Assembly (NCBI GenBank): GCA_017414965.1
Contig: JAFQJL010000021.1
Span: 13,886-77,885 of the forward strand
Length of the DNA stretch: 64,000 nt
Source of the DNA: Clostridia bacterium
GTDB lineage: Bacteria; Bacillota; Clostridia; Oscillospirales; Acutalibacteraceae
Direction: 5' to 3'
In this document: one piece after another, positions 1-64,000 of the stretch
How positions within the stretch are numbered: the first letter of the stretch is position 1
How the letters are laid out: every line of letters begins with the position of its first letter
Made by a program: the position numbers and the translations under genes
The notes under the pieces: generated by a model
Databases searched by the model: none
The model's input: the letters and a program-made list of their open reading frames with translations, nothing else
Told to the model about the DNA's origin: nothing

Positions 1-62
1 AGTGAACTACCGCCGTATTTCACGGCGTTTTTAGAAAACATCCGTTGAGAGGACCTACGCAC

Positions 63-1256
63 ATGAACTACCGCTTTTCCGAGGCAATGGCCGGCATCAG
101 CCCATCGGCCATCCGTGAGATCTTGAAATACTCCACCGATCCGGAGGTCGTGCCGTTTTCGGCCGGCAATCCGGCGCCGGAGGCGTTTCCGGTATCGCGC
201 ATTGCGGCGATCTCCGCCCGTATTTTTCAGGAAAACCCCATCACAGCCCTGCAATACGGCGCGACCGAAGGCTACCAGCCGCTGCGAGATTATTTGAAGC
301 AATATCTGAAAACCAAGCATGCCATCGGATTAGACGGCGATGACCTGATTATCACCTCCGGCGCCCAGCAAGTGATGGAGTTGGCCGCCAAGAGTCTGTG
401 CAACGCCGGCGACGTGATCATCACAGAGGACCCCAGCTTTATCGGCTCGCTCAACTCGTTCCGATCGCTTGGAGCGAAACTGGTCGGCGTGCCGGTGCAG
501 CCGGATGGAATGGATCTGGAAGCGCTGGAATCGGCGCTGAAAGCGCATCCGAATGCCAAGCTGATCTACACCATCCCGAATTTCCAAAACCCCACCGGCG
601 TGACGATGTCGTGGAAAAAACGGCAGGGGTTGTACGCGCTGGCCAAGCAGTACGGCGTGCTGATCGTGGAGGATAACCCGTACGGCGATCTCCGTTTCGC
701 CGGTGAGGAGATTCCGGCGATCAAAACGCTGGATACCGACGGTCTGGTGATCTATGCCGGCAGTTTTTCCAAGGTACTCGCACCCGGTATGCGTGTGGCG
801 TACGCTTGCGGTCCCGATCCGGTCATCCGCAAAATGACCGTTGCCAAGCAAGGGGAGGATGTCCACACCGGTCTGTGGCAGCAAATGGTGGCGTACGAAT
901 TTATGCAGGAAGGCTTTGAGGAGCACCTGCAATCCCTTCGTGCGATCTATCGCGGCAAAGCCGAACGGATGATGGCGCTGTGCGAGGAATATCTGGTGCC
1001 GCACGGCATTACCTATCTGCCGATCGAAGGCGGCCTGTTTTTGTGGGCGACGCTTCCGGAAGGCGCGGATATGCCGCGCTTTTGCACCGAGGCGGTGCGC
1101 GACCATAAAGTCGCGTTTGTTCCCGGCAGCGCGTTTCTCACCGATCCGACGGCGCCCTGTCAATCGTTCCGCCTGAATTTCTCCACGCCGACCGACGAGG
1201 CGATGCTTCGCGGTATGGAGAAGCTGGGCGCGTTTGCATCAAAATTTTTAAAATAA
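63..1256 (+). CDS. PLP-dependent aminotransferase, class I/II fold
   Basis: ORF 45..1256; ATG at 63 is the likely start. SFSKVLAPGMRVAY-type PLP-lysine motif and NPxG/DNPYG motifs typical of AspC/MocR-like aminotransferases. Confidence 0.75.
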   Translation: MNYRFSEAMAGISPSAIREILKYSTDPEVVPFSAGNPAPEAFPVSRIAAISARIFQENPITALQYGATEGYQPLRDYLKQYLKTKHAIGLDGDDLIITSGAQQVMELAAKSLCNAGDVIITEDPSFIGSLNSFRSLGAKLVGVPVQPDGMDLEALESALKAHPNAKLIYTIPNFQNPTGVTMSWKKRQGLYALAKQYGVLIVEDNPYGDLRFAGEEIPAIKTLDTDGLVIYAGSFSKVLAPGMRVAYACGPDPVIRKMTVAKQGEDVHTGLWQQMVAYEFMQEGFEEHLQSLRAIYRGKAERMMALCEEYLVPHGITYLPIEGGLFLWATLPEGADMPRFCTEAVRDHKVAFVPGSAFLTDPTAPCQSFRLNFSTPTDEAMLRGMEKLGAFASKFLK

Positions 1257-1267
1257 TTTCCGAAAGG

Positions 1268-2293
1268 ATGTTTCGTAATATGTCTGAAACCGTCACTCCC
1301 GAGCGCAAGAAACGCGCTCTCAGTATGATCCAGCCCTCCGGCATTCCGACGCTGGGCAACTACCTCGGCGCACTTCGCAACTGGGTGGATCTGCAAGACG
1401 AGCTGGATTGCTTCTTTGCGGTTGCCGATCTGCACGCGATCACCGTCCGACAGGAGCCGGCCAAACTCCGCCAGCAGATCTACCAAACCTTTGCACTGTT
1501 GCTGGCGATCGGATTGGATCCGAAAAAGAGTTTGGTGTTTGTGCAGTCGCAGGTGGCAGCGCACGCAGAACTGGCGTGGTTACTCGCGTGTAATACGCAG
1601 TTCGGCGAGCTGTCGCGTATGACGCAGTTTAAGGATAAATCCGCCAAGCATGCGGATAACATCAACCTCGGTCTGTTCGCGTATCCGACGCTGATGGCGG
1701 CCGATATTCTGCTGTATCAGCCGGAGTTTGTGCCGGTCGGCGCCGACCAGAAGCAGCATTGCGAGCTGGCGCGCGATCTCGCAATGCGCTTTAATAATAC
1801 TTACGGCAACACGTTTGTGATGCCGGAGCCGTATATTATGAAGACCGGCGCGCGTGTGCGTTCGTTGCAGGAACCGACTAAGAAGATGTCCAAATCGGAT
1901 GAAAACCAGAACGCGTTTATTTCGATGCTGGACGATAAGGATACCATCATCCGTAAGTTCAAGCGCGCCGTGACCGACAGCGAAGCCTGTGTGCGCTATG
2001 CGGACGGCAAGGACGGCATTAACAACCTGATGGAGATTTACAGCGCCGTAACCGGAAAATCGCTTCCGGAGATTGAGCAGGAATTTGCCGGTCGCGGATA
2101 CGGCGATTTCAAGCTGGCGGTGGGAGAAGCGGTGGCTGAAACGCTGCTGCCCATCCAGACCAAACTGACCGAACTGATGGGCGATAAGGCTCAGCTGGAG
2201 GCGCTGATGAAGGAGAGCGCCGGTCACGCCGCCTACGTGGCGTCGCGGACGCTTTCCAAGGCACGCAAACGCTTGGGTTATATCAATCTGTAA
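1268..2293 (+). CDS. trpS: tryptophan--tRNA ligase
   Basis: Class I aaRS pattern (IQPSGxxTLGNYLGA, KMSKS as KKMSKSD); length 341 aa is typical of TrpRS. Alternative start at 1280. Confidence 0.9.
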   Translation: MFRNMSETVTPERKKRALSMIQPSGIPTLGNYLGALRNWVDLQDELDCFFAVADLHAITVRQEPAKLRQQIYQTFALLLAIGLDPKKSLVFVQSQVAAHAELAWLLACNTQFGELSRMTQFKDKSAKHADNINLGLFAYPTLMAADILLYQPEFVPVGADQKQHCELARDLAMRFNNTYGNTFVMPEPYIMKTGARVRSLQEPTKKMSKSDENQNAFISMLDDKDTIIRKFKRAVTDSEACVRYADGKDGINNLMEIYSAVTGKSLPEIEQEFAGRGYGDFKLAVGEAVAETLLPIQTKLTELMGDKAQLEALMKESAGHAAYVASRTLSKARKRLGYINL

Positions 2294-2296
2294 GAG

Positions 2297-2329
2297 AAAG
2301 GCAGGGGAACCTGCCTTTCTTCTTTTTTT
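2297..2329 (+). terminator. rho-independent terminator after trpS
   Basis: AAAGGCAGG-GGAA-CCTGCCTTT hairpin followed by a T-run. Confidence 0.8.
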
Positions 2330-2441
2330 AGCCAAAACAGCCGTTTTCCGACAACGGCAACCGACAACCCCCGACACAACAGAACCGCTATCCTTGTAGA
2401 AGGATAGCGGTTCTTGTGTTTTATAGAAAGGAAGGAATGAA

Positions 2442-2777
2442 ATGGAAATCAAATCGTGGTTGGAGGACGATACGCTGACCGTTTGTATCACCGGCGAGAT
2501 TGACCACCACTCCGCTGCGGGATGGCGGACAAGCATTGATCGCGAAGCGGTCTGTGCGCATCCGGCCGTGCTGGTGATGGATTTTTCCGGCGTCACGTTT
2601 ATGGATAGCTCCGGCATCGGCTTGGTGATGGGTCGGTATCGGTTGGTGCGCTCGTGGGAGGGAGAACTGCTTTTGACAGGGCTTTCCGATCGCTTACGCA
2701 AAATGATGACTCTGGCCGGTCTGGACCGGCTTCCCGTATGGGGAAAGAAAGGAGAAAAGAAGTATGAAACCTGTTAA
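2442..2777 (+). CDS. spoIIAA: anti-sigma-F factor antagonist (STAS domain)
   Basis: 111-aa STAS protein (FMDSSGIGLV motif), first gene of a 3-gene overlapping operon with spoIIAB and sigF. Confidence 0.85.
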   Translation: MEIKSWLEDDTLTVCITGEIDHHSAAGWRTSIDREAVCAHPAVLVMDFSGVTFMDSSGIGLVMGRYRLVRSWEGELLLTGLSDRLRKMMTLAGLDRLPVWGKKGEKKYETC

Positions 2778-3207
2778 TGAGATGCGTGTGCAGTTTCCCA
2801 GCCGGTCGATCAACGAGCGACTGGCGCGGAGCGTGGTGTCGTCGTTTGCGGCAGGGCTGGATCCCACGCTGGACGAATTGGCGGATCTGCGCCCCGCGGT
2901 ATCCGAGGCGGTCACCAATTGCATTGTGCACGCCTATCCGGATTGTATTGGTAAGATCGGCTTGCAGATGCGGATGTACGCAAACGGTCGCCTGTCGGTC
3001 AAGATCAGCGACTGGGGTGTGGGCATTCCGGACGTACAGCAGGCGATGACGCCGCTGTACACCACCGGCGGCGAGGATCGTGCCGGTCTGGGATTTTCGG
3101 TGATGGAGAGCTTCTGCGATAAGGTGCGCGTGCGCTCGAAAGCCGGCAGCGGCACCGTGGTCACGCTGGATAAGTACATACGCTCGCGTGTCACGGAGGA
3201 GGTATGA
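2764..3207 (+). CDS. spoIIAB: anti-sigma-F factor, serine kinase
   Basis: 147-aa HATPase_c-type protein (SEAVTNCIVHAY, GLGF motifs). Overlaps both neighbours. Confidence 0.85.
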   Translation: MKPVNEMRVQFPSRSINERLARSVVSSFAAGLDPTLDELADLRPAVSEAVTNCIVHAYPDCIGKIGLQMRMYANGRLSVKISDWGVGIPDVQQAMTPLYTTGGEDRAGLGFSVMESFCDKVRVRSKAGSGTVVTLDKYIRSRVTEEV

Positions 3208-3869
3208 CGGTACTGGAACGCAATCGGCGTGTAGAGGAGAATATGGGGCTGGTGCACACCTGCGCCAAGCGTTTTGTCGGGCGCGGGATCGAATACGACG
3301 ATCTCTGTCAGGCGGGTAGCATCGGACTCATCAAAGCGGTAGAAGGTTTTGATGAGGAGCGAGGCCTGTGCTTTTCCACTTACGCCGTGCCGGTCATATT
3401 GGGGGAGATGCGGCGTCTGTTCCGCGACGGTGGAACGGTCAAGGTCAGCCGCACACTGAAAGATCTCTCGATGCGCGCGAATCGCGTTTCCGCGCAATTT
3501 GCGGCGGAAAACGATCGCGAGCCCACCGTCACCGAGCTGGCGGCGCTTTTGGAGGTCGAGCCGGAACTGCTCGCCGAAGCGCTGGGAGCATCCTTGCCGC
3601 CGCTGTCGCTGACGTTTGCGTCAGGCGACGACGAGGGAGAGGAGTGGGACTTGCCGGTCGCGGCACCGGACACGGCGCTGATCGACCGATTGGCGCTCAA
3701 GCAGGTGCTCGACAGCTTGCAGGAACGCGATCGCACGCTGATTATGATGCGGTATATGGGCGGACGTACGCAACAGAGTACCGCCGAAACGCTCGGAATG
3801 ACACAGGTGCAGGTATCGCGACGGGAGCGAGTGATTTTGGCGGAACTCCGCAAAAAATTGACCGGATAA
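3204..3869 (+). CDS. sigF: RNA polymerase sporulation sigma factor F
   Basis: Sigma-70 regions 2-4 (DLCQAGSIGLIKAVEGFD, YAVPVILGEMRR, C-terminal HTH). Operon context with spoIIAA and spoIIAB. Confidence 0.85.
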   Translation: MTVLERNRRVEENMGLVHTCAKRFVGRGIEYDDLCQAGSIGLIKAVEGFDEERGLCFSTYAVPVILGEMRRLFRDGGTVKVSRTLKDLSMRANRVSAQFAAENDREPTVTELAALLEVEPELLAEALGASLPPLSLTFASGDDEGEEWDLPVAAPDTALIDRLALKQVLDSLQERDRTLIMMRYMGGRTQQSTAETLGMTQVQVSRRERVILAELRKKLTG

Positions 3870-3897
3870 AATAAGCGAAAAAATTTCGGAAAAACCC

Positions 3898-3926
3898 TTG
3901 ACAATTCCGCCCAAACCCAGTATAAT
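3898..3926 (+). promoter_or_regulatory. sigma-A type promoter upstream of tRNA-Leu
   Basis: TTGACA (3898-3903), 17-nt spacer, TATAAT (3921-3926). Confidence 0.7.
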
Positions 3927-3952
3927 GACTACTGTTGCCGCCAGTTATATAT

Positions 3953-4039
3953 GCGGGTGTGGCGGAATTGGCAGACGCGTTAGATTCAGGTTCTAATGGT
4001 CGCAAGGCTGTGCAGGTTCAAGTCCTGTCACCCGCACCA
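3953..4039 (+). tRNA. tRNA-Leu (anticodon CAG)
   Basis: Hand-folded cloverleaf: acceptor GCGGGTG/CACCCGC, anticodon loop TTCAGGT, long variable arm, TTCAAGT T-loop, encoded CCA. Confidence 0.9.
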
Positions 4040-4041
4040 AA

Positions 4042-4083
4042 AAAGAAGTAACTTTTGTCTACCAAAAGTTACTTCTTTTTTTT
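4042..4083 (+). terminator. rho-independent terminator after tRNA-Leu
   Basis: AGAAGTAACTTTTG...CAAAAGTTACTTCT hairpin followed by T8. Confidence 0.85.
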
Positions 4084-4085
4084 AT

Positions 4086-4268
4086 CCAAGCCGCAGGCTT
4101 GGCATATCATCAGCCCCAACGGGGCTGTATATCATCCATCGCTTTGCGATGGTATATCATCACGGCATAGCCGTGCGTAAACCCTCCTGCGGCTTGATGA
4201 GATACAATGCTTCGCATTGATGATATACCGCAGACAAGTTGCGGATGATATACAAGGCTTCGCCTTGA
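4086..4268. repeat. array of 7 short GC-rich hairpins alternating with 6 copies of GTATATCATC; motif orientation flips at the centre
   Basis: Motif copies at 4103-4111, 4127-4136 and 4152-4161 (forward), and 4196-4205, 4219-4228 and 4244-4253 (reverse complement GATGATATAC). Hairpins such as CCAAGCC-GCA-GGCTTGG, AGCCCC-AAC-GGGGCT, CATCGC-TTT-GCGATG and AAGGC-TTC-GCCTT lie between them. Confidence 0.8.
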
Positions 4269-4350
4269 TTAAAAACCCAGTATTTATGCGGGTTTCCGCC
4301 TGATTACTATAACGCTACTCCGACCATTGAATGTTTATTTCAAAAATTTG

Positions 4351-4379
4351 TTGACATTTCAAAAGCCTTGCGCTATAAT
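4351..4379 (+). promoter_or_regulatory. consensus sigma-A promoter of the T-box/ABC transporter operon
   Basis: TTGACA (4351-4356), 17-nt spacer, TATAAT (4374-4379). Confidence 0.75.
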
Positions 4380-4401
4380 GAGCACATAAATCTTTTCCAA
4401 A

Positions 4402-4672
4402 AGCGTTTGAGCGGAAATCAGTACCCGTTTGTCGCTATTTAAGAGAGCTGCTGGCTGGTGTGAAGCAGTATGGCAAAAACGGCGAATTCCTTCCGCAAGC
4501 TGTATACTGAAGGCTAGTCGGCTGAGTAGGTTGTCCGGGTTCGACCGTTACATCGAGGCGGGTGTGTTTGCACCTTATGAGGCTCTTTTTGTGAAAAAAG
4601 GGCGAAGCAGAGTGGTACCACGGTCATTGACTGTCCCTGTTTATTCCTTCGGGAATGAACAGGGATTTTTTA
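4402..4672 (+). promoter_or_regulatory. T-box riboswitch leader; candidate specifier TTC (Phe)
   Basis: AGTA (4420-4423) and GAA (4484-4486) S-turn halves; AGAGAG bulge (4442-4447); distal loop TGGCTGGTGTGAA; T-box sequence AGAGTGGTACCACGG (about 4609-4623); terminator CCCTGTTTATTCC-TTCG-GGAATGAACAGGG plus T-run (4635-4672). Confidence 0.75.
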
Positions 4673-4731
4673 TTTTGGTTTTTACGGCCCTTGCGACCGT
4701 ATAAATAAAAATACGCAAAGGGGATATTATC

Positions 4732-5664
4732 ATGAAAAAAGTACTTTCTCTTGTTTTGGCGCTGACTTTGTGCGTGGGGCTGTGCCTCTCGCTGACCGGC
4801 TGCGGAAAAACGGCGGATTTCACGGTTGGCATCTGTCAGCTGATGGAGCACGAGTCGCTGGATAAGGCCACGCAGGGCTTTACCGACGCGCTGACCGCTG
4901 AGCTCGAAAAAGCGGGCAAGACCGTAGAGTTTGACACGCAGGTGGCCGGTGAGCCGAATCTGTGCTCCACCGTTGTCAACACGTTGACGGCCAAGAATGT
5001 GGATCTGCTGATGGCCAACGCCACGCCGGCGTTGCTGGCTGCCGCTAACGCGACCACCAACAGCCAGATTCCGGTTTTGGGTACCTCTGTGACCGATTAC
5101 AACGACACCTTCGCCGGCAACATTCCGGCAAACGTCAGCGGCACCTCGGATGCTGTGCCGTTCGACGAGCAGGCCAAGATGATGATCCAGTCGCTGGGTC
5201 TGGTTAAGGGTGATCAGGTGGGCGTTCTCTACTGCTCCAACGAATCCAACTCGGTGATCCAGTACAACGCCGTCAAAGCGCTGTTCGAAGCCGAGGGCAT
5301 CGTTGTCAAGGCCTACACCTTCTCCGATACCACCGAACTGCAGGGCCTTGTGACCACGGCTGCGACCGAGAGCAAGGCAATCTACGTGCCGTCCGACAAC
5401 ACCGTTGCCGATAACGACAGCGTGGTAGGCACGATCTGCAACGAGAAGAAGGTGCCGGTCTACACCAGCTACGGCGGCGCGATCTGCTACGCCAGCTTGG
5501 CGATCGACTACTACGAACTCGGTCAGGAGACCGGTAAAATGGCGGCGGAGATCCTTTTGGGTAACAAGAAACCCGCCGACATCGAGATCAAGACGCTGAC
5601 GCCGTCGGTGAGCTATAACAACGATCTCTGCGCCCAACTGGGCATCACGGTTCCCGAAAACTAA
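4732..5664 (+). CDS. ABC transporter substrate-binding lipoprotein (COG2984/BMP-like family)
   Basis: Lipobox LSLTGC after the signal peptide. Family resemblance and operon with a permease and ATPase. Confidence 0.75.
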   Translation: MKKVLSLVLALTLCVGLCLSLTGCGKTADFTVGICQLMEHESLDKATQGFTDALTAELEKAGKTVEFDTQVAGEPNLCSTVVNTLTAKNVDLLMANATPALLAAANATTNSQIPVLGTSVTDYNDTFAGNIPANVSGTSDAVPFDEQAKMMIQSLGLVKGDQVGVLYCSNESNSVIQYNAVKALFEAEGIVVKAYTFSDTTELQGLVTTAATESKAIYVPSDNTVADNDSVVGTICNEKKVPVYTSYGGAICYASLAIDYYELGQETGKMAAEILLGNKKPADIEIKTLTPSVSYNNDLCAQLGITVPEN

Positions 5665-5679
5665 TTGACGAGGTAAACC

Positions 5680-6606
5680 ATGGCTTTTCTTAACGCTTTA
5701 CCCGGCGCGATTGCCGAGGGGCTCATTTGGGGCTTGATGGCAATCGGTGTGTACATATCCTATAAAATACTGGATATTGCCGACTTGACGGTCGACGGCT
5801 CCATTTGCACCGGCGCTTGTGTTTGTGCGGTGCTCATCGGCGCCGGATGTCCGGTTATTCCGGCGGTGATCGCTGCCTTTTTGGCGGGCGTTATCACCGG
5901 CATTGTTACCGGATTGTTTCATACTGCCTTGGGCATTCCGGCCATTCTGGCGGGTATTTTGACACAGCTGATTCTGTACTCGGTCAATCTGACCATTTTG
6001 GGCAGCAAAAGCTTAGCGACGATCGATCCGCGTACCAACCACTTGCTTTTGAATATGAGCGACAATCCGATGGCGATCGTGGTGATGGTTGTCATTATTG
6101 CGGCGGTGATTGTGGGTCTGTGGCTGTTTTTCTACACCGAGATCGGCTTAACGCTCAAATCCACGGGTGATAACCCCGATATGAGCCGTGCGCAAGGTGT
6201 CAACGTCAAGCTGAACAAGGTGGTTGGTTTGGCGATTTCCAACGGCATTGTGGCGCTCGCCGGTGCTTTGCTGGCGCAGTATAAAGGCTCGGCCAACATC
6301 AACGACGGTCGCGGCGCGATCGTCATCGGTCTGGCGGCGATTTTCATCGGCCTGTCGGTCTCGTTGAAGATCAAACCCAACTTCGTGGTGAGCTTGATCG
6401 GCGTCGTGGGCGGCGGTGTGATCTATTATATCGTCTATAACTTTGTGATTTTGCTGGGCTTGAAAACCGATTTTCTCAAAATGCTTTCGGCGGTCATCGT
6501 GGCGATCTTCTTGGCGGTGCCGTACTTAAAAACGGCGTATTTTACCAGCCAAAAAGAAGTGCCGCCGATGATTGACGAGCCGATGGGAGGTGACGCCGAT
6601 GCTTAA
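5680..6606 (+). CDS. ABC transporter permease (COG4120-like)
   Basis: 308-aa polytopic hydrophobic protein between the SBP and ATPase genes. Confidence 0.75.
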   Translation: MAFLNALPGAIAEGLIWGLMAIGVYISYKILDIADLTVDGSICTGACVCAVLIGAGCPVIPAVIAAFLAGVITGIVTGLFHTALGIPAILAGILTQLILYSVNLTILGSKSLATIDPRTNHLLLNMSDNPMAIVVMVVIIAAVIVGLWLFFYTEIGLTLKSTGDNPDMSRAQGVNVKLNKVVGLAISNGIVALAGALLAQYKGSANINDGRGAIVIGLAAIFIGLSVSLKIKPNFVVSLIGVVGGGVIYYIVYNFVILLGLKTDFLKMLSAVIVAIFLAVPYLKTAYFTSQKEVPPMIDEPMGGDADA

Positions 6607-7396
6607 GATCACCAACCTGCAAAAAACCTTTAACCCCGGTACTGTCAATGCCAAAACGGCGCTCCGAGGGTTGAATTTGGAACTGCAAGACGGCGATTTT
6701 GTTACGGTGATCGGTGGCAACGGTGCGGGCAAATCCACGCTTCTCAACGCCATTGCCGGTGTGTGGAAGCCGGACTACGGCACCATCGAACTGGATGGCA
6801 TCGACGTGACGAATTTGCCCGAGCACAAGCGAGCGAAGTTCTTGGGACGCGTATTCCAAGATCCGATGAAGGGAACGGCGCCGGATATGGAGATTGCCGA
6901 AAATCTGGCGATCGCCTCCAAGCGCGGTATCAAGCGGCGGTTCAAGTGGGGCGTCAAGAAATCGGATCGCGTTCAGTACAAAGAACTGCTTTCCACGCTG
7001 GAATTGGGGCTGGAATCGCGTCTGTCCACAAAGGTGGGACTCCTTTCGGGCGGTCAGCGACAGGCGGTAACGCTGCTGATGGCTACGCTGAATCGTCCGA
7101 AACTGCTGTTGCTCGACGAGCATACGGCGGCGCTGGATCCCAAAACGGCGTCTAAAGTGCTGTATCTGACCAATAAGATCGTGTCGGAAAACAACCTGAC
7201 CACGTTGATGATCACGCACAACATGCACGATGCCATTCAATACGGCAATCGTCTGATTATGATGCACGAGGGTCAAATTGTGGTAGACGTCTGTGGGGAA
7301 GAGAAGCAAAAGCTGACGATCGAGCAGCTGCTTCAGTTGTTCGAAGCTTCCAGCGGCAGCAAATTTGGCAGCGATAAGGCCATTCTATCCAAATAA
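6599..7396 (+). CDS. ABC transporter ATP-binding protein (COG1101-like)
   Basis: Walker A GGNGAGKST, signature LSGGQRQ, Walker B LLLLDEHT. ATG at 6599 overlaps the permease stop. Confidence 0.85.
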   Translation: MLKITNLQKTFNPGTVNAKTALRGLNLELQDGDFVTVIGGNGAGKSTLLNAIAGVWKPDYGTIELDGIDVTNLPEHKRAKFLGRVFQDPMKGTAPDMEIAENLAIASKRGIKRRFKWGVKKSDRVQYKELLSTLELGLESRLSTKVGLLSGGQRQAVTLLMATLNRPKLLLLDEHTAALDPKTASKVLYLTNKIVSENNLTTLMITHNMHDAIQYGNRLIMMHEGQIVVDVCGEEKQKLTIEQLLQLFEASSGSKFGSDKAILSK

Positions 7397-7430
7397 AAAA
7401 GAGGGCGATCTCGCCCTCTTTTTTATTTTA
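7397..7430 (+). terminator. rho-independent terminator
   Basis: GAGGGCGA-TC-TCGCCCTC hairpin plus T-run. Confidence 0.8.
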
Positions 7431-7547
7431 GTCAGGGGGAATTGCTTAAAAAGCAACGCGTTTGTGCAGGAGAAAGTGATTTCCTCTTGAAAAGGCGATT
7501 TTCCCTTGTTATAATGAGGGAAAGAACGATGCAGAGGAAGTGTGGAA

Positions 7548-10085
7548 ATGAAAGATAGTTTTGCACCGATTCCGTTTTGGTTTCTCAATCATCGGTTGGA
7601 GGAGAGCGAACTTCTCCGCCAATTAAAATTAATGAAAGAAAGCGGCGTAGCCGGTTTCTTTATTCATCCGCGCGCCGGATTGCTGACGCCTTATGCGTCG
7701 TCGGCGTGGTTTGAGCGTGTCCGTTTCATCGTGCAGGAAGCGGCTAAACTGGGGCTGGACGCGTGGCTGTACGATGAGGATCCGTACCCAAGCGGCGCGG
7801 CCGGTGGTCGTCTGACGATGGAAAATCCGGAGTTTATCGCGCGATCGATCTGTTGCCAAATCGTCGAGCCGAACGAGAACGGGATGTTTCGTGCCGATCT
7901 GGGCGAAACCGCACGACTGCTGAAGGCTTTTACGTACGTGCCGGCGGCAGACGGCTCGGTGACAGATCCGATAGACGTTTCCGAAAGCGTGGGTATTCTG
8001 CGGGAAATGTATCACAAATCCAAGTGGCCGAGTTCCTACTACTGCGACTGGATCAAAGAGGTCAAATATCCGCACGAGCGTGCCGAGTCCTTTATTCCGA
8101 AGCTGATTTTTGAACATCCGGCCGAAAGCGGTCGTAAAGCGGTTGTACTTTACACCAAGCTGACAGCGTTCGACGACAAGTACGATTGGGTGCCGGATTG
8201 CTTAAACCGTGCCTGCGTCAAACGTTTCATTGAACTGACCCATGAGAAGTACAAAAAGTGGATGGGGGAGTTTTTTGGAAATGCCATTCCGGGCATTTTT
8301 ACCGACGAATCGTTTGTCGGCGGTTATCCGCCGTGGACCGGCGAATTGGAAGCGGCGTTTGCGCGTTTGCACGGCTATTCTTTAATGGATCGCCTGCATT
8401 TGCTGTGGTTTGCCGGAGAGGAAGCACAGCGGTTTAAGCGCGATTACTGGCGCACGATTCGCCATCTATACCGTGAAAATTTCTTTGGACAGATCACCGA
8501 CTGGTGCAAGCAAAACAATCTGATGCTGGTCGGACATTTGGCAGCGGAAGAAGATCCGTTTGCACATGCGAGCTGCGGTGGCGGCGCCTATGCGCTTATG
8601 GCTCATCTGGACGTTCCTGGTTTTGATATTTTGGGGCAGACGCTGGGAAATCGCGAGCGTCCGGCGCTGTTGTTTGGCGCGCATAGCGTCTGTTCGGCGG
8701 CCCGTCAGCAGGGTAAGAAGCGGGTGCTCTGCGAAAATATGGCGTGCAATCCGTTTTCGTTTGGTCCGCGCGATATGCTTCGTACGACCAACTGGTTGTA
8801 CTCGCAGGGTATCAACTGGCTGTCGCCGCACGGCTTCCATTATTCCTACGACGGCTTCCGCAAGCACGATGCGGGCAAATCCTTCTTTTTCCAAGACGAG
8901 TATTTTGCCGAATTTCCGCGCTATGCGGCGTACGCCGATAAGATGGGACGCCGCTTGTCGGAGGGCGAAGCGATCGGCACCACTGCCTTGTTGCTGCCGT
9001 CTGCGTTGATTGCCGGCTACAAGCCGGTAGAAACGGAAGCGGCTCTGGCGGTACGCACCAGTGTGTTCCGCGCGGTGGCCGAACTGGTTGGTCGCCATAT
9101 CGAATACGAGGTTATTGACGACGAAAAGTTGGAAGAGGCCGTGGCCGCAGACGGCGGTGTAACCGTCGGTTGCCGCCGGTATACGCAAGTACTCATTCCG
9201 TGCGAAACGGCGGATGCGCCGTTGGTCGAGCGCTTGACCGCCGCCGGCGTGCAGGTGTTGTTCGGTGTGGATGGTGCGTTTGATTGGTCGGCGGTTGCTA
9301 AGTGTGCGGTCTGCACGCCGATTACCGGCGAGGGTGCTGTAGATATTCTGGTCAACCGTACTGCACACGAAGGCGGGGACGAGATGTTCTTGTTTAATAA
9401 CGCAGCGACGGTTGCCAACATCGATTTTGACGGTACGTGGGCACTTTGGGATACGGAGGCGGATGCGTGGTATCGCGTCTCCCTGCCGCTTGCCATGTCC
9501 GGCTACGGCGCGTGTTACTTAAAGGCGGTTTCTGCCGCAGAAGCGGCGGCATTGCCACTCGCTCCGGAGACCGAGGCGGTGCCGTACGCGCCGCCGGTGC
9601 AGGAGTGGACCTATCGTCCGGCGGGTGCGCTGGCTGTACTGTCCGAATGGGCGGTGGAGGCGCAAACGGCGGATGGCCGTGCGATCCAGACGACGCACGA
9701 GTTCTGCCGTATCCGCGACGTTGTGGGCACCGAGCTGACGTATATGAAGGAGCGTTTGGTGCGGCCGATCTTTGATGCTGCTCCGCTGACGCCTTCGCCG
9801 TATCCGGCGGCCGTGCGTTATACGACGACCTTCTGCTTGCCGGAGGGGACGACCGGTCGTCGTCGGTTGGTCATCGAAGGCTCGACTTTGCAGGGGGATT
9901 GCCGGCTGACCGTCAACGGACACGCGATCACCGAGTCTGATTTCACACAGACCTTTGTTTACGACGTTACCAATCGCGTTGCGGATATCACCCCGTGGTT
10001 GCAGGAGGGTGACAACGAGGTGTGCGTCGCCTTTGCGGCCGGCGGCGAATTCGACGGCTTGGAAAGTGCCCTGTATATTATGTAA
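7548..10085 (+). CDS. putative glycoside hydrolase (N-terminal TIM-barrel-like region, C-terminal galactose-binding-like domain)
   Basis: N-terminus FWFLNHRL...GVAGFFIHPRAGL...WLYDEDPYPSG resembles uncharacterised GH families. The C-terminus resembles a GH2-type sugar-binding sandwich. The exact family cannot be assigned by eye. Confidence 0.45.
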   Translation: MKDSFAPIPFWFLNHRLEESELLRQLKLMKESGVAGFFIHPRAGLLTPYASSAWFERVRFIVQEAAKLGLDAWLYDEDPYPSGAAGGRLTMENPEFIARSICCQIVEPNENGMFRADLGETARLLKAFTYVPAADGSVTDPIDVSESVGILREMYHKSKWPSSYYCDWIKEVKYPHERAESFIPKLIFEHPAESGRKAVVLYTKLTAFDDKYDWVPDCLNRACVKRFIELTHEKYKKWMGEFFGNAIPGIFTDESFVGGYPPWTGELEAAFARLHGYSLMDRLHLLWFAGEEAQRFKRDYWRTIRHLYRENFFGQITDWCKQNNLMLVGHLAAEEDPFAHASCGGGAYALMAHLDVPGFDILGQTLGNRERPALLFGAHSVCSAARQQGKKRVLCENMACNPFSFGPRDMLRTTNWLYSQGINWLSPHGFHYSYDGFRKHDAGKSFFFQDEYFAEFPRYAAYADKMGRRLSEGEAIGTTALLLPSALIAGYKPVETEAALAVRTSVFRAVAELVGRHIEYEVIDDEKLEEAVAADGGVTVGCRRYTQVLIPCETADAPLVERLTAAGVQVLFGVDGAFDWSAVAKCAVCTPITGEGAVDILVNRTAHEGGDEMFLFNNAATVANIDFDGTWALWDTEADAWYRVSLPLAMSGYGACYLKAVSAAEAAALPLAPETEAVPYAPPVQEWTYRPAGALAVLSEWAVEAQTADGRAIQTTHEFCRIRDVVGTELTYMKERLVRPIFDAAPLTPSPYPAAVRYTTTFCLPEGTTGRRRLVIEGSTLQGDCRLTVNGHAITESDFTQTFVYDVTNRVADITPWLQEGDNEVCVAFAAGGEFDGLESALYIM

Positions 10086-10178
10086 TCAAAAACCGTCTTT
10101 GCCGTATATGCAAGGACGGTTTTTGTTGCTTTTTGGCAGGGGATGTGGTAAGATACAAACAGAAACGAGGTGTCGTCT

Positions 10179-11642
10179 ATGGATATTTCTTTACATGCAG
10201 AAAAACTGGCGATCCGCACGCCGTTTACGCCGGCGCACAATTTGGTGCAGTGCTTCCGCGGCGTCAAGGCGGGACAGTTGGATTATAACTGTCCGGTCGA
10301 TTTCTTAAGCGCCGGTCTGCAACGCGCGACCGAGCCGGATATCTGGCATATGGATATCGTGCTGGCGCTGTGTACCGATGAATCGGCACCGCTTCGCGTC
10401 AATAACGCCTACATCGGCAGCAATCACGGCGAGCCGTGCGGCGTGGCGGTGACGGCGTCTGCTCACGGCAAAACGGTGGCGGACGTTGGCTCGTTGTGGC
10501 AGGATGCGCTTGGTGTCAAATGGACGCTGATGCGTGTGATGTCGCCCGATCGTCTGCTGTTTGTGTCGGAGAATATCGGCGTCAGCGAGACCGACTACGC
10601 CTTTGCGGATAAGATCCACGGCGAACTGGTCTATATCAGCCACGGCGTGCATACGGATGCGGTGACGGTGGAATCGCAGGGGGGATCGGTACAGCTGTAC
10701 CGTGCCGCCCGTTTCTTGAGCCGTGATCTGTATTACTACAAAGAGGGCGTCCGCTATCCCGTTACCGGCTATCACACCGATTGTGACAGCGCGGAGTTGG
10801 TGGAGGAATACGATGTCATCAATCCGGCGACGGTTGCCGAGGCGTTGCGCGCGGCGCGTCCAGAGGACGGATATGCCGCCGAGCCGGATCTGGCGATCGG
10901 TACGCCGATGCTTCGATATCGGATGATCTATCATGTGTTGGGCGACGGCACGGTGCTGTGCGATTTTGAACACACACGCCTGCAAGACGTTACTTGGACC
11001 GAGCATATGGGCTTGATGTATCAGAGCAAATGCGATGTTTACGGAGGCGGTATTTGGCGGTATATCCCTAAAACCAAGCCGTTTGCGCTGGACGGCGAAT
11101 CGTACGACTTCTCCGTGCCGCGCGATACGACGGTGGAGCCGTTCCCGAAATCGCTGAATATGACTGCGGAGCATTGGACCGATCCGGCGTTTCCGCCGGA
11201 TCGACAGATCGACTTTATTCGTCGACCGGACGGTAGCGCCGTGGCGGCGTTTGCCGGCGGCTTCTTGCCGTTGTACGACGGCGATCCGGCGGTGCGCCGC
11301 GAGCATTTGAGCAAATCCTTGTTGCTGATCCGCACGCGCAAAACCTATCCTTACATCGCCAGTGGCGATTATTCGATGGATCGGGTGCGCGGCATCGGTT
11401 ACAAGAAGTATTTTCCGCAGGCCGATCCGCGACATTCGCTGTATAGCGTGGCATGCGACGGCAAGACGTATGTGTACGCGGACTTTTTCGGCAAATCGAA
11501 ATCCGAGGTGGTCTACGATCTGCCGACGGACGTGGAGCCGGAACAGTTGGAACTGGGCGGCGACGTTTCGTGGAAGGTGCGCAAAGGACAGCTTGTCGCC
11601 AGCGGCAAGCGCGGTTATGCGGTGTTTTGCGTAAAATCGTAA
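10179..11642 (+). CDS. hypothetical protein, co-oriented with the GH gene
   Basis: 487-aa ORF with a GAGG RBS before the ATG at 10179. No motif recognised. Confidence 0.5.
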   Translation: MDISLHAEKLAIRTPFTPAHNLVQCFRGVKAGQLDYNCPVDFLSAGLQRATEPDIWHMDIVLALCTDESAPLRVNNAYIGSNHGEPCGVAVTASAHGKTVADVGSLWQDALGVKWTLMRVMSPDRLLFVSENIGVSETDYAFADKIHGELVYISHGVHTDAVTVESQGGSVQLYRAARFLSRDLYYYKEGVRYPVTGYHTDCDSAELVEEYDVINPATVAEALRAARPEDGYAAEPDLAIGTPMLRYRMIYHVLGDGTVLCDFEHTRLQDVTWTEHMGLMYQSKCDVYGGGIWRYIPKTKPFALDGESYDFSVPRDTTVEPFPKSLNMTAEHWTDPAFPPDRQIDFIRRPDGSAVAAFAGGFLPLYDGDPAVRREHLSKSLLLIRTRKTYPYIASGDYSMDRVRGIGYKKYFPQADPRHSLYSVACDGKTYVYADFFGKSKSEVVYDLPTDVEPEQLELGGDVSWKVRKGQLVASGKRGYAVFCVKS

Positions 11643-11837
11643 CCGTCGGGCACACTATTTACCATAAGAGAACCGAACCCCGCATCGCCGCAGAGACGTC
11701 TTTTGGGCGCTTTTTCCGTTTCTTCATTGGGTGGGCGTTAGCCCATCGGCAATCGGAAACGAAAAAATCACACCAAAATCCATTCTCCGCGGCGTTGCGA
11801 GTTCGGCTTTCTTATGGTATACCAAAGGAGTGTTTCG

Positions 11838-12458
11838 ATGTTTTTTGATTGGACGTATTTATGGCTGGTAATGCCGGCGGTTTTGTTTGCTATGTGGGCG
11901 AGCGCGCAGGTCAATAGTACCTTTGCGCGGTACGAGAAACAGTTTTCCATCCGTGCCATTTCCGGTGCACAGGCGGCGCGGATGGTGTTGGATTCCAACG
12001 GACTCAATCACGTGCCGATCGAGATGGTCGCCGGTAAATTGTCCGATCACTACGATCCCAAAGCAAACGTCATTCGGCTGTCGGAAGCGGTGTATCACGG
12101 CACGTCGACAGCGGCTATCGGGGTGGCGTGCCACGAGGTCGGTCACGCGATCCAGCACGCGACCGGCTACACGCCGATCAAGATCCGTACTGCGATCGTA
12201 CCGATCACCAATATCGGCTCGCGGCTGGCATTTCCGCTTTTGCTGATGGGGTTGCTGTTTGGTGCGGTATCCGAATGGGCGTTTGTGCTGGCGTACGTGG
12301 GAATTGCGTGCTTTGCGCTCAGTACCGTGTTTCAGTTGGTGACCTTGCCGACGGAGTTTAACGCCAGTCGGCGCGCGATGGAATCCATCCGAAGCCACCA
12401 GATCCTCTCCGAGGAGGAACTGCAGGGTACGCGCAGGTGCTGTCTGCGGCGGCGCTGA
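11838..12458 (+). CDS. YugP-family zinc metallopeptidase (Zn_peptidase_2); C-terminal frameshift
   Basis: HEVGHAIQH zinc motif and N-terminal TM helix. The expected C-terminal sequence VLSAAALTYVAALAVSLTQLL continues in the +1 frame to 12535. Confidence 0.7.
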   Translation: MFFDWTYLWLVMPAVLFAMWASAQVNSTFARYEKQFSIRAISGAQAARMVLDSNGLNHVPIEMVAGKLSDHYDPKANVIRLSEAVYHGTSTAAIGVACHEVGHAIQHATGYTPIKIRTAIVPITNIGSRLAFPLLLMGLLFGAVSEWAFVLAYVGIACFALSTVFQLVTLPTEFNASRRAMESIRSHQILSEEELQGTRRCCLRRR

Positions 12459-12670
12459 CCTACGTGGCGGCGTTGGCGGTTTCGCTCACGCAATTGCTGC
12501 GATTGTTTTTGCTGGTCAACCGCCGCCGTCGATAATATAACAAGAAATGAGGGAGGAACGACAGTTTCTCCCTTTTGTTTATGTTCGATTTGTCCAAAAT
12601 GTTTCAATCGTCCCTTGTGCCCACAAATAGCAGGTGATATGATAGGGGTTGTGCGAAAGGGGTTGTTACT

Positions 12671-13951
12671 GTGAAAAGGAAACCGGATTATAAATGGTTT
12701 GTCATCGCGATTTGCGTGATGATGATGTTTTTCGGTCTTGGATTTTGCAGTTCCAATAAAGCGATCTATCTATCGGCGATTACCGACGCGCTCGGCTTTA
12801 GCCGCGGCGCCTATTCCATCGGCGATAGTTTTCGCTATCTAACAACGGCGATTCTCAATTTGTTTTTTGGCGCCTTGGTGCATCGGTTCGGCACCAAAAA
12901 GTTGATAGTCGCCGGTATGATATGCTTGGTGGGCTCTTGCGTGTTGGCTGCCGTAGCCAAGCAACTGCCGCTGTTTTATCTCAGCGGTGTTCTGCTGGGC
13001 GCCGGACTTTCGTGGACCACCACCACGATGGTCGGATTGATCGTGCCGCGCTGGGTGAAGAAGAACACCGGCACGGTGATGGGCGTGGTGTTTTGCTCCA
13101 ACGCCGTCGGCGGTGCGGTTGCCGCGCAGATTATGACGCCGATCATTTATCAGGAGAGCACGGCGTTCGGCTATCGCTATTCGTATTGGCTGATTGCGGC
13201 GATTTTGGTGCTGGTTACGCTCTTAATTGTGCTTTTCTACCGCGAAAATCCGCCGCAAAGCACCGATGATCAACCGATGGCCCACAAAAAGAAAACCACG
13301 GCGCTCTGGGTGGGTCTGGACGGACACACCATTCGTAAACGGCCGTACTTTTACATCGTTCTGGCGTGCGTGACCGTCGTCGGTATGATTCTGCAAAACA
13401 TCGGTAGCGCTGTGGTGGCGGATCTGCAGGATATGGGAATTGCCGATGGAATGGTGGCGACGATGGTGAGCATCGGATCGATCGCCTTGGCGCTTGCGAA
13501 ACTGGTGGTTGGTCGCCTGTACGATGTCCGCGGACTTCGCACCAGCGTCAATTTCTGTATGATCTGCGGCGTTTTGGGCATTGCGGTGCTGTTTTTTGTG
13601 AACAACTCGCCGTTTGGTATCGCGATGGGTATTCTTTATAAGATCCTGATCGCCATTGCCTTGCCTATGGATACCATTATGCTGCCGCTGTTGGCCGGTG
13701 GCTTGTTTGGCGACAGATGTTATGTGAAAATACTCGGTTATTTTTCGGCGGTGTACGTGGGTGGCTGCGCGGTCGGTGCGCCGCTTATTCACTGGGTCTA
13801 CGATGCGTTTGGCACCTATATGCCGGCGTATATCGTAGCCGGTGTGTTGCTTCTGGTGGTGCTGTGCATCTATCAATATGTATTCGCGGCCGCCAAAAAG
13901 GATCGTCTCGCTGTTGAAGAGAAGCTGAAGGAAGCGGAAACGACCGTATAA
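12671..13951 (+). CDS. MFS transporter
   Basis: 426 aa with about 12 hydrophobic segments in two halves separated by a charged loop. Confidence 0.7.
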   Translation: MKRKPDYKWFVIAICVMMMFFGLGFCSSNKAIYLSAITDALGFSRGAYSIGDSFRYLTTAILNLFFGALVHRFGTKKLIVAGMICLVGSCVLAAVAKQLPLFYLSGVLLGAGLSWTTTTMVGLIVPRWVKKNTGTVMGVVFCSNAVGGAVAAQIMTPIIYQESTAFGYRYSYWLIAAILVLVTLLIVLFYRENPPQSTDDQPMAHKKKTTALWVGLDGHTIRKRPYFYIVLACVTVVGMILQNIGSAVVADLQDMGIADGMVATMVSIGSIALALAKLVVGRLYDVRGLRTSVNFCMICGVLGIAVLFFVNNSPFGIAMGILYKILIAIALPMDTIMLPLLAGGLFGDRCYVKILGYFSAVYVGGCAVGAPLIHWVYDAFGTYMPAYIVAGVLLLVVLCIYQYVFAAAKKDRLAVEEKLKEAETTV

Positions 13952-13954
13952 ACA

Positions 13955-13988
13955 AAAATCCCGTGGCGGTTGCCACGGGATTTTTTTA
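13955..13988. terminator. bidirectional terminator between convergent genes
   Basis: ATCCCGTGGC-GGTT-GCCACGGGAT hairpin flanked by an A-run and a T-run. Confidence 0.8.
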
Positions 13989-14795
13989 CGGCTGAAACAG
14001 CTTGCGATATTCCGACGGCGTGTAGCCGGTCTTTTGCTTGAACAGGCGGCTGAAATAGCCTTGATCCGCAAATCCGGCAAGCTCGGCGATCTCGCCGACC
14101 GACTCCTGTCCGTAGAGCAGCAATTCCTCGGCTAAGGTGATCCGCCTTGCTACGATAAACTCCTGCGGCGATGCGTTGTAGAGCTTACGGAAACAGCGGC
14201 GAAAATGCACCTCGCTCATACCGGCTTGTGCGGCCAGTGCCGCGACGTTTACCTCGGTGCTGCTGAGATTCTCGGCAATCGAATGCACCAGTTCCTCGAA
14301 GATTTGTCGACGTTTTTGGGGGAGATAGCCGGATACGGTTGATTGCACCAGTTGGGCATACAACTGATACAATAACCCCGTGCACTCGCTTTGATAGGCG
14401 ATACCGCGTGCCGACCATTTCCGGTACAATTTCAAAAACGTTCCTTCCAAGGCGTCGACAGCGGGGAATCGCTGATAAAACGCCGGTTCATCCTCGTCGC
14501 GCTCGAAATGGAAGTAGACGAATATTGTGAGAAAATCCTCGCTGGCGCTTGTTCGGCGGTATACGCTGTTTTTGGAGAGAAAGATGACACCGCCTTTTTG
14601 CAAGGAGACTTCCTTACCGTCAATGTCGTACGTGCATTCGCCACTTAAGACGTACACGAGGAAATCCTCCTTGCGATGAAGCGGGGTGGTGGGGGCGGCC
14701 AGTTCTTCGCGCGTGTAATGGCGCAGAACGACCGACAACAGTTCCCGAATGCGTCGTTCCGGTTGTGTGAGATTTTGTTCGTTCATACGATTCAC
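13986..14795 (-). CDS. AraC family transcriptional regulator
   Basis: N-terminal cupin-like domain plus C-terminal double HTH (GFADQGYFSRLFKQKTGYTPSEYR). Confidence 0.85.
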   Translation of the reverse strand: MNRMNEQNLTQPERRIRELLSVVLRHYTREELAAPTTPLHRKEDFLVYVLSGECTYDIDGKEVSLQKGGVIFLSKNSVYRRTSASEDFLTIFVYFHFERDEDEPAFYQRFPAVDALEGTFLKLYRKWSARGIAYQSECTGLLYQLYAQLVQSTVSGYLPQKRRQIFEELVHSIAENLSSTEVNVAALAAQAGMSEVHFRRCFRKLYNASPQEFIVARRITLAEELLLYGQESVGEIAELAGFADQGYFSRLFKQKTGYTPSEYRKLFQP

Positions 14796-14912
14796 CCCCT
14801 AAATTCAGTATATCACGAATAAGGAAAAGGCGCAAGAATTTTGTTCGAATTGTTCAAAAGAAAAAGGGACGGATACCGTTGTATCCGTCCCTTTTTAAAA
14901 TATGGTCGATGA

Positions 14913-15935
14913 TTAGCGCTGAACACGACCGGAGCCGTCGCCGCCGGCGAGCTTTTCTACTTCCGCCACCGAAACGCGGTTGTAGTCGCCTTCGATCGAA
15001 TGCTTGAGCGCCGAGGCCGCCACCGCGAACTCGATCGCATCCTGCGTGGATTTGCCCGACAGCAGCGAGTAGATCAGACCGCCGCCGAACGAGTCGCCAC
15101 CGCCGACGCGGTCGACAATGTGCAGGTGATAGCTCTTGGAGAAGCAGTAGTTTTCGCCGTCGTACAGCATACCCGCCCAGTCGTTGTCGCTGGCCGAGAT
15201 GGAGGAACGAAGCGTGATCGCCACTTTCTCAAAACCGAATTTGTCCGCCAACTGCTTGGCAACCGACTTGTAACCCTCGTGGTTGAGCTTGCCGCCGTAG
15301 ATATCGGTGCCTTCGGCTTCGATGCCGAACACATCCTTGGCATCCTCTTCGTTGGAGATGCAGACGTCAACGTACTGGCACAGATCGGTCATCGCCGCGC
15401 GCGCTTCGGCACGCGTCCACAGCTTGCCGCGGTAGTTGAGGTCACAGGAGATCTTCACGCCGCGCGCTTTGGCCGCTTTGCAGGCCTCACGGCAGATCTC
15501 GACGAGGTTGGCACCCAGCGCCGGCGTGATACCGGTGAAGTGGAACCAATCCGCGCCCTCAAAGATCGCATCCCAATCAAAATCCGCCGGGTTGGCTTCC
15601 TGAATCGCGGAATGCGCACGGTCGTAGATGCAGACCGATCCGCGCTGAGAAGCACCTTTCTCGAGGTAGTAGATACCCACGCGGTCGCCGCCACGGACGA
15701 TTTTGGAGGTGTCTACGCCAAACGCGCGCAGCGAATCCACCGCGCCCTGACCGATCGCGTGCTTGGGAAGCTTGGTCACGTACACGCTGTCGAAACCGTA
15801 GTTGGCAAGCGATACTGCCACGTTAGCCTCGCCGCCGCCAAAGGTGGCGACAAACTGATCGTTCTGGAAGAAACGATAGTAGCCGGGAGGGGCCAGACGA
15901 AGCATCAACTCACCGAATGTAATTACCTTAGCCAT
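14913..15935 (-). CDS. kdgK: 2-dehydro-3-deoxygluconokinase
   Basis: PfkB-family sugar kinase (GGGEANVA, DRVGGGDSF motifs). Overlaps eda in the hexuronate operon. Confidence 0.85.
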   Translation of the reverse strand: MAKVITFGELMLRLAPPGYYRFFQNDQFVATFGGGEANVAVSLANYGFDSVYVTKLPKHAIGQGAVDSLRAFGVDTSKIVRGGDRVGIYYLEKGASQRGSVCIYDRAHSAIQEANPADFDWDAIFEGADWFHFTGITPALGANLVEICREACKAAKARGVKISCDLNYRGKLWTRAEARAAMTDLCQYVDVCISNEEDAKDVFGIEAEGTDIYGGKLNHEGYKSVAKQLADKFGFEKVAITLRSSISASDNDWAGMLYDGENYCFSKSYHLHIVDRVGGGDSFGGGLIYSLLSGKSTQDAIEFAVAASALKHSIEGDYNRVSVAEVEKLAGGDGSGRVQR

Positions 15936-16575
15936 TGTTACGAGCCTCCTTCACAATTTCAACCGACTGCTTGCACAGTTCGGTAATCTCGTCCCATTTC
16001 TGGTTGTCGATCAAATCAGCGGTCACCATATACGAGCCGCCGCAGGCGCAGATCACCTTGTTGGAGATGTACTCCTTGAGGTTTTTGAGCGAAATACCGC
16101 CGGTGGGCATCACCTTAAACATCGGGAACGGTGCGCTCATCGCCTTGATCTTGGAAAGGCCGCCGGACTGCTCCGCTGGGAAGAACTTGAGCACTTCCAA
16201 ACCGAGCTTGTAAGCGGTGTGATAATCGGTGGGGGTGGTGCAACCCGGATAGATCGGCAGACCTTTCTGCTGGCAATAGACCACCAGATCGGGATCCAAG
16301 CCGGGGGTGACGATAAACTCGGCACCGGCGGCCTGCGCCTTGTCGACCTGCTCAGTGGTCAGCACCGTGCCGGCGCCGACGAGCATTTCGGGGCACGCTT
16401 CTTTCATTAGGCGGATAGCCTCGTCCGCACCGGCGGCACGGAAGGTTACCTCGGCGATCGGCACGCCACCGGCGCACAGCGCCTTGGCAAGCGGAGCCGC
16501 GTCGCGCGCGGGATTGTTCAGCTTGATGACCGGCACAACGCCGATCGCGGATACGCGGTTGTTAATATCAGACAT
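15928..16575 (-). CDS. eda: 2-dehydro-3-deoxyphosphogluconate (KDPG) aldolase
   Basis: 215-aa Eda-family sequence (VPVIKL, EVTFR, GAGTVL, KFFPA motifs). Confidence 0.85.
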   Translation of the reverse strand: MSDINNRVSAIGVVPVIKLNNPARDAAPLAKALCAGGVPIAEVTFRAAGADEAIRLMKEACPEMLVGAGTVLTTEQVDKAQAAGAEFIVTPGLDPDLVVYCQQKGLPIYPGCTTPTDYHTAYKLGLEVLKFFPAEQSGGLSKIKAMSAPFPMFKVMPTGGISLKNLKEYISNKVICACGGSYMVTADLIDNQKWDEITELCKQSVEIVKEARNNG

Positions 16576-16596
16576 AGGGAAAACTCCTTTCAGAAA

Positions 16597-17454
16597 TTAC
16601 ACGCCGGAATACGCGGAGAAGCCGCCGTCGATCGGCAGGACAACGCCGGTGATAAAGCTGGCGGCTTGTTCGTTCAAGAGGAACAGCAGACCGCCTTCCA
16701 GTTCTTCGCTTTCGCCGAAGCGACCCATCGGGGTAGCGGCAAGGATCTTGCCGGTACGCGCGGTGGGGGTGCCGTCTTCGTTAAACAGCAGCTTGGCGTT
16801 TTGCTTGGTGGAGAAGAAGCCCGGCGCGATCGCGTTGACGCGGATGCCGACCTTCGAGAAATGCACCGCCAGCCACTGAGTGAAATTGGAGATAGCGGCC
16901 TTGGCGCCGGAATACGCCGGAATTTTGGTAAGCGGCGTATACGCGTTCATCGAGGAAATGTTTAAGATGTTGCAGCCTTTGCGACCGACCATCTGACGGG
17001 CAAACGCCTGTGTCGGAATCAAGGTACCGAGGAAGTTTAGGTTAAAGACAAAACCCACGCCGGACGCATCCAGATCAAAGAAACTCTTGGTATCGGCGTC
17101 GATGTCGCCCATCTCAAAATACTCTTTGTCGGTGGTGGCTTTCGGGTTGTTGCCGCCGGCGCCGTTGACCAGAATGTCGCAGTTGCCAAGATCCGCCTGC
17201 ACGCGATCGGCGACCGCGTAGCAGATGTCCTTGTCCAACACGTTGCAAGCGTAAGCCTTGGCGACGCCGCCCTCGGCGACGATCTCCGCCGCATACGCGG
17301 CTGCGGCTTCCTCGTTGAGGTCAAGCAGCGCTACCTTGGCGCCGGCACGAGCCAGCACCTTAGCGAAGTGACTGCACAAAACGCCGCCGGCGCCGGTTAC
17401 AACGGCAACCTTGCCGGACAGATCGGTGTTAATTACGTTTTGAATCATAGCCAA
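16597..17454 (-). CDS. SDR family oxidoreductase, probable mannonate/fructuronate oxidoreductase
   Basis: TGAGGVLC Rossmann motif and YSGAK catalytic motif. Position between uxuA and eda. Confidence 0.65.
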   Translation of the reverse strand: MAMIQNVINTDLSGKVAVVTGAGGVLCSHFAKVLARAGAKVALLDLNEEAAAAYAAEIVAEGGVAKAYACNVLDKDICYAVADRVQADLGNCDILVNGAGGNNPKATTDKEYFEMGDIDADTKSFFDLDASGVGFVFNLNFLGTLIPTQAFARQMVGRKGCNILNISSMNAYTPLTKIPAYSGAKAAISNFTQWLAVHFSKVGIRVNAIAPGFFSTKQNAKLLFNEDGTPTARTGKILAATPMGRFGESEELEGGLLFLLNEQAASFITGVVLPIDGGFSAYSGV

Positions 17455-17460
17455 TCCTCC

Positions 17461-18516
17461 TTATTTCGCGGCGGCTTTTTCGCACGCCTCAAACAGACCG
17501 TTGATATAGGTGGCTCCGAGTGCGCGGTCGAACAGACCGTAGCCCGGTTTGCCGGTCTCGCCCCAGATCATACGACCGTGGTCGGGGCGGACGTAGCCAT
17601 CGTAGCCGTTGTCCACCAGCGCCTTGACGATGTCGTAGATGTCCAGCGTGCCGCAGGAGGAGAGATGTGCGCGCTCCTCAAACGAGCCGTCCGCCATGAT
17701 TTTGACGTTGCGGATGTGCATAAACGCGATGCGATCCATCGCAGCATACTTGCGGATCATTGCCGGAATGTCGTTGGAGGCAGCGCAGCCCAAGCTACCG
17801 GTGCACAGGCACAGGCTGTTGGCGGGGCTGTCAACCAGCGACAAGAAACGGTCTAGGTTTTTCTCGCAGGTGATAATGCGGGGCAGACCAAAGATCGGAT
17901 ACGGCGGATCGTCGGGGTGGATCGCCATGCGGACGCCGCATTCCTCCGCCACCGGAATAACTTTCTTGAGGAAGCGCTCCAGATTGCTCCACAGACCTTC
18001 CTCGCCGAGCTCGCCGTAGGCACCGATCAGCTCGCGGACTTCTTCCTGCGTATAGCTGGAATCCCAGCCCGGCAGATGAATGTCGTCCCTCAGCGGATCT
18101 AAGCCCTTCATCTGTTCCCAATACATCACCAGACTGGTCGAGCCGTCCGGCGCCTTCTTATCCAGCTGTGTGCGCGTCCAGTCAAACACCGGCATAAAGT
18201 TATAGGTGACGCATTTGATGCCGTATTTCGCGCAACGGCGGATGTTTTCGCAGTAGACATCCAGCAAATGCTCTACGTCACCGCGGCCGAGCTTGATGTC
18301 CTCGTGGACCGGAATGGATTCGACCACGTCGAACACCAGACCGTTTTGCTCGCACTGCGCTTTCATCTTAGCCAGACTTTCCTCCGGCCAGACCTCGCCC
18401 GGCTTGACGTCATAGACTGCCGAGACGATCGATCGCATACCGGGGATCTGCGAGATATATTCCAGCGAGATCGGATCGCTCTCGCCGTACCAACGAAATG
18501 ACATTTTCATATTCAT
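17461..18516 (-). CDS. uxuA: mannonate dehydratase
   Basis: N-terminus [13 protein letters not shown] is typical of UxuA; 351 aa. Confidence 0.85.
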
Positions 18517-18517
18517 A

Positions 18518-19927
18518 TCATTTATCTCCTAAGCAGAAGTATTCTTTGGCGTTGTTGTAGCAGATATCCTGCACCATAGCGCCCAGCGCCGGAATGTCAG
18601 CCGGATACTCGCCGTTTTCCACCCAATCGCCGATCAGGTTGCACAGAATCCGGCGGAAATACTCGTGACGGGTATAGCTCAGGAAGCTGCGGGAGTCGGT
18701 CAGCATGCCGATGAAGTTGCCCAGCAGACCGAGGTTGGCCAGACTGGTCATCTGATCCTGCATACCTACCTTGTTGTCGTTAAACCACCAGCCGCTGCCG
18801 TGCTGGATCTTGCCGCGCACGCCTTCGCCCTGGAAGCAGCCGATCAGGGTGCCGATAAACTCGTTGTCGCCCGGATCCAAGCTGTAGAGGATCGTCTTGG
18901 GGAGGTTGCCGGTGACGTTCATTGCATCCAGCAGTTTGGCCAGACCGGCCGCACCGTTGTAAGGGCCGATGGAATCGAATCCGGTGTCCGGACCGAGCTG
19001 CTCAAACATCGCCGAGTTGTTGTTGCGCAGGCAGTTGTAGTGGAGCTGCATTGCCCAACCCAAACGCGTGTATTCCGCGGCACAGAAGAGGAGAAGCGCC
19101 GTTTTCAGCGCATCCGCTTCGTCCTGCGTGACTGGCTCGTCCGCCAAGCCCTTGCGGATGATTTCGTTGATCTCGTCGTCGGTCGCCGGCACATACAGCG
19201 TGTAATCCAGCGCGTGATCGCTGGCGCGGCAGCCGTGCGCGTCAAAGTGCTCGATGCGCAGACGGAGCGCTGCTTTGAGCGACTCCAGATCGACGATCTC
19301 CACACCGGAGACTTCGGACAACTTGGCGATATACGCTTTCCAGCCGGCCTTGTCGATGTTGAGGGCTTTGTCCGGACGGAACGAGGGCGCGACCACCGTT
19401 TTCATCGTGGGATCCTCGGCCAGTTTCTTGTGCCATTCCAGCGAATCCACCGGATCGTCGGTCGTGCCGACAAACGCCACGTTGCTCTGCGCGATCAAAC
19501 CGCGCACGCCCATGTTCGGCTCTTTGAGCTTTTCGGCGGTCAAATTCCACACTTCCTCGGCGGTGTCGCCGTTGAGGATGCCTTCATAACCAAAAAACCG
19601 CTTAAGCTCCAGATGGCACCAATGGTACATCGGGTTGCCGATCGCGCGGGGGAGCGCCTCCGCGAATTTCTGGAACTTGTCCCGATCGCTCGGATTGCCG
19701 GTAATATCTTTTTCCGCCACACCGTTGGAACGCATCACGCGCCACTTGTAGTGGTCGCCGCCGAGCCAGACCTGCGCGATGTTTTCAAAGCGCTTGTCCT
19801 CGTAGATTTCCTGCGGACTGACGTGGCAGTGATAGTCTACGATGGGGCAGGAGGCTGCGTAGTCGTGATACAGCGTTTTCGCCGTGGGGGTTGACAGCAA
19901 AAAATCCTTGTCCATAAACGGTTTCAC
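18518..19927 (-). CDS. uxaC: glucuronate isomerase
   Basis: 469 aa; [14 protein letters not shown] motif characteristic of UxaC. Confidence 0.9.
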
Positions 19928-20118
19928 AGTTTATCATCCTCTTTCGGAATAGTATAACCTTATTTGTATTTATATATAATATAAATATCGCCATAATATA
20001 TAATATTGAATTCCTAGGAGATTGTCAAGCGAAAAGCACAACAAAAATGCACAAAAATACAAAAAAGCGCAGAGGAACGCAGACGGCAGAATTAAGGGGA
20101 AAAACTTTCGGAAATGGC

Positions 20119-20147
20119 TTGACATCGGTTTCGAAAAATGGTATGAT
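20119..20147 (+). promoter_or_regulatory. promoter of the tRNA-Ser pair
   Basis: TTGACA (20119-20124), 17-nt spacer, TGg-TATGAT extended -10 (20142-20147). Confidence 0.65.
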
Positions 20148-20164
20148 AAGTGCGTTCTCGCAAC

Positions 20165-20252
20165 GGAGAGGTGTCCGAGCGGTTTAAGGAGCCGGTCTTG
20201 AAAACCGGTGACCCCAAAAGGGCCGTGGGTTCGAATCCCACCCTCTCCGCCA
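20165..20252 (+). tRNA. tRNA-Ser (anticodon UGA)
   Basis: GGAGAGG acceptor, anticodon loop CTTGAAA, long variable arm, GGTTCGAATCC T-arm, encoded CCA. Confidence 0.9.
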
Positions 20253-20310
20253 ACCTTTCCGAAAATCGAATAACTGATCTGTCCTCACTGCCGACGGATC
20301 GGAACAATAC

Positions 20311-20400
20311 GGAGAAGTACTCAAGTGGTGACGAGGCGCCCCTGCTAAGGGCGTAGGTCGGGTAACCGGCGCGAGGGTTCAAGTCCCTCCTTCTCCGCCA
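20311..20400 (+). tRNA. tRNA-Ser (anticodon GCU)
   Basis: GGAGAAG acceptor, anticodon loop CTGCTAA, long variable arm, GGTTCAAGTCC T-arm, encoded CCA. Confidence 0.9.
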
Positions 20401-20403
20401 ATC

Positions 20404-20436
20404 AAAAAGCCACCCCGTTCGGAGTGGCTTTTTGAT
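20404..20436 (+). terminator. terminator after the tRNA-Ser pair
   Basis: GCCACCCC-GTTC-GGAGTGGC hairpin plus T-run. Confidence 0.75.
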
Positions 20437-20553
20437 TTGTTGATACAGCGAAGCCTTGAGCCCGAGCGCCGGGGACCGGCGTGGGCAAAACCTGTGAGCG
20501 CCGCCGGTGGCGGATACTCTGTTTGTATAGCAAGGATTGGAACAAAAAGCACC

Positions 20554-20577
20554 GAGCGATTGCTCAATGTCATTAAG
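20554..20577. repeat. left island junction: direct repeat GAGCGATTGCTC (20554-20565) plus terminal inverted repeat AATGTCATTAAG (20566-20577)
   Basis: Exact match to the right junction, read directly from the sequence. Confidence 0.85.
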
Positions 20578-20954
20578 TTAAGTGGGTTTTTATATTTTAG
20601 TTAAAAAGACCTCCCCGGTTTTTAAAATCGGGGGGTCCTTTTTTATTGAAATTGCGTCTTAAAACAAGTAAAGCAAAACGAACACAATAAGCTATTGGTT
20701 TTTACAAATCCATCTAATTACGCTGAAGGCGCGTGCGTATCGCCGAACTCACCAAGACACATAAGAAATAATGTCAAATAAAAGAAAACAGCCGCACCGA
20801 AACCGGTGCGGCTGAAGCTTTATGGGTTTTTAATTACAAGCATCGCGTTTGTTGCCTAAACACAAACTTGTCAGGAATATTACTGTGACCTTTTTATGCA
20901 AATTCTTTCATATATCCCGAATTTGTGGTTCGCTGTGTTTGTAACCCTGTTTCC

Positions 20955-22037
20955 TTATTTCACCCAAGTGCTGGATTCCCGGTTGATACCAACACAGGGA
21001 TCTTTGGTGGAATTGCCATAAAATTCAGGCCATCCAGTGGAATAAAAACAGTTTGAGCCGCCATTTTTATCCACAAAACAGATACTGGAATCAGACACAA
21101 ACACATCCGTTGCATTTTCCGCCAAGCAAAACTTTTCACAATATGTAAATTCCGGCACATCGGTGTTTTGCGAATCATTTGAAACGCACTTTCCCCAAAG
21201 CCATACATTTGCCTTGTTGTCCAACGCAGCGATAGTCTTTCTCGAACTTGAAACGTTGCTCATTCCGCTGCCAAGTTGCATTAAACCGTTTATCTTGGAC
21301 TCGTTACCGCTAACCAACTTTTGATAATCACCGTAGTACCACAAGTCGTTATTGCTTAAAACGACAACAAACGCCTCTTCCATATGTACTTCTGTTACGC
21401 AAGTACCCATAAACTGTGCATTGAGTTCTGCCATCATAGTAGAGGTTACTTGCCCGTATGAGTCAATACTACCGTCATCTTTTGCCCACAAAATCATTTC
21501 ATCGTTCACATCTGCGCAAACAACATCTTCTGCTAAAAGCTTTGGACTGTCTATACCGTAGGTTTCGCCATTAAATGTACCGACCAAGTAGAGTGTTGCA
21601 CTATTATCAGCATAAAGTAAATAATTAGATTCTGCAACGGCAAAAACAACATTCTCTAAAACCTGCATGAGTTTTGTTTTGTCGTTATACTTGTAAAGCG
21701 GCAACGACTGCTTATTCCAAATATACAAGTTTTGATCCTTATCTATGTAGTATCCGCCCCCGGGCAGTTCACCAAAACTGCACACATTTTCGGCTACGAT
21801 ACCTCTTTTTGCATCTTGATAAACAGCATAAGACGAAGTATCTGAATCTGCGCCAGTACAGTACAGCGTCCCATCTTCGCTCAAGAAATACGCCGCACTG
21901 CTATGGGCACGAGCTTTGGATAACTTAACTTCACACAAGGATAAATTAGAGGTTTGGAAATTATTTGAACAGGCAATCGGCAAAAATAATGTACTGGTTA
22001 GCATAAACAATAACAATACTTTTCGAATTATTCCCAT
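20955..22037 (-). CDS. lipoprotein with repeated beta-propeller-like (RCC1-like) units
   Basis: Lipobox LPIAC. About 50-aa repeats ending in DGxLY/NxxLW-type strands. Confidence 0.45.
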   Translation of the reverse strand: MGIIRKVLLLFMLTSTLFLPIACSNNFQTSNLSLCEVKLSKARAHSSAAYFLSEDGTLYCTGADSDTSSYAVYQDAKRGIVAENVCSFGELPGGGYYIDKDQNLYIWNKQSLPLYKYNDKTKLMQVLENVVFAVAESNYLLYADNSATLYLVGTFNGETYGIDSPKLLAEDVVCADVNDEMILWAKDDGSIDSYGQVTSTMMAELNAQFMGTCVTEVHMEEAFVVVLSNNDLWYYGDYQKLVSGNESKINGLMQLGSGMSNVSSSRKTIAALDNKANVWLWGKCVSNDSQNTDVPEFTYCEKFCLAENATDVFVSDSSICFVDKNGGSNCFYSTGWPEFYGNSTKDPCVGINRESSTWVK

Positions 22038-22159
22038 TCAAAAACCCCCTCCATCAAATTAAAAATTTTAATTCTACCTTTTAAGGGGGTTGGGAATGTC
22101 CCAACAACTGCCTTTTATCCCCAAAAGGCGATGCTTGCTGGTATAGTGTATATTCAATC

Positions 22160-22600
22160 TCACACGGCGGAATGATAAAATTCTTTATTTCCCATATGAT
22201 TCTCAATGGAACGCCATCTAAGCCCCGAAGCACAAATCAAAGTACCTGCATAATTATCTAGATCGGGTTCTGACAAATTACCGCAGTCACACCAATAAAT
22301 ATTTTCATCTTTCATAATCATTGTAGAATCTAATATTTCGCAGGTATAACTTTCATTAACAGGAAAAAGTTTTAAGTGTTTTAATCCTTGAAATTCCATC
22401 TCTATCATAGAGTTCTTTTCGTATTGTCGTTGAATTACAACTCGTAGAACCCTACGATCATTCAAGGGATGCATTGAAAGGTTTTCACTAACATATGCTC
22501 CACTTATATAACTTATTTCTTTTATGCAACTATCGTGAAAATAGCATACATTTTCCATAAACTTCAACATTTCGTCGTTAGTACGAATTATCTCCCACAT
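22160..22600 (-). CDS. putative immunity protein for the RHS C-terminal toxin
   Basis: 146-aa cytoplasmic protein starting (MWEIIRT, AAGGAAA RBS) 20 nt after the RHS stop. This is the canonical toxin-immunity arrangement. Confidence 0.6.
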   Translation of the reverse strand: MWEIIRTNDEMLKFMENVCYFHDSCIKEISYISGAYVSENLSMHPLNDRRVLRVVIQRQYEKNSMIEMEFQGLKHLKLFPVNESYTCEILDSTMIMKDENIYWCDCGNLSEPDLDNYAGTLICASGLRWRSIENHMGNKEFYHSAV

Positions 22601-22619
22601 AGATGTTTCCTTTCTTAAA

Positions 22620-25600
22620 CTAACCAAATATCAAAATCAAACCTTCTCCAACACCTGTGCCTAACGGTCCAAACAAGAAATCATCAGCAACACCAATTCC
22701 TGTGGCATCATCTGCAGCTACAACAACAATTCCAACAACACATATGGTAACAAGCCCAACACCTAAAACAGGATCTAGTGAAAATTCATAATCTGGCGAC
22801 GGTGGCAGATGGTCTTTTTGTCTTTGTCCATTTTTCCATTCGTGATCGTGTGGGAATGGAATGTCTTTTCCTGGATGATTGTAATCTCTATCTCTAACCG
22901 CATTACCGTCTGGACCATACCATCGTTTCTGTTTAGGAGTTCCGTCAGGATTCGGTAAAGTTTGACTTGAACCTGGTTCCCCTGTTGGTGGCAAATTATT
23001 TGCAGTAGACACAACAACTGAAGAAGAAGGAAAAAAGAAATTCTTTACTGGCTGAATAATATTTTTATTTACCCAATTTGCTGCTGTTTCTATCCACTTA
23101 GGCCAGTTACCTGTCGGATCAGACATATTTACAGGATTGTTCATACAATATGTAAACATATTGTTGCCTAAAATACTTCCACCGACACCGGATATTTGAT
23201 TATCCGCATTAATAAATCGGCCAATTTGCGGATCATAGTAACGGCTGGATGCGTAGTAGAGTCCTGTTTCGGCATCGTAGAAATAGCCGCGATAGCGGAT
23301 GGGGTTGACGGTGCCGATGCCAACGGAGGTGGTATCCGTCATATTGATGAGGTTGCCCCAGGCATCGTATTCGTACGAAACCACCATCGCTCCTTCGGGG
23401 TTGTAGATCCCCACGACGTCGCCGCGCGCATTGGTCGCCACGTAATAACCGACATATCTTGTGTCGTCGTCCGCGTTATAATAATACTTGATCGCCGAGA
23501 GATTGCCGTAGCTGTCATAAGAATAATGAATGTGCCGTCCGTCGCGGATTTCGCCGTGAAGCTGCCCGTCAATATACAGGTATTCGCTCTTGACGCCGTT
23601 GACCGTCTTGGAGGTACGCATACCGTTGTCGTCATAGGTATAGGCAACGGCCGTATTCCCTTTGCTATAACTGCTCAGTTGCCGTCCGTTTTGCCAGCCA
23701 AGCGTGGCGCCCAGATAAGAAACCGGATTGCCGATCTCGTCGTACGTGATTGTGCCGGTCGGAGAAGAAAGCGTCGAGCCCGCTTCGGTAGAAACAGAGC
23801 GCAGCGGTTTTGCCCACGGAGCATCACCGGCACTGCCGTAACCGTAATTATCACAATGGATATGGGTCAACGTGCTCAAGTTCTCCGTAGCGAGATCGGT
23901 GTAGTTATATACCTTGCGACTCAAGCGGTTGCCATATCCGTCGTACGTATAATGGGTGGTTTGGTTTGTTGAAACGAAATTTTCGCGAATGAGCTGGCCG
24001 AGGGCATCGTATTCGTAGGAAGCGTAATCGACAAAGTTTCCGGTTGTGCCGTTTGCCAAGACCTCGCCCTTTTCGATTTCGATGATATTGCCGGCCTCAT
24101 CGTACGTATACCGATACGCCGCGTCGTTAATGGTTTCGACCTCTAACAGCGTTGTTTGATAGAGAGTCTGACTTCCTGTGTTACGGTCAGAACGGTAATA
24201 GGAGTAGGTGTTGGTCAGCGGTGTTTCGGTCGAGAAGGTACGGGCAGTCAGGCGGTTGAGCCCGTCATACGAATAGTCCGCATAGCGAACGCTGGTATAC
24301 AGGTATCGCGTCGGCAGATTGTCGGCCGCATAGCGTTCGGTGGCGGTTTTGCCCGAAATAGCGGAGTAAAGGTATTTTGCCGAATGGGTATGACCGGCAT
24401 ACTCGACAGCCAACTTGGTGAGGTTGTTGCGGCCGTCGTAACCGAACTCTACCATACCGATATGCGTGCCGGTGGTGGATTGAATTAAGGTTTGAATGGG
24501 ACGGTTAATAGAGTCGTACGAATAGGAGAATTTTCGACCCGCAACCAAATCTGTGAACGATTGCAAGGTGCCGCCGGAATCGTACGTGTAATTAAACAGG
24601 GTGTTGGTACCGTTGCCGATAGTGGCGATTTGCCCGAGCCAGCTATAGGAATAGGTCCGAACGTCGCCATTTCCATAGGTGGCGGTTTTCAGTTTGCCGT
24701 TGTTGGCGGCGTAGGTATTTGAGGAAAGCAGATGGCCGTTTACCGACGTGGAAAGCGTGTTTCCAAACCGATCCACTTCAAACGAATACGTATCGGAGCC
24801 GTAGCTCAGCGTATCCAGTCGGTCTCCGTCGTAGGTGTAGGAAACGGTGCCAAGAGAGTGATTGGCGGCATCGGTAACGGTGACGGAGGATAGGCGATCG
24901 TTTGTACTCGAAACGTAGGTGTTGGTGGTCTTGTTGCCGGACGGGGATGTAATGGTAGAAGTGCGGGCATATCCATCGTAGGTATATGTCGTTTTTTTGT
25001 TGTCGGCGTCAACCACAGAAGCGATCTGGGCGCCGGCTTGGATATTCCCTTTAGCTCCAGTATATGTCACATCGGATTTAAATGCAAGTGTTTCATCCTC
25101 ACTTTTTACAACACTCGAAGTGGCCTGACCTCTGGTATTGTAGGTAAAGGTGGTGGTGACGTCACCGGCGGAGGTGGCACTTAATAAGTTGTGCTTGGCA
25201 TCGTAGGTATAGTTATAGTCATAGCCAAGCGCATCCGTGGCGGACGTCATATCCGGTCCGTCGTATTCCATCGTGGATTTTTGCTCTGCGTTGGCAGCGG
25301 TGGAGATCAAATTGCCTTCGTCGTCGTACGTATAGGTGTTCGCATTGTCCCGTATCAACTGGATCCAGTCAAAATACAGAAAATTGGCTTGATTTCTGCT
25401 CCGCGGTCGCACCAGAATGCTTGTCGGTGTGTCGCTGGCATTTTGCGAAGAAACGAGACTGATCACCTGTGAGGCATACTGCCAACCGGTGATGGCGGTA
25501 TTAAACTTTACTGCCGGCTTCGTTTCGGAATAAGTCGTGCCGTCGGCCTTCTTATAATTGACCGCCACATAAATCTCTGCCAAGCAGTTTTCGTGATTGG

Positions 25601-28600
25601 TTCCCTGAGTCGGCGTGCCACACATCCAACCACTCAGAATGTACGTTTCGTTTGGATCTCCGGAGACTGCAACCGATTGCGACAGATACTTATTGCTGTT
25701 AACGCTGGTTCCCATGCGAATGCTGGCGGTGCCCTGAATCTGATTGGAATGGGTGATGCCTTGGGTTACGATAGAGTCATAAGTGGAATACGTAATGTTG
25801 GTAGCCGTCCAATTGCTCGGGAGATGCTCGGAGGTCTCTTTCTCAAAGCTGCAGTTTTGGATGAGGTTGACCGGATGAGCGGTAGTATTCTGCTCCAATT
25901 GAATGCCGTCTACATAGGCGGTACCGGTCATATTGCGGAGAGCGATAGCCGTTCGAACCGATGTGGAATCGGACGGCAGATCGAACGTGACCGATAAACG
26001 GCGCCAGCCGTTGTCAATAGCGGTATCATTGACCGTATCAATGCACTTGGAGCGAACGGTATGTGCGATTCCGCCACTGTCATAACTAACCGAAAGATAT
26101 ACGCCGTTTAATGCATCGCTGTAAACAGAGGTCAGGGTTGTCGTCTTCACATACGCAGAAAACGTATAGGTATTTCCGGCGTTGAGACCCGTTACCGTTT
26201 GTCGGAAATCGGCACGGCCGGCAAGAGCCCCGATGGCAGTGTTGTTGATTTTAATGGATTTCTTTCCGAAATACGCATAGGTAGAGGATGCCGCAACCGT
26301 GGAAGTGGCATTGGTGATAACGGGCGTCCATCCGGTCATACTCTCAACGTTGCCGTTATCTGTGAAATTAACGACGTTTCGACCAAAAGCAGAGGAGATC
26401 ACCACGCGGTTTTGATTTTTCAGTGCGGCGGTGCTTTCCGTGGAATAATCGGTATAGCGGGCGGAAGAGGCGCCGGTGCTCGTCCCCGACATATATCTTG
26501 TCATAGTAGAGGTCAACCGACCAAGGTTATCGAACTGGCAGATGGTCTGCATATCGTCCGAATTGCCGTACACATCGTCTTTGCCGGAGACACGAATGAC
26601 GGTGGTGTTATACTTGGAACGATCAAAACTGACGATTTGCCCAGTCAAACGATTACCTGCGGAATCCGCCGCGCTGTACTCGGTAATTCTGCTGACGCGT
26701 TTGCCGGTAGCCAACGTCGTATACGTAAAGCCAAGCCGATAGTCGGCGTCATCGGTTACGGTCAGCATCGAAAGCGGAGAGGTCGTTTCATAGGTGAAGT
26801 TTGCAACGGTGCCGCCGTAATAGGAGATCTGGCGAACAGTACCGTTGGAATTGCGGTAGAAGTACATCTTTCTACCGAACGGGTCGGTGATGGATTGGAC
26901 GTTGTTGGAGTTGCTGTAATTGAAGGTATACTTATAGCCGGAGCCATCGACGATATAATCAATCTTTTCTCCCTCGCCGATATCAGTCATGTTGCCGGTC
27001 TCCTCAGCGGTGCCCGCCGGCAGAAATGCGATGTCGATCGTTTGGCCGTTGGCGTTGACCATTTGTTTTAGGTTTCCAGCGGAATTAAAGCGGAGTTTAT
27101 TTCCTTCTTTATCACTGATTGTGTAATAAGAAACACTGGTTTTGGGAATGGTGAGTTTCAGGCCGAGACCATCTTCGTCCAAAAACGTAGTCGTTCCGTT
27201 TTCAACCTTTCTTACAAAATAATGATCGGTGCCGTCGGCATCGGTATAGACATACGGGTACTTTTCTTGCATTTCTCCCGTTAAATTGAATTTTGTTGAT
27301 GAAAGTACGGTCTGGTGAACGCTTAAACGCCAACCAGTACCTATGATGGATTTAGAGGAATGGTTGTGGCCGATGTTGTAGTTTATATTGGAGATATAGC
27401 CGTTATATACTAGGTTCATTGACAGAGGCATATTCTGGCTCGGCGAGGTAAACAACGGCGCGACAAAAACCGGGTTGCCGGTGTAGTCGTTTACGTACAT
27501 CGTACCCGCCGTTCCTGCCGGGGCTGCCGTATAGGTCCAATAATCCTCTAAACCCCGATTATTGCGATAGTCAATGATGATAACCGGATACTTGGCGGCA
27601 ATGTCTTCGTCGCTCGTATAGATTTCAGAGCCAAACCAACAAACTGCCAGGTCGGTTTCGGTTTTTGTCTTCAGCATAATGCCATTATTGGCAATTGAGC
27701 CTTCATACCATTGCTTCACAGAACGGGTAATATCGAAATACCGCCATTCCGGTGCAGCAGACACATCTGTGATGAAACAATAATCGTTAACAAGCGAGTC
27801 TGCCAACGAGGGCTGATTGTTCCATGTGACAGACGACGCCGACCAACTACTCCCGATGGTATGTGCGTTGACCTGCATATTTGCCCCGTCTACAAAGCTA
27901 CTGTGCCACATCCGCATAGCGAGATTGGCACCTACAACCATATCGCCTTTGTTCAGTGCCGGCAGATTGAATTTTACCAAGGTGCGCGTTTTGCCATAGG
28001 CATAGGAATCATATCCCACCGAACGAAAGCTTTGTCCGGTGCTGAAATTGGTGCTTGCGTACTCGCTGTCGGAGGCGATAAATGCCGAATCAATTTCTTC
28101 GCGATCTTGCTCAGTGGTAATTATTGGGTCGATTATAACCGGGAAAGTCGTTTCTTCGCTGTTGACCCACGCCGGATCTGCCGTTATTGTAAGAATGGCT
28201 TTATTTTTCGCGCTGCTCAACTCATAAGAAACGGCGGTGGAAATCCGGCCGGCAGAATCGATCATATAAGGAGCGGGAATAACAAATACCACTTCTCCCG
28301 TATCGTTGGCCATCGCCTTGATTCCGCCGTCATCACCGGCGACAAGAGAAACACCCTTGGTTTTGAATTCAAAGGTGTAGGAATATGTATCTGCCGCAGA
28401 ATGGAGGATGATGTTTTCTTTGATTCCTGTTGGAGAGACCTCGTAGTTCAGCGAGGCGTTTTCCTCGAAATAATCATAGGTAATGGACGAGGAAATGGCG
28501 GAAACCGCCTCCATAACTGGATCGGTTCCCTCAACTCGGGCCTTCACGTTACCGGTGACGTTTCGTTTTGTTTTAGAAACGTAATTCCAAGATAGCCGAT

Positions 28601-29027
28601 AGTTTTCTTTATCGATGCGAACAAGCTTGCTACTATTTAGGTTGTTAGCAAATTTAACAGTAAACGGACCACCAGTGGCGATTTGACCGTTCACGTCGTC
28701 CTCTGCCGTTGCCGCTTGGGCGATCAAGGTGTTATCAATGTCCGTCCACTCTCCCTCTTTCAGATAATGGACGGGTGTTGAATAAATAACCGCGCGAGAA
28801 GTGTGATCGCTCATAAAAAAATGCTTTATATTTTCTTCGCGCCGTGAGGTGTCTTCACCTAAAACAACGGGGGCGTTTTCGGTTTCCTCAACCGCAGAGG
28901 TTGTACTTTCTGCAGGAGAGGTGTCGGCAAGAGCCGGAAGCCCTTGCAAAGGGATAAAAAATACAAGCAAAACAAAAGACATGACGAAAGCAATGATACG
29001 ACACATTCGTTTGATAGTTTGGCTCAT
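22620..29027 (-). CDS. secreted RHS/YD-repeat polymorphic toxin (2135 aa)
   Basis: N-terminal Sec signal. Dozens of YxYDxxGNL YD repeats. RHS core end RYYDPQIGRFINAD...NNPVNMSDPTGNW, followed by a 160-aa variable C-terminal domain. Confidence 0.9.
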   Translation of the reverse strand: MSQTIKRMCRIIAFVMSFVLLVFFIPLQGLPALADTSPAESTTSAVEETENAPVVLGEDTSRREENIKHFFMSDHTSRAVIYSTPVHYLKEGEWTDIDNTLIAQAATAEDDVNGQIATGGPFTVKFANNLNSSKLVRIDKENYRLSWNYVSKTKRNVTGNVKARVEGTDPVMEAVSAISSSITYDYFEENASLNYEVSPTGIKENIILHSAADTYSYTFEFKTKGVSLVAGDDGGIKAMANDTGEVVFVIPAPYMIDSAGRISTAVSYELSSAKNKAILTITADPAWVNSEETTFPVIIDPIITTEQDREEIDSAFIASDSEYASTNFSTGQSFRSVGYDSYAYGKTRTLVKFNLPALNKGDMVVGANLAMRMWHSSFVDGANMQVNAHTIGSSWSASSVTWNNQPSLADSLVNDYCFITDVSAAPEWRYFDITRSVKQWYEGSIANNGIMLKTKTETDLAVCWFGSEIYTSDEDIAAKYPVIIIDYRNNRGLEDYWTYTAAPAGTAGTMYVNDYTGNPVFVAPLFTSPSQNMPLSMNLVYNGYISNINYNIGHNHSSKSIIGTGWRLSVHQTVLSSTKFNLTGEMQEKYPYVYTDADGTDHYFVRKVENGTTTFLDEDGLGLKLTIPKTSVSYYTISDKEGNKLRFNSAGNLKQMVNANGQTIDIAFLPAGTAEETGNMTDIGEGEKIDYIVDGSGYKYTFNYSNSNNVQSITDPFGRKMYFYRNSNGTVRQISYYGGTVANFTYETTSPLSMLTVTDDADYRLGFTYTTLATGKRVSRITEYSAADSAGNRLTGQIVSFDRSKYNTTVIRVSGKDDVYGNSDDMQTICQFDNLGRLTSTMTRYMSGTSTGASSARYTDYSTESTAALKNQNRVVISSAFGRNVVNFTDNGNVESMTGWTPVITNATSTVAASSTYAYFGKKSIKINNTAIGALAGRADFRQTVTGLNAGNTYTFSAYVKTTTLTSVYSDALNGVYLSVSYDSGGIAHTVRSKCIDTVNDTAIDNGWRRLSVTFDLPSDSTSVRTAIALRNMTGTAYVDGIQLEQNTTAHPVNLIQNCSFEKETSEHLPSNWTATNITYSTYDSIVTQGITHSNQIQGTASIRMGTSVNSNKYLSQSVAVSGDPNETYILSGWMCGTPTQGTNHENCLAEIYVAVNYKKADGTTYSETKPAVKFNTAITGWQYASQVISLVSSQNASDTPTSILVRPRSRNQANFLYFDWIQLIRDNANTYTYDDEGNLISTAANAEQKSTMEYDGPDMTSATDALGYDYNYTYDAKHNLLSATSAGDVTTTFTYNTRGQATSSVVKSEDETLAFKSDVTYTGAKGNIQAGAQIASVVDADNKKTTYTYDGYARTSTITSPSGNKTTNTYVSSTNDRLSSVTVTDAANHSLGTVSYTYDGDRLDTLSYGSDTYSFEVDRFGNTLSTSVNGHLLSSNTYAANNGKLKTATYGNGDVRTYSYSWLGQIATIGNGTNTLFNYTYDSGGTLQSFTDLVAGRKFSYSYDSINRPIQTLIQSTTGTHIGMVEFGYDGRNNLTKLAVEYAGHTHSAKYLYSAISGKTATERYAADNLPTRYLYTSVRYADYSYDGLNRLTARTFSTETPLTNTYSYYRSDRNTGSQTLYQTTLLEVETINDAAYRYTYDEAGNIIEIEKGEVLANGTTGNFVDYASYEYDALGQLIRENFVSTNQTTHYTYDGYGNRLSRKVYNYTDLATENLSTLTHIHCDNYGYGSAGDAPWAKPLRSVSTEAGSTLSSPTGTITYDEIGNPVSYLGATLGWQNGRQLSSYSKGNTAVAYTYDDNGMRTSKTVNGVKSEYLYIDGQLHGEIRDGRHIHYSYDSYGNLSAIKYYYNADDDTRYVGYYVATNARGDVVGIYNPEGAMVVSYEYDAWGNLINMTDTTSVGIGTVNPIRYRGYFYDAETGLYYASSRYYDPQIGRFINADNQISGVGGSILGNNMFTYCMNNPVNMSDPTGNWPKWIETAANWVNKNIIQPVKNFFFPSSSVVVSTANNLPPTGEPGSSQTLPNPDGTPKQKRWYGPDGNAVRDRDYNHPGKDIPFPHDHEWKNGQRQKDHLPPSPDYEFSLDPVLGVGLVTICVVGIVVVAADDATGIGVADDFLFGPLGTGVGEGLILIFG

Positions 29028-29300
29028 AACACTCTCTCCTTTTTAATTATTAGTAAAAAGACAAAAAGACCTCCGGGAATGCCGGAGGTCGTGTGTAGAG
29101 GGTTCTCTATGCAGTTATCAGACGCCGCAGGGGTTTCACATCAAAACTCACGAAAACTCCGGCTACTTCCTATTTCAAATATACATTAATTGGAAATAAA
29201 TGTCAAGAGTTGTATGCTGCACCAAGTCCGAAAGTGGGACTAATAACGCCCTCACGCTCGTGATTCGGCAAACATAGTATTTATATAATATTTTTCGTTC

Positions 29301-29329
29301 TTGACATTCGCAACCGTGTGCGGTATAAT
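29301..29329 (+). promoter_or_regulatory. consensus sigma-A promoter
   Basis: TTGACA (29301-29306), 17-nt spacer, TATAAT (29324-29329). Confidence 0.7.
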
Positions 29330-29334
29330 ACCGT

Positions 29335-29655
29335 TAGTGATATAGTGAATACAAATCCCAAGCATCAACCGCCGAACAGAATAGTCTGACGGAGACCGGA
29401 ACGGGGATGCGCTATAAAGGGCATAAGTGGAAGCCGTTTTGATTGCACGGAGTAGTTTTCTTCTCTTTGTCTTGCCGGACGGATGGAGCCGGCCTTTGCT
29501 GTTAACGTGACAGGACGCTTTTTGTAGAAGAAAACAGCAATCACCAGGATCGGATGCAGATTGGTCTTTCCAGCCATTCTGTTAAGTACAAACATTAAGA
29601 CGTACTTTACCGCCTTTCTTAATTGAAAGGGGTAAGTGCGTCTTTTTTATTTTTT
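29335..29655 (+). promoter_or_regulatory. long (about 320 nt) untranslated leader ending in a terminator-like hairpin just upstream of the RBS of 29671
   Basis: No credible ORF. Internal hairpins (e.g. GCCGG-N10-CCGGC). Imperfect long hairpin at 29597-29642 plus TTTTTTATTTTTT. Confidence 0.4.
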
Positions 29656-29670
29656 CAAGAGGTAGCGTAA

Positions 29671-30135
29671 ATGTATAAAAACAAAGAAGCAGCATATCAG
29701 AAAATGCTCCAAGCCTATTCGGAGTACAAAGTGCAATATGAACAGTGGGCGCAGCAACGGAAATCATTTCAACAAAGATACCTTGAACGTAGATATTGGT
29801 ATCAAGGTTCGAATGTAGCGAAAAAACGAACAATGGCAGGAAGGTTGTTATTAGATTTCCCCCACGTTTCCTATCCAGAAGCGTGCGAACAAATTGGCGG
29901 CAAGAAAGAACTAATTTGGCAGCTTGGGTTATGGAGCACGCCTCATGACACTTATTGGATTGAGAGCGTGGAAAAATGGCGCATTTACGACCGTCTGCGC
30001 CACTTCCCGAATGAAATCTATGATGCGATCAAAGAAACTTATAAGTGGTCTAAAAAGCTGTGCATCCGCACAACTTTAATTGAACAATATATTCCCGAAA
30101 TCATTGAGGATATCGGCCGCGGACTTATTTTTTAA
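29671..30135 (+). CDS. hypothetical protein
   Basis: 154-aa ORF with RBS; no motif recognised. Confidence 0.5.
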   Translation: MYKNKEAAYQKMLQAYSEYKVQYEQWAQQRKSFQQRYLERRYWYQGSNVAKKRTMAGRLLLDFPHVSYPEACEQIGGKKELIWQLGLWSTPHDTYWIESVEKWRIYDRLRHFPNEIYDAIKETYKWSKKLCIRTTLIEQYIPEIIEDIGRGLIF

Positions 30136-30147
30136 AGGAGAACTAAT

Positions 30148-30435
30148 ATGATTATCTGTTCTGCCGTTAAGGTTGTGTTTTATCGTTTGCCTGAGCCCGT
30201 CGAAGCTGTTATTCCCGGACTTCGCCACAGCGATTGTTGGAATTTGATGTCCACCTTGGGTGTGTCCGCTGTGCAACAAGAGTCGACGGAAGGATTTGTT
30301 GATCACATCGGCGCTTTTCTGGACCGTGCGGATGCGTTGGCACACGCAATGTCGTGTGGTCAACTATCGGACACTACCCGAACGCAGAAATTCGAGAAAC
30401 AGGAGCGCGTGCTATACAGCGAGGATCTATATTAA
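30148..30435 (+). CDS. hypothetical protein (phage-like small protein)
   Basis: 95-aa ORF closely spaced after the preceding gene. Confidence 0.45.
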   Translation: MIICSAVKVVFYRLPEPVEAVIPGLRHSDCWNLMSTLGVSAVQQESTEGFVDHIGAFLDRADALAHAMSCGQLSDTTRTQKFEKQERVLYSEDLY

Positions 30436-30471
30436 TCCTCTCAAGGTCGATAGGTAAAAGGAGGCGTAAAC

Positions 30472-30741
30472 ATGGAATTTCATATTCCGGCAATTTATGA
30501 GCTGGATAAATATATGCAGAGACAAGAATTAACCGATGCTGGATTTGTGTATTATGAATTACGCAAGGGCGATATCACTCGGTTTTGGGATGATCCATAT
30601 AACGCCGATATTGCAGCATATACGTTGGCTTTAGTTGATCAAATATCAGACCGTTTGGGAATTGCTCGTGCGGAGAAGTACGCCGCCTTTCGTGCAAGTG
30701 CCCGATATGCGGCGGCCGTGGCGTTTTTGGAGAAAAAATAA
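30472..30741 (+). CDS. hypothetical protein
   Basis: 89-aa ORF with an AAAGGAGG RBS. Confidence 0.5.
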   Translation: MEFHIPAIYELDKYMQRQELTDAGFVYYELRKGDITRFWDDPYNADIAAYTLALVDQISDRLGIARAEKYAAFRASARYAAAVAFLEKK

Positions 30742-30809
30742 GGATGAATTTTTTAACAGTGGCGGCAGATCGCTGGGTAAAGGAGCACGATACAAGGAGT
30801 TGATTTGAA

Positions 30810-31496
30810 ATGATTTATATTACCGGTGATATTCACGGTAATCCTACGCGAATCGTTCGGTTCTGCGAAGAAATGCAGCTTACCGACAAAGATATCGTTG
30901 TCCTTTTGGGGGATGTTGGTGCCAACTATTACGGCGGCAAGAAAGATCGATTCGTAAAGCGTGTTCTTTCGTCTTTGCCGGTTACCTTTTTGTGTGTCCA
31001 CGGAAACCACGAGATTCGCCCACAAAACATCCCCACGTACAAAACAACCCTCTGGAACGACGGTTGCGTGTTTGTAGAGGACGACTACCCCAATATCCTC
31101 TTTGCCGAAGACGGAGAAATTTATAATCTTGATGGCAAAAAAGCACTCGCCATTGGTGGCGCCTACAGCGTAGACAAGTTCTACCGTTTGCAAAGGGGTT
31201 TTGGATGGTGGGCGGACGAGCAACCGTCCGATATCATTAAACAAAAAGTAGAAAGCGTTATGGAGGACAATAAACATATTGACCTTATCCTGTCCCACAC
31301 CTGTCCCAAAAAGTATGTTCCCACCGAAATGTTCCTTCCGATGATTGACCAAAGCACGGTTGATCACTCCACCGAGGAGTGGCTGGATACTATTGAAGAG
31401 AAGGTGCTTTATAGCGCGTGGTACTGTGGTCATTGGCACACAGACAAGCGTATTGATCGACTTCACTTTCTGTTCAAAACATTCGAAACATTATAA
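30810..31496 (+). CDS. metallophosphoesterase (calcineurin-like)
   Basis: GDIHG, GDxxxxxY and VHGNHE motifs. Confidence 0.75.
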   Translation: MIYITGDIHGNPTRIVRFCEEMQLTDKDIVVLLGDVGANYYGGKKDRFVKRVLSSLPVTFLCVHGNHEIRPQNIPTYKTTLWNDGCVFVEDDYPNILFAEDGEIYNLDGKKALAIGGAYSVDKFYRLQRGFGWWADEQPSDIIKQKVESVMEDNKHIDLILSHTCPKKYVPTEMFLPMIDQSTVDHSTEEWLDTIEEKVLYSAWYCGHWHTDKRIDRLHFLFKTFETL

Positions 31497-31530
31497 CTAC
31501 CGAACATCAAAAAAGTATGGAGGTGTCACT

Positions 31531-32115
31531 ATGCATCCGCAAGTCAAACAAGCGCGCAAAGCCGTTTATAAGGGTTGGTGGCCTTTGTTGGATAAGTATA
31601 TCCCTATGATGCTGGAATTGGACCCCGATTGCGAGATTATGTGCAAAGAAAAGTTCGGGTTGTTGCGGTTGCGGCCGTACAACATCCGTAACGGACGGTC
31701 TTGGATGGATTTCAACAACATCCAAGAGGAAGCAGAAAAAGAATCAGCGACAATCTGTGAGGTTTGCGGAGCGCCCGGGCGCTTGCGTATGGACGGTTGC
31801 TGGCGTTCGACTCTGTGTGACCACTGCGCCGTTATGGACCGGACGGAAAGAATCCGGATGGCAGACTCCGACTCGGTGCAGGAGCTTGAAACGCTGGTGA
31901 GTGATATATTGTGTTTAAGAAAGGGATATCCAATGAAAAAACAGGAGTTTAACAGTCGCATCCAGCCGTTGTGCCGTAAACACAAAGAGATGTTTGGTTA
32001 TATCCCTGACATTCATAATTACGTTTGTACGCCCGAGGAGTTTGTTGTGGCGCTGGCTCGTTCGGTGATAGAACAACGAGAAATAGGCGTTTTTTTAAAG
32101 GAGGGCAGCAAATGA
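31531..32115 (+). CDS. hypothetical protein with CxxC...CxxC zinc-ribbon
   Basis: Start at ATG 31531 after a GGAGG RBS. KEKFGLLRL motif common in phage/plasmid accessory proteins. CEVCG...CDHC. Confidence 0.5.
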   Translation: MHPQVKQARKAVYKGWWPLLDKYIPMMLELDPDCEIMCKEKFGLLRLRPYNIRNGRSWMDFNNIQEEAEKESATICEVCGAPGRLRMDGCWRSTLCDHCAVMDRTERIRMADSDSVQELETLVSDILCLRKGYPMKKQEFNSRIQPLCRKHKEMFGYIPDIHNYVCTPEEFVVALARSVIEQREIGVFLKEGSK

Positions 32116-32411
32116 ATCGGATGGAGTTTGTTTTTAACAATGAAAAAGCCCGTGCGTTAGGATACACCGCGGTCTCCTGCTATGACGCGGTAGACCGCCT
32201 TTTTTCACGGCACGGCATTTATCCAACCTCGCAAGGTGTATATGAGGGACCAGACGATCAAAATACATTTAATGCCTTTGGCGCAGCGCAACGATTACCC
32301 GATGATACGGATTGGTTTCTCAAAACAATCGAAACATGGCGGTCCTTTGAAGAAGGCGAATGGGGCGATTGCCTGGCCGTTCATTATTATTACGAAAAGC
32401 TTAATAGCTAA
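32112..32411 (+). CDS. hypothetical protein
   Basis: 99-aa ORF whose ATG overlaps the upstream stop. Confidence 0.45.
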   Translation: MNRMEFVFNNEKARALGYTAVSCYDAVDRLFSRHGIYPTSQGVYEGPDDQNTFNAFGAAQRLPDDTDWFLKTIETWRSFEEGEWGDCLAVHYYYEKLNS

Positions 32412-32447
32412 AAGGCTGTAAACAAACCCCGGTGGAGGAATCTGTAA

Positions 32448-33155
32448 ATGGTTTATGTTATGTCGGACATCCACGGTTGCGGTTCGAGGTTTGAAAATGT
32501 TCTGCAAAAGATTAATCTACAATCGGAGGATGCCTTATATATTCTGGGTGATGTGATTGACCGCGGCCCCGACGGTATTCGGGTGCTGCGCCGTATTATG
32601 AATACACCAAATATGAAGATGCTCTTGGGCAACCACGAATATATGATGTTGGAGTCCTTGTATTATCCTTCTCTTGAGAAAAACAAACACATTTCAAAGG
32701 ATTGGATTCAAAAAACCAAAGTGGACGTGTGGTATCGAAACGGTGGTCGTGTTACGCATGATTATCTGAAACACATTCAAAAATCTGTTCGGCAAGAGGT
32801 ATTTGAGTATGTGGCCGATTTGCCGTTAAACATTCCTATTGAAGTCAACAGCCAAAAATATCTACTTGTCCACGCGGCTGTGGTTGATAATTTTGAGAAA
32901 TATGGCTATGAATATGCCGATCGTACTGAGTATGCGGTTTTTTCAAGGGATGTTTATCGTGAACCGGTTCCGGAGGATACGGTAGTTGTTTTTGGTCATA
33001 CCCCAACAATGTATTTTGAGTATGATAATCCTTTGCAGATTTGGAAGACCGAGAATCGAATTGGTATTGACTGCGGTTGCGCCATCAAACAGTCATTTAG
33101 CCGTCTTGGATGTCTGCGGTTGGATGATCTGCAAGAGTTCTATTCCGACGATTAA
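32448..33155 (+). CDS. metallophosphoesterase (lambda-phosphatase/ApaH-like)
   Basis: SDIHGC, LGDVIDRGPDG and GNHE motifs. Confidence 0.8.
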   Translation: MVYVMSDIHGCGSRFENVLQKINLQSEDALYILGDVIDRGPDGIRVLRRIMNTPNMKMLLGNHEYMMLESLYYPSLEKNKHISKDWIQKTKVDVWYRNGGRVTHDYLKHIQKSVRQEVFEYVADLPLNIPIEVNSQKYLLVHAAVVDNFEKYGYEYADRTEYAVFSRDVYREPVPEDTVVVFGHTPTMYFEYDNPLQIWKTENRIGIDCGCAIKQSFSRLGCLRLDDLQEFYSDD

Positions 33156-33423
33156 TCCATAATGCTGCGTCGATTTTCGCCCTGACGCCATAAAAGGCGA
33201 AGCTGCTACGACCGCGTATAGGCAGCATAAACAAGCGGAGGTGCCCTGTTACCTCAAGTGCAGATGATAATGAAAAAGCGGTCGTCCGACAACCGGACAA
33301 CCGCAAAAACCCACGAATTTCTATCACAGAAGAGATTAATAAGCGCAAAAAGAAACGCGCCCCCTTATAAGGAGCGCGTCTTCGCAAGAACAGTGATATT
33401 AAATTACCACAAACACAAGCTTT

Positions 33424-34527
33424 TTAAATTGCATTCGGTAGATTTGGCTGAGGCAAATTGTTAATACATTGCCGTTTGAATTCCAGCGAGGGGTGCAGAT
33501 AGATGTCGGATGTGATTCGCGTACTGGAGTGCCCTAGAAGTTCAGATAAAGATTTAAGTTCAACGTTGTTTTCCGCACAACGGGTGGCAAACGTATGGCG
33601 CAAACCATGAAACGAAACGTCTGTTACGCCGATGGCGGCGAGATACTTCTTAGCGCGATAATGCATCACTCGCGGCTCAACGATGCTCTGTGTTGGAGTG
33701 CTGAGGAAATAGCAATGCTCCTCTCGCCGAAAACGCTCAACTGACCCTTGTAGAAAATCCGGAATGGGCACGATGCGAGTGGAGGTATTTGTTTTGGGAG
33801 GGCCGATATATATTTCTGTGCCGACTCCATTAGCTTTTTTCAAGCGTTGCATGGTTTTTGAGACATAGATGCACCCATTTGATATATCGCCCCAAGTGAG
33901 CGCACAGATCTCGCCAATTCGCAGACCGCTATATAGAGTTAACAGAACACCTAATTTGGATATATCCATATCTTCTACCAAGTATGCCAACAATCGTTGT
34001 TGCTCCTCGGCGGTAAGGGCCCGGCGGCGCTTTTTTGATTCCGGCAAATACGATATTTCCGGAACTGGAAGCCGATACTGCCGGTATCCGTATTGAAAAC
34101 AAGTGTGGAGAAATACCAAAATGGTATTTACAGTTTGAGGGGACAACCCGCCACTCAAGCGGTCGAGAGAAAATTCGTGAATTTTAAGCGGTGTGAGGAA
34201 AAGAATTGGCAGATCTCCGATATGCGGTTCAATATGATTCCGAAAGAAGCCGTCGTATTTTTGATAAGAAGATCGTCTTAGTCGTGAAGTATTGATATGA
34301 AGCCATTCGCTTGCCAACATGGATACTGTAATTTTTCTGGAGCAGAGTTCCCGTTGGTATAAACGAATTTGATCTTCTTTTTCTTGGCGCTTCTCTTTTG
34401 CCTCTTTACAGGTGTGGGCATATACAGAGCCATATTGTTTTCTGCCGGCTTGATCGTATCCTCTTACATAGCGTGCTTCCCACAATCCATTCTTGCGATG
34501 GTAAACTCCGGTTCCTTTTTTAGGCAT
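33424..34527 (-). CDS. tyrosine-type site-specific recombinase/integrase
   Basis: C-terminal catalytic HGLRHTFAT...LLGHSSTRITSDIYLH. N-terminal arm-binding-like domain. Own terminator at about 33345-33385. Confidence 0.9.
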   Translation of the reverse strand: MPKKGTGVYHRKNGLWEARYVRGYDQAGRKQYGSVYAHTCKEAKEKRQEKEDQIRLYQRELCSRKITVSMLASEWLHINTSRLRRSSYQKYDGFFRNHIEPHIGDLPILFLTPLKIHEFSLDRLSGGLSPQTVNTILVFLHTCFQYGYRQYRLPVPEISYLPESKKRRRALTAEEQQRLLAYLVEDMDISKLGVLLTLYSGLRIGEICALTWGDISNGCIYVSKTMQRLKKANGVGTEIYIGPPKTNTSTRIVPIPDFLQGSVERFRREEHCYFLSTPTQSIVEPRVMHYRAKKYLAAIGVTDVSFHGLRHTFATRCAENNVELKSLSELLGHSSTRITSDIYLHPSLEFKRQCINNLPQPNLPNAI

Positions 34528-34741
34528 CTTAAATCATCCTTTCTGTTGTTTACCACGTCCGGTACCACATTTATTTACCTAAAAGCACAATCACCTCGTT
34601 TCTGTAGTCTATTTTCCGAAAAATTATTGAATTTTTTGGAAAAATGTGTCATACTGGAAGCGGTATAAGATGATTGTAACAGTATTTTATGCGTTATAGA
34701 GTAATCTCATCCACGAAAATTTATTTTGGGAGGAAAAATTG

Positions 34742-35734
34742 ATGGCAAAGTTTTGTACGAAATGCGGGAACCCCGTAGAAGACGGACAGGTGTGCTTGTG
34801 CACAGAAACGCCGCCTATGCAAGGGGTTAAAGACCGTCTGTCCGATATTCTGGGAAAGGTGGCAAATCTCATCGGCTTGGATCTGGGCAGCAACCACGTT
34901 CTGAATCCGTATGAACGCGGCCAACAGATCGTACCGGACAACATCCGTGCCGATGAGGGCGAACAGCCCATCAAGCAATATAACTTAGCACTGTTGCGGT
35001 CTCGCATCCTCTTTAAGCGTGCGGAAGGCCGTCTGCAGGTCACCAACAAACGACTGATCTTCCGCGCGACCGGGATTTCCCTCACCGGCAACACCGTCTT
35101 GCAACACGAGTTTGCTATTCCGGAGATTGCCGGCGTGGAAATCCGCAAATCCAACCGATTCAGCTTCTTGAGCTTGTTTGCGGCCGTTATCGGATCTTTG
35201 ATCGTATGCGGCGCGGCCAACAGCATTTTTTCCTCAATCCTGACAACTTCGGCTTTTTCCTCGCTGGTTGCCTACCTGATCGCTTTTGTAAGCGGCGCGT
35301 CCTTTTTCCTCTTCAAGAAGAAGTTTTGGCTGAAATTGCTCCTGTTATCCATCGGAATGAGCGTGATGCCGGTCTTGACCAACTCGATCACGCTTTCTGC
35401 AGTGATGCTGGGTGGTGAGCATATTGTAAAAAGTCTGCTGACCTTCCCAAACCTTGTAGCTTCGTTACTGGATATTCTGTGGATCTTAGGCGTGATTTTG
35501 GTGTGTATGGTGCCGGACTTAAAAGTGTGCATTAAAACGAAATCGGCCGGCGATGCTATCCAAATCCGCAGAAAAATCTGGGGCTTCGGATTGAAACAGC
35601 ACGACGAGTTCAGTGGATTCTCAGAAGTGCTCCCCGCCGCCGATACCGACTGCGCCGCCAAAGAACTTGGTGCGATGATTGACGATTTGCAAACACTTGG
35701 CGATATGGCGATTGAGAAATGGAAGGAGAATTAA
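34742..35734 (+). CDS. zinc-ribbon / bacterial PH(GRAM)-like / multi-pass membrane protein
   Basis: CTKCG...CLC ribbon. EGRLQVTNKRLIFRATG PH/GRAM-like strand pattern. About 4 hydrophobic helices and a soluble C-terminal tail. Confidence 0.6.
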   Translation: MAKFCTKCGNPVEDGQVCLCTETPPMQGVKDRLSDILGKVANLIGLDLGSNHVLNPYERGQQIVPDNIRADEGEQPIKQYNLALLRSRILFKRAEGRLQVTNKRLIFRATGISLTGNTVLQHEFAIPEIAGVEIRKSNRFSFLSLFAAVIGSLIVCGAANSIFSSILTTSAFSSLVAYLIAFVSGASFFLFKKKFWLKLLLLSIGMSVMPVLTNSITLSAVMLGGEHIVKSLLTFPNLVASLLDILWILGVILVCMVPDLKVCIKTKSAGDAIQIRRKIWGFGLKQHDEFSGFSEVLPAADTDCAAKELGAMIDDLQTLGDMAIEKWKEN

Positions 35735-35736
35735 TT

Positions 35737-35982
35737 GTGATTATAAAATTCGCATCAGATCTCATTAAAATAACCTTTGAGAAAAACGAGCCCTTTGAGG
35801 ATCGTTCCTTGGTTGTTTATGGTGAAGTAATAACCTGCGGATTTGCGGCTATTGTTCCCACAATGAGTTGGTTGTCTCCCTATAAAAAAGATGTTTCTAA
35901 CAACGAATTGCCCTTAATTCGCGATTTAATTCAAAATTATAATAAAGAAAGCAAGTTTTTTATTGACTTGGTTGAGGGTTAA
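35737..35982 (+). CDS. small 81-aa protein (candidate immunity/antitoxin for the adjacent NADase-like protein)
   Basis: GTG start 8 nt after a GGAAGGAG RBS, 2 nt after the upstream stop. Its stop lies 2 nt before the next ATG. Confidence 0.45.
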   Translation: MIIKFASDLIKITFEKNEPFEDRSLVVYGEVITCGFAAIVPTMSWLSPYKKDVSNNELPLIRDLIQNYNKESKFFIDLVEG

Positions 35983-35984
35983 CC

Positions 35985-36770
35985 ATGTTTGATATTGATT
36001 CTTGCTATAGCTGTTTTGCAACAGAGCCCAATTCAGCATATTTCTGGTCTGGTTTGGGGGAAAAAGGAGAGGATATTGCTGCCAATATAGCAAAAGAGAA
36101 CAATGGTGTAACCCTTGAAACATTAATGCGCGAACATAAGGATGAACTGATAAACGCCGGATTTGAATATGATAAAGAACTGGACCGTTTTCTTTTTTCT
36201 CCAGACAATTACTCTGATTGGGAGGCAATCTCTAAAGCTTACGCGGAACAAGCATCTGGCGAGGTGCGCGCTATTTTGGGAGATAATATACGCCAAGATA
36301 GCGTATGGAATACCAAAGAACAACCGGCATTATCAAACAACAATACTGTCAGCAAAATAATTTCTGTTGATCCTAAAACAGGTCAAGAGAAAGATGTTTT
36401 GTTGGATAAATCCGCAATACAAGAATCTGCATATTCTCAAAACGCCCCCCTGAGCATATCATCAACCAATATTAAATCCATTGGCGGTGGCGGTTCTCGC
36501 GCGCCAGATCAATTAATAGCCGGCAAATCACCACCTCAAACCGTCTCCCAGGAGTCCGGTTCGACCGCAGAAACCGCGGGACGGTTGCCTCAACAAACTC
36601 AAACTCCGGTGACGGCCACAGATACACAACAATCGGGCACCACGCCGGACAAAAAGCAAAACATTGATATTCCATCAAAACAATCCAACTTTGCAGTTTC
36701 AAACGATCTTGCGCAAACAGCAGATGAAAAACCTATCAAAGGTGTGGATGTTGCATCTGGTGTTACCTAA
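35985..36770 (+). CDS. ADP-ribosyl cyclase/CD38-like (Tox-ARC) NAD-glycohydrolase-fold protein with disordered P/Q/T-rich C-terminal half
   Basis: YFWSG...VTLETL...DWEAISKAYAEQASGEV...DSVWNTKEQPAL aligns with few gaps to Aplysia cyclase MFWSG...ITLEDTL...FWGMASSSYAHSAEGEV...DSFFGKYELPNL (recalled from memory). This includes the catalytic Glu position (E112, nt 36318-36320). Confidence 0.65.
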   Translation: MFDIDSCYSCFATEPNSAYFWSGLGEKGEDIAANIAKENNGVTLETLMREHKDELINAGFEYDKELDRFLFSPDNYSDWEAISKAYAEQASGEVRAILGDNIRQDSVWNTKEQPALSNNNTVSKIISVDPKTGQEKDVLLDKSAIQESAYSQNAPLSISSTNIKSIGGGGSRAPDQLIAGKSPPQTVSQESGSTAETAGRLPQQTQTPVTATDTQQSGTTPDKKQNIDIPSKQSNFAVSNDLAQTADEKPIKGVDVASGVT

Positions 36771-36779
36771 GGAGGTTTT

Positions 36780-38099
36780 ATGAACACAAATAAAAAACAA
36801 CAATCCTCCGTGTTGTTTGGCGAAGAATTACATAGGGCTTGTCCCAACATTACAGAAAATAATGCCAGTTGCTATTTGCAAGGAGTCGATTCGTCCGGAC
36901 AAGCTGTCACGTTTCCTATGAGTGTAGATCTGCTGAGCAAACACATTCTGCTTTTGGGCGGTATCGGAACGGGTAAGACCAATACGTTTAATCAAATGAT
37001 CGCGCAGTTGAATCAAACCATTACCAGCGATGACATTGTGATCATTTTTGATGCCAAAGGTGATTTTTACCGCGAGTTTTATCGCCCGGGCGACGTGGTG
37101 ATCAGCAACGATTCTACTGCCATCGGCAAAGGTGTATTGGATTACTGGAACATTTTTAATGAAATCGACCGCGGGGAGCGCTTGACAGAGAGTGTCGTAG
37201 AGATATCGAAAGCATTGTTTGCGGAAGCGTGCGAGAAAACCAACCAAATCTTCTTCCCAAACGCTGCTAAGGATATCTTTATGGCGTGCCTATTGCATTT
37301 TATTCGCCACTATTCGCTGGAACAGCAGACAAACGAAAATCTGGTGTATTACATTAACGCCAGTAGTTCGGCAGACATTCGCGCTATGTTGGAGTCGTAT
37401 GACGATCTGCGTGCGATGAGCAGCTACATTTCCAATGACGAATCCCCGCAAACGCAGGGCGTGTTGTCGGAATTGCAACAGGTCGTTCGTGAGATCTTTC
37501 TTGGAAACTTTGCCAAGACGGGAACTCTTTCGCTAAAACATCTGGTGAATGCAAAAGGTGGCATTCGGGTGTTTATCGAATACGATTTGAGCATCGGAAA
37601 AATGCTGTCCCCGGTATACAGTTTGATGTTTGATATGGCGATCAAAGCCGCCCTCAGCCGAAACCGTAGTGCCGGCAACGTGTATTTCATCACCGATGAA
37701 TTCAAGTTGCTGCCGCACCTTAATCACATTGATGATGCGGTAAATTTCGGCCGAAGTCTTGGCATCAAATTTATGGTCGGCGTGCAAAACGTGGAACAGA
37801 TCTACGACAACTACGGTGAGGACCGCGCCCGAAGCATTATGTCGGGTTTTTCCACCAATATCTGTTTTCGCGTCAACGATGCAAAATCCCGTGAATATAT
37901 CCAAGGATTGTTTGGCAAAAACCAAAAAATCGAAACATATATGCCGACTATCCAAAATAAAGGAATGATTGAGGCCCAGCGTGAAGCCAACGTGGTGGAG
38001 GACTGGGATATTACGCGGTTAAATATCGGCGAGGCCATAGTCGGTCTGCCGGGATACGAACCGTTCGTGTTTCAATTTGAACGTTACAAGGAGAAATGA
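36780..38099 (+). CDS. soluble TraD/TrwB/VirD4-like (type IV coupling protein family) P-loop ATPase
   Basis: Walker A GGIGTGKT; VIIFDAKGDFY; YWNIFNEI; FFPNAAKDIFMACLLHF; Walker B VYFITDEF; VGVQNVEQIYDNYGEDRARSI. No N-terminal TM segment. Confidence 0.7.
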   Translation: MNTNKKQQSSVLFGEELHRACPNITENNASCYLQGVDSSGQAVTFPMSVDLLSKHILLLGGIGTGKTNTFNQMIAQLNQTITSDDIVIIFDAKGDFYREFYRPGDVVISNDSTAIGKGVLDYWNIFNEIDRGERLTESVVEISKALFAEACEKTNQIFFPNAAKDIFMACLLHFIRHYSLEQQTNENLVYYINASSSADIRAMLESYDDLRAMSSYISNDESPQTQGVLSELQQVVREIFLGNFAKTGTLSLKHLVNAKGGIRVFIEYDLSIGKMLSPVYSLMFDMAIKAALSRNRSAGNVYFITDEFKLLPHLNHIDDAVNFGRSLGIKFMVGVQNVEQIYDNYGEDRARSIMSGFSTNICFRVNDAKSREYIQGLFGKNQKIETYMPTIQNKGMIEAQREANVVEDWDITRLNIGEAIVGLPGYEPFVFQFERYKEK

Positions 38100-39244
38100 A
38101 AATGAAATATTGCGAAAATTGTGGCGCTCCTATTAAATTTATGGAGAAGCACGTTTGTCCAAACGAGGATGGAAATCCTACTGTTTTGGCCACCGAAAAA
38201 CCGCCGTTTCCAAAAAAATATAAGATTTTGATTGGTTGCGTCTGTCTGGCGGTATTTATTGGCCTGATAATTGCCTCATCCGTAGGGGTTGGAAAAATTG
38301 ATCCATTTGATTATACCAGCGTTTCTTTTGAGGGATACGATTCCGCCGGTCGTGTTTCTGTTTTCTTTGATGAGGATGCACTGATCCAAGAAATCATTGG
38401 GCCGGAACCGAGCGATTTAGGGGAAGAATACGCTGAATGGTTTATGAAGTACGATACATATTCGACATGTGTCAAATGTCAATATGAGCCCGAGGAAGGG
38501 CTCTCCAATGGTGATACAGTTACGGTTACGTTCACGGTCGATGATACCGTAACGAGCCGGATCAAAGCAGGTAAAAAGGAATTTACGGTTGAGGGTTTGC
38601 CGGAATTAGAAAAAATTGATGTGTTTAGTAATGTGGTGCTCAAGTATGAAGGCGTTGAAGGTCAAGCACACGCGATGGCAACCATCGGTTTGGATGTCAG
38701 TTTTTTTAACGATATTCGTATGAATATTGAGCCAAACGAAAATTTGAAAAACGGAGACATTATTACCGTTTCGGTTTCGAACGTCGATGACTTAGCCGAA
38801 ACTTATCAACAAATTCCGGCCGAGATCTCACGACAATATACCGTAGAGGGATTACCGTCGTATATTACGGAAGCTTCTCAGGTCCCGGTAGACGAGGTGA
38901 AATCGTTGGCGGCGGACTTTTTAAAGGAGAAGCAAGCGAATATAAAGGATGAAGCATTCTTTTCCTATTCCGATGTCAAATTGTATGGCATATATTTTAT
39001 GGAGCCCAAAGAAGGAACTTATGAAGATCCTTCTCTTTGGATTGTTGTTTCCTGCAAAGAATATATGGATGGGAGTTTTAGAGACAACCTGTACTTCCCT
39101 TTAAAATTCGATGACCCTATCATTCAGCCGGATGGCACGATGGGATATAAGTGGGACGATGGAGAACACGCAACTTTTCTCACAGGCGATTCATTCCCAA
39201 TGGAGTATGTTACAGCGAAATACAATGTGACGAAGATATTATAA
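38096..39244 (+). CDS. zinc-ribbon, single-pass membrane protein with repeated extracytoplasmic beta-rich domains
   Basis: CENCG...HVCPN ribbon, TM helix ILIGCVCLAVFIGLIIASSV, repeated NGDxxTV(T/S) units. ATG overlaps the ATPase stop. Confidence 0.6.
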   Translation: MKMKYCENCGAPIKFMEKHVCPNEDGNPTVLATEKPPFPKKYKILIGCVCLAVFIGLIIASSVGVGKIDPFDYTSVSFEGYDSAGRVSVFFDEDALIQEIIGPEPSDLGEEYAEWFMKYDTYSTCVKCQYEPEEGLSNGDTVTVTFTVDDTVTSRIKAGKKEFTVEGLPELEKIDVFSNVVLKYEGVEGQAHAMATIGLDVSFFNDIRMNIEPNENLKNGDIITVSVSNVDDLAETYQQIPAEISRQYTVEGLPSYITEASQVPVDEVKSLAADFLKEKQANIKDEAFFSYSDVKLYGIYFMEPKEGTYEDPSLWIVVSCKEYMDGSFRDNLYFPLKFDDPIIQPDGTMGYKWDDGEHATFLTGDSFPMEYVTAKYNVTKIL

Positions 39245-39249
39245 AATAA

Positions 39250-39284
39250 AACGCCTCGGATTTTTAATCCGAGGCGTTTTTTGT
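39250..39284 (+). terminator. operon terminator
   Basis: AACGCCTCGGA-TTTTTA-ATCCGAGGCGTT hairpin plus T-run. Confidence 0.85.
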
Positions 39285-39312
39285 TTTGTGCTTGCTAGAA
39301 TCAAAGAATACC

Positions 39313-39341
39313 TTGACATTATGAATCGGTTATGGTAAAAT
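39313..39341 (+). promoter_or_regulatory. promoter with extended -10
   Basis: TTGACA (39313-39318), 17-nt spacer, TGg-TAAAAT (39336-39341). Confidence 0.65.
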
Positions 39342-39347
39342 ACACTC

Positions 39348-39612
39348 ACAAAAACACTGGGTGCGTTGGATAAGAGGGAAGAGCGAATCGATCGCGAACC
39401 CCACGTGCTGCTCGCCGGAACGGCTGGCCGAGAGCCAGGGACCGACCATGAGCAACGGTCATTTGCTGACGGATGGCAAACGGACAACCGGGCGAAACAA
39501 CCCGGGAACAGGCCACAAGCTAAGTATACTACTGCTGGAGCAAGGCAGTAGCGAATGTGTAAACAAAGCGCATTCACTTACTTTTAATGTAAGTGAATGC
39601 GCTTTTTATTTT
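39348..39612 (+). ncRNA. candidate structured RNA (about 265 nt); partial resemblance to a short-type cobalamin riboswitch core
   Basis: GC-rich relative to its surroundings. At least 5 hairpins (CTGGC-CGAGA-GCCAG, GACCG-N11-CGGTC, CCGGG-N8-CCCGG, CTACTGC-N9-GCAGTAG). AAGAGGGAAG...CCCCACGTG and B12-box-like GAGCCAGGGACCGACC. Strong terminator at 39567-39612. Confidence 0.4.
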
Positions 39613-39699
39613 TTAAAATTTTCATATAAAAGCCAAAAAGTCCCGCTGCAACGGGACTCTTCGGCTATGAAGCGAAGTATCCTCGAACGATACTCCAAA

Positions 39700-41348
39700 C
39701 TACAGTGGCATTATATAGTACTTTACTTAATTTGTCAAGAGTTTACATGTTTCGAGGATGCTTTGAAAAGCATCCTCCTTTTTTACGGAGGAAATACCAA
39801 AACAGAAAGGATAACAAAATGTACTTCGTAAAAAAGATCGACGAAAGCTTTTCCCAGGCGTTAAAAGATATTGTCTCTAACCGAAAGCAATATGTAAGAA
39901 ATCCTCTAACGGATTTTACTCGAAAACGAAAAATGAATATGCGGGATGTTATATCTCAAATTCATTCTATGACTGGTGGTTCGCTTCAAAAAGAGTTATA
40001 TGATTGGTCGAAAATCAAGAAGATTTCTCTTACGGCTTCGGCGTTTGTACAACAAAGGTCCAAAATTCTTAGCGATGCATTTAAAGATATTTTCTATCAC
40101 TTTAACTCCTACTGTAATGACTCTAAAAAATATCGAGGTTATCGATTGATTGGAGTAGATGGAACAGATGTAAGTTGCCCGCGCAATCCCGATTCTCCCA
40201 ACTTTATAACAACATCACAATCTCCGGAAGGAGTTAATCGCATACATGTTAACGCCCTTTATGATTTATGCAATCACACATATGTTGATATCCTATGTCA
40301 ACCCCCAAAGCAGGCAGACGAAAGAGCTGCATTAATCGAGATGTTACACCGAAAAGCGCTTAAAGAAAAGACGCTTTTTGTGTTTGACCGTGGATATGAG
40401 AGTTACAATTTATTTGCGCACATAATTAATACGGAGAATGCAGATTTCGTATGTCGAGTGAGACAGAGCAATAGCGGAATGAGTAAAATCAAAACACTTC
40501 CTATGAAAGAATTTGATATAGATATTACTTTTGATATTACAACCACACAAACGAACGAGGATAAACTTCAAGGGCGCATATGGATTCAAACCGGAAGCAA
40601 AAAGGGCAAGATCAACAGCCCTAAGACAAGAGTTAGACAGTGGGATTTCCCTTCGCCGTATTCATTAAAACTAAGAGTGGTGCGCTTTTTGTTGGATAGT
40701 GGAGAATATGAAACTTTAATTACATCGTTAAGTAGAGAGGAGTTTTCGCTTCAAGATCTCAAAAAACTTTACCATGAGCGGTGGAATATTGAGATATCTT
40801 TCCGTGACTTAAAATATCCTATCGGATTGACTTATTTGCATAGCAAAAAAGATGATTTGATTCTGCAGGAAATCTATGCTGCGGTTACCATGTACAATTA
40901 TTGTAGCAGAATTGCCAGTAGTGTGGATATAAGTCGCTATAATGGCCGAAAACATGCATATAAGGTGAATTTAGCTATGGCTATACATATATGCAAACGC
41001 TTTTGTCTTTCTAATACTAAAAAATACAAAAGCTTACTTAATGACATAAATAGGTATGTAATTCCCCTTCGTCCCGGACGAAGGGATGAGCGAAAAATGC
41101 GACCAAAACGATTTGTCGGATTTATATATCGTGTGGCCGCGTAAGAAAAGCAAGTTTATACTTGCTTTTCTCGTCATACCAAAAATCGAAGAATTTCTTC
41201 ATTTTTCGCCTTAATTATAAGTGCAAAACTCATTTTAAACGCAATTTTATGCTTTTTATTTTTAAATTTCTTAACTTAATGCACGTTTCACAAAAAGAAA
41301 AAGATAGAGAGCGAAAAATTTCTTTTCACACTCTATCTTAATGACATT
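39700..41348 (+). mobile_element. IS4-family insertion sequence copy (proximal left end imperfect and approximate)
   Basis: Transposase gene plus right end CTTAATGACATT (41337-41348). A possible proximal left end, TGGCATTATATAG (about 39704), resembles TGTCATTAAGATAG of the right end. Confidence 0.5.
39819..41144 (+). CDS. IS4-family DDE transposase
   Basis: YHERWNIEISFRDLKY matches the Y-(2)-R-(3)-E-(6)-K signature; DDE_Tnp_1-like layout. ATG at 39819 after an AAAGGA RBS. Confidence 0.85.
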   Translation: MYFVKKIDESFSQALKDIVSNRKQYVRNPLTDFTRKRKMNMRDVISQIHSMTGGSLQKELYDWSKIKKISLTASAFVQQRSKILSDAFKDIFYHFNSYCNDSKKYRGYRLIGVDGTDVSCPRNPDSPNFITTSQSPEGVNRIHVNALYDLCNHTYVDILCQPPKQADERAALIEMLHRKALKEKTLFVFDRGYESYNLFAHIINTENADFVCRVRQSNSGMSKIKTLPMKEFDIDITFDITTTQTNEDKLQGRIWIQTGSKKGKINSPKTRVRQWDFPSPYSLKLRVVRFLLDSGEYETLITSLSREEFSLQDLKKLYHERWNIEISFRDLKYPIGLTYLHSKKDDLILQEIYAAVTMYNYCSRIASSVDISRYNGRKHAYKVNLAMAIHICKRFCLSNTKKYKSLLNDINRYVIPLRPGRRDERKMRPKRFVGFIYRVAA

Positions 41349-41360
41349 GAGCGATTGCTC
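41337..41360. repeat. right island junction: terminal inverted repeat CTTAATGACATT (41337-41348) plus direct repeat GAGCGATTGCTC (41349-41360)
   Basis: Exact match to the left junction. Confidence 0.85.
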
Positions 41361-41372
41361 GGTGCTTTTTCG

Positions 41373-42698
41373 TTACTCGTGTAAGCACGGATAGCCGGCG
41401 GCCTCGTGTGCGTCGAGCAGCTCGTCGCACAGCGACACGATCTCGTCGGTCGAGAGCGTTGCGGCGGTGTGCGGATCGGCCATGGCCGCTTGGTACACGG
41501 TATGTCGGTTGCCGGAAACCGCCGCCTCAATGGTCAGCAGCTGCACGTAAACGTTGGAGGAGTTCATTGCCGCCAGCTGCGTCGGCAACGCCCCGACATA
41601 CGTGGGGTGGACGCCGGCGTTATCGATCATACACGGCACTTCCACGCACGCTTCCGACGGCAGATTGGCGATCAAGCCGTGGTTGATGACGTTGCCGCCG
41701 ATCTTGTACGGCACGCCGGTGACCATCGCCTCCATAATATGCGAGGCGTACTCGGCCGAGCGCGTATGCTCCACGCGACCGCCGTTTAAGATGCTTTCCT
41801 TTTGCTCTTGCCAGTTGTTGATCTGCAAAACACAACGGCGTGGATATTCGTCCAGCGGAATGTTGAATTTCTCAATCAGATCCTCACGATTCGGCTTGAT
41901 GTAAAACGCGTTGTACTCGGCGTTGTGTTCGCTGGATTCGGTGCAATAATACCCCAATTTATCGATGTAGTCGTAGCGCACCATATTGGTGTGCTTCTCG
42001 TCGGCGTTTTTCTGCTTGGCACGGCGGCGGATCTCGGGGTACAGGTCGTTCCCGTCTTTGTCGCGAATGTCCAGCAACCACGCCATATGATTGATGCCGG
42101 CAATGGTCTCAATGCGTCCGTCGAGCTTATCGTTCATACCAAGCTCTGCCAGCAGCACTTCCGAGCACACCTGCACGCTGTGGCATAAACCGATGGTTTT
42201 CACGCCGGTGTGCCGCTGCATAAATCCGGTGATGATGGCCATCGGATTGGTATAGTTGAGCAGCCACGCATCGGGGCAGACCTCCTCGATGTCGCGCGCC
42301 AAACCTTTCATCACCTGAATGGTGCGGAGACCGCGCATAATGCCGCCAATACCGAGCGTGTCGCCAATGGTTTGGCGCAGACCGTATTTTTTCGGAATCT
42401 CAAAATCGATGACGGTACACGGCTCGTACAAGCCCACCTGAATGGCGTTGACGACGAAATCGGCGCCGCGAAGCGCCTCCTTGCGATTTTCGACACCGCA
42501 ATAGGTGCGGATATCGGCGCGCCCTTTGTTGATGGTGGTGTTCATCGCATCGATGAGCATAAACGACTCTTCCAATCGGGTTTTATCGATGTCGTATAAC
42601 GCGATGGTGACGTCGTGGAACTGTTCGCTGAGCATGGTGTCGCCGAGTACGTTTTTCGCAAATACCGTACTGCCGGCGCCCACAAAGGTGATTTTCAT
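41373..42698 (-). CDS. glycoside hydrolase family 4 (NAD/Mn-dependent alpha-glucosidase/alpha-galactosidase-like)
   Basis: MKITFVGAGSTVF Rossmann start; GH4-typical GLCHSV and NHMAW motifs. Start at 42698 after a GGAGG RBS. Confidence 0.8.
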   Translation of the reverse strand: MKITFVGAGSTVFAKNVLGDTMLSEQFHDVTIALYDIDKTRLEESFMLIDAMNTTINKGRADIRTYCGVENRKEALRGADFVVNAIQVGLYEPCTVIDFEIPKKYGLRQTIGDTLGIGGIMRGLRTIQVMKGLARDIEEVCPDAWLLNYTNPMAIITGFMQRHTGVKTIGLCHSVQVCSEVLLAELGMNDKLDGRIETIAGINHMAWLLDIRDKDGNDLYPEIRRRAKQKNADEKHTNMVRYDYIDKLGYYCTESSEHNAEYNAFYIKPNREDLIEKFNIPLDEYPRRCVLQINNWQEQKESILNGGRVEHTRSAEYASHIMEAMVTGVPYKIGGNVINHGLIANLPSEACVEVPCMIDNAGVHPTYVGALPTQLAAMNSSNVYVQLLTIEAAVSGNRHTVYQAAMADPHTAATLSTDEIVSLCDELLDAHEAAGYPCLHE

Positions 42699-42809
42699 AA
42701 CAAACCCTCCTCGGTCGGTTTTTTTCATTGTATCACGAATACGGAAAAAAGCCTATTGCAATAGGTGCTGATTATGTGGTAAAATGTAACTTATAGAGGA
42801 GGGGATAAA

Positions 42810-43586
42810 ATGCGTTTAAAGATCAACGCTACCCTGCGAGATCGTGGGTTTTCAGATATAAATCCGCTGGATTGCGGCGTGGAACAATGCGAAGCGGGAC
42901 ACCGCTTCGGTCCGTTTGTTCGGCGGTACTATTTGTTGCATTATGTGCTTTCCGGAAAGGGGATATATCGCCGCGGCGACACCACCTATCGGTTGTCGGC
43001 GGGTCAGTTTTTTCTCATACGACCGGATGAGGTCACCACGTATATGGCGGATCGGCAAGAGCCGTGGACGTATGTCTGGATCGGCGTGACCGGTCGTTTG
43101 GCGGCGCGATTTGACGCGCTTGACTCGCCGGTGGGGGAATTGTCCGATCTGCCGTTTCGTGAACTGCTGGGGATGCTGCAGGAGGATTTCCCCGGTTGGC
43201 GCGATATGCGCGAGGAATACATTGTCACGGTGGTGCATCGTGTGATGGCGGCGCTGTTTGCGAGCGTACCGGCTCACCGTCATTACGTCAGCCGTGTGGC
43301 GACGTTCATTCGCGCGTCGTATATGAAGGACATTTCCGTTCAGCAGATCGCCGACGAGATGTCGGTCGATCGGCGGCATCTGTCTCGTCAATTCAAAAAG
43401 CGGACCGGCGTGGGCATTCAGGAGTATCTGGTATCCGTGCGTATGGAGAACGCCGCCAAATTTTTGCTGGATGGTTACTCGGTATCCGAAACCTGTGATC
43501 TGTGCGGGTACAAGGATCGATCGAATTTTTCCAAAATGTTTTATGCGCGCTACGGTGTGTGGCCGAGCGCTTATGCCCGTTCATAA
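42810..43586 (+). CDS. AraC family transcriptional regulator
   Basis: Cupin N-domain plus C-terminal HTH pair (GYKDRSNFSKMFYARYGVWPSAY). Divergent from the GH4 gene. Confidence 0.85.
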   Translation: MRLKINATLRDRGFSDINPLDCGVEQCEAGHRFGPFVRRYYLLHYVLSGKGIYRRGDTTYRLSAGQFFLIRPDEVTTYMADRQEPWTYVWIGVTGRLAARFDALDSPVGELSDLPFRELLGMLQEDFPGWRDMREEYIVTVVHRVMAALFASVPAHRHYVSRVATFIRASYMKDISVQQIADEMSVDRRHLSRQFKKRTGVGIQEYLVSVRMENAAKFLLDGYSVSETCDLCGYKDRSNFSKMFYARYGVWPSAYARS

Positions 43587-43622
43587 AAACACCCCGCGGA
43601 CAGTTGTCCGTGGGGTGTTTGG

Positions 43623-44525
43623 TTATGAGGGATCGCTCGCCGTTTGTTTGTCGGCTTTTCGGATGTCCAGTGCTACGATCAGAATGCTGGCGGCTACGAC
43701 CAAAACGGCACCGATTGCCGTCTGTGCGGTGAGGGCTTCGCGGAATGCCAGTACGCCGACGATCATGCTGACGATCGGCTCGGCGGTGCTGAGGATCGAG
43801 GCGAGTTGCCCGCCGATGATCAGCGTTCCCTGCTGGAACAGCACGGCGGCGCCGACGTTGAGCATCAAGGCGAACAACAGCGCCAGCAACCACCCGCCGA
43901 GTGAGGTGGGGAGCGCCAGTTGTCCGGTCGCCAGACAGACGATCAACATCACCACGCTGCAGACAAGCGAGATGTAAAAACTCAACGTAAAGGCGGGAAC
44001 TTTATGCTTGAAGGCAGAAAGCAGCAGGATGTACACGGCGTATGCCACACCGGATAACAGCGCCAAGGCCGCGCCGCGCCAATCCAGCGGTTTGCCGGGG
44101 GTATAGAACAACCCTACGCCCAATGCGCAAAGCAGAACGCAGAGCAGGCTTTGCCTGTCGATTCGTCGATTTTTGATAAAAGCGGCGACCAGTACGACCG
44201 ACGGATAGATGAAATGAAAGACAGTCGCCGTTCCGGAATCGATATATTGGTAGGACGGAAACAACAACAGCGGTGTTAAGCAATAGCCGACAAGCGCGAT
44301 ACCGGAAATAGAGGGCAGAGCCTTTGGCGATACCTTGAGCGTGCGGTCAGTCGCGAGGGCCAGTATGGCCAACACCGGCAACGCCAGTGCGTTGCGAAGA
44401 AAGATCAAGCTGAGGGGATTGACTCCCTCGGCGTAAAGAAATTTTGCCACCAACGGCATAAATCCGTAAATGGCGGCGCTCAGTAGAATGCTGGTGTAGC
44501 CTTTGATCTTTTGAATATGATTCAT
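43623..44525 (-). CDS. DMT (EamA-like) family transporter
   Basis: About 10 TM segments in two EamA-like halves. Start MNHIQK at 44525 overlaps the upstream stop (ATGA). Confidence 0.75.
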   Translation of the reverse strand: MNHIQKIKGYTSILLSAAIYGFMPLVAKFLYAEGVNPLSLIFLRNALALPVLAILALATDRTLKVSPKALPSISGIALVGYCLTPLLLFPSYQYIDSGTATVFHFIYPSVVLVAAFIKNRRIDRQSLLCVLLCALGVGLFYTPGKPLDWRGAALALLSGVAYAVYILLLSAFKHKVPAFTLSFYISLVCSVVMLIVCLATGQLALPTSLGGWLLALLFALMLNVGAAVLFQQGTLIIGGQLASILSTAEPIVSMIVGVLAFREALTAQTAIGAVLVVAASILIVALDIRKADKQTASDPS

Positions 44526-45373
44526 AGCTCCTGATCCTCGATGAGATTTCCCTTGCGGAACAGCGTTTCGGTGTCTTTCATGTGTTGCAGGCTGTGCTCG
44601 CCATTGGCCAATGCGACAGCGGTGCAGAGGTAATCGCACAGTACAATGGGGGCTACTGCCGTGTTTTTGATGCCCATAGCGTCCACGCGACAGGGAAGGA
44701 GTTGTGTGTGCGGCTTTTCGAAATGCGCCGATTGCTCATCGGTCACCAACAGAACGGGGATACCGCGTTCTTGCAACGCATCCAGAATGTGAAGTGACTG
44801 GTTGGTGTAACGATGGAACAGAAAAACGATACACACATCCATCGGCGTGAGATTGAGAAGCGATTCGATCTCGCCGTTGTAACCGGCCTGTAGCACCGAT
44901 ACATCCGGACGGACGGTCGCCAGTCGCGTGTACGCATAATGCGCGAGCGCATACGATTCTTTCATGCCGAAGGTATACACGCGGCGTGCGTGGCAGACAG
45001 CATCCACGGCAGAGGTGAGAACGTCGTCCGACAGACGCGCGAATGTATCTTTGATACAAGCCATATCTTGTGTCAGCGTTTTGACAAGCACCGAATCGCC
45101 GTCCGCGTGGGCGGTGCGGCGGAATTTATCCGGGAGTTCGGCGTGCAGGCGGCCGTTCTGCCGAATGGCGTGCTGCATATCCTTAAATCCGGCAAAACCG
45201 AGTTTACGGCAAAACCGGAGGACCGAGGTGGTGCTGACGCCGATCTCGGCGGCCACGCTGTCCAGCGTGCCAAACATCACCGACTCTTGATTGGTTAAAA
45301 CCGACGTGGCGACGGCTCGCTCGGATTTGGTGAATTCATTCAGTTTTTCTTTGATCGTTTCCGTAACAGTCAT
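44522..45373 (-). CDS. MurR/RpiR family transcriptional regulator
   Basis: N-terminal HTH_6 (VSTTSVLRFCRKLGFAGF) plus SIS domain. Start at 45373 after a GAGGAGG RBS. Confidence 0.8.
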   Translation of the reverse strand: MTVTETIKEKLNEFTKSERAVATSVLTNQESVMFGTLDSVAAEIGVSTTSVLRFCRKLGFAGFKDMQHAIRQNGRLHAELPDKFRRTAHADGDSVLVKTLTQDMACIKDTFARLSDDVLTSAVDAVCHARRVYTFGMKESYALAHYAYTRLATVRPDVSVLQAGYNGEIESLLNLTPMDVCIVFLFHRYTNQSLHILDALQERGIPVLLVTDEQSAHFEKPHTQLLPCRVDAMGIKNTAVAPIVLCDYLCTAVALANGEHSLQHMKDTETLFRKGNLIEDQEL

Positions 45374-45558
45374 AAAACGACCTCCTCGTAAAGTCAAATT
45401 CAGTATACACCACAATGTTGATTTCGTCAATGTATTATTTACTACAAAATAACCCAATGGCTTGCGAATGATTCTATTGACAAATCGGGAAAGGGCGTTA
45501 TAATAAAAGAGTAGAAAAAAGTAAATGCTACAATTTTAAAGAAAGAGGCGGTCTAAAA

Positions 45559-46677
45559 ATGGGAAAAAGCACTCACTTTTTGTATCTGGATGAAGAGGAT
45601 ATGATCAAGGCGGGTGTGCTGGATTCGGCACACTGCATTGATGTAGAAGAGGAGATCTTTCGCTTGTTGAGCACAGGCGATTATGTGATGGGTGGCGATA
45701 AAGGAAACTCCCACGGCATTGCCGTGCGCTTCCCGAAAGAAAGTCCGTTCCCGAATATGCCGGTCGATGCTCCGGATCGTCGCTTTATGGCGATGCCGGC
45801 GTACGTCGGCGGTCGTTTTCACGTGGCGGGACAGAAATGGTACGGCTCCAACATCATCAATCCGCAACGCGGTCTGCCGCGTTCCATTTTGATGGTGATG
45901 TTAAACGACGTCGATACCTGCGAACCGATTGCGTTGATGTCCGGCAACCTGATCAGCTCGGTACGCACCGGCTGTGTGCCGGGTGTCGCCACGCGTTATC
46001 TGGTGCGCAAGGACGCGACCGTGTGCACCTGCATCGGTGCCGGTCCTGTCAGTAAGGCGTGCTTCGAGGCGATTCGTCTGGAAGCCAAAAATCTTAAAGA
46101 GATCGTTGTTTGTGACTTGATCTTGGAAAAAGCCGAGGCTTTTGCTAACGAGATGGCCGAAAAATACGGTCTGATCCCGCACGCGACTACGTCGCTTGAG
46201 GAGGCGGTGAAGGCTGCCGATATCATCAGTGTGGCGGCGTCTTCGGTCAAGCCGGTGAACCTCCAAAACGATTGGCTCAAACCCGGCAGCACCATTATGT
46301 TTACCGGCCGTTGCAACATTGATGAGGATTATTTCCTCTCGTCTAAGATCGTGTGGGACAACGCCAAGATGCACGAGGTCTACTACGACGAGCATCTGTT
46401 GTTGCCGGAGGATCAGCGGTTTATCAACGGCATTGGCGTGCAGGCGTACCGTATGATGTTTGAGGGGAAACTGCCGCCCATCACCGAGGGTATCAGCCTG
46501 GGCGACGTAATCTGCGGCACCAAAGTGGGGCGTGAGTCGGATGACGAGCGCATTTGCTTCGTCACCGGCGGTATGCCGGTGTGGGATGTCGGCTGGGGTT
46601 ACGAGATTTACAACAAGGCAAAGAAAATGGGACTTGGCCAGACCCTGCGCCTGTGGGATTCGCCGTATTTGGAATAA
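45559..46677 (+). CDS. ornithine cyclodeaminase/mu-crystallin family protein
   Basis: 372 aa; LISSVRTGCVPGVATRYL and CIGAGPVS Rossmann motifs typical of the OCD family. Confidence 0.7.
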   Translation: MGKSTHFLYLDEEDMIKAGVLDSAHCIDVEEEIFRLLSTGDYVMGGDKGNSHGIAVRFPKESPFPNMPVDAPDRRFMAMPAYVGGRFHVAGQKWYGSNIINPQRGLPRSILMVMLNDVDTCEPIALMSGNLISSVRTGCVPGVATRYLVRKDATVCTCIGAGPVSKACFEAIRLEAKNLKEIVVCDLILEKAEAFANEMAEKYGLIPHATTSLEEAVKAADIISVAASSVKPVNLQNDWLKPGSTIMFTGRCNIDEDYFLSSKIVWDNAKMHEVYYDEHLLLPEDQRFINGIGVQAYRMMFEGKLPPITEGISLGDVICGTKVGRESDDERICFVTGGMPVWDVGWGYEIYNKAKKMGLGQTLRLWDSPYLE

Positions 46678-46684
46678 AGAGAAA

Positions 46685-46716
46685 AAGACCGAGCGATTGC
46701 TCGGTCTTTACTTTTA
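46685..46716 (+). terminator. terminator hairpin with the same core as the island target site
   Basis: AAGACCGAGC-GATT-GCTCGGTCTT. It shares CCGAGCGATTGCTCGG with the disrupted hairpin at the island junctions. Confidence 0.75.
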
Positions 46717-46772
46717 TGTAGCGGTGTGCTATGATGGTAGCAATACGACAAATTTCGGGAAAAGAGGGGATT

Positions 46773-47543
46773 GTGGTGGAACTTTGGACTTCGGAGCACG
46801 CGATGACCTTGTTGCCGGCGATTGTGGCGATGATCGTCGTTGCGCTGCTGCTTCGAAAATGGCTGGGGAATCGGGAGCTCCGCATTCGGATGATACCGTT
46901 TCAAATACTGGCGGCGGTGCTGTTTTTGATTGAGATCGGCAAACAGTTGGTTTCTCTTTCCAACGGCTACGATCTGTATCATCTGCCGTTCCATTTTTGC
47001 TCGCTTTTCATTTTCGCGCTGCCGATTGCGGCGTTTTATCGGGGAAAGCATCGCCGGACCGTGCTCGGTGTGACGATCGCGTTGTGCGCGGCGGTTTTGA
47101 TGCTGATGCTGATCTATCCCAATCTGATTTACGGTGCGTGGGATGTGCAGGAATTCTTTATGCGCTATCTCTCGTTCCATACGGTCGCATTCCACAACAT
47201 TGTGTTGTTTGAGTTTATTTTGGCGGTGGCACTTCGTCTGCACGAGCCGGAGCCTCAAAAGGAACAAAAAGCAGTGGTCGTTTGTATGGCTGTATTCAGC
47301 GCGGTGGCGGCGATTATGGCGCAGGTTTTCAAAACCAACTACGCCAATATGTACACCTGCAACATTCCGCCGCTGGAAGCGGTACGAGCGGCGGTGGCCA
47401 ATGCGCTGGGAACGGTGCCGGCACAGATTTTGTACGTGCTGATCGTCAGCTCGTTACATATTTCGTTTACCTTACTTGCATACCGCGTATATATCACCAT
47501 TCTCCGATTGACACAACCGAAAGAAAAACCGTCTGCGATGTAA
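46773..47543 (+). CDS. integral membrane protein (YwaF/TIGR02206-like)
   Basis: About 7 hydrophobic helices. GTG at 46773/46776 after a GAGGGGA RBS is favoured over the ATG at 46731. Confidence 0.55.
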   Translation: MVELWTSEHAMTLLPAIVAMIVVALLLRKWLGNRELRIRMIPFQILAAVLFLIEIGKQLVSLSNGYDLYHLPFHFCSLFIFALPIAAFYRGKHRRTVLGVTIALCAAVLMLMLIYPNLIYGAWDVQEFFMRYLSFHTVAFHNIVLFEFILAVALRLHEPEPQKEQKAVVVCMAVFSAVAAIMAQVFKTNYANMYTCNIPPLEAVRAAVANALGTVPAQILYVLIVSSLHISFTLLAYRVYITILRLTQPKEKPSAM

Positions 47544-47625
47544 TCGCAGGCGGTCTTTTTGATTGACACTACACAGAATTTCCGTTATAATAGGATCAAA
47601 TAATATGCGAAAGGGATGTGTGCAA

Positions 47626-49683
47626 ATGGATCAGAAATATCAAGCGCTTTTTACACCGTGGAAAATCGGTAACGTTGAGATCAAAAACCGCATCGTTATG
47701 TGTCCGATGGGCGGCACCTCGCTGTTTGGATGGTTTGAGCTGACGGGCTGCCATTTCGATAAAGAGGCGGCAAAGCTGTTTTTGGAACGCGCCAACAACA
47801 ACGTGGGTCTGATCATTCCGGGCATCGCGCCGCTGCGCGATACGTTCTGGGGAAAATGGCTGTGGCAGAATCCGAAGATGTTTGAGGAACTGAAGGTCTT
47901 TATGGATGAGATCCACAAGACAGGTGCCAAGCTGTTTGTTCAGTTGACGGCGGGTATGGGACGCTCTTGGGCGATTACAGAGCTGGTGGCGCCACTGCAC
48001 AAGAATAAATTCACCCGTGCGATCGTCAAGCCGATTATCGACACCAGTCACGAACTGGCGTCGCCTTCTCCGCAAAAGTCGCGCTGGGCGCACGATATCG
48101 AGTGCCCCGAAATGACCGTGGAGCAGATCCACGAGATCATCGAAGCGTTTGCCAAGACGGCCAAGCTGTGCAAGGATGCGGGCGTCGACGGCGTGGAGGT
48201 CCACGCGGTCCACGAAGGATATTTGCTGGATCAATTTGCCATCGAGTTTTTCAATAAACGCACCGACGAATACGGCGGCAACTTCGAAAATCGTTACCGC
48301 TTCGCCGCCGAGGTCGTCAAGGCGATCAAAGAGTCCTGCGGCGCGGACTATCCGGTTTCGCTCCGTTATTCCGTGGAATCTAAGATGAAGGGCTTCTGCG
48401 AAGGCGCGATGCCCGGCGAGGATTACGTGGAAGTCGGCCGGAATATGGAAGAATCCGAGAAAGCCGCTAAGTATTTGCAGGATGCCGGCTACGATATGCT
48501 CAACGCCGACAACGGCACTTACGATTCGTGGTACTGGGCGCATCCGCCGATGTATATGCCGCAAAACTGCAACCTCGAAGACGTGGCGCACATCAAGAAA
48601 TTTGTGGATATTCCGGTCGTTTGCGCCGGTCGTATGGAACCGGAGGTCGGCGCACAGGCAATCGCCGACGGTCGCATCGACGCGATGGGCGTCGCCCGTC
48701 AGTTCCTGGTAGATCCGGAATGGGTGAGCAAGCTGATCGAGGATCGGCTGGAGGACATCAAGCCCTGCATTTGCTGCCACAGCGGTTGCTTTAACTTCTC
48801 TTCCTCCAAAGGACACGCCAATACGCAGGATCTGACCGATACGATGGGACTTGCTCGTTGTGCGCTCAATCCCGAAACCATGCAATCCAAGAAATACTAT
48901 CTGACTCCGGCGAAAAAAGCCAAGAAGATCGCGGTGATCGGCGGCGGTATCGGCGGTATGGAAGCGGCGTTGGTCTGCGCGAAGCGCGGTCATGCGGTCA
49001 CGCTCTATGAAAAGAGCGATAAGCTCGGCGGCGTATTTATTGCGGCGTCTGCGCCGTCCTTCAAGGAGAAGGATCGAGCGCTGATCGCGTGGTATATCCG
49101 CGAGCTGAAAAAGTATCCCATTGAGGTAAAACTGAACACGACGGTTACCGACATTGCCGCATTGGATGCGGACGAAGTGATCGTGGCAACCGGCGCCGTT
49201 GCCAAGAAAATCCCGATCAAGGGCGCGGAATTGGCCGTGGAAGCGGTGGATTATCTGCTCGGTCAAGAGGTCGGCGATAACGTGGTCGTTATCGGCGGCG
49301 GTCTTACGGGCTGCGAGATCGCCTACGATCTGTATCTGAAAGGCAAGCGGCCGGTTATCGTCGAGATGGAGGACGACCTCATCACGACCAAGGGTATCTG
49401 CTTGGCAAACACCAGCTATCTGCGCGACTTTTTCAAGACCAATCAGGTGCCGGTGCATCTGGAAAGCCGCACCACCGAGATTCGTGCCGACGGCGTGACG
49501 GTTGCGGATAAGGACGGCAACACGACTGAGATTCCGGCGGACAACGTGATTTTGTCGGTCGGTTACACGCCGGCGCCGATCGTCTCCAAGGGCAAGCACG
49601 TTCACGTGGTGGGCGATGCGTCCAAGGTCGGCAATCTGCGCACGGTCATCTGGCAGGCGTGGGACGTGGCGATGAAGCTGTAA
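47626..49683 (+). CDS. NADH:flavin oxidoreductase (OYE-like TIM barrel fused to an FAD/NAD(P)-binding domain; 2,4-dienoyl-CoA reductase-like)
   Basis: N-terminus FTPWKIGNVEIKNRIVMCPMG, HAVHEGYLLDQF, Cys cluster CICCHSGC, GGGIGGME dinucleotide fold. Confidence 0.8.
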   Translation: MDQKYQALFTPWKIGNVEIKNRIVMCPMGGTSLFGWFELTGCHFDKEAAKLFLERANNNVGLIIPGIAPLRDTFWGKWLWQNPKMFEELKVFMDEIHKTGAKLFVQLTAGMGRSWAITELVAPLHKNKFTRAIVKPIIDTSHELASPSPQKSRWAHDIECPEMTVEQIHEIIEAFAKTAKLCKDAGVDGVEVHAVHEGYLLDQFAIEFFNKRTDEYGGNFENRYRFAAEVVKAIKESCGADYPVSLRYSVESKMKGFCEGAMPGEDYVEVGRNMEESEKAAKYLQDAGYDMLNADNGTYDSWYWAHPPMYMPQNCNLEDVAHIKKFVDIPVVCAGRMEPEVGAQAIADGRIDAMGVARQFLVDPEWVSKLIEDRLEDIKPCICCHSGCFNFSSSKGHANTQDLTDTMGLARCALNPETMQSKKYYLTPAKKAKKIAVIGGGIGGMEAALVCAKRGHAVTLYEKSDKLGGVFIAASAPSFKEKDRALIAWYIRELKKYPIEVKLNTTVTDIAALDADEVIVATGAVAKKIPIKGAELAVEAVDYLLGQEVGDNVVVIGGGLTGCEIAYDLYLKGKRPVIVEMEDDLITTKGICLANTSYLRDFFKTNQVPVHLESRTTEIRADGVTVADKDGNTTEIPADNVILSVGYTPAPIVSKGKHVHVVGDASKVGNLRTVIWQAWDVAMKL

Positions 49684-49690
49684 ATACAAC

Positions 49691-49727
49691 AAAAAAGCTC
49701 CGAGGGAGATTCCCTCGGAGCTTTTTT
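49691..49727. terminator. bidirectional terminator between convergent genes
   Basis: AGCTCCGAGGGA-GATT-CCCTCGGAGCT hairpin flanked by A- and T-runs. Confidence 0.85.
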
Positions 49728-51132
49728 ATCGCTCAAAATAATAAAACGTATCGTCCTCGCCAACTTGGCGGAAGCCGGCGCTTCGGATCATATGGGCGGA
49801 GGGGAGGTTTGGTTTGTAGCACTTGGCGACCGGTTTTACACGAAGTACCCGTTCGGCAAAATCCGCCGTTGCCGCAAACGCCTTGGTGCCCAATCCTTTG
49901 CCTTGGTGAGAGGCGGCGATGCGTCCGCCGATCTCTGCGTGACCGCCGGCCGTAAAGCGATAAACGATGGTTTCGCCCACCAATTCGCCGCCTTCGCGCT
50001 CGCGGACGGCAAAGGTGACGGATGCGCCTAACGATCGATCGTATTTTTGCGAATCAAAAAACGTGTTTTCGTCCACTTCGGTGATATATCGATCGTTTTC
50101 GTAGTCGTAACCCCAGTATTGATTGTTGGTTTTGTCGGTGCATAGTGCAAAGTAATTTGCCTTGTCAAACTCCTCCAATTCGGTCAACACACCTCCGTCG
50201 AAGGAGATAACTCCGATCTCGCCGATTTTGCAGAGGGGCGAGTTGACGCGCACCATAAACTTATGCAGAATGCGGATCGGTTGATATTGCATTTTCGAGG
50301 TTCTTAAGCCCAAATCGCCCGAATCGTCCTCACGGTTGACCAGCAAGATCGGTTGGTCAATGTGTGTCCGAATATACCGCATAAAGTGATGAAATAGGGT
50401 GGGGTAAACGCCGGTATAGACGGTCAGCGCCTTTTCCACGTGGATAACGAAGGTTGTCCCCACCAATTCTCCGATTGTAAAGCCCGCAACCTTGTCGTCG
50501 ACATATAACACACAACCGATCATACCCAGATCGGCAAAGCGATCCAACAGTGTATACGTGCCCTCAAGCTCGGCTTTTTCCATGCCACCGCCGCTGTGAT
50601 GCTGTCGATATTCGGCCAGCATCTCGTGAATGGCGGGGATATCCGCCGATTGAATCGGTCGCAGATCCGGTTCGCCGTAGGTCTTCTTGAAGCGGTTGAT
50701 GTGATTGCGCTGTCCGCTGAATTTGCGACCGGCAAAGGTGGTCATTTCTTCAAACGAGTACAGATAATCGCTCCAACGGCGGTCGTAGTTGGCACAGACG
50801 GAATCAAACCGCTTGTCCGCTTTCAGCGAGGCCAACAGTTCCTCGTTGACCGCGTAAAACGTGAGCGCGGTATCCTGCTTGGCGGTGTACCGGCAGAGCG
50901 CATCCAGCGCGCCGTCCACGTCCTCGCCAAACGGATAGGAAAACGCCGGCTCGTCGCCGATGTCTACCTTGGCGATGAAAGTGTTGTGATAGACGGCAAA
51001 CTCCACGCCAAGCCCTTGATTCCACATCAAAAACGCGCCGAGCGACACGTCGCTGCACAAAAGCGGCGACTGTGCGATCAGCGGCGAAACAGCTATTAAG
51101 TTTTCGGGGGAATACGCCCGAAATTCCAGCAT
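49726..51132 (-). CDS. two-domain acetyltransferase-fold protein (DUF2156-like N-half plus GNAT C-half)
   Basis: The C-terminal HQGKGLGTKA motif is typical of a GNAT acetyl-CoA site. The N-half resembles the lysyl-PG-synthase C-domain-like fold. Confidence 0.55.
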   Translation of the reverse strand: MLEFRAYSPENLIAVSPLIAQSPLLCSDVSLGAFLMWNQGLGVEFAVYHNTFIAKVDIGDEPAFSYPFGEDVDGALDALCRYTAKQDTALTFYAVNEELLASLKADKRFDSVCANYDRRWSDYLYSFEEMTTFAGRKFSGQRNHINRFKKTYGEPDLRPIQSADIPAIHEMLAEYRQHHSGGGMEKAELEGTYTLLDRFADLGMIGCVLYVDDKVAGFTIGELVGTTFVIHVEKALTVYTGVYPTLFHHFMRYIRTHIDQPILLVNREDDSGDLGLRTSKMQYQPIRILHKFMVRVNSPLCKIGEIGVISFDGGVLTELEEFDKANYFALCTDKTNNQYWGYDYENDRYITEVDENTFFDSQKYDRSLGASVTFAVREREGGELVGETIVYRFTAGGHAEIGGRIAASHQGKGLGTKAFAATADFAERVLRVKPVAKCYKPNLPSAHMIRSAGFRQVGEDDTFYYFER

Positions 51133-51238
51133 ACAGACCGATCTCCATCAAAATTTTTCGTTAGTATACCACATTTTTCGGTAAAAATCAACGCTATAAA
51201 AACAAAAATCAGGCTTCTGTTCAGAAGCCTGATTTTTT

Positions 51239-51322
51239 TGGTGCGCGAGATGGGACTTGAACCCATACGTCGTCGACACACGCACCTCAAACGTGCCTGT
51301 CTGCCTATTCCAGCACTCGCGC
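51239..51322 (-). tRNA. tRNA-Leu (anticodon GAG)
   Basis: Hand fold: acceptor GCGCGAG/CTCGCGC, D-arm CTG-GAATAGGCAGA-CAG, anticodon stem CACGT/GCGTG, loop TTGAGGT, 13-nt variable arm, encoded CCA. Terminator at 51205-51238. Confidence 0.85.
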
Positions 51323-51409
51323 ATATAGCGGTTCTTTTAAAACCGCTCGCTTATTATAACTTACCGTGGCCGGAATGTCAAGAGCAAATTTGCCGTTTTT
51401 AGTAAAAAA

Positions 51410-51682
51410 TCACTCGTTTTCGGTGGTATCGCCGTTGAGCAAGCGATATTTCTCGCGAGTGGCCAAGCCGCCGCGAATATGTCGCTGCGCCTTGTTGACG
51501 TCCAGTATTTCGCGCACCTGTCCGTAGAGCGACGGACTCAGCGTCCGCAACCGATCCGAAACGTCCTTGTGCACGGTGCTTTTGCTGATATGAAACCGCC
51601 GTGCTGCCGCCCGAACGGTCGTTTTATTCTCCAGTATGTATTCGCCGAGCACAATGGCCCGTTCCTCTACCGCACCTTTCAC
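51410..51682 (-). CDS. spoIIID: sporulation transcriptional regulator SpoIIID
   Basis: 90 aa; HTH RAAARRFHISKSTVHKDV and the conserved basic C-terminus. Confidence 0.9.
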   Translation of the reverse strand: MKGAVEERAIVLGEYILENKTTVRAAARRFHISKSTVHKDVSDRLRTLSPSLYGQVREILDVNKAQRHIRGGLATREKYRLLNGDTTENE

Positions 51683-51773
51683 TCCGCATCACTCCTTTTG
51701 ACACATCCTATGCGCGATTGTGCGGATATATGCCTGTCGGCGGGGCATAATAGAGTAGCGGCAAAAACATGGT

Positions 51774-52048
51774 AAGCAAACGCGAGTAATTCGAGCCTGC
51801 CCTAAACAGCATCATTTAGGTACTTTTCGGCTTGTCGTCATTTGTAGGCGTTAGCCTTACAAACTTCTCTGCACCAAAAATCACTCAAAATTCTGCTCGT
51901 TTAGGGTCGTAGAAATTTTAGAGGCTGGGATTTTTGGCTGTGCGAGGCACAAAACGCAGTGAATCCTTAATGGATTCACGAGTATTTTAACAAAGCAAAG
52001 GCGGAAATCCCTCCTCTAAAATCAGGTTCGGATTATTCGCGTTTGCTT
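51774..52048. repeat. 275-bp nested inverted-repeat element (MITE-like or structured RNA) in the spoIIID-spoIVB intergenic region
   Basis: Terminal IR 51774-51797 / 52025-52048 (about 21/24 matches). Inner stems 51800-51810 / 51895-51906 and 51914-51933 / 52004-52022, plus two local hairpins. Confidence 0.6.
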
Positions 52049-52062
52049 AAGCGAGGGATTAT

Positions 52063-53325
52063 ATGAAAGGATTTTGTAAAGGACTTTCGGTGCTGGCGCT
52101 GGTGCTGTGTGCGGCGTTGTTCGGACAGATCTGGCAGATCACCGATCGTTATCCGGATAGTGTCCGCATCACCGACGTGGATGCGGTGGAGAGTCGGGAC
52201 GTCAGCTTGCGGCTGGATCTGCCGGCCAGTATTGAAACGGTCAGTCGAACCGAAAAAGCATCGTATAGCGGGAAATGGGCGCTATGGGGGATCGTGCCGG
52301 TGAAATCAGTAACAGTGACAACAGACGGAAAACCGCGCGTGCGCGTCTGCGGCACGCCGTTTGGCATTAAATTGTACACCGACGGCGTGTTGGTCGTCGG
52401 GATGACGCCGGTGGACAGCACACTCGGCTCGATCAATCCGGCGGCGCAAGCCGGTTTGGAGATCGGTGACCGCATTTTAGCCATCGACGGACAGACCGTA
52501 ACCGAAAACGAGCAGGTCTCGCAAATGGTGACGGCATCCGGCGGTCGTTCGATGGAGTTTACGGTTGAACGCGGCGGGGTGTCGTTTGCCGCGCATATCA
52601 CGCCGGTCAAATCGTTGTCGGACGGCGTGTATCACGCAGGAATGTGGGTGCGTGACAGCGCCGCCGGTGTGGGAATGCTGACGTTTTACGATCCGGTCAG
52701 CGGTGTGTGCGCCGGACTGGGTCACGCGATCTGCGACCGCGATACCGGCATCCAACTCTCGATGGCGGGAGGGGAACTGGTGCCGGCGGCGATTTTTGAC
52801 GTGGTGCGCGGCAAGGCGGGCGAAGCCGGTGCTCTCTGCGGCACGTTTGCCGCCGGATCGCTTGGCGCACTCGCCGGCAACACCGATAAAGGTATCTACG
52901 GCTTACTGACCACGCAGCCGGAGGACGTCGGTCTGTACGAGATCGCCGCACCATATGAGGTGGAGACCGGCAAAGCACAGATGCTGTGTACGGTCGACGA
53001 GCGTCCGGCGTGGTATGAGGTGGAGATCACCAAGGTTAACGTTGGCGATACCGAAAAACAGAGCATGACCATCCGCGTAACCGACGAGGCGTTGCTGGAG
53101 AAAACCGGCGGTATTTTGCAGGGAATGAGCGGCTCGCCGATCATCCAGAACGGCAAGCTGATCGGCGCGGTGACGCACGTGCTGGTCAACGATCCGGCAG
53201 CCGGCTACGCGCTGTTTGCACAGACAATGTACGAGGAGGCGCAAACCTACGCCGATACGCCGGCCGAAACGCTGGCGACCTCGATCGGCGGCGTGACCGT
53301 GTCGATCTCACCCGACGCCGCTTAA
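52063..53325 (+). CDS. spoIVB: SpoIVB peptidase (S55)
   Basis: GTPFGIKLYTDGVLVVG, a PDZ segment and the catalytic GMSGSPI motif. Confidence 0.9.
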   Translation: MKGFCKGLSVLALVLCAALFGQIWQITDRYPDSVRITDVDAVESRDVSLRLDLPASIETVSRTEKASYSGKWALWGIVPVKSVTVTTDGKPRVRVCGTPFGIKLYTDGVLVVGMTPVDSTLGSINPAAQAGLEIGDRILAIDGQTVTENEQVSQMVTASGGRSMEFTVERGGVSFAAHITPVKSLSDGVYHAGMWVRDSAAGVGMLTFYDPVSGVCAGLGHAICDRDTGIQLSMAGGELVPAAIFDVVRGKAGEAGALCGTFAAGSLGALAGNTDKGIYGLLTTQPEDVGLYEIAAPYEVETGKAQMLCTVDERPAWYEVEITKVNVGDTEKQSMTIRVTDEALLEKTGGILQGMSGSPIIQNGKLIGAVTHVLVNDPAAGYALFAQTMYEEAQTYADTPAETLATSIGGVTVSISPDAA

Positions 53326-53362
53326 TACAACAAAAACCACCGTTTCGAGGAAACGGTGGTTT

Positions 53363-54145
53363 TTATTTTTGTTCTTTTGACGGCGGGTATCCGAAAAAGC
53401 GGCAATAGGCCTTGTAAAACGAGGAGTAATCCTGAAATCCGCAGTCTGCAAAGATCTCGGTCGGCTTGTAGCCGGTGGCGATCTTCTCCTTGGCGAGCAT
53501 CAACCGTCGCTGGACAACGTACTCGTGTAATGAAATGCCCAGTTCCTTTTTAAACGTGTGCGTAACGGAGGAGGGAGATAGTCCGACCTGCTCGGCCAAC
53601 GTGCGAATGCTCAAATCGCCGGACAGATTTTGCGCGATGATCGAAGTAAGCGTGGAGACGTAGCCGTTTCCGGCAAGCTCTGCTTTGCTTAATCGATCGA
53701 CCGGCGCACTGTCCAGCTCGCACAAAAGCATTAAAAATGCCGAGTAGGCGCGGAATGCGCCACGCTCGCCGTCTTCCGACTCTACAATGCGGTACAGACG
53801 TGCGACCGCCTCGGCAACGGCGTTGTCCGGCTCGTCCAAAACGGCGATGCGGGAAAACAACCGACCAAACGGCGTGGCCTGTAAAAAGTCCGTCGGTATG
53901 CGGATTTTCAGGCGAAGAAACCGATGCTCTGAGCGGAAAAAGTGATACGTATCTTTGGGAATCAGCAGTAACGAATTCTGCTGCAAGGGCCGCTGTCCCT
54001 CCTCGGTCAACAGATCGGCCTTACCACCAACATAATACAGGATTTCGTGGTAGTTGTGGATCTCCCGTTCGGTCGGCGTCGGGTTATCGCTGATGAAAAA
54101 GGTTATGGGGTTGTAAGTCAATTTTTTTTCAAAATAGTTACTCAT
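53363..54145 (-). CDS. AraC family transcriptional regulator
   Basis: C-terminal HTH pair (CGFQDYSSFYKAYCRFFGYPPS). Confidence 0.8.
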   Translation of the reverse strand: MSNYFEKKLTYNPITFFISDNPTPTEREIHNYHEILYYVGGKADLLTEEGQRPLQQNSLLLIPKDTYHFFRSEHRFLRLKIRIPTDFLQATPFGRLFSRIAVLDEPDNAVAEAVARLYRIVESEDGERGAFRAYSAFLMLLCELDSAPVDRLSKAELAGNGYVSTLTSIIAQNLSGDLSIRTLAEQVGLSPSSVTHTFKKELGISLHEYVVQRRLMLAKEKIATGYKPTEIFADCGFQDYSSFYKAYCRFFGYPPSKEQK

Positions 54146-54262
54146 ATCGCTATTTTACGATAACTTTGCCGATTTTGCAATATATTTTACTCAAAAGGCA
54201 ATTTATATTTCACAAAAGGTTTGTTATAATGGGTATATCCGACAGAGAAGGAAGTGACGCTG

Positions 54263-55381
54263 ATGGAAAATGTGAATTTAAAAACGGCGGAGATTTTGGA
54301 GCGTTCCGTGCAGATCAACGACGGCTTTACGCAGACCAGCGCCGACGGCGTGAATATGGCGTTTGACAGCCGATTCGGCATTTTGTTTTGCGTGTATATG
54401 CCCGGACCGCACGGACACTACGGCGAGTCCAGAGGGCGTATCTCGCTGACGTATTTTCCGGCATCGCAGCCGACAAATACCAAAACAATTGATGTTGTAA
54501 GCGGTCGGGAAGTGTACGTCCCCAATATTATCTCGCTGGGCGATGGTAAAGTGAGAATTCTTTACGAGGATAACAGCCGCGCGGACGAGGATCATTTGGT
54601 ATACTATCAGGATTTCGATTATCTCAGCGAGCAGTTGACCGAGGCTGAGCCCGTTATGTTGCGGAAGGATAACGGAAAAACCGTGCCGTTGACCGGCTCG
54701 GAACAGTTTGCTTACCTGGAAGAACACGGGTTTTATAACCACACCTACAAAGCCGCCGAGCAGGTGACCATCGGCAGCCATACCATCTCGCGGGGTGAAG
54801 ATGGAACACTGTACGGCGCAATCACCAGTTATTTGGCCGAGCCGATCCTTTATCGCTCGGTTGACAATATGCAAACGGTGGAATTTTTCGCGATTTGTCC
54901 GTATACGGCGCAGTATGAGATGGATTACAAGTGGATCGGCGGCAAAATCCACGCCGTTTTCCGCACGGATAAGGCGATCGACTCGATTGGCTACACCTGT
55001 TCGGAGGATGATGGCAAGCATTGGAGTGAGCCGACGTATTTTAAGGACAGCATCCCGTGCCGTCCGCGGCTGATTTCTTACTGCGACAGTATGCTGATTT
55101 CATACAATTATTTTAACGACGATACTCGAAACCGCCCGTCGATCCAGCAAGGACGCACCGCCGTTCGACTGGTGTACGGCGAGAAGCAGACGCCGGTGGC
55201 GGATCTGTACAGTCATTACGGGATCGTCAACGTTTGCCTGATCGACATCCTAAACGACGCGTATATGGCGTACAGCACCAGTCAGTTGGCGCTGGAATTC
55301 CAAAACGGCAACCCGATGGTGCGTGGAAAAGACGCGATTCGTTTTGTAAAACTGGGGGATCTGACCCCGAAATTTGAGTAG
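54263..55381 (+). CDS. BNR/Asp-box beta-propeller protein (sialidase-superfamily-like)
   Basis: Asp-box SEDDGKHWS; repeated beta-strand pattern. Family-level call only. Confidence 0.45.
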   Translation: MENVNLKTAEILERSVQINDGFTQTSADGVNMAFDSRFGILFCVYMPGPHGHYGESRGRISLTYFPASQPTNTKTIDVVSGREVYVPNIISLGDGKVRILYEDNSRADEDHLVYYQDFDYLSEQLTEAEPVMLRKDNGKTVPLTGSEQFAYLEEHGFYNHTYKAAEQVTIGSHTISRGEDGTLYGAITSYLAEPILYRSVDNMQTVEFFAICPYTAQYEMDYKWIGGKIHAVFRTDKAIDSIGYTCSEDDGKHWSEPTYFKDSIPCRPRLISYCDSMLISYNYFNDDTRNRPSIQQGRTAVRLVYGEKQTPVADLYSHYGIVNVCLIDILNDAYMAYSTSQLALEFQNGNPMVRGKDAIRFVKLGDLTPKFE

Positions 55382-55393
55382 GAGATAGCGACA

Positions 55394-56677
55394 ATGGAAT
55401 ATCCGCAGGGCCTGCTGTTTGAGGATGCGTTTCAGCAGGAGCTAAAAGAAAAATTTTACTACGCAGATAGCGATCCCGTCTACGGTGAGCGGCTGTTTTT
55501 TGATAATTCCGGCGGATCGCTCCGCTTAAAGCGGTGCGTGGAAGCCAAGATGGCCTGGGAAATGTTTCCGGATTGTCCGGAGCGTATTCACGCGCGCTCG
55601 GTGGAACTAAAAAGCCTTGTCGAACAAGGCACGAAGGACTTGCTGGAGATCGTTTTCGGTGCCAAAAGCGGCGCGCTGATCACCGAATTGACCGCTTCAC
55701 AGGCGATGTTTCATATGGTTGGCATGGTGATGGAAAACGTACCGGGGACCAACGCGGTGGTTTCGGCGCTGGAGCATCCCTCCGCTTATGACGCGGTGGC
55801 GTTTTACTGCCAAAAAACCGGCAAGGAATTGCGGGTTGTGCCGGCAAATAAACAAACCGGCGGTATCGAGCCGGAGGACGTGGCGCGGTTGGTGGACGAG
55901 AACACCTGTCTGCTCAGCGTGATGTCGGCATCCAATATTTCGGGCAATATTATGGATATGGATGCCATCGTTAAGACGGCGCGCGCGATCAAGCCGGATC
56001 TGTATATTCTGTCGGATGCGGTACAGCACGCGCCGCACTGCGCGATGGACGTGGAAAAACTGGGGTTGGATGGCGTGAATTTTGCGCCGTATAAATTCTT
56101 TGGTGTCCGCGGATGCGGCTTTGCGTACGTCTCGGATCGGATGACCAAGCTGCCGCACCACAAGTTGATCGCCAAAGAGGATGCGGTGTTTGAGCTCGGC
56201 ACCAGCGCACCGGGGAATTTCGCCGCCGCCATGGAGATCATCCGCTACGTCTGCGACATTGGCCGTCATTATCTGGGGGAAGCGGATCGGCGGACGCTGT
56301 ATGCGGAGGGTATGCGCCGCATTCATCTGCAGGAGCGCGCGTTGCTGCATCGGATGCTGGAGGGGAGCGAGGAGACCGCCGGACTTCGCCATATCCCCGG
56401 TGTGACCGTATGCGTGGACACCGAAGATCTGACGAAACGCGATCTGATCGCCGCGATCGCGCTGGACGGATGGGATATGACCGCTTGCGTGGCGGAATAT
56501 CAGCGTCGTGGCGTGACCGTCTACGAACGCGTCAACACCAGCATCTACTCCAAGCGGATCGTGGAAGCGCTCGGGCTGACCGGCGCGATCCGCGTGTCGC
56601 CGTTGCATTGCCACGGCACGGCGGATATCGACCGGTTTTTGCGTATCACCGCCGAGATCGCCAAAAGCGCACGATAA
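55394..56677 (+). CDS. class V aminotransferase-fold PLP enzyme (cysteine desulfurase/SelA-like)
   Basis: SDAVQHAPH and FAPYKFFG (PLP lysine) motifs. Confidence 0.6.
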   Translation: MEYPQGLLFEDAFQQELKEKFYYADSDPVYGERLFFDNSGGSLRLKRCVEAKMAWEMFPDCPERIHARSVELKSLVEQGTKDLLEIVFGAKSGALITELTASQAMFHMVGMVMENVPGTNAVVSALEHPSAYDAVAFYCQKTGKELRVVPANKQTGGIEPEDVARLVDENTCLLSVMSASNISGNIMDMDAIVKTARAIKPDLYILSDAVQHAPHCAMDVEKLGLDGVNFAPYKFFGVRGCGFAYVSDRMTKLPHHKLIAKEDAVFELGTSAPGNFAAAMEIIRYVCDIGRHYLGEADRRTLYAEGMRRIHLQERALLHRMLEGSEETAGLRHIPGVTVCVDTEDLTKRDLIAAIALDGWDMTACVAEYQRRGVTVYERVNTSIYSKRIVEALGLTGAIRVSPLHCHGTADIDRFLRITAEIAKSAR

Positions 56678-56826
56678 AAATGACAAGCCGTTTTCTCTCA
56701 AGAGTTGGGAGAAGGCGGCTTTGTTTTTTGTGTGAAATCGGTTGACGGCAAGAATGGTTTGTGATACACTTAAATTAGATAAATATATAGTGAATATATA
56801 GTGTAAGTTTATATGGAGTTTATGCT

Positions 56827-58512
56827 ATGAGCATTTCCGAAAAAATTCGATCGCTGTCGTTTTCGCAGGCGATCGTATACATCGCTCTGTTTGCGGTGGG
56901 ATCGTTTCACGAATATCTGTCCTGCCTGCTGGCGTTGGCGATGTTGGTGTGGTTGATCGTGCGTTGGTTTCGCGCCAAAGCGTTGACGGTGAACGCCACG
57001 CCTATGCTGGCGGCGATGGGCTTGCTGGTGCTGGCGTATGCGGTGTCGGCGCTGTGGGCGGTGGATGCCGGTGCGGCGATCTTCGGTTTCTTCAAATTTT
57101 TGCCCTTGCCGCTGTATCTGCTGGTGTTGATGCAAGAGCCGGACGGACGCGAAAAGGCGATTGCCGGTCTGCCTTTGGCGCTGACCGTTATGACGGTGCT
57201 GTCGGTAGTAGGTATGCAGATTCCGGCATTGACCGATTGGTTTTCGGTGGCCGGCCGTCTGGCGGGTTTCCTGCAATATCCGAACACGTTTGCGTTGCTT
57301 TTGTTGGTTGCGGAGCTGTTGTTGCTGACCAAGGACCACCTCAAACCGATCGACTACGTCTGTTTGGCGCTGCTGTTGTTTGGTTTACTGTATACCGGTA
57401 GCCGCACGGTGCTGGTGCTGGCGGTGCCGGCCAATATTGCGGCGCTGTTTATCAACAAAAACAAAAAGATCCGCCAGATCGCGCTGGGTGCGATCGGCGC
57501 CGGCGTGGTGCTGGTGCTGCTTTACTGTTTAGTTACCGATAGCTTTTCGGTGTTGGGGCGGTATTTGAATATCAACTGGCAGGAAAGCACGTTTGTCGGT
57601 CGTCTCTTGTATGTGGCGGACGCGTTGCCGATGATCGCCAAGCATCCCTTTGGCTTGGGATATATGGGATATCACTACGTTCAGCAAAGCATCCAGACCG
57701 GCGTGTACGCCGTCCAGTTTGTGCATAACGATGTGGTGCAGATCCTGCTGGATGTCGGCTGGTTGCCGTGTGTGGCATTTGTCGCCGCCGTTGTGGCTTC
57801 GCTGTGTAGCCGCAAGCTCTCGCCGCGCTACAAATTGGCGTTGGCGGTGATGCTTTTGCACGCTTGCTTTGACTTCGATTTGCAGTATATCGCGGTGTTT
57901 ATGGTGTTGCTGTTGTTGACGGCGCCGACGGCGAAAACCACGTGGGTGCTGACCGCTTCGCGTTCGGTCTGTACGGCGCTGGCGACGGTGTTGGCGGTTG
58001 CGTGTGTATACGCGGGCACGGTGCTGGGCTTGGCACGATTTGGGCAACACGAGGCGGTGCGTGCGTGGTATCCGTGGCATACGGAGAGCGATATTGCGGC
58101 GTTGCAGGAGGCAAAAGAGCCTGCCGAAATCGATGCGATCGCCGATCGGATATTGGAGCGAAACGAATATGTGGCGCTGGCATATAACGCCAAGGCACGC
58201 GCGGCTTTTTCAAGCGGCGATTTCACGGCGGTGATCGAGAACGCCAACACCGCTTTGACGATGGCACCGTTTGCGTACGAGTCGTATTGCGATTACGGGT
58301 ATATGCTGGTCAACGGCATTATGCTGTATGAACAGGCGGGCGACACGGAGAGCGCCGCGTTCTGCCGAAAGGAACTGCTGTCGTTGTCGCGAGAACTGTT
58401 GTCACAACAACAGCGGTTGAGTGAATGGGGCAAGGCGATCGACGATCAGCCGACGCTTGTGTTCCCGAAGGATCTGGCGACCTACGTGGAATCCATGCAA
58501 CAGGAGGATTGA
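56827..58512 (+). CDS. O-antigen ligase/polymerase-like (Wzy_C) membrane protein with a C-terminal helical-repeat domain
   Basis: At least 10 TM helices; LLYTGSRTVLV motif; soluble alpha-helical C-terminus. Confidence 0.55.
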   Translation: MSISEKIRSLSFSQAIVYIALFAVGSFHEYLSCLLALAMLVWLIVRWFRAKALTVNATPMLAAMGLLVLAYAVSALWAVDAGAAIFGFFKFLPLPLYLLVLMQEPDGREKAIAGLPLALTVMTVLSVVGMQIPALTDWFSVAGRLAGFLQYPNTFALLLLVAELLLLTKDHLKPIDYVCLALLLFGLLYTGSRTVLVLAVPANIAALFINKNKKIRQIALGAIGAGVVLVLLYCLVTDSFSVLGRYLNINWQESTFVGRLLYVADALPMIAKHPFGLGYMGYHYVQQSIQTGVYAVQFVHNDVVQILLDVGWLPCVAFVAAVVASLCSRKLSPRYKLALAVMLLHACFDFDLQYIAVFMVLLLLTAPTAKTTWVLTASRSVCTALATVLAVACVYAGTVLGLARFGQHEAVRAWYPWHTESDIAALQEAKEPAEIDAIADRILERNEYVALAYNAKARAAFSSGDFTAVIENANTALTMAPFAYESYCDYGYMLVNGIMLYEQAGDTESAAFCRKELLSLSRELLSQQQRLSEWGKAIDDQPTLVFPKDLATYVESMQQED

Positions 58513-58513
58513 G

Positions 58514-59821
58514 ATGAGAAGCTACATAGCATTTCTGTGCGTGCTGGCGCTGTTGCTGGGAGTGACGGGTTGTGCCGGTGAATCCGGCGGCAGCCTGACG
58601 GTGTACGACGCAAGCGGCGGCGTGTTGGCGACGGCGAACGCCGTCGACGATACCAACGGATTCCTCCGCTACACGATCGACGAGGCGATCGGTGTTTTGA
58701 TCGAGCGGTACGATCTGACTCGGGAGGAAGCCGAGAAGCGCCTGTTTAGCGGCGGCTATGCGATCGATTCGACCGCCGATCCGACGGTGATGGCGGCGGT
58801 GGAAGCCGCTTACGGCGATCAAACGATGCCGTTTGGATGTGCGGTAACCGATTTGTCCGGCAAGGTGTTGGCGGTGTATAGCGGCGGCAAAGAGGATTTT
58901 GCTTTGCTTGGTCATTCGCCGCATTCGTCGATCAAACCGCTGTCGGTGTATGCGCCGGCTATGGACGAGGGGTTACTGGATTGGTCGTCGACGATCGAGG
59001 ATAAGCCGTATAAGAAGCTCAAAGGGGAGAAGGGCGATTTGGTGGATTGGCCGGTCAACCCCACCGATCAATACACCTATCAGCCGGTGCTTTTGTACGA
59101 TTGCCTTCAGCAATCGCTCAACACCACGGCGGTACATAGCTTAAAAACGTTGGGTACGGAAAAAGCCCTTTCGTTCCTGCAACAGTCGTTTGGCTGGGAT
59201 GTTTCGTTTGAGCAAGAAAAACAAGAGAAGCAGGGCGAGGAGGAGATCCTCGGCAACGTGGCGTTGGGAACGCTGTACAAGGGCGTGACGCCGATCCAGT
59301 TGGCCGGCGCTTACCAGATCTTCGGCACCGGCGGTCGCTACGAGGCGCCGCACGCGGTGATCGCGATCCGCGACGCCGAGGGCAAAACGGTGTATACTTA
59401 TCAATCGGAAAAGACGCAGGTCATCCGCGAGGATACCGCCAGCATTATGAATCGATTGCTCAAAGGCGTGGTATCCGTCGGCGGTACCGGTGTCGCGGCC
59501 AAGGCCAAAGGCACCGAGCTGATCGGCAAGACCGGCACCGGTACGGATGACACCGATAACTGGTTTGTTGGGGTGACGCCGGAGTATAGCTGTGCGATCT
59601 GGCATGGCGAGGGCAACGAGGATAACATAGCGGCAGAACTGTTTACGAAAATATTTGAGCAGATGCCGACGCCTACCAAAAAGACCTTTGCGATGCGCGG
59701 CTCAGTGAAAAAAGTGGTGCTTTGCACCGAAAGCGGGTTGCAGGTCTCGGCGGACTGCGGCAATATTAAAATAGGCTATTATGCGGCAAATCGCGTGCCG
59801 GCGATTTGCGATAAGCACTGA
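58514..59821 (+). CDS. penicillin-binding transpeptidase-domain lipoprotein
   Basis: Lipobox LLGVTGC. SxxK as SIKP and KTGT as GKTGTGT. Start at ATG 58514. Confidence 0.65.
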   Translation: MRSYIAFLCVLALLLGVTGCAGESGGSLTVYDASGGVLATANAVDDTNGFLRYTIDEAIGVLIERYDLTREEAEKRLFSGGYAIDSTADPTVMAAVEAAYGDQTMPFGCAVTDLSGKVLAVYSGGKEDFALLGHSPHSSIKPLSVYAPAMDEGLLDWSSTIEDKPYKKLKGEKGDLVDWPVNPTDQYTYQPVLLYDCLQQSLNTTAVHSLKTLGTEKALSFLQQSFGWDVSFEQEKQEKQGEEEILGNVALGTLYKGVTPIQLAGAYQIFGTGGRYEAPHAVIAIRDAEGKTVYTYQSEKTQVIREDTASIMNRLLKGVVSVGGTGVAAKAKGTELIGKTGTGTDDTDNWFVGVTPEYSCAIWHGEGNEDNIAAELFTKIFEQMPTPTKKTFAMRGSVKKVVLCTESGLQVSADCGNIKIGYYAANRVPAICDKH

Positions 59822-59847
59822 TATATATTTCAGAGGAGGAGATAAGG

Positions 59848-62800
59848 ATGAGAATGGTTAAGAAAAGCTTGGCGTTCTTTCTGGCGGTGCTGATGCTGGT
59901 TGTCAGCGTTCCGGTCAGCGTGTTGCCGGTGTTAGCAACAAGCACGGAATTGCCGACCATCACTGTCGGAACACCGGTTACGGTTCAACCGCGCGCATAT
60001 GAACCGGAAGCCGTGCTCTTCACGCCGGATGAAACGGCGGTCTATACGTTCTATTCGATTTCGCAAGTAGATCCGTATGGCTACATTTATAACAACGAAA
60101 CCGATGAGTACGTATGGGACGACTATGACCGCGGTCCGGATTGGAACTTTGCGGCTACCACCAAACTGGAGGCGGGCGTGACCTATCGCTTGGAGACATA
60201 TACCTACCAAGACGAACAGCCCTTTGAGGTCGCCATACGCAAGTTCGATTGCGTAAGTTCGGTGGAGTTTAACACGGCCTACATCCAAAAAGGCGAGAAC
60301 GTTTACAACGAGGGCGCCGAAGTGGGTGGCGAGGAAGTGCGTTGGGATCGCTATGAGTACAGCACCTCGTTTGTTGTCACCATGGCAGATGGCCAAACTG
60401 TCACGGGCAGCGGCAACGCCTTTACGGCGCCGGACGATTTTGAGTACGGCATCTACTATCGTGACGATCAAGGATACGGCAACGAGTGGACGGGCGGCAC
60501 CTACCAGTCTACCGGTTGGGTGGAAAACGTGGTATCCAATACGTTTACGGTCGAGATGGTGGAAAGTCTGGTGCAATCGGTGGTTGCGGATCCGGTAACC
60601 CGTATCCTGAATTACAGCGGCCACGGATGGACGTCCAGCGATAGCCTCTACGATGAGGAGACCAACGAATGTATCGGTAATACCGATGAATATTTCCGTT
60701 ACGACATCCATTCGAGTAACATTGTTGTCACCATGTGCGATGGACAGGAGTTTCAGAGCGATGGCGGCGGTTTTGAATGGAACGGTATGTGGTGCGATTT
60801 CTCCGTGAGCGATCCGCAGAACTACGAAAATCAATGGTTGGAGACCGGAGAATATACGATCCATGCGGAACTTCTCGGCTATGAATTTACCTATACGGTC
60901 GAGCTGATCGAGACGCCGGTGGATTCCATCGTCATTCCGACGCAACAGAAGATCAAGAATTTCGCAGGCTATCACGGTGAATACAGGAGAGACGAGATCG
61001 AGTACGACGAAGAAACCGGCGAGTGGAGCTACACACCGGAATACTTCGCATACGGTACGTATTTTTATGATTACACCGTGGTTATGAAGGACGGCACCAC
61101 TTACGGTCCGGACGACCAAATTGTGTACAATGGCGAGATTTATGGTATTGAGCGTGAGGCCGACGGCCAGTCGTATGAAAATCAGTGGACGGTCGGCAAC
61201 ACCTATTCGGTGCCGGTCTCGTTGCTGGGTTATACCACTACTTACGACATTGAGATCATCGAGTCGCCGGTAGCGTCGGTCGTTGTCGAGCCGATACAGT
61301 GGATCGAAAAATCCCAAGGTGGTATGACCTCGGATTCGCTCTATGATGAGAACGGCGACTACATTGGTGAAAGCGATCCGTATTACAGTTATCTTACGTC
61401 GCCGCAGTTCTATACCGTCACGATGAAGGACGGCTCGGTTTACACGCCTGAGGATGGCGGTATTCTGTGGGAAGATCGGGAGTATTACCTGTCTTCAAAC
61501 AATCCACAGAGACACGATAATCCGTGGACGCCCGGTAACACCTACACGGTTACCGGTACGGTTTTGGGCTTTGAGTTTACCTACACGGTGGAGATTTTGG
61601 AAAGCCCGATCGAGTCCGTAGAAGTTGAGACCCATCAGGTGATCGAGAACTACGACGGATATGTAATACATGACATCTATTACGACGAAGAAACCGGCGA
61701 GGAGATTCCGAGCGAGGAGTACTTCATGTATTACATTTCGCCGGAAAAGTGGACCATTACACTGAAAGACGGAACGATTTACGAAGACGAACTCGTGGAA
61801 TGGGGCGGTGCCTATTACGGCTTCTCGGCTGTTGATCCCCAAAACAGCGATAATCAGTGGACGGTCGGCAACAGCTACACGATCGAGGCGGATATTTTGG
61901 GTTTCCCGTTCACCTATCAGGTCGAAGTGATTCCGACGCCGGTCGAGTCGATCGAGGTCTCTTCGGTTCAATTGATTGCCGGCATTGACGGTGATTGGAG
62001 AACCGATTCCCTCTACAGCGAGGTGACCGGCGATTATATTGGTGAATCGGACGAATACTATCGCTACTCCGTTTTCCCGAACAGATACGTCGTCACGATG
62101 AAGGACGGTAGCGTGTTCGAAAACGATATGGTCGAATGGAACGATGGCTGGTACAACGTGTCGACAAACGATGACCAGTCTTACGATAACCAATGGACGG
62201 TCGGCAATACCTATGAGGCGACCGTCTCGGTGTTGGGTTATTCTGTGCCTCTCTCGGTGGAGATTTTGGACACGCCGGTCGTGTCGATCGAGTTCGATAG
62301 TCCGGTCGCGCTGATCGAAAACGAGGATGGCTGTATGACCTTCGACGAGGAATGGGATGAGGATCTCGGCGAGTGGGTGACTTCCCCTGAGTATTTCCGG
62401 TACGATTATATGCCGATGAAATACACCGTCACCTTGGTCGACGGTCGCAAATTCACCGAAGAGGACGGCTCTATTTATTGGGATGGTTCCTATTACTCGA
62501 TCTTTTGGGGTGAAAGCGGACAGTCCTACGAGACGCCGTGGATTGCCGGTAACACCTATGCGATGACCGGCTCGGTTATGGGCTACGAATTCGAGTATGA
62601 AGTTTACGTGGCCGGCAAAGAGACTGCCGACGGCTTTGAGTATATGAACGTTGGCGGCGAGCTGATCATTTTGGACTACACCGGCGAAGACGAGATTGTC
62701 GCTGTGCCGGAATTCATCGGCGATTTCCCGGTTACGCGCATTGCTTCGCTGGGCTCGTCCGATGCGGTTACCAAAGTGGACATTCCGGATACGGTGTTCA

Positions 62801-64000
62801 TTCTGGCGGATTCTGTTTTCAGCGATCTGCCGTCTTTGCAGAGTGTGATCATCGGTGCGATGGTCTCCAACCTGAACGGCGATATGTTTGCATACTGCCC
62901 CGAGCTGGCGACTGTGGTCGTCTCGGACGGTAACGACTTCTTCTGTGCCGAGGATGGCGTGATCTACGACCGCAGTATGGAACGCGTGATCTTCTGCTTG
63001 CGCACCAAGGCGGGCGAGTACGTTATGCCGGAAACGGTCGGCGTGATTGATCCGATGGCGTTTATGGAATGCACGGAGCTGACCTCGGTGGAGATTTCTC
63101 CGAATGTAACCGAAATTGTCTATTACACCTTTGCCGGCTGCACGAGCTTGGCGGATGTGCAACTGCCGGAGGCGCTTGCGACTATCGGCGAATCGGCATT
63201 CTCCGAGACCGCGCTTGAGTCGGTGGAGCTGCCGGATTCGCTCGAATTGATGGAACCGTTTGCGTTCTATGATTGCGACAGCTTGGCTTCGGTTGGCATC
63301 GGCAGCGGCTTAACGGGCATCAGTAAGGAAACGTTCTATGATTGCGATGCGTTGACGGCCTTGACGGTGCCGGATACCATTGAGGTTATTGGGGCTAACG
63401 CGTTTATCGACTGCGATGCGTTGGCGACGCTGGATCTGGGAGACGGTGTCAGCCAGATTAGTGACTATGCATTTGCCTATTGCGAAAAACTGGGAAGCGT
63501 TGTTCTTCCGGATAGCTTGATCGCCATGGGCGAGGGAGCTTTCAACGGCTGCGAGGGATTGAAGTCGGTTAGCATCGGTGCCGGCTTGGAAACGCTGTAT
63601 TACGGCGTGTTTGCCGATACGGGACTGACCTCTATCACCATTCCGAGCAACATTGTCAATATTGAAACGGCGTTTGTCAATTGCGATGCGCTGACCACCG
63701 TCACTATTCCGGATACGGTGGAGTGGCTGTGCGGTTCCTTTGCGGATTGCGATGCGCTGACAACCGTTACCATCGGCAAAAACGCCATGATTATACCGGA
63801 TTCGTTCGTGAGCTGCAATCGTTTGACTGCCATCAATATTAGCCAGGAAAATCCGAACTCCCTTTCGGTTGACGGCGTTATGTTCGACAAGGAAAAGGCG
63901 GTCTTGATGGCTTATCCGGCCGGCAAGACGGCAACGTCCTACACGGTGCCGAGTGAGGTTGTGGAAATCTGCTACAACGCCTTCACGGATGCCAAGAATC
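59848..64000 (+). CDS. large secreted surface protein (partial, continues beyond the window): about six 113-aa tandem repeats followed by BspA-type leucine-rich repeats
   Basis: Not in the supplied ORF track (no stop in the window). GAGGAGGA RBS, ATG at 59848, signal peptide MRMVKKSLAFFLAVLMLVVSVPVSVLPVLA. I translated the frame by hand to 64000 without meeting a stop. Confidence 0.8.
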   Translation, partial: MRMVKKSLAFFLAVLMLVVSVPVSVLPVLATSTELPTITVGTPVTVQPRAYEPEAVLFTPDETAVYTFYSISQVDPYGYIYNNETDEYVWDDYDRGPDWNFAATTKLEAGVTYRLETYTYQDEQPFEVAIRKFDCVSSVEFNTAYIQKGENVYNEGAEVGGEEVRWDRYEYSTSFVVTMADGQTVTGSGNAFTAPDDFEYGIYYRDDQGYGNEWTGGTYQSTGWVENVVSNTFTVEMVESLVQSVVADPVTRILNYSGHGWTSSDSLYDEETNECIGNTDEYFRYDIHSSNIVVTMCDGQEFQSDGGGFEWNGMWCDFSVSDPQNYENQWLETGEYTIHAELLGYEFTYTVELIETPVDSIVIPTQQKIKNFAGYHGEYRRDEIEYDEETGEWSYTPEYFAYGTYFYDYTVVMKDGTTYGPDDQIVYNGEIYGIEREADGQSYENQWTVGNTYSVPVSLLGYTTTYDIEIIESPVASVVVEPIQWIEKSQGGMTSDSLYDENGDYIGESDPYYSYLTSPQFYTVTMKDGSVYTPEDGGILWEDREYYLSSNNPQRHDNPWTPGNTYTVTGTVLGFEFTYTVEILESPIESVEVETHQVIENYDGYVIHDIYYDEETGEEIPSEEYFMYYISPEKWTITLKDGTIYEDELVEWGGAYYGFSAVDPQNSDNQWTVGNSYTIEADILGFPFTYQVEVIPTPVESIEVSSVQLIAGIDGDWRTDSLYSEVTGDYIGESDEYYRYSVFPNRYVVTMKDGSVFENDMVEWNDGWYNVSTNDDQSYDNQWTVGNTYEATVSVLGYSVPLSVEILDTPVVSIEFDSPVALIENEDGCMTFDEEWDEDLGEWVTSPEYFRYDYMPMKYTVTLVDGRKFTEEDGSIYWDGSYYSIFWGESGQSYETPWIAGNTYAMTGSVMGYEFEYEVYVAGKETADGFEYMNVGGELIILDYTGEDEIVAVPEFIGDFPVTRIASLGSSDAVTKVDIPDTVFILADSVFSDLPSLQSVIIGAMVSNLNGDMFAYCPELATVVVSDGNDFFCAEDGVIYDRSMERVIFCLRTKAGEYVMPETVGVIDPMAFMECTELTSVEISPNVTEIVYYTFAGCTSLADVQLPEALATIGESAFSETALESVELPDSLELMEPFAFYDCDSLASVGIGSGLTGISKETFYDCDALTALTVPDTIEVIGANAFIDCDALATLDLGDGVSQISDYAFAYCEKLGSVVLPDSLIAMGEGAFNGCEGLKSVSIGAGLETLYYGVFADTGLTSITIPSNIVNIETAFVNCDALTTVTIPDTVEWLCGSFADCDALTTVTIGKNAMIIPDSFVSCNRLTAINISQENPNSLSVDGVMFDKEKAVLMAYPAGKTATSYTVPSEVVEICYNAFTDAKN
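60560..62600 (+). repeat. in-frame tandem coding repeats, period about 330-350 bp
   Basis: Recurrent ...YxNQWTVGNTY...LGYxFTYxVEIxESPVxSVxV... blocks, with linker motifs near 60905, 61255, 61594, 61924 and 62266. Confidence 0.75.

Follow-up and report, generated by a model that had tools for sequence, protein, structure and literature searches.

Cargo-carrying derivatives of insertion sequences, termed transporter IS by ISfinder, are represented by the IS231-type elements and the MIC231 cassettes, in which passenger genes lie between one pair of IS4-family ends and insertion is into a palindrome. In the IS4 family, the transposase carries a Y-(2)-R-(3)-E-(6)-K motif that includes the catalytic E, the D-D-E residues are spaced by 60-110 and 100-150 residues, and the target duplication is about one helical turn, or ~10 bp (PMC2266710). 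The IS4 subgroup has the end signature -AATR--------WTW-, duplications of 10-13 bp, sizes of 1400-1650 bp and strong conservation in both target arms, and the IS231 subgroup has a size range up to 5400 bp (PMC2266710). Extragenic palindromes, a safe haven, are targeted by IS1397 and ISKpn1 (IS3 family) and by ISRm22 (IS4 family) (PMC1525189).

The element described here lies in a 64,000-nucleotide stretch of DNA from Clostridia bacterium (GCA_017414965.1 JAFQJL010000021.1:13886-77885), referred to below as the window. It is very probably a non-composite IS4-subgroup transposon that occupies positions 20565-41349, carries one transposase gene plus passenger genes, and has inserted into the apex of a bidirectional terminator. 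Like E. coli IS4 and the rest of its subgroup, it has a DDE transposase with the Y-2-R-3-E-6-K motif, the end signature and a helical-turn duplication; unlike the subgroup (1.4-1.65 kb), it is 20.8 kb long, with passenger genes and a leader-RNA module. With the IS231-type elements and MIC231 it shares a single IS4-family end pair around passenger genes and a palindromic target, but it belongs to another subgroup (IS231 ends begin CAT) and its cargo is far larger, with an integrase and coupling-protein module and an RHS toxin. Like IS1397, ISKpn1 and ISRm22, it has inserted into a hairpin-forming extragenic palindrome; those elements hit one repeated REP family, whereas the target hairpins here are unrelated in sequence.

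Boundaries and family assignment

The element (20,785 bp; Table 1) has perfect inverted ends and lies between the two copies of a perfect direct repeat, and its junctions are as the initial annotation had described them. On the left, AAAAAGCACC-GAGCGATTGCTC (20554-20565) is followed by AATGTCATTAAG (20566-20577); on the right, CTTAATGACATT (41337-41348) is followed by GAGCGATTGCTC (41349-41360)-GGTGCTTTTT (to 41370). The perfect inverted termini and the switch in base composition claimed earlier are both borne out: the window contains exactly two copies of the 12-mer end, with zero mismatches, and GC goes from 0.52-0.60 to ~0.41 at the left junction and from 0.41 to 0.55, going rightward, at the right. 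The 12-mer repeat GAGCGATTGCTC occurs three times in the window (at the two junctions and at 46691-46702); ~0.4 chance matches are expected, even with one mismatch permitted. In a repeat search, the two junctions pair as a 37-nt inverted repeat that is 92% complementary.

How long is the target duplication? The 12-bp direct repeat reported earlier is present, but it is not the duplication length. Relatives share a conserved end of at least 13 bp, CAATGTCATTAAG, which takes in C20565 and G41349; this leaves AGCGATTGCT, 10 bp, as the duplication. The extra repeat base on either side is ambiguous and stems from the palindromic target. The subterminal motif was likewise correctly recognized, although its right-hand copy lies at 41270-41281 rather than at about 41271-41282; TTCTTAACTTAA is kept at the same subterminal place in three relatives (L014, L015, L017).

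The transposase near the right end belongs to the IS4 family, as had been proposed: it scores 173 bits against NF033592 (cut-off 115) and matches PF01609 with E=2e-22. It is encoded by one ORF with no frameshift, which fits the single-ORF DDE_Tnp_1 pattern of the family. Y318, R321, E325 and K332 are invariant across 29 aligned relatives, in the spacing of the family motif, as are D114 and D190, which give D-D-E spacings of 76 and 135 if these aspartates, assigned from spacing only, are the catalytic ones. In the end CAATGTCATTAAGTTAAG, positions 2-5 read AATG and positions 14-16 TTA, in agreement with the subgroup signature, and the 10-bp duplication is within the subgroup range; the size of 20,785 bp is outside the 1400-1650 bp range. 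There is one transposase gene, and a search of the window for exact ends found two, with no left-end copy adjoining the transposase, which does not fit a composite transposon of the Tn5/Tn10 type, where a complete IS lies on either side of the cargo. These features class the element as a unit transposon in the IS4 subgroup of the IS4 family.

Table 1. Features of the element and its flanks, in window coordinates
Feature	Position	Strand	Basis
Left flank: tRNA-Ser(TGA) 20165-20252, tRNA-Ser(GCT) 20311-20400	20165..20400	+	ARAGORN, Rfam
Terminator of tRNA-Ser genes, after tRNA-Ser(GCT)	20400-20437		inverted repeat
Left half of target terminator AAAAAGCACCG and left duplication copy AGCGATTGCT (20555-20564)	20544..20564	.	
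Left inverted end CAATGTCATTAAGTTAAG	20565..20582	+	sequence; same end in L014, L015, L113, L116, L121 and dozens of metagenome IS copies
Inward-facing terminator inside left end	20611..20645	+	terminator scan; fold
360-aa protein 20955-22037; 155-aa protein 22160-22627	within 20955..29027	-	
2135-aa RHS/YD-repeat protein	22620-29027	-	PF05593 RHS_repeat; NCBIfam Rhs_assc_core, YD repeat, DNRLRE
Type-B leader RNA module	29301..29655	+	sequence; nhmmer homology; compensatory pairs
Cargo operon: 154-aa, 95-aa and 89-aa proteins, two calcineurin-like phosphoesterases, 256-aa and 128-aa ORFs	29671..33155	+	PF00149, phrog_839
Tyrosine recombinase (integrase), internal	33424..34527	-	PF00589, PF14659
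Mobilizable-element-like operon: 331-aa, 87-aa and 261-aa proteins, type IV coupling protein 36780-38099, 382-aa protein	34739..39244	+	coupling protein: PF10412, PF02534, PF12696
Type-A leader RNA module: promoter 39313-39341, ~260 nt GC-rich structured RNA, terminator 39565-39605	39313..39607	+	promoter/terminator scan
Candidate antisense small RNA: 12/12 sigma-70 promoter 39738-39710, minus-strand terminator 39666-39631	39625..39738	-	scan; fold z = -6.3
Terminator-like hairpin and T-run just 5' of transposase RBS	39754..39786	+	scan; fold; kept in relatives
IS4-family DDE transposase, 441 aa	39819..41144	+	NF033592, PF01609
Subterminal copy of the end's inner part, CTTAACTTAATG (reverse complement of CATTAAGTTAAG)	41270..41281	-	
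Inward-facing terminator inside right end: hairpin 41338-41302, U-run 41301-41291	41291..41338	-	fold z = -4.7
Right inverted end, reverse complement CAATGTCATTAAGATA	41334..41349	-	sequence; relatives
Right duplication copy AGCGATTGCT (41350-41359) and right half of target terminator CGGTGCTTTTT	41350..41370	.	
GH4 glycosidase, flanking gene; its bidirectional terminator is the target	41373..42728	-	PF02056, PF11975

The target is a terminator hairpin

Excision in silico rebuilds, as previously claimed, a bidirectional terminator 2 nt past the GH4 stop codon (41373-41375). The restored hairpin, AAAAAGCACCGAGCGATTGCTCGGTGCTTTTT, runs across the joined tRNA-Ser and GH4 flanks and folds at -25.2 kcal/mol (z = -5.6), and the outer stem and the A/T runs are split between the junctions, each of which holds only one of the two complementary halves. 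The duplicated 10 bp correspond to the terminator apex, a 4-nt loop with 3 bp of stem on either side. The intact paralogous hairpin pointed out earlier is indeed found at 46685-46708. The search for an empty site in related genomes, on the other hand, yielded none in any collection, and the 22-mer matched unrelated loci only. Contigs with this GH4 gene or this transposase all contain the island, this exact transposase was found at one site only, and no second copy of the 20,785-bp element was found in the collections searched. In the nearest GH4 orthologue (83% identity), a different terminator hairpin begins directly after the stop codon and the downstream neighbor is ligA rather than the tRNA/uxaC flank, so the joined flanks are without independent synteny support.

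Is this choice of target peculiar to the element? Dozens of relatives, most of them 1.6 kb IS elements, share the end CAATGTCATTAAGTTAAG, and a 13-18 bp end is common to relatives with transposases 37-65% identical. The closest relatives (L014, L015, L113, L116) are cargo carriers of 4.2-5.7 kb, in all of which cargo separates the left end from the leader-RNA/transposase module; more distant ones with the same ends are ~1.6-1.7 kb. Among the 24 relatives analyzed for target folding, all with intact duplications, the duplication is 10 bp in 18 and 9-11 bp in every one. The mean folding energy of their restored sites is -15.7 kcal/mol, compared with -6.2 in 920 control windows (p = 3e-10), and a hairpin is centered on the duplication at 22/24 sites versus 195/920 controls. 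The target hairpins have only their shape and A/T-run flanks in common, with a logo in which positions -10 to -7 form an A-run and positions +16 to +21 a T-run. (The published IS4 target consensus, reportedly AAA-N20-TTT, resembles this logo.) In all, the same ends, duplication length and kind of target are seen in ~30 related elements. Among two-ended family copies in metagenome contigs, 29/59 are without a matching duplication, which could result from assembly chimerism or recombination.

Among plasmid-borne relatives of the transposase, the best (37% identity) belongs to an IS4-family IS of Enterococcus faecalis plasmids (e.g. NZ_CP116567.1, L121, 1602 bp). This IS has the identical end CAATGTCATTAAGTTAAGG but, unlike the element here, is a simple IS that lacks both cargo and leader RNA; its copy on NZ_CP116567.1 has no matching duplication. 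Two E. coli IS4-like copies (ends CAATGCCGATCAGTTAAGG) also lie in the loops of hairpins, in one case that of the adhE terminator, with 10-11 bp duplications, although the transposase here is only ~23% identical to theirs. Hairpin-loop insertion is a trait of the whole transposase lineage, the E. coli IS4-like elements included. Since the loop of a terminator hairpin is the usual landing site of the family, the event is genuine but mostly ordinary.

Insertion presumably followed the path known from the Tn5 and Tn10 enzymes: the transposase would bind both CAATGTCATTAAG(TTAAG) ends, excise the element and join it to staggered target positions 10 bp apart. The site it hit was the apex of a bidirectional intrinsic terminator that separates the tRNA-Ser genes from GH4, and the transposase dimer most likely recognized it as a symmetric or extruded hairpin, not through a guide RNA.

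The cargo

The cargo amounts to 18.7 kb and consists of an RHS toxin cassette, a small operon preceded by its own copy of the leader RNA, and the integrase and coupling-protein module, of which the initial annotation made no mention. The small operon has no PADLOC match of note. An integrative and mobilizable element (IME) combines an integrase with a relaxase or an oriT, and in some cases a coupling protein; of these, the module has the integrase and the coupling protein, and no relaxase was recognized in its 331-aa, 261-aa and 382-aa proteins by searches of Pfam, NCBIfam, PHROGs, PDB sequences and plasmids (tblastn). The same gene set is present at L119, where the integrase is 52% identical and a 77% identical coupling protein has its neighbors in the same order; judging from this locus, which lacks IS4 ends, the module exists elsewhere as an independent mobile element.

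Alternative explanations

Did the whole 20.8 kb move as one piece? The initial annotation concluded that it did, a conclusion that stands only as plausible, given the size of the closest relatives and the occurrence of the integrase, coupling-protein and RHS module elsewhere without IS4 ends. Because L119 carries that module without such ends, the integrase, coupling protein, 380-aa protein and RHS gene may have entered after landing. It is thus possible, if somewhat unlikely, that an ancestral transposon of ~4-6 kb hit the terminator and that this material joined later in place, so that the 20.8 kb was never one piece. The relatives with the same leader-RNA and transposase module, at 4.2-5.7 kb (L014, L015, L113, L116), point in that direction, as do the L119 set (integrase, 331-aa protein, coupling protein, 378-aa protein and RHS), which also lacks the leader RNA, and the uneven GC within the island (0.35-0.52). 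However, no direct repeats fit for nested attachment sites surround the integrase module, the perfect ends and duplication suit a recent move of the present structure, and the cargo cannot be dated from these data.

The remaining alternatives concern the insertion itself. An island that encodes an integrase and has two tRNA genes 165-400 bp to its left might have arisen by site-specific integration, with the 12-bp repeats as the attachment core beside the tRNA-Ser genes. This is very improbable, since the integrase (33424-34527) is internal, with 13 kb of the element to its left and 7 kb to its right, whereas an integrase-borne island or IME has its tyrosine or serine recombinase near one edge and attachment repeats, often in a tRNA gene, at its borders, which here are IS4 ends; the insertion is outside the tRNA genes, ~165 bp past the second tRNA-Ser; the repeats adjoin perfect IS4-type ends, and the same ends are found on simple 1.6 kb IS that have no integrase; and the duplication length and hairpin target are traits of the transposase lineage. 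Even harder to credit is a coincidental restoration, in which each 12-mer would belong independently to a common hairpin family and not to a target duplication. The CCGAGCGATTGCTCGG core does occur again at 46685-46708 and at an unrelated locus in another Eubacteriales genome (L009), but at this locus each junction has one complementary half of the outer stem and A/T runs, the repeats adjoin the ends exactly, and ~30 related elements show a 9-11 bp duplication geometry in unrelated hairpins. No better a prospect is that the RNA 5' of the transposase, which is structured and conserved in the closest clade, guides target choice by base pairing like the IS110 bridge RNAs: the longest k-mers shared by the RNA and its own target are 7-8 nt, mostly T-runs, and no longer than those with the targets of other elements, simple 1.6 kb relatives without the RNA insert into the same kind of target, and a copy of the RNA also lies 5' of an unrelated cargo operon. 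An RNA of the IS110 bridge or IS1111 seeker type, whose loops are complementary to target and donor, was rejected on the same lack of excess own-target complementarity and on the transposase being DDE, not DEDD.

Terminators and leader RNAs

The insertion into its terminator need not have left GH4 unterminated. The earlier claim that GH4 has lost its terminator is at odds with the sequence, as its transcript meets a hairpin and U-run inside the right end of the element, a feature that is kept in relatives and has a stronger equivalent in L014, L015 and L017. This is likely the replacement terminator of GH4. Its counterpart inside the left end would block read-through entering from the left flank, and together these inward-facing terminators may protect the element while the interrupted GH4 gene gains a new terminator.

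Processive antitermination RNAs (put, EAR, conAn2, canT) are transcribed from the operon promoter and allow read-through of downstream terminators in cis. Among Gram-positive mobile elements, canT of Tn916 (PMC11658703) and conAn2 of pLS20 (PMC8191782) are cis-acting antitermination RNAs, and the conAn2 regions are 260-600 bp (PMC8191782). As in those elements, near-end terminators would here insulate from host read-through, and a poorly conserved RNA region lies between promoter and terminators, ahead of the element's genes. The leader RNAs, at 160-320 nt, occupy the same position as the canT and conAn2 regions; it is the layout alone, from promoter through structured RNA and terminator(s) to gene, that fits, since there is no sequence similarity to canT or conAn2 and no ConAn1-like protein was identified. 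Leader RNAs here also precede a transposase gene, a placement not described for canT or conAn2.

The leader RNA is found at two places in the element, upstream of the transposase and upstream of the cargo operon. The type-A module is kept at the same position in L014, L015, L017 and L113, and its RNA matched no Rfam family. The type-B module consists, in order, of a TTGACA-N17-TATAAT promoter, a ~300 nt structured RNA with compensatory pairs, an intrinsic terminator and, directly, the RBS of the 154-aa gene; by nhmmer its RNA is homologous to those 5' of the transposases in L114 (E=4e-21), L118 and L116. A structured leader RNA with no Rfam match is the most novel item here. Between the type-A module and the transposase, the candidate antisense RNA has sequence blocks visibly kept in the upstream regions of relatives, and the hairpin and T-run next to the RBS is a possible attenuator. 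With a strong promoter, a leader RNA, two terminators and this candidate antisense RNA ahead of the gene, transposase expression is probably tightly gated.

Borders of the element

The island beside the GH4 gene is a real transposon insertion with precise borders, as the initial annotation had correctly recognized. Both junctions match the window exactly as they had been given there, and the direct repeat and perfect inverted termini described at the borders are borne out by exact occurrences: the terminal 12-mer is found twice in the window without mismatches, once on each strand, and the repeat GAGCGATTGCTC is present at both junctions, with a third copy in an intact hairpin (46691–46702). 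Taken together, the two junctions form a 37-nt inverted repeat that a repeat finder scores as 92% complementary. The described switch in base composition is also there, with GC content at 0.52–0.60 outside the left border and about 0.41 inside it, and at 0.41 inside the right border and 0.55 outside. Excision in silico had been said to rebuild a terminator hairpin, and the flanks joined with a single repeat copy (AAAAAGCACCGAGCGATTGCTCGGTGCTTTTT) indeed fold strongly (−25.2 kcal/mol, z = −5.6), the end of the restored hairpin lying 2 nt from the GH4 stop codon.

How long, then, is the duplication? Relatives were gathered through exact-protein look-ups, a metagenome scan and plasmids. The terminal sequence CAATGTCATTAAG, mostly followed by TTAAG, is kept across elements whose transposases are only 37–65% identical, among them a 1602-bp IS of Enterococcus faecalis plasmids. 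Its retention in such distant relatives means that positions 20565 (C) and 41349 (G) belong to the end, which is thus 13 bp long, leaving a duplication of 10 bp and an element of 20,785 bp. The repeat noted by the initial annotation therefore stands, while its length of 12 bp does not: it consists of the 10-bp duplication plus one extra base per side, which matches because the target is a palindrome. In L015, a smaller element of the closest clade, a 12-bp end puts the repeat out of register, and a 13-bp end yields a clean 10-bp repeat. For annotation purposes, a half-hairpin adjoining CAATGTCATTAAG is a precise marker of element borders. (An end-like site also lies within the transposase gene, but about five 12-mer matches with up to two mismatches are expected by chance per window; a comparable internal site is present in three fetched loci, L021–L023.)

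Positions of features in the window and of leader copies in related loci
Feature	Position	Strand	Remarks
Terminal 12-mer AATGTCATTAAG	20566–20577; 41337–41348	one per strand	
Duplication AGCGATTGCT	20555–20564; 41350–41359		10 bp
Terminator inside left end	20611–20645		inward-facing
Terminator inside right end	41338–41291	−	hairpin 41338–41302, U-run 41301–41291; z = −4.7
Transposase	39819–41144		441 aa
End-like site TTATGTCATTAAGTAAG	41037–41049	−	11 of 13 positions as in terminal 13-mer
Leader promoter	39313–39341	+	strong, near-consensus
GC-rich structured leader RNA	39348–39607		160–320 nt among members
Leader intrinsic terminator	39565–39605		
Minus-strand promoter	39738–39710	−	12/12 consensus
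Minus-strand terminator	39666–39631	−	strong
Pre-RBS hairpin	39754–39786		second terminator-like hairpin, just before transposase RBS
Candidate antisense RNA	39625–39738	−	about 75 nt
Type A leader, window	39313–39607	+	
Type A leader, L014	3503–3805		
Type A leader, L015	3446–3799		
Type A leader, L017	3605–3799		
Type A leader, L113	about 3890–4248		
Type B leader, window	29301–29655	+	directly before 154-aa cargo gene (29671)
Type B leader, L114	483–800		before transposase
Type B leader, L116	9633–9963		before transposase
Type B leader, L118	2772–3103		before transposase
Cargo: RHS/YD-repeat protein			2135 aa; two small genes downstream
Cargo: operon			two phosphoesterases
Cargo: tyrosine recombinase			
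Cargo: operon			type IV coupling protein

A large member of the IS4 subgroup

The sole DDE transposase of the island had been assigned to the IS4 family, in agreement with its match to the NCBIfam IS4-family model (173 bits, cut-off 115) and to PF01609. In an alignment of 29 relatives, Y318, R321, E325 and K332 are invariant, making up the Y-2-R-3-E-6-K signature of the family, and D114 and D190, likewise invariant, set the D-D-E spacings at 76 and 135 residues. The end of the element agrees position by position with the description of the IS4 subgroup by De Palmenaer et al. (PMC2266710), and the sole departure from that description is in size (1400–1650 bp in the subgroup). Within the IS4 subgroup the element is a new member, unusually large and laden with cargo. 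Its catalysis may follow the scheme of the Tn5 and Tn10 transposases, from which, rather than from the window, that scheme is taken by analogy.

Terminator hairpins as targets

Is the insertion into a hairpin peculiar to this site? Of 59 two-ended copies of the family in the fetched loci, 30 are flanked by a direct repeat of 9–11 bp. (The other half or so have no matching repeat, which could result from assembly chimerism of a multi-copy IS or from recombination.) The target-site analysis took in 24 of the 30, with a duplication of 10 bp in 18, 9 bp in four and 11 bp in two. The 40-nt sites of these elements fold with a mean energy of −15.7 kcal/mol, against an average of −6.2 kcal/mol in 920 control windows taken from those loci (p = 3e-10, Mann-Whitney test). 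In 22 of the 24, a hairpin of at least 5 pairs has its centre no more than 2 nt from that of the duplication, compared with 195 of the 920 controls. The target hairpins are unlike in sequence; what they have in common is a run of A from −10 to −7 and a run of T from +16 to +21, counted from the duplication start, a pattern that marks bidirectional intrinsic terminators. For IS4 itself, the classical target consensus reads AAA-N20-TTT. Hairpin loops are likewise the targets of two IS4-like copies in E. coli, whose ends are CAATGCCGATCAGTTAAGG: one is in a CCCGC-TTC-GCGGG hairpin of an F-type plasmid, with an 11-bp repeat, and the other within the terminator loop downstream of adhE. Since hairpin targets recur across relatives, the insertion in the window is a typical event: the element landed where its lineage normally lands. 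For this large IS4 lineage, common among gut Firmicutes, terminator loops serve as safe places to land, raising the question of how a DDE transposase reads the shape of a hairpin rather than its sequence.

A different arrangement is seen around an IS copy in L069 (255–1954), where the flanks are near-perfect inverted copies (aagtgaaaagttgcatttt[a/g]cg on both sides) with no direct repeat, perhaps through inversion between two copies or as an artefact of assembly.

The initial annotation had concluded that the GH4 gene lost its terminator, but a hairpin with a U-run, a likely replacement, is found just inside the right end of the element, and is stronger still in relatives. What remains of the original terminator on the GH4 strand is a 4-bp stem without a U-run. 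An inward-facing counterpart lies inside the left end, and each junction is left with a hybrid hairpin that faces outward and runs into the original T-run. Because the element carries its own terminators, the neighbouring transcription units should remain insulated from one another. GH4 would probably gain a slightly longer 3' end without losing termination altogether.

Alternative explanations and the origin of the cargo

The two 12-mers could in principle be independent hairpins rather than a target duplication. The 16-nt hairpin core CCGAGCGATTGCTCGG does recur, in a second terminator 5 kb away (46685–46708), where an intact hairpin had indeed been reported, and at an unrelated locus of another Eubacteriales genome (L009, 7550–7600), but this shows only that such terminators are common potential targets. 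Independent hairpins are disfavoured, since the outer stem is represented at each junction by a single half, and hairpins of unrelated sequence show the same geometry. Entry by means of the tyrosine recombinase that the island carries is also disfavoured: this integrase is internal to the island, and the borders are IS ends common to integrase-free IS copies. Transposition with target duplication is the preferred reading. (A loop-complement variant of the core is found in a Roseovarius genome, L008, at 5098–5119; both convergence and a small repeat family are possible sources of the recurrence.)

Whether the 20.8 kb transposed as a single unit, as the initial annotation proposed, is a separate matter, on which smaller relatives and a similar gene set elsewhere bear. 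No left-end copy adjoins the transposase, which rules out an ordinary 1.6 kb IS plus a stray end. The closest clade (transposases 57–65% identical) has a single layout in all members, consisting of the left end, 2–4 kb of unrelated passenger genes, a conserved non-coding module, the transposase and the right end with an internal hairpin. Total size is 4.2–5.7 kb where the contig has both ends (L014, L015, L113 and L116; in L017, L114 and L118 the left end lies beyond the contig). The window element shares this layout and has 18.7 kb of cargo. Its coupling protein belongs to a large gut-Clostridia family, with more than 100 relatives at 64–79% identity; in one such locus (L119, 77% identical), an integrase, a 331-aa gene, the coupling protein, a 378-aa gene and a giant RHS gene (protein >2740 aa) occur together in an element spanning 6055–21314, which has neither IS4 ends nor the non-coding module. 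The integrase, coupling-protein and RHS set therefore counts as an independent mobile element, and L119-like elements appear to form a gut-Clostridia family of mobilizable elements that carry RHS toxins. Growth of the cargo in place, after a smaller transposon had landed, is the less likely reading; nested attachment repeats were not found around the integrase module. On balance, movement of the whole 20.8 kb in one piece is somewhat favoured; it would be a clean case of a 20 kb block, with an RHS toxin, an integrase and a conjugative coupling protein, entering a chromosome without breaking a gene.

As to attachment sites of the integrase, no shared repeats apart from the promoter link 33100–33440, 29000–29700 and 39200–39350; the exact transposase is known from this site alone in the collections searched, and viral contigs held only distant relatives of it. 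PHROGs, PADLOC, a search of PDB sequences and plasmid tblastn shed no useful light on what the cargo proteins do. A possible snapshot of cargo capture is seen in L057 (9833–14205), where three end copies delimit a 1.65 kb IS (9833–11481) and a 2.7 kb segment reaching to the third end (14205), with a perfect 10-bp duplication and a hairpin target going with the outer pair.

The empty site, predicted to read GGAACAAAAAGCACCGAGCGATTGCTCGGTGCTTTTTCGTTACTCG, was looked for as the initial annotation had suggested and was not found in the collections searched, in which the source species is rare. By exact look-up, the 451-aa form of the GH4 protein had no match and the 441-aa form was confined to island-bearing contigs; the 22-mer GCACCGAGCGATTGCTCGGTGC occurred at only two unrelated loci across 185,579 species genomes. 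None of the GH4 orthologues exceeds 83% identity, and their downstream neighbour is a different one. Set against the window gene (41373–42728), the nearest of them (L010, 2841–6184; 83% identical) has another bidirectional terminator after it and then ligA, in place of the tRNA-Ser and uxaC (glucuronate utilisation) block that lies to the left of the window island. The unlike neighbours make the region a synteny breakpoint between species.

A leader RNA upstream of the transposase

The most promising lead of the analysis is an unannotated leader RNA. The non-coding module upstream of the transposase is kept in eight clade members; the minus-strand promoter, minus-strand terminator and pre-RBS hairpin are present in most of these, and in L116 the first leader terminator stands directly before the RBS. 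No gene is called in the leader region in any locus, and the RNA had no Rfam family on the plus strand in Rfam searches and no blastn match in plasmids. There are two sequence types, A and B, with the promoter, the 3' core and the 3' arm of the terminator (GTGCGTCTTTTT) in common. The type B copy ahead of the 154-aa cargo gene indicates that the leader serves mobile-element operons generally and is not transposase-specific.

Of the predicted pairs, type A has compensatory changes in 9 of 24 and type B in 8 of 37, among only four to five sequences per type; these changes are suggestive of conserved helices. A segment just upstream of the leader terminator (GCGAATGTG or GCGAGTACG) mimics the 3' arm of the terminator and changes with it; its sequence suggests an antiterminator. 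The layout resembles the insulating terminators and cis antitermination RNAs of Tn916 (canT, PMC11658703) and pLS20 (conAn2, PMC8191782), with no sequence similarity to either. Tentatively, the modules might represent an undescribed class of cis-acting RNA on gut-Clostridia mobile elements, with types that swap between elements, licensing read-through of the element's insulating terminators by antitermination or a riboswitch-like switch. If so, the transposase and, separately, the cargo operon would be expressed only from the element's own promoter, and the leader, if functional, would be a new regulatory RNA for transposon biology. RNA-guided targeting was considered and rejected, the complementarity of the leader RNA to insertion targets being no higher than background.

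The candidate antisense RNA lies opposite the transposase leader, contains GAGGATACTTC, which is like one arm of the pre-RBS hairpin, and recalls RNA-OUT of IS10. In L118, the orphan Gut-1 RNA motif (RF01706) is matched twice, at 25–200 bp past the right end of the element there: once above the gathering score (4870–4939, +, 68 bits) and once below it (4962–5050, −, 43.6 bits).

Follow-up and report, generated by a model that had tools for sequence, protein, structure and literature searches.

The operon at positions 34742 to 39244 most likely encodes an antibacterial toxin that destroys NAD, the matching immunity protein and a machine of three proteins that probably serves for toxin export, and we put the probability of this reading at about 0.6. 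The window, which is the whole stretch of DNA analysed, comprises 64,000 nucleotides from a Clostridia bacterium. The novelty lies in the three-protein machine, A/D/E, a recurrent unit in gut bacteria that is combined with many kinds of toxin. No published description of it was found in the open-access literature searched. An earlier note had singled out the operon as a candidate conflict system, and we judge that choice to be right.

Operon organization and genomic setting

Five open reading frames, all on the + strand, form a genuine operon in the order A-B-C-D-E. Gene A (34739 or 34742 to 35734) encodes 331 or 330 aa depending on the start, and gene B (35737-35982) encodes 81 aa, or 87 aa from an alternative ATG at 35719. 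These are followed by gene C (35985-36770; 261 aa), gene D (36780-38099; 439 aa) and gene E (38096-39244; 382 aa). The tight junctions (35734/35737, 35982/35985 and 36770/36780) were confirmed, and D and E overlap by 4 nt (38096-38099). An intrinsic terminator on the + strand closes the operon at 39248-39280; it is a bidirectional, GC-rich hairpin whose 15-bp stem has 7 GC pairs and leads into a T-run. The A-E gene order is kept in independent genomes, and therefore these open reading frames have not simply come to lie together by chance.

The operon lies in an island with a GC content of 0.39-0.51 at about 19-42 kb, as opposed to 0.52-0.59 in the flanks. Its neighbours include a tRNA-Ser (20311-20400), an RHS protein (22620-29027, - strand), a DDE transposase (39705-41144) and a tyrosine integrase (33424-34527, - strand) that is divergent from the operon. 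The integrase matches Phage_integrase (2.7e-22) and the PHROG integrase (1e-64) and carries a SAM-like N-terminal domain. Its orthologues (49-56% identity) are found immediately 5' of gene A on the same strand at related loci L001, L003, L004, L005 and L008, and directly upstream of gene A on the opposite strand at L059, as in the present operon. The integrase is missing at the remaining A-D loci and is tied to the system in this sub-clade only. Flanking inverted repeats were looked for, and none were found. The earlier note had described five packed co-directional genes with a terminator in a mobile low-GC island beside an integrase, an RHS gene and an IS, and every part of that description is recovered here.

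The toxin and its immunity protein

The N-terminus of protein C (aa 1-142; 35985-36410, + strand) is a CD38-fold NADase domain of the Tac1-type ADP-ribosyl cyclase / NAD(P)+ glycohydrolase family, with its catalytic residues intact. A profile search of the PDB retrieved 9ro8_A (2e-44), 9ouf_A (Tac1; 3.5e-44) and the Aplysia cyclase (1e-4). The AF2 model of the domain (pLDDT 95.9) gave Foldseek matches to 9ro8 (2e-15, TM 0.80), 9ouf (2e-14) and CD38 and Aplysia cyclase (both about 1e-5). FWSG (W21), W79, W108 and E112 are invariant, and TLE (E45) is nearly so; E45/E112 are the counterparts of E146/E226 in CD38 and of E516/catalytic Glu in Tac1 (PMC12356396). Profile search and Foldseek agree with the ARC/CD38 fold first read from the sequence, and the catalytic E112 named there is right as well. 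The accompanying statement that the ARC fold was undescribed as an effector no longer holds for toxins acting between bacteria (PMC3482391, PMC12356396, PMC12605009). Tox-ARC/Imm74 was predicted as early as 2012 (PMC3482391) and now has a firm place among interbacterial toxin-immunity pairs (PMC3482391, PMC12356396), with Tac1/Tci1 and a Pantoea T6SS toxin characterised in 2025 (PMC12356396, PMC12605009). As a result of that prediction and its experimental confirmation, the effector type is not new.

The rest of protein C (aa 143-261; 36411-36770, + strand) is, by composition, a disordered tail rich in S, Q, T, A, G and P, which we propose as a targeting signal. It contains a GGGGSRAP motif at aa 167-174 (nt 36483-36506) and ends in ASGVT. 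The motif GGGxxAP is present in 11 of 20 family members, and a Gly-hydrophobic-x-x C-terminus occurs in most of them, compared to 8% of background open reading frames. Protein C has no signal peptide.

Protein B is a divergent Imm74-family immunity protein against the ARC toxin. The B-family profile retrieves 56 proteins, among them P0078, which bears PF15603. Pfam Imm74 is matched by 19 of the 31 family members (best E 7e-5), and the invariant GE motif of the family fits the published Imm74 signature G[DE] (PMC3482391). An Imm74-like protein and an N-terminal ARC protein also form a pair in an unrelated T1SS context (L006/L007). The T1SS relies on C-terminal signals.

The ATPase and its proposed membrane partners

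Protein D is a TrwB/VirD4-like P-loop ATPase consisting of the nucleotide-binding and all-alpha domains. It matches TrwB_AAD_bind (7e-46), T4SS-DNA_transf (9e-20) and TraG-D_C (1e-16) in Pfam, and its sole sequence match in the PDB is the soluble TrwB domain (2e-13). Walker A (GGIGTGKT) is at residue 60 and Walker B (VYFITDE) at residue 301. No transmembrane segment is predicted in D, and the N-terminal membrane anchor is missing. D corresponds to the soluble part of TrwB, and the four transmembrane helices are brought by protein A. D also scores far under the cut-offs of all NCBIfam conjugative T4CP models. We propose that D is the substrate receptor and motor.

Protein A begins with a CxxC...CxC Zn-ribbon and a PH/GRAM-like beta-sandwich at about residues 76-140, predicted to be cytoplasmic. 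Four transmembrane helices (140-257) follow, and then a conserved C-terminal domain, also predicted cytoplasmic, that ends in GDxAIEKWK. Pfam matches to Zn_Ribbon_1 and GRAM are weak, as are the PH-domain matches that Foldseek gives for the AF2 model (pLDDT 82). There is no whole-protein Foldseek match, and the fold resembles nothing of known function. The family contains 880 representatives at 50% identity and at least 365 clusters, all without a Pfam domain or a name. We propose that A serves in the membrane as a platform or channel and that D docks on it.

In protein E, an N-terminal Zn-ribbon and one transmembrane helix (44-62) precede an extracytoplasmic domain of beta-rich repeats, about 320 aa long; the layout resembles that of TcaA. 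In its family, Zn-ribbon models match 8 of 14 members, and TcaA_2nd/5th matches one. Homologues lie 3' of D at the same six loci that have the integrase (L001, L003, L004, L005, L008 and L059), and E-related proteins lie 5' of A at L017, L018, L022, L023, L025, L028, L029 and L031. E is a proposed envelope or target-contact component. The earlier domain descriptions of these three proteins stand: for A (Zn-ribbon, PH/GRAM-like, four helices) by transmembrane prediction, AF2 and Foldseek, for D (soluble, TraD/VirD4-like) by TrwB_AAD_bind and the lack of a predicted transmembrane segment, and for E (Zn-ribbon, helix, extracytoplasmic repeats) by its transmembrane segment and the Zn-ribbon matches of its family.

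A conserved module with interchangeable cargo

The A-D(-E) module is conserved, its toxin/immunity cargo is interchangeable, and the cargo tails are shared. Wherever a related locus extends at least 5 kb beyond A on the downstream side, both A and D are present (28 of 28 loci). The A-D loci span Clostridia, one Peribacillus and one Dyadobacter; they are mostly metagenomic contigs, with open reading frames called mechanically. Besides ARC with Imm74, the cargo includes Imm33 (1.6e-33) with GH-E (2.4e-23), Tox-HNH-HHH (9e-25), Endonuclea_NS_2 (2e-18), a weak IFS-like protein with an unknown domain, and a recurrent domain without a Pfam match. In several cargo proteins neither a toxin nor an immunity domain can be recognised, and so the cargo is perhaps not always a toxin. 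There is no obvious toxin between A and D at L029-L031 and L016. Wall hydrolases of the Amidase_3/GH25 type lie immediately 3' of D at L029-L031, and an Amidase_3 gene is upstream at L011.

All cargo proteins examined have an N-terminal globular domain followed by a long low-complexity tail. At L005 a second, unrelated N-terminal domain bears a tail nearly identical to that of the ARC protein, and at L008 another domain likewise carries the same tail motif. The cargo tails usually close with Gly-hydrophobic-x-x, and many end in DGMGM, GGMEM, GYGM, GGIT or SGVT. The Gly-hydrophobic-x-x motif is degenerate, and tails at L014, L015 and L045 are without it.

Probable toxin export and alternative explanations

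The operon is probably a polymorphic-toxin module of reversed architecture, with the toxin N-terminal and the tail C-terminal. We infer that the module exports its cargo and that D reads the tail, and the same model covers the target as well as the topology and roles given to A and E. B would neutralise C inside the producer, while A, D and E would act as a dedicated trafficking apparatus. Soluble D, as a hexamer, would dock on A at its cytoplasmic domains and perhaps on the Zn-ribbon of E as well. It would bind the tail and extreme C-terminus of C and power its export across the membrane. T4CPs and the T7SS ATPases EssC/EccC recognise C-terminal signals. The E ectodomain may aid wall passage or target-cell contact, and the peptidoglycan hydrolases linked to some relatives may perform the wall crossing. 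In a competitor that lacks Imm74, C would drain NAD(P)+. Export with the D homologue recognising the disordered tail of C was the alternative offered by the earlier note, and it fits the comparative data best.

The operon might instead not be self-sufficient, with D and A acting as a substrate-specific adaptor that delivers toxins with such tails to a T4SS or T7SS encoded elsewhere. The T4CPs of known systems always feed a separate channel, and no known channel-forming secretion component (VirB6/VirB4, EssC, SecY-like) is recognisable in the operon. A mobile element often supplies the T4CP itself and relies on a T4SS that is foreign to it (PMC12857230). We nevertheless consider an adaptor rather unlikely: A, D and E-like genes, with hydrolases at some loci, keep together as a small cluster across widely differing genomes, neither T4SS nor T7SS genes lie within 10 kb of them, and the tails give no Pfam match to LXG, WXG or XVIPCD-type helical domains.

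In an abortive infection system, D would sense infection and release or activate the ARC NADase, depleting NAD+, and B would be the antitoxin. The pairing of an NADase effector with an ASCE ATPase is a known defence design, the operon lies within a mobile island, and a TIR-LRR protein is present at L030. The earlier note had suggested PADLOC to confirm that the system is unassigned; A, B, C and E match no model, and D matches mad8 moderately (1e-21) and HerA models weakly. No further MADS gene is found beside D with the PADLOC models. The B family belongs to interbacterial immunity, and the cargo switches from one classic secreted polymorphic-toxin domain to another, always alongside the Imm family that fits it. 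A cytoplasmic system would have no use for conserved disordered tails, for a membrane protein and one with an ectodomain, or for wall hydrolases. No phage or known defence partner genes accompany the system, it was not found on viral contigs, and several loci (L056-L058) are surrounded by housekeeping genes and not by defence islands. An anti-phage role is thus improbable, and the SIR2-HerA-like, NAD-depleting version in the earlier note gives way to a B protein of the Imm74 family and an A/D pair with swapped toxin-immunity cassettes.

It is equally doubtful that the toxin never leaves the cell, with D as an unfoldase that activates or destroys it via the tail in addiction, kin discrimination or programmed death. 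The toxin-antitoxin-like gene pair, the lack of a signal peptide in C, and the integrase and island setting in this sub-clade are consistent with such control. However, it leaves the conserved proteins A and E and the wall hydrolases unexplained, the immunity families are those that counter incoming secreted toxins, and the module is found outside mobile contexts too.

DNA mobilisation, in which the integrase and a T4CP-like translocase would move the island and the toxin-immunity pair would stabilise it, draws on the homology of D to TrwB/VirD4, on the tyrosine recombinase adjoining the system in seven related loci and on the relatedness of some relaxases (MOBM) to tyrosine recombinases (PMC12857230), but it is highly improbable given that relaxase, VirB4 and mating-pair genes are all absent, that the integrase is a standard phage-type enzyme present in only 6 of 47 distinct loci, that D is far below every curated conjugative T4CP model, and that variable toxin cargo with common tails is unaccounted for. 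Since the annotated neighbourhoods contain no VirB4, relaxase or other T4SS genes, the operon is also not a conserved part of a conjugation/T4SS apparatus, the outcome that the earlier note had named as evidence against its proposal.

Comparison with known systems

Among the closest known systems is Tac1/Tci1, a T7SSb LXG toxin of Streptococcus parasanguinis and its immunity protein, which shares with the present pair the catalytic domain family, both active-site glutamates and, like Tox-ARC/Imm74 in general, the Imm74 immunity family. A Tac1-like activity is predicted for C, namely rapid NAD(P)+ hydrolysis that is lethal to cells without immunity. In Tox-ARC toxins the ARC domain is C-terminal behind LXG, PAAR, VgrG or CdiA, whereas here it opens the protein and a disordered tail comes after it. 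The immunity gene is downstream in those systems and upstream here. Lap, LXG and EssC genes are absent, and the toxin is linked to A, D and E instead.

The X-Tfes, bacteria-killing effectors of Xanthomonas and Stenotrophomonas in which VirD4 of a T4SS reads a C-terminal XVIPCD, likewise have the toxin N-terminal and the recognition region C-terminal. Both cases also feature an ATPase of the VirD4 family that is presumed to be the receptor, immunity genes matching the toxins, and swappable toxin domains. The present operon differs in lacking the VirB1-B11 channel and a membrane anchor on the ATPase, in having a low-complexity tail in place of a folded XVIPCD, and in its monoderm host. TslA/TslM, the 'reverse' toxins of the Staphylococcus aureus T7SSb, also have the toxin N-terminal and the targeting region C-terminal, and in both cases export would depend on an ATPase of the FtsK/HerA superfamily reading features at the C-terminus. 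They use a helical LXG-like C-terminal domain, partner proteins and EssC, in contrast to the disordered tail and TrwB/VirD4-branch ATPase found here.

With the T4CPs TrwB, VirD4 and TraD, D shares the nucleotide-binding and all-alpha domains and intact Walker A and B motifs, and it aligns with the soluble TrwB structure over about 340 residues. Unlike them, it has no N-terminal transmembrane domain and is unlinked to relaxase, VirB4 and other T4SS genes. SIR2-HerA and MADS, the latter through mad8, likewise join an NADase to an ATPase of the FtsK/HerA/VirD4 clade. In contrast, the effector here is an ARC toxin that comes with an immunity protein of the interbacterial kind, there is no other MADS or SIR2-HerA component, the cargo is polymorphic, and the membrane and ectodomain partners are conserved.

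Organization of the operon and its genomic island

The five co-directional ORFs that the earlier note described are all present on the + strand: gene A (34739/34742-35734), gene B (35737-35982), gene C (35985-36770), gene D (36780-38099) and gene E (38096-39244). The genes are tightly packed, with gaps of 2, 2 and 9 nt between A/B, B/C and C/D and an overlap of 4 nt between D and E, and a 15-bp terminator hairpin with a T-run (39248-39280) ends the A-E operon. An Rfam search of the operon region gave no match. The nearest database copies of the operon proteins come from Clostridia metagenome-assembled genomes, where they are labelled only as hypothetical proteins. The operon lies within a low-GC stretch at 19-42 kb (GC 0.39-0.51, against 0.52-0.59 in the flanks) that is preceded by two tRNA-Ser genes. 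This stretch also holds a 2135-aa RHS protein, two metallophosphoesterases, a tyrosine integrase divergent from the operon and, directly past the terminator, a DDE transposase. The search for island borders yielded only a weak 12-nt direct repeat at 20554 and 41349, which is not convincing.

Several other features of the region were recorded. The transposase (DDE_Tnp_1) belongs to an IS element (39705-41144, +) inserted immediately 3' of the operon terminator and flanked by more hairpin terminators, and the same arrangement is found in two related metagenome contigs (L052 and L053). Outside the island there is a T-box leader (4397-4641, +; Rfam RF00230, 95 bits), which has no relation to the operon. 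The RHS-repeat gene (22620-29027, -) is followed by a 155-aa ORF (22160-22627, -), a candidate immunity gene. At the equivalent position, three related loci (L001, L004 and L059) carry an LHH-nuclease toxin of 831-845 aa with an array of small genes after it. The A-E module thus adjoins a second polymorphic-toxin locus, RHS in the window and LHH-nuclease in these three loci. The calcineurin-like metallophosphoesterases (30810-31496 and 32448-33155, +) recur beside the A-E system in L001 and L004; in another related locus the A-D cassette itself contains them, placed between the ARC and a second toxin gene (L005:9048-9569 and 9928-10620). That they handle ADP-ribose or cADPR products is only speculation.

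Proteins B and C as a toxin-immunity pair

Compared directly with Pfam, protein C has only a sub-threshold match to ADP-ribosyl cyclase (ARC; E 0.008). Its 28 homologues share an N-terminal domain of 142 residues, in which FWSG (W21), W79, W108 and E112 are invariant and TLE (E45) is nearly so. Used as a profile, the domain matches two bacterial toxins of solved structure, the Pantoea T6SS ARC toxin (9ro8_A, 2e-44) and Tac1 of Streptococcus parasanguinis (9ouf, 3.5e-44), and, more distantly, Aplysia cyclase (1e-4). The AlphaFold (AF2) model of the domain has a pLDDT of 95.9, and Foldseek relates it to 9ro8_A (2.3e-15, TM 0.80), to 9ouf (1.8e-14) and to CD38/Aplysia cyclase (1e-5 to 1e-4). By both profile and model, C has the ARC (CD38/Aplysia cyclase) catalytic fold. 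It retains both active-site glutamates and the conserved tryptophans; in the profile alignment and by reference to the published work (PMC12356396), E112 and E45 correspond to E226 and E146 of CD38 and to the two active-site glutamates of Tac1, E45 matching E516. Tac1 rapidly hydrolyses NAD(P)+ and is neutralised by the Imm74 protein Tci1 (PMC12356396). In one ARC homologue (P0006, alignment A1) an alanine replaces the second active-site glutamate (TLA in place of TLE). The same change in Nac1 and in Tac1 E516A shifts the reaction toward cADPR release over full hydrolysis.

Protein B (81 aa) has no direct match in Pfam, Imm74 included, and no PDB relative was found by sequence. The link to Imm74 comes via its family rather than B itself. 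The B family comprises 56 proteins, some annotated as Imm74; 19 of 31 family members match the Imm74 model (best E 7e-5), and the invariant GE motif of the family agrees with the published Imm74 signature (PMC3482391). In an unrelated locus (L006/L007), N-terminal ARC proteins are likewise preceded by B-like genes, here next to genes for an RTX protein and a type I exporter. The profile and model matches of C, the Imm74 link of the B family and this pairing identify B and C as a Tox-ARC/Imm74 pair, for which enzyme activity and neutralization are predicted. The pair is an ordinary new member of a family characterized in 2025. The view in the earlier note that the ARC fold had not been described as an effector is outdated for interbacterial toxins, because Tox-ARC/Imm74 was predicted in 2012 and demonstrated in 2025.

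The unrelated locus (L006:1813-4814, and L007) holds two tandem pairs of Imm74-like and N-terminal-ARC genes. The ARC proteins are 346 and 348 aa long and bear another C-terminal extension, and next to the pairs lie genes for an RTX protein of 1376 aa and for a C39-peptidase ABC transporter and its HlyD-type partner. The arrangement suggests a type I system as a further export route for ARC toxins that carry C-terminal signals.

The unusual feature of C is its domain order, in which the toxin is N-terminal and a tail follows. The tail has 119 residues, is rich in S/Q/T/A/G/P, contains a GGGGSRAP motif and ends in SGVT.

Related loci and their variable cargo

Searches of species genomes and metagenomes seeded with A found 47 distinct loci, most of them on metagenomic contigs with mechanically called ORFs. 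D is present in all 28 loci that have at least 5 kb downstream of A, and the hosts of A-D loci include a Faecalibacterium, a Gemmiger, a Peribacillus and a Dyadobacter. In three loci (L056-L058) the module lies among housekeeping genes. The complete series of integrase, A, B, ARC, D and E genes is found again in several metagenome-assembled genomes (L001, L003, L004 and L005). ARC together with B occurs in only 7 of the 47 loci. The A family is absent from viral contigs, and PHROG matches only the integrase and the P-loop of D; a phage origin was rejected on these grounds.

The junction between the integrase and gene A is variable. The orthologous integrase (window 33424-34527, -) is divergent from A in the window, L055 and L059 and co-directional with it in L001, L003-L005 and L008, while three independent metagenome contigs (L052-L054) stop 40-90 nt upstream of A. 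These patterns suggest rearrangement or population heterogeneity at the junction. Inverted repeats flanking the integrase were looked for and none was found, so no claim of an invertible switch is made.

The genes between A and D, the cargo, differ from locus to locus. They include Imm33 (1.6e-33) with a GH-E nuclease (2.4e-23) in L017, Tox-HNH-HHH (9e-25) in L047, Endonuclea_NS_2 (2e-18) in L058, an HExxH-like protein in L011 and L012, and, in L059, L022 and L025, a protein weakly like the SPN immunity factor with a domain that has no assignment. A domain of ~230 aa recurs in seven loci (L005:11071-12171, L008:11451-12515, L017:9724-11103, L028:9341-12817, L033:9254-10420, L036:965-2293 and L042:9425-10591). 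It has 26 invariant positions and the consensus WQG..FPGHD.YQNG..SGYFTDQAT.DSC..AYG.AE.N.Q.G.GGGNQYYID, with no match in Pfam and no PDB relative by sequence. A candidate immunity gene of 150-175 aa usually lies just before it, and the domain is a candidate new toxin family.

In all cargo proteins examined the globular domain is N-terminal, and the low-complexity tail behind it has 100 to 900 residues. A Gly-hydrophobic-x-x ending (DGMGM, GGMEM, GYGM, GGIT, SGVT) is seen in many tails, against ~8% of background ORFs. In L005 nearly the same tail is attached to two different N-terminal domains, and in L008 a GGGGANAP...SGGIA tail follows a non-ARC domain. A shared trafficking region, variable toxins and adjacent immunity genes, the marks of polymorphic toxins according to Zhang et al. 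2012, are all found here. The cargo follows the logic of polymorphic toxins, with a constant trafficking part and swappable toxin/immunity cassettes, in reverse orientation.

Proteins A, D and E

Protein A consists of a Zn-ribbon, a beta-sandwich, four TM helices and a strongly conserved C-terminal domain that ends in GDxAIEKWK. The beta-sandwich has a weak Foldseek relation to PH domains; with the whole of A, Foldseek found nothing significant. Both soluble domains are predicted to be cytoplasmic because the number of TM helices is even and the loops are positively charged. Clustered at 90% identity, the family gives at least 365 clusters, all of them unnamed and lacking a Pfam domain. At 50% identity there are 880 representatives, and many of these diverged proteins come from gut Clostridia.

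Protein E combines a Zn-ribbon and a single TM helix with a beta-rich ectodomain of ~320 aa. E-like genes follow D or precede A in many loci. One E relative has a weak Pfam match to TcaA domains, which, like those to GRAM and IFS, is a lead and not an assignment. Amidase_3/GH25 lipoproteins lie directly 3' of D in L029-L031, and an Amidase_3 protein is encoded upstream in L011. The genes past D in the former three loci (L029:10156-11988; L030:6724-7782 and 9208-11424; L031:8943-10574) encode Amidase_3+GH25 lipoproteins and several Zn-ribbon-TM proteins. D follows A directly in these loci, without cargo, and L030 additionally encodes a TIR_2-LRR protein.

Protein D is a TrwB/VirD4-type ATPase that matches TrwB_AAD_bind in Pfam (7e-46). 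Among PDB sequences it is related only to the soluble TrwB domain (2e-13, residues 45-381). The Walker A and B motifs are intact, and D has the P-loop nucleotide-binding and all-alpha domains of a type IV coupling protein (T4CP). It contains no hydrophobic segment, and so the N-terminal TM anchor of T4CPs is missing.

A proposed export route and its alternatives

We class the locus with the polymorphic toxin systems and regard A/D/E as its putative new trafficking module. We favour a dedicated trafficking system for the tail-bearing toxins, with a probability of roughly 60%. D, docked on A, would recognize the C-terminal tail of C and power its export, B would shield the producer cell from C, and E, together with wall hydrolases in some relatives, would act outside the membrane. 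We infer that export takes place, and what A, D and E each do in the apparatus, from the way in which T4CP and EssC-type ATPases handle C-terminal signals and from the gene-neighbourhood pattern. Alternatively, the module could be an adaptor for a secretion system encoded elsewhere in the genome, which we consider unlikely.

The proposal of abortive infection, with the NADase as effector and D as its ATPase, draws its main support from the NADase-ATPase pairing and the match of D to mad8 in PADLOC (1.4e-21). A, B, C and E match no PADLOC model. The eight-gene mad1-mad8 operon of MADS defence is not found here, and the MADS preprint gives no domain content for mad8. Matches of D to HerA models are confined to its P-loop region, at 3.5e-7 or weaker versus 7e-46 for TrwB, and the operon lacks a SIR2 or TIR domain, the effector in abortive infection of the SIR2-HerA type. 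Abortive infection leaves the interbacterial immunity families, the polymorphic cargo, the tails and the envelope components without explanation, and it is improbable. Control of the toxin inside the cell has a similarly small chance of being correct. A mobilization module is very improbable: the relaxase is missing, and the integrase is rare across the family (6 of 47 distinct A-seeded loci).

The possibility that the five genes belong to a conjugation/T4SS apparatus was looked for directly. No VirB4, relaxase or other T4SS genes occur in the annotated neighbourhoods of the related loci, and no VirB4, relaxase or mating-pair-formation genes lie within ~10 kb in the window, L001, L003-L005 and L056-L059. 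All curated NCBIfam models of conjugative coupling proteins score D far below their cut-offs (best 80 bits, cut-off 250).

Comparison with known systems

A broader form of the trafficking proposal is that A/D/E is a self-contained, previously unrecognized protein secretion system, mainly of monoderm bacteria, which exports polymorphic toxins of reverse architecture via a disordered C-terminal tail and without a VirB, EssC or Sec-type channel component. This is tentative, and we place it somewhat below even odds. We found neither an A/D/E module nor polymorphic toxins targeted through a tail by an anchorless T4CP-like ATPase described in the searchable open-access literature, which included a comprehensive T4SS review (late 2025) and a review of antibacterial toxins in Gram-positives (2026). 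Few export routes for antibacterial toxins are known in Gram-positives; those listed in a July 2026 review (PMC13460014) are essentially T7SSb and the Sec-dependent ABP systems. If A/D/E exports toxins, it would add one more, a compact route of three core genes that is widespread in gut Clostridia and has a bearing on competition among gut commensals. It would also represent a coupling-protein ATPase operating without a type IV channel and a new kind of disordered C-terminal signal, with consequences for T4CP evolution and protein-export engineering. The position between A and D would then serve as a handle for new toxin/immunity families, of which at least one recurrent Pfam-less domain is already visible.

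T7SSb LXG toxin clusters have a helical LXG/WXG targeting domain, Lap partners and EssC, none of which was found by Pfam in A-E, and the tail of C is of low complexity and non-helical. Classical polymorphic toxins place trafficking at the N-terminus and the toxin at the C-terminus, and this order is reversed in every cargo protein examined.

Follow-up and report, generated by a model that had tools for sequence, protein, structure and literature searches.

A predicted NAD(P)+ glycohydrolase toxin with its ARC domain first and a portable tail last, encoded between an Imm74-like gene and a TrwB-like ATPase gene in a Clostridia bacterium

The ADP-ribosyl cyclase (ARC) domain is already known in bacteria: Tox-ARC was predicted and defined in 2012 (Zhang et al. 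2012), and in 2025 the structures and assays of two representatives, Tac1 and ARCtox, followed, both being NAD(P)+-depleting toxins by experiment (PMC12356396, PMC12605009). Tac1 is an LXG toxin of the S. parasanguinis T7SSb (structure 9ouf), whose ARC core lies at the C-terminus behind an LXG domain, which uses Lap targeting factors and whose Imm74 immunity protein, Tci1, is encoded downstream; mutagenesis showed that E573, the counterpart of CD38 E226, is essential and that E516, the counterpart of CD38 E146, drives cADPR hydrolysis (PMC12356396). ARCtox (PANA_2924, structure 9ro8) is the C-terminal domain of a PAAR spike protein that the T6SS of a diderm, Pantoea ananatis, delivers, and it hydrolyses NAD(P)+ with no cADPR released (PMC12605009). 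Non-toxic ARC enzymes also exist: Nac enzymes are defined by the absence of an immunity gene, and Nac1 is not toxic (PMC12356396). Both 2025 surveys reported ARC domains in two settings only: at the C-terminus of other proteins, namely T5SS, T6SS and T7SS toxins and pyocin, Flp or Fn3 proteins, and in orphan enzymes classed as 'non-toxic' (PMC12356396, PMC12605009). The eukaryotic members CD38, CD157 and Aplysia cyclase are secreted or ecto-enzymes of about 250 aa with an extra helical subdomain, multiple disulfides and signalling roles.

VirD4-type coupling proteins and the FtsK-like ATPases of T7SSs recognise C-terminal signals of their protein substrates, as in the XVIPCD effectors of Xanthomonadales, in Dot/Icm and in EccC-EsxB. 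In the X-Tfe/X-Tfi pairs of Xanthomonadales, variable N-terminal toxins carry a C-terminal XVIPCD that VirD4 binds, and each toxin has a cognate immunity protein; this X-T4SS has a full VirB1-11 channel and operates in diderms, and the XVIPCD, about 120 aa in length, is folded. Some T4SS coupling proteins (T4CPs) of Gram-positive bacteria lack a transmembrane (TM) anchor (pIP501 TraJ). ATPases of the FtsK/HerA superfamily also serve in immunity, where their combination with an NADase effector is an established defence design (SIR2-HerA). A Gram-positive antibacterial toxin with the toxic part in front is TslA, a T7SSb lipase of S. aureus whose C-terminal targeting region, a helical LXG-like domain, binds small helical partners and uses EssC (PMC10730906).

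The locus described here lies in a stretch of 64,000 nucleotides (the window) from a Clostridia bacterium (assembly GCA_017414965.1, contig JAFQJL010000021.1, positions 13,886 to 77,885); coordinates are positions in the window, and all five genes are on the plus strand. They form an operon for a membrane protein with four TM segments, an Imm74-like protein, the ARC protein, a TrwB-like ATPase and a single-TM Zn-ribbon protein, with gaps or overlaps of 2, 9 and -4 nt, good ribosome binding sites (RBSs) and, at the end, a bidirectional intrinsic-terminator-like hairpin with a 15-bp stem (39248..39280). The ARC gene (35985..36770, 261 aa) has exactly the limits given in the first-pass annotation, and an RBS, GAGGG, stands 7 nt 5′ of its ATG.

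That annotation had proposed a homologue of CD38 and the Aplysia cyclase, and this identification holds. In a single-sequence search of the PDB, residues 2-139 matched the two solved bacterial toxins, 9ro8_A (Pantoea ARCtox) with E=1.3e-22 and 9ouf_A (S. parasanguinis Tac1) with E=2.4e-22, and the family profile reached E about 1e-28 against solved bacterial ARC toxins. The AF2 model has pLDDT>90 across residues 1-145, and in Foldseek its best match was 9ro8 (TM 0.87) and its second 9ouf (TM 0.74), after which came Aplysia cyclase, CD38 and CD157 (E 1e-5 to 1e-3). The protein is a member of the CD38/ADP-ribosyl-cyclase fold with the key active-site positions, and the significance of these matches points to membership of the bacterial ARC toxins (Tac1/ARCtox family). 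Its predicted NAD(P)+ glycohydrolase toxin domain, delimited by PDB sequence, AF2 and Foldseek, comprises residues 1-145 (35985..36419). The proposed profile check gave less than the structural one: Pfam PF02267 (Rib_hydrolase), a model built mainly on eukaryotic sequences, scored 16 bits with a cut-off of 25 (E=0.0078) and covered residues 77-117 only. Because this match is sub-threshold and searches of NCBIfam and PADLOC returned nothing for the ARC protein, the domain was assigned through the PDB sequence and fold searches.

The active-site residues predicted in the first reading align as claimed. W21 (36045-36047), E45 (36117-36119), W79 (36219-36221) and E112 (36318-36320) are in register with W77, E98, W140 and E179 of the Aplysia cyclase, and these four, together with S83 (36231-36233), also with the Tac1/ARCtox columns; the corresponding residues in CD38 are W125, E146, W189, E226 and, for S83, S193. 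W21, S22, G23, W79, S83 and E112 are invariant among 17 family members, and E45 is conserved in at least 90% of them, one member (P0006) having Ala at this position, like Nac1. When the profile of these 17 sequences was aligned to Aplysia cyclase 1lbe, a match that is weak alone (E=0.9), the expected motif pairings were recovered: YFWSG with MFWSG, vTLE with ITLED, dWeaiSqaYAeqasGEV with FWGMASSSYAHSAEGEV and DSvWntkElPaL with DSFFGKYELPNL. The statement that the alignment has almost no gaps was an overstatement, since several insertions are needed in the Aplysia alignment. With Tac1 the protein shares a core of about 140 aa, the correspondence of E112 to E573 and of E45 to E516, the Trp residues and a predicted activity of rapid NAD(P)+ hydrolysis via a cADPR intermediate, and with ARCtox, its best structural match, the same catalytic residues. 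The predicted catalytic residue is E112, and the main product is predicted to be linear ADP-ribose, not cADPR, because E45 is present.

From the eukaryotic enzymes it retains the catalytic half of the fold. The N-terminal helical subdomain is absent, only two cysteines (C7 and C10) are found in place of the eukaryotic disulfide set, no TM or signal-like segment was detected, and the ARC domain fills residues 1-145 so that no N-terminal trafficking domain precedes it. The absence of a signal peptide, of the disulfides, of the helical subdomain and of a trafficking domain had been anticipated in the first-pass annotation. Its picture of a minimal cytoplasmic enzyme finds no support: bacterial ARC toxins normally have a core of just about 130-150 aa, an Imm74-like gene lies upstream, and the tail is a shared module. 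Three distant relatives (P0024, P0025 and P0027) have the classical layout, in which the toxin domain is C-terminal.

The upstream gene encodes 81 aa from a GTG at 35737 (35737..35982) or 87 aa from an ATG at 35719; the GGAAGGAG RBS precedes the GTG, and NCBI annotates the identical protein as 81 aa. The 81-aa protein is homologous to genuine Imm74 from classical ARC-toxin loci (hhalign Prob 96.6%, E=4.9e-10, 61 columns), in a collinear alignment with G-E and W invariant. Neither the 81-aa nor the 87-aa form matched Pfam Imm74 directly, even at E<=10. Two results underlie the assignment: this comparison of profiles, and the below-threshold match to PF15603 (Imm74; E=0.0016) of a relative with 57% identity (P0153). 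Judged from this homology, the protein appears to be a divergent member of Imm74, the ARC immunity family, which argues that the two genes form a toxin-immunity pair and that the ARC enzyme is a toxin and not a housekeeping or signalling cyclase. In the related loci, ARC cargo is partnered solely by this family or by a related one (c14), and in Clostridia, Imm74 directly adjoins the classical ARC toxins. The predicted ARC neutraliser is encoded upstream of the toxin, whereas in classical polymorphic toxin loci the immunity gene is downstream.

The gene that follows (36780..38099, 439 aa), with its AGGAGG RBS 9 nt past the ARC stop, encodes a soluble P-loop ATPase of the TrwB/VirD4 type. Its Pfam matches are TrwB_AAD_bind (7.4e-46), T4SS-DNA_transf (9e-20) and TraG-D_C (1e-16), its closest PDB entry is TrwB (1e9r/1gl6, E=2.3e-13), it has the P-loop nucleotide-binding domain and the all-alpha domain of TrwB, and Walker A (GGIGTGKT) and Walker B (YFITDEF) read as intact; no hydrophobic segment that could be the N-terminal TM anchor of T4CPs was found. 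We located 208 related ATPase loci among species-representative genomes. T4CPs of conjugative plasmids are at most about 28% identical to it, the nearest plasmid relatives (38% identity) are on non-mobilizable megaplasmids, no phage homologues were found, and against none of the NCBIfam T4CP equivalogs does it come near the cut-off (CD1115, for example, 80 against 250). In PADLOC-DB v2 the ATPase matched mad8 (1.4e-21) and, weakly, HerA; the other four operon proteins matched nothing there, and the component set of no defined system was present.

The first and the last gene of the operon encode Zn-ribbon membrane proteins. The former (34739..35734, 331 aa), of the c0 family, has an N-terminal Zn-ribbon, a cytoplasmic PH-like beta domain, four hydrophobic segments and a conserved C-terminal helix, GDMAIEKWK, with weak Pfam matches to Zn_Ribbon_1 and GRAM and an AF2 pLDDT of 88.7. 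Foldseek against the PDB returned weak PH domains only, with no significant fold match and no secretion or defence relative; the family counts 327 unannotated homologues and 876 representative clusters. The latter (38096..39244, 382 aa), which overlaps the ATPase stop by 4 nt, has an N-terminal Zn-ribbon (weak zinc-ribbon Pfam matches only), one TM (residues 40-69) and an extracytoplasmic region of about 310 aa. A member of the c0 membrane cluster, in which the 382-aa protein is placed through single linkage, accompanies the ATPase in 51 of 56 distinct loci, which argues for a self-contained apparatus.

What does the rest of the ARC protein consist of? Its tail (36420..36770, residues 146-261 plus stop) comprises a disordered S/T/Q/P-rich linker, an internal motif, GGGGSRAPD (residues 167-175, 36483-36509), and a terminal motif in loose form, ...ASGVT (36753-36767). 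As the first reading had it, the tail is of low complexity and disordered, with pLDDT<50 over residues 147-261 and a P+Q+T+S content of 43%, against 19% in the ARC domain. The GGGxxAP signature occurs in both ARC and non-ARC cargo and in only 2 of 1682 background ORFs, and the strict terminal G-hydrophobic motif in 25 of 53 cargo proteins against 7 of 1277 background ORFs (OR 162, p=4e-32). About a quarter of the cargo proteins have no terminal motif, in part owing to crude gene calling, and the end of the ARC protein itself fits only the loose variant, G-[ILV]-[TQEKV]. Similar tails stand on unrelated heads: that of the ARC protein resembles the tail of a non-ARC cargo protein (locus L004, E=6e-5), and between further ARC and non-ARC cargo the identity of the tails reaches 72% (E=6e-16). 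Tail type also tracks the ATPase clade, the Y-type being distributed 20:5 in one clade and 1:25 in the other (p=1e-8, with shared ancestry ignored). Taken together, the tail is a conserved and portable C-terminal module, common to unrelated cargo proteins that are always encoded beside a TrwB-like ATPase, which makes it a candidate trafficking element. Such an element would sit at the end opposite to that in classical polymorphic toxins.

Across 80 related loci the gene 5′ of the ATPase varies, its partner genes co-vary with it, and its product usually ends in a linker and terminal G-hydrophobic motif. The cargo includes ARC domains, Endonuclea_NS_2 nucleases (3e-18), HExxH/SprT-like proteins, a weak GNAT match and many unknowns. 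In one further locus (L007) the u2 protein has a weak match to IFS (SPN-immunity; 6e-5), and neither this protein nor its cargo matched SPN or TNT structures by sequence, so that a second NADase cargo family is an unconfirmed hint. Cargo proteins can be as large as about 1100 aa; their long linkers are acidic or rich in S, T and P and lead to a motif at the end that resembles a signal. Just 1 of 56 cargo proteins has a signal-like N-terminus, which argues for a non-Sec route. The gene order of the cassette recurs in loci L001, L003 and L084-L086, and its hosts are mainly monoderm gut Clostridia and Chloroflexota. Candidate cultured carriers are Faecalibacterium sp. An122, Ruminococcus callidus MSK.21.81, Clostridium sp. 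AF37-5 and Paenibacillus amylolyticus Y5S-7. The ARC protein lacks the N-terminal trafficking module (LXG, PAAR, RHS, TPS and the like) and the C-terminal toxin of classical polymorphic toxins; what it has is their mirror image, a constant trafficking-type module with swapped toxin heads and co-varying partner genes. Since the cassette combines tails of this kind with different heads in other loci, its behaviour is that of a polymorphic toxin system.

A model in which the ARC protein is a polymorphic NADase toxin of reverse architecture, exported through recognition of its tail by the ATPase, is in our view the probable one. The product would be an antibacterial NAD(P)+ glycohydrolase, with the toxin domain first and the trafficking tail last. 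In the producer, the toxin would be made in the cytoplasm and held inactive by the co-translated 81-aa protein. The disordered linker, the GGGxRAP motif and the terminal G-hydrophobic motif would be the handle for the adjoining hexameric-type TrwB/VirD4-like ATPase, which may be docked on the Zn-ribbon/PH-like/4-TM protein and on the single-pass Zn-ribbon protein with the large ectodomain. The ATPase would then drive the toxin out of the cell and strip off the immunity protein, and in a susceptible cell the toxin would deplete NAD+ and NADP+ through catalysis by E112. A bolder proposal, which we make only tentatively, is that the five-gene cassette is an undescribed, self-contained protein-export pathway, a new type of secretion system derived from conjugative coupling proteins. 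Its core might be the soluble ATPase and the two Zn-ribbon membrane proteins and its signal the short G-hydrophobic motif, a suggestion to which we give somewhat less than even weight; and it could conceivably secrete reverse-architecture toxins with their own immunity proteins, at this locus the ARC NADase and at other loci nucleases, metallopeptidase-like proteins and further kinds, though we lean slightly against so broad a role. Several observations count against the export model: no channel is recognisable and the 4-TM protein has no structural relative, the terminus of the ARC protein is not the strict motif and part of the cargo has none, the immunity gene is on the other side of the toxin gene than in classical loci, and sets of toxin, antitoxin and ATPase are typical of abortive-infection defence as well, the ATPase matching mad8 and, weakly, HerA.

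The known systems resemble this arrangement in different parts. In comparison with Tac1, the present protein begins with the toxin and ends in the disordered tail, its immunity gene precedes it, and the neighbouring genes encode a TrwB-like ATPase and membrane proteins with Zn-ribbons, with no WXG/LXG proteins or EssC among them. The X-Tfe/X-Tfi pairs come close in that a variable toxin head with cognate immunity precedes a C-terminal recognition element, for which a VirD4-type ATPase is the presumed receptor; unlike the X-T4SS, however, the present cassette has no VirB genes, is found mostly in monoderm Clostridia and in Chloroflexota, has an ATPase without TM anchor, and its candidate signal is a short terminal motif past a disordered linker. 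TslA shares the N-terminal toxin and C-terminal targeting region; the present locus differs in the disorder of the tail and in its ATPase, a single-domain TrwB homologue. With SIR2-HerA and MADS (mad8) the locus has in common an ATPase of the FtsK/HerA superfamily next to an effector that depletes NAD or is toxic in another way. None of their other components is present, the effector is long-tailed and has an immunity protein of the kind that goes with secreted toxins, and the core includes membrane proteins with an ectodomain. As to the systems considered for the cassette as a whole, MADS was discarded, the mad8 match reflecting the shared TraD/FtsK-like fold only, with no methyltransferase or other mad genes. 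A T7SS variant was likewise set aside: T7SSs (T7SSa-j) are defined by a WXG100 protein and a membrane-bound multi-domain FtsK-like EssC/EccC ATPase (PMC11217815), and no annotated context had WXG100 or EssC-type Pfam matches. A conjugative element was dismissed too, with no relaxase or VirB genes nearby and plasmid T4CPs so distant.

The main rival to export is abortive infection or defence against mobile elements. The membrane-held ATPase would sense the incoming DNA of a phage or plasmid, or else a protein of the phage, which we regard as unlikely; it would then free a tethered NADase from the Imm74-like antitoxin so that NAD+ collapses in the infected cell, a SIR2-HerA-like scheme to which we give little credence, and it is equally doubtful that the tail serves to hold the toxin on the ATPase and is no export signal. 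An NADase effector next to an FtsK/HerA-superfamily ATPase is a known design, and defence systems typically combine an invariant ATPase with exchangeable effectors; the partner here, however, belongs to an immunity family of secreted polymorphic toxins, and the long cargo with linkers and a terminal signal-like motif looks like secretion substrates. Likewise, the ATPase does match mad8 and, weakly, HerA, but these matches reflect the ATPase fold only and no PADLOC model covers any other component. The lack of a recognisable export channel suits a defence role, whereas the ectodomain of a core component does not; and while the cassette's place in variable islands with integrase, IS and conflict genes would also suit it, the neighbours are RHS and LHH toxin loci and not restriction-modification or CRISPR, and some cassettes lie amid housekeeping genes.

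Two further explanations seem to us weaker still. That an integrative mobile element uses the ATPase as an accessory coupling protein, which passes the toxin to a conjugative T4SS channel encoded elsewhere in the genome, is very unlikely, although the ATPase is a genuine TrwB/VirD4 homologue, T4CPs recognise C-terminal signals and, in some Gram-positive bacteria, have no TM anchor, and a tyrosine integrase adjoins in four loci. Within about 8-10 kb in six annotated contexts there is no relaxase, VirB4, VirB6, mating-pair-formation or other T4SS gene (nor, within about 10 kb, any VirB or T7SS-like component); some cassettes are found between housekeeping genes, conjugative T4CPs are remote in sequence while the closest plasmid-borne relatives are on megaplasmids that cannot be mobilized, and dedicated c0 proteins regularly accompany the ATPase. 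We find it hardly credible that the protein is a minimal non-toxic cytoplasmic cyclase of the Nac kind, making cADPR or hydrolysing NAD for physiology or signalling and with an incidental tail. It does lack a signal peptide and N-terminal trafficking domain, non-toxic bacterial ARC enzymes exist (Nac1, PMC12356396) and P0006 has the Nac1-like Ala; yet the ARC protein itself retains E45, the driver of full hydrolysis in toxic Tac1, its Imm74-like gene is translationally coupled where Nac enzymes have no immunity gene by definition, and its tail is conserved, modular and common to nuclease and other cargo.

As to the surroundings, cassettes are found in variable low-GC islands with integrase, IS and other conflict genes; their neighbours are polymorphic toxin loci (RHS, LHH) and not restriction-modification or CRISPR loci, no phage genes are close by, and some cassettes are located among housekeeping genes. 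In the window, a tyrosine recombinase/integrase (33424..34527, minus strand; Phage_integrase 2.7e-22) is a neighbour of the cassette, of which it need not be a functional part; an integrase also stands beside the cassette in L001, L003 and L084. Its orientation, inverted relative to L001 and L003, led us to consider an invertible switch, which was rejected as no inverted repeats flank it. A nearby RHS protein of 2135 aa was likewise rejected as cargo: it has a Sec signal peptide, DPTGNW is followed by a C-terminal toxin of its own, and the tail motif is absent.

The novel part of this locus is the packaging, with the toxin first, a portable tail last and the gene tied to a coupling-protein-like ATPase and an unannotated membrane family, and it adds a further mode of deployment for ARC domains. 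No earlier description of the cassette was found in the literature searched, whose coverage was incomplete, so that its novelty is unproven. If the tail is an export signal, the cassette would represent a new and compact route by which abundant gut anaerobes (Oscillospiraceae, Lachnospiraceae, Faecalibacterium and Ruminococcus), whose antagonism machinery is poorly known, deliver toxins to other bacteria, and would provide a simple, testable sequence rule to find effectors. If the cassette is a defence system instead, it would be a new NADase-based design of abortive infection. Either way, several large families of 'hypothetical proteins' would acquire a function.

The 261-aa protein encoded at 35985-36770 (+ strand) carries in residues 1-145 an ADP-ribosyl cyclase (ARC) domain, which adds a new member to an established toxin family. 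Searched by sequence against the PDB, it matched 9ro8_A ('ADP-ribosylcyclase toxin', E=1.3e-22) and 9ouf_A (E=2.4e-22), both over residues 2-139. The latter was deposited under the name 'Ribonuclease', is titled elsewhere 'an ADP-ribosyl hydrolase from Streptococcus parasanguinis', and is presumably the Tac1 structure (PMC12356396). A profile built from 17 relatives improved both matches to about 1e-28 and gave a weak alignment to Aplysia cyclase (1lbe, E=0.9), whose pairings (FWSG, TLE, W..S..YA..GEV and E-x-P-x-L) are identical to those drawn by the first-pass annotation. That annotation had described, from the sequence, a minimal cytoplasmic CD38/ADP-ribosyl cyclase homologue with a disordered tail; its sole overstatement was an alignment with 'almost no gaps'. 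The Pfam ADP-ribosyl cyclase model, which it had named as a check, does align to residues 77-117 (E=0.0078), although at 16 bits it falls below the cut-off of 25; NCBIfam and PADLOC gave no match. The homology is borne out by the AlphaFold2 model (pLDDT>90 over residues 1-145), whose top PDB fold matches are 9ro8 (TM 0.87) and 9ouf (TM 0.74), followed by the two structures suggested for comparison, Aplysia cyclase and CD38, and by CD157 and the Vibrio RDTND NADase. The active-site positions are retained as claimed: W21, S22, G23, W79, S83 and E112 are invariant across the family, with E45 conserved to at least 90%. The long tail is likewise real, with residues 147 to 261 disordered in the model and a P/Q/T/S content of 43%, against 19% in the domain. 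The protein has only two cysteines, and no hydrophobic segment was found in it.

The definition of Tox-ARC, a polymorphic-toxin domain whose immunity protein is Imm74, dates from 2012 (PMC3482391), and bacterial ARC was characterised by two papers in 2025 (PMC12356396, PMC12605009). The T7SSb LXG toxin Tac1 hydrolyses NAD(P)+ rapidly via a cADPR intermediate, and the Imm74 protein Tci1 neutralises it; residue E573 of Tac1 (CD38 E226) is essential and its E516 (CD38 E146) drives cADPR hydrolysis (PMC12356396). The other paper describes ARCtox, a T6SS toxin linked to PAAR (PMC12605009). The first survey also contains orphan 'non-toxic' Nac enzymes without an immunity gene, of which the assayed Nac1 has Ala at the E146 position (PMC12356396). 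Because of the bacterial members known from these surveys, the small disulfide-free core is the normal bacterial form and not a novelty. Both surveys place ARC at the C-terminus, behind T5SS/T6SS/T7SS or pyocin/Flp/Fn3 modules, and their descriptions do not include the reversed architecture, the portable tail or the ATPase/membrane-protein cassette (PMC12356396, PMC12605009); nor did we find a published account of any of these in the literature, our coverage of which is incomplete. A precedent for the reversed toxin layout, in which it resembles the ARC protein, is the T7SSb toxin TslA (PMC10730906).

Which kind of ARC enzyme is this? For the gene upstream, the sequence at the junction speaks for translation from a GTG at 35737, with ribosome-binding site GGAAGGAG, giving 81 aa, the length also called for the identical protein in NCBI. 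The 81-aa protein itself has no direct Pfam match, and a relative 57% identical to it matches PF15603 below threshold (E=0.0016). Two classical C-terminal-ARC toxins from Clostridia are each followed by a 74-aa Pfam-annotated Imm74 gene, and profile-profile comparison relates the 81-aa family to those proteins (96.6% probability, E=4.9e-10, 61 of 75 columns). When aligned together, the sequences are collinear and all share a G-E, which is the 'G[DE]' signature of the literature, and a W. A second family of partners, from loci with more distant ARC cargo, is likewise related. By this relationship, the 81-aa gene is the predicted immunity gene and, because of this Imm74-like partner and the retained E45, the ARC protein is, as judged from sequence, a Tac-like toxin rather than a Nac-like cyclase. 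The stand-alone ARC relative P0006 has Ala in the E45 column of alignment A1, the position equivalent to CD38 E146; in this it resembles the cADPR-releasing Nac1, and its product might be cADPR, not ADPR.

Both genes belong to an operon of five (34739 to 39244), separated or overlapping by a few bases and closed by a strong hairpin at 39248-39280. They encode, in order, a 331-aa protein that combines a Zn-ribbon and a PH-like domain with four TM helices, the Imm74-like protein, the ARC toxin, a 439-aa ATPase, and a 382-aa protein that has an ectodomain besides its Zn-ribbon and single TM helix. The ATPase, in which no membrane anchor was found, is homologous to TrwB/VirD4 (TrwB_AAD_bind, 7e-46; TrwB in the PDB, 2e-13). 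Other ARC relatives lie within the same order of genes. With the ATPase as query, a scan of one genome per species yielded 208 related stretches, and the 80 loci fetched, with ATPases 53-73% identical to the window's, come mostly from gut Clostridia, some from Chloroflexota and a few from MAGs assigned to other phyla. The cluster of the 331-aa family has a member in 51 of the 56 distinct loci with enough flanking sequence, often in two copies; the family comprises 327 unannotated homologues and 876 representative clusters, and, a weak PH-like domain apart, has no structural relatives in the PDB. Identity between plasmid coupling proteins and the ATPase reaches about 28% at most, phage records hold no homologue, and the nearest plasmid relatives (38%) lie on non-mobilizable megaplasmids of Paenibacillus and Curtobacterium; the Paenibacillus locus inspected retains the PH/TM/Zn-ribbon partner beside the ATPase. 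This distant variant, L089 (P. amylolyticus pY5S7-1, 281638-298924; ATPase 38% identical), has a PH-like/TM protein with a C-terminal Zn-ribbon directly upstream of the ATPase and, coming from a cultured isolate, could serve as an experimental model.

Annotated cassettes either neighbour large RHS/LHH toxin loci and an integrase or are embedded among housekeeping genes, and their neighbourhoods contain no relaxase, VirB, WXG100/EssC or phage structural genes. GC content in the window is 43-50% across the whole of ~20 to 42 kb and 52-59% on either side, making this stretch a low-GC island. An RHS-repeat polymorphic toxin of 2135 aa (22620-29027, -) has a Sec-type signal peptide, a core ending in DPTGNW and a C-terminal toxin region of ~120 aa with no assigned type and a hydrophobic stretch at its end; immediately downstream, a 155-aa gene without Pfam match (22160-22627, -) is probably its immunity gene. 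In the related loci L001, L003 and L084, the RHS position is taken by large LHH-type toxins. At the island edge, a 360-aa predicted lipoprotein-like protein (20955-22037, -) has weak RCC1/WD40-like repeat similarity. Two calcineurin-like metallophosphoesterase genes (30810-31496 and 32448-33155, both +) stand between the RHS locus and the integrase, and the corresponding regions of L001, L003 and L089 likewise contain Metallophos or HAD_SAK_2 genes. The tyrosine integrase adjoining the cassette (33424-34527, -) is inverted relative to L001 and L003 (+ strand there) and oriented as in L084; no inverted repeats were found flanking it, which leaves a role as invertible switch unsupported. An IS transposase (39705-41144, +; DDE_Tnp_1, 2e-22) directly follows the operon terminator.

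The gene directly upstream of the ATPase, whose product we call cargo, encodes ARC in only about 8 of 84 loci. Elsewhere its products (115-1112 aa) have other heads, among them Endonuclea_NS_2 (3e-18), HExxH/SprT-like domains, a weak GNAT match and several families without any match. The preceding gene co-varies with the cargo, as expected of an immunity gene, and the partners of ARC cargo come only from the two Imm74-like families. Just one of 56 cargo proteins has a signal peptide. What the cargo usually share is the C-terminus, where a low-complexity linker leads into a short motif at the very end (for example ...GMGM, ...GFNM, ...DMSM, ...GYGY, ...TGIT or ...SGVT). The strict form [GDNS][MYIF][GSDN][MYIFV]$ ends 25 of 53 distinct cargo, compared with 7 of the 1277 remaining ORFs that reach 100 aa in these loci (odds ratio 162, p=4e-32), and these seven look like cargo missed by the filter. 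Tails of ARC relatives match those of non-ARC cargo with unrelated heads: the last 40 residues of P0013 are 72% identical to the L005 tail (E=6e-16), P0005 matches L011 (E=2e-14) and the window's protein matches L004 (E=6e-5). An internal GGGxxAP is common to both kinds of cargo and otherwise rare (2/1682). By these similarities the tail is a module. Its type follows the ATPase, with 20 Y against 5 M in one clade and 25 M or I against 1 Y in the window's (p=1e-8 by Fisher's test, which ignores shared phylogeny).

A second common cargo family, which lies with its partner at L007:5751-6248 and L007:6256-6987 (both +) and also occurs in L008, L011, L030 and L038, has the motif ...GPVxRVDINNPEEHGLR..., no assigned fold and no PDB sequence matches. 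Its partner shows weak similarity, below cut-off (E=6e-5), to the S. pyogenes NADase immunity factor IFS, and the family may be another NAD-targeting toxin. Linkers reach extremes in some cargo: in HExxH cargo (L050:5298-6983; L054), EPSEEN/EPSEGN repeats take up more than 200 aa ahead of ...YYGYGY, and a 620-aa protein of L089 (11015-12877) consists almost entirely of EPEVEQE repeats.

VirD4-type or FtsK-type ATPases bind C-terminal signals of their protein substrates, as with the Xanthomonadales XVIPCD toxins, which have immunity proteins, the Dot/Icm effectors and EccC-EsxB. By analogy, the cassette would mirror these systems in pairing a C-terminal substrate signal with such an ATPase. We infer the enzymatic activity, its target, neutralisation, tail recognition and export as follows: the ARC protein would be an antibacterial toxin that depletes NAD(P)+ and that its Imm74-like partner keeps inactive, and the ATPase, sitting on the Zn-ribbon membrane proteins, would read the C-terminal module and export the toxin. 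We hold the toxin-immunity part with high confidence and favour the whole, an exported NADase system with an ATPase-read tail, with moderate confidence. The main rival is abortive infection on the SIR2-HerA pattern, where the ATPase would free a tethered NADase. The lack of a recognisable export channel and the ATPase's mad8/HerA-level PADLOC matches speak for it, but the partner comes from a secreted-toxin immunity family, the cargo linkers are long, one core component bears an ectodomain and the neighbouring genes are polymorphic toxin loci, and we regard it as unlikely. Delivery of the toxin to a T4SS encoded elsewhere seems less likely still, and the non-toxic cytoplasmic cyclase of the first-pass annotation, set against the Imm74-like partner, is very improbable. 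Under the favoured reading of an exported toxin, we tentatively suggest that the cassette may constitute a new, compact secretion pathway.
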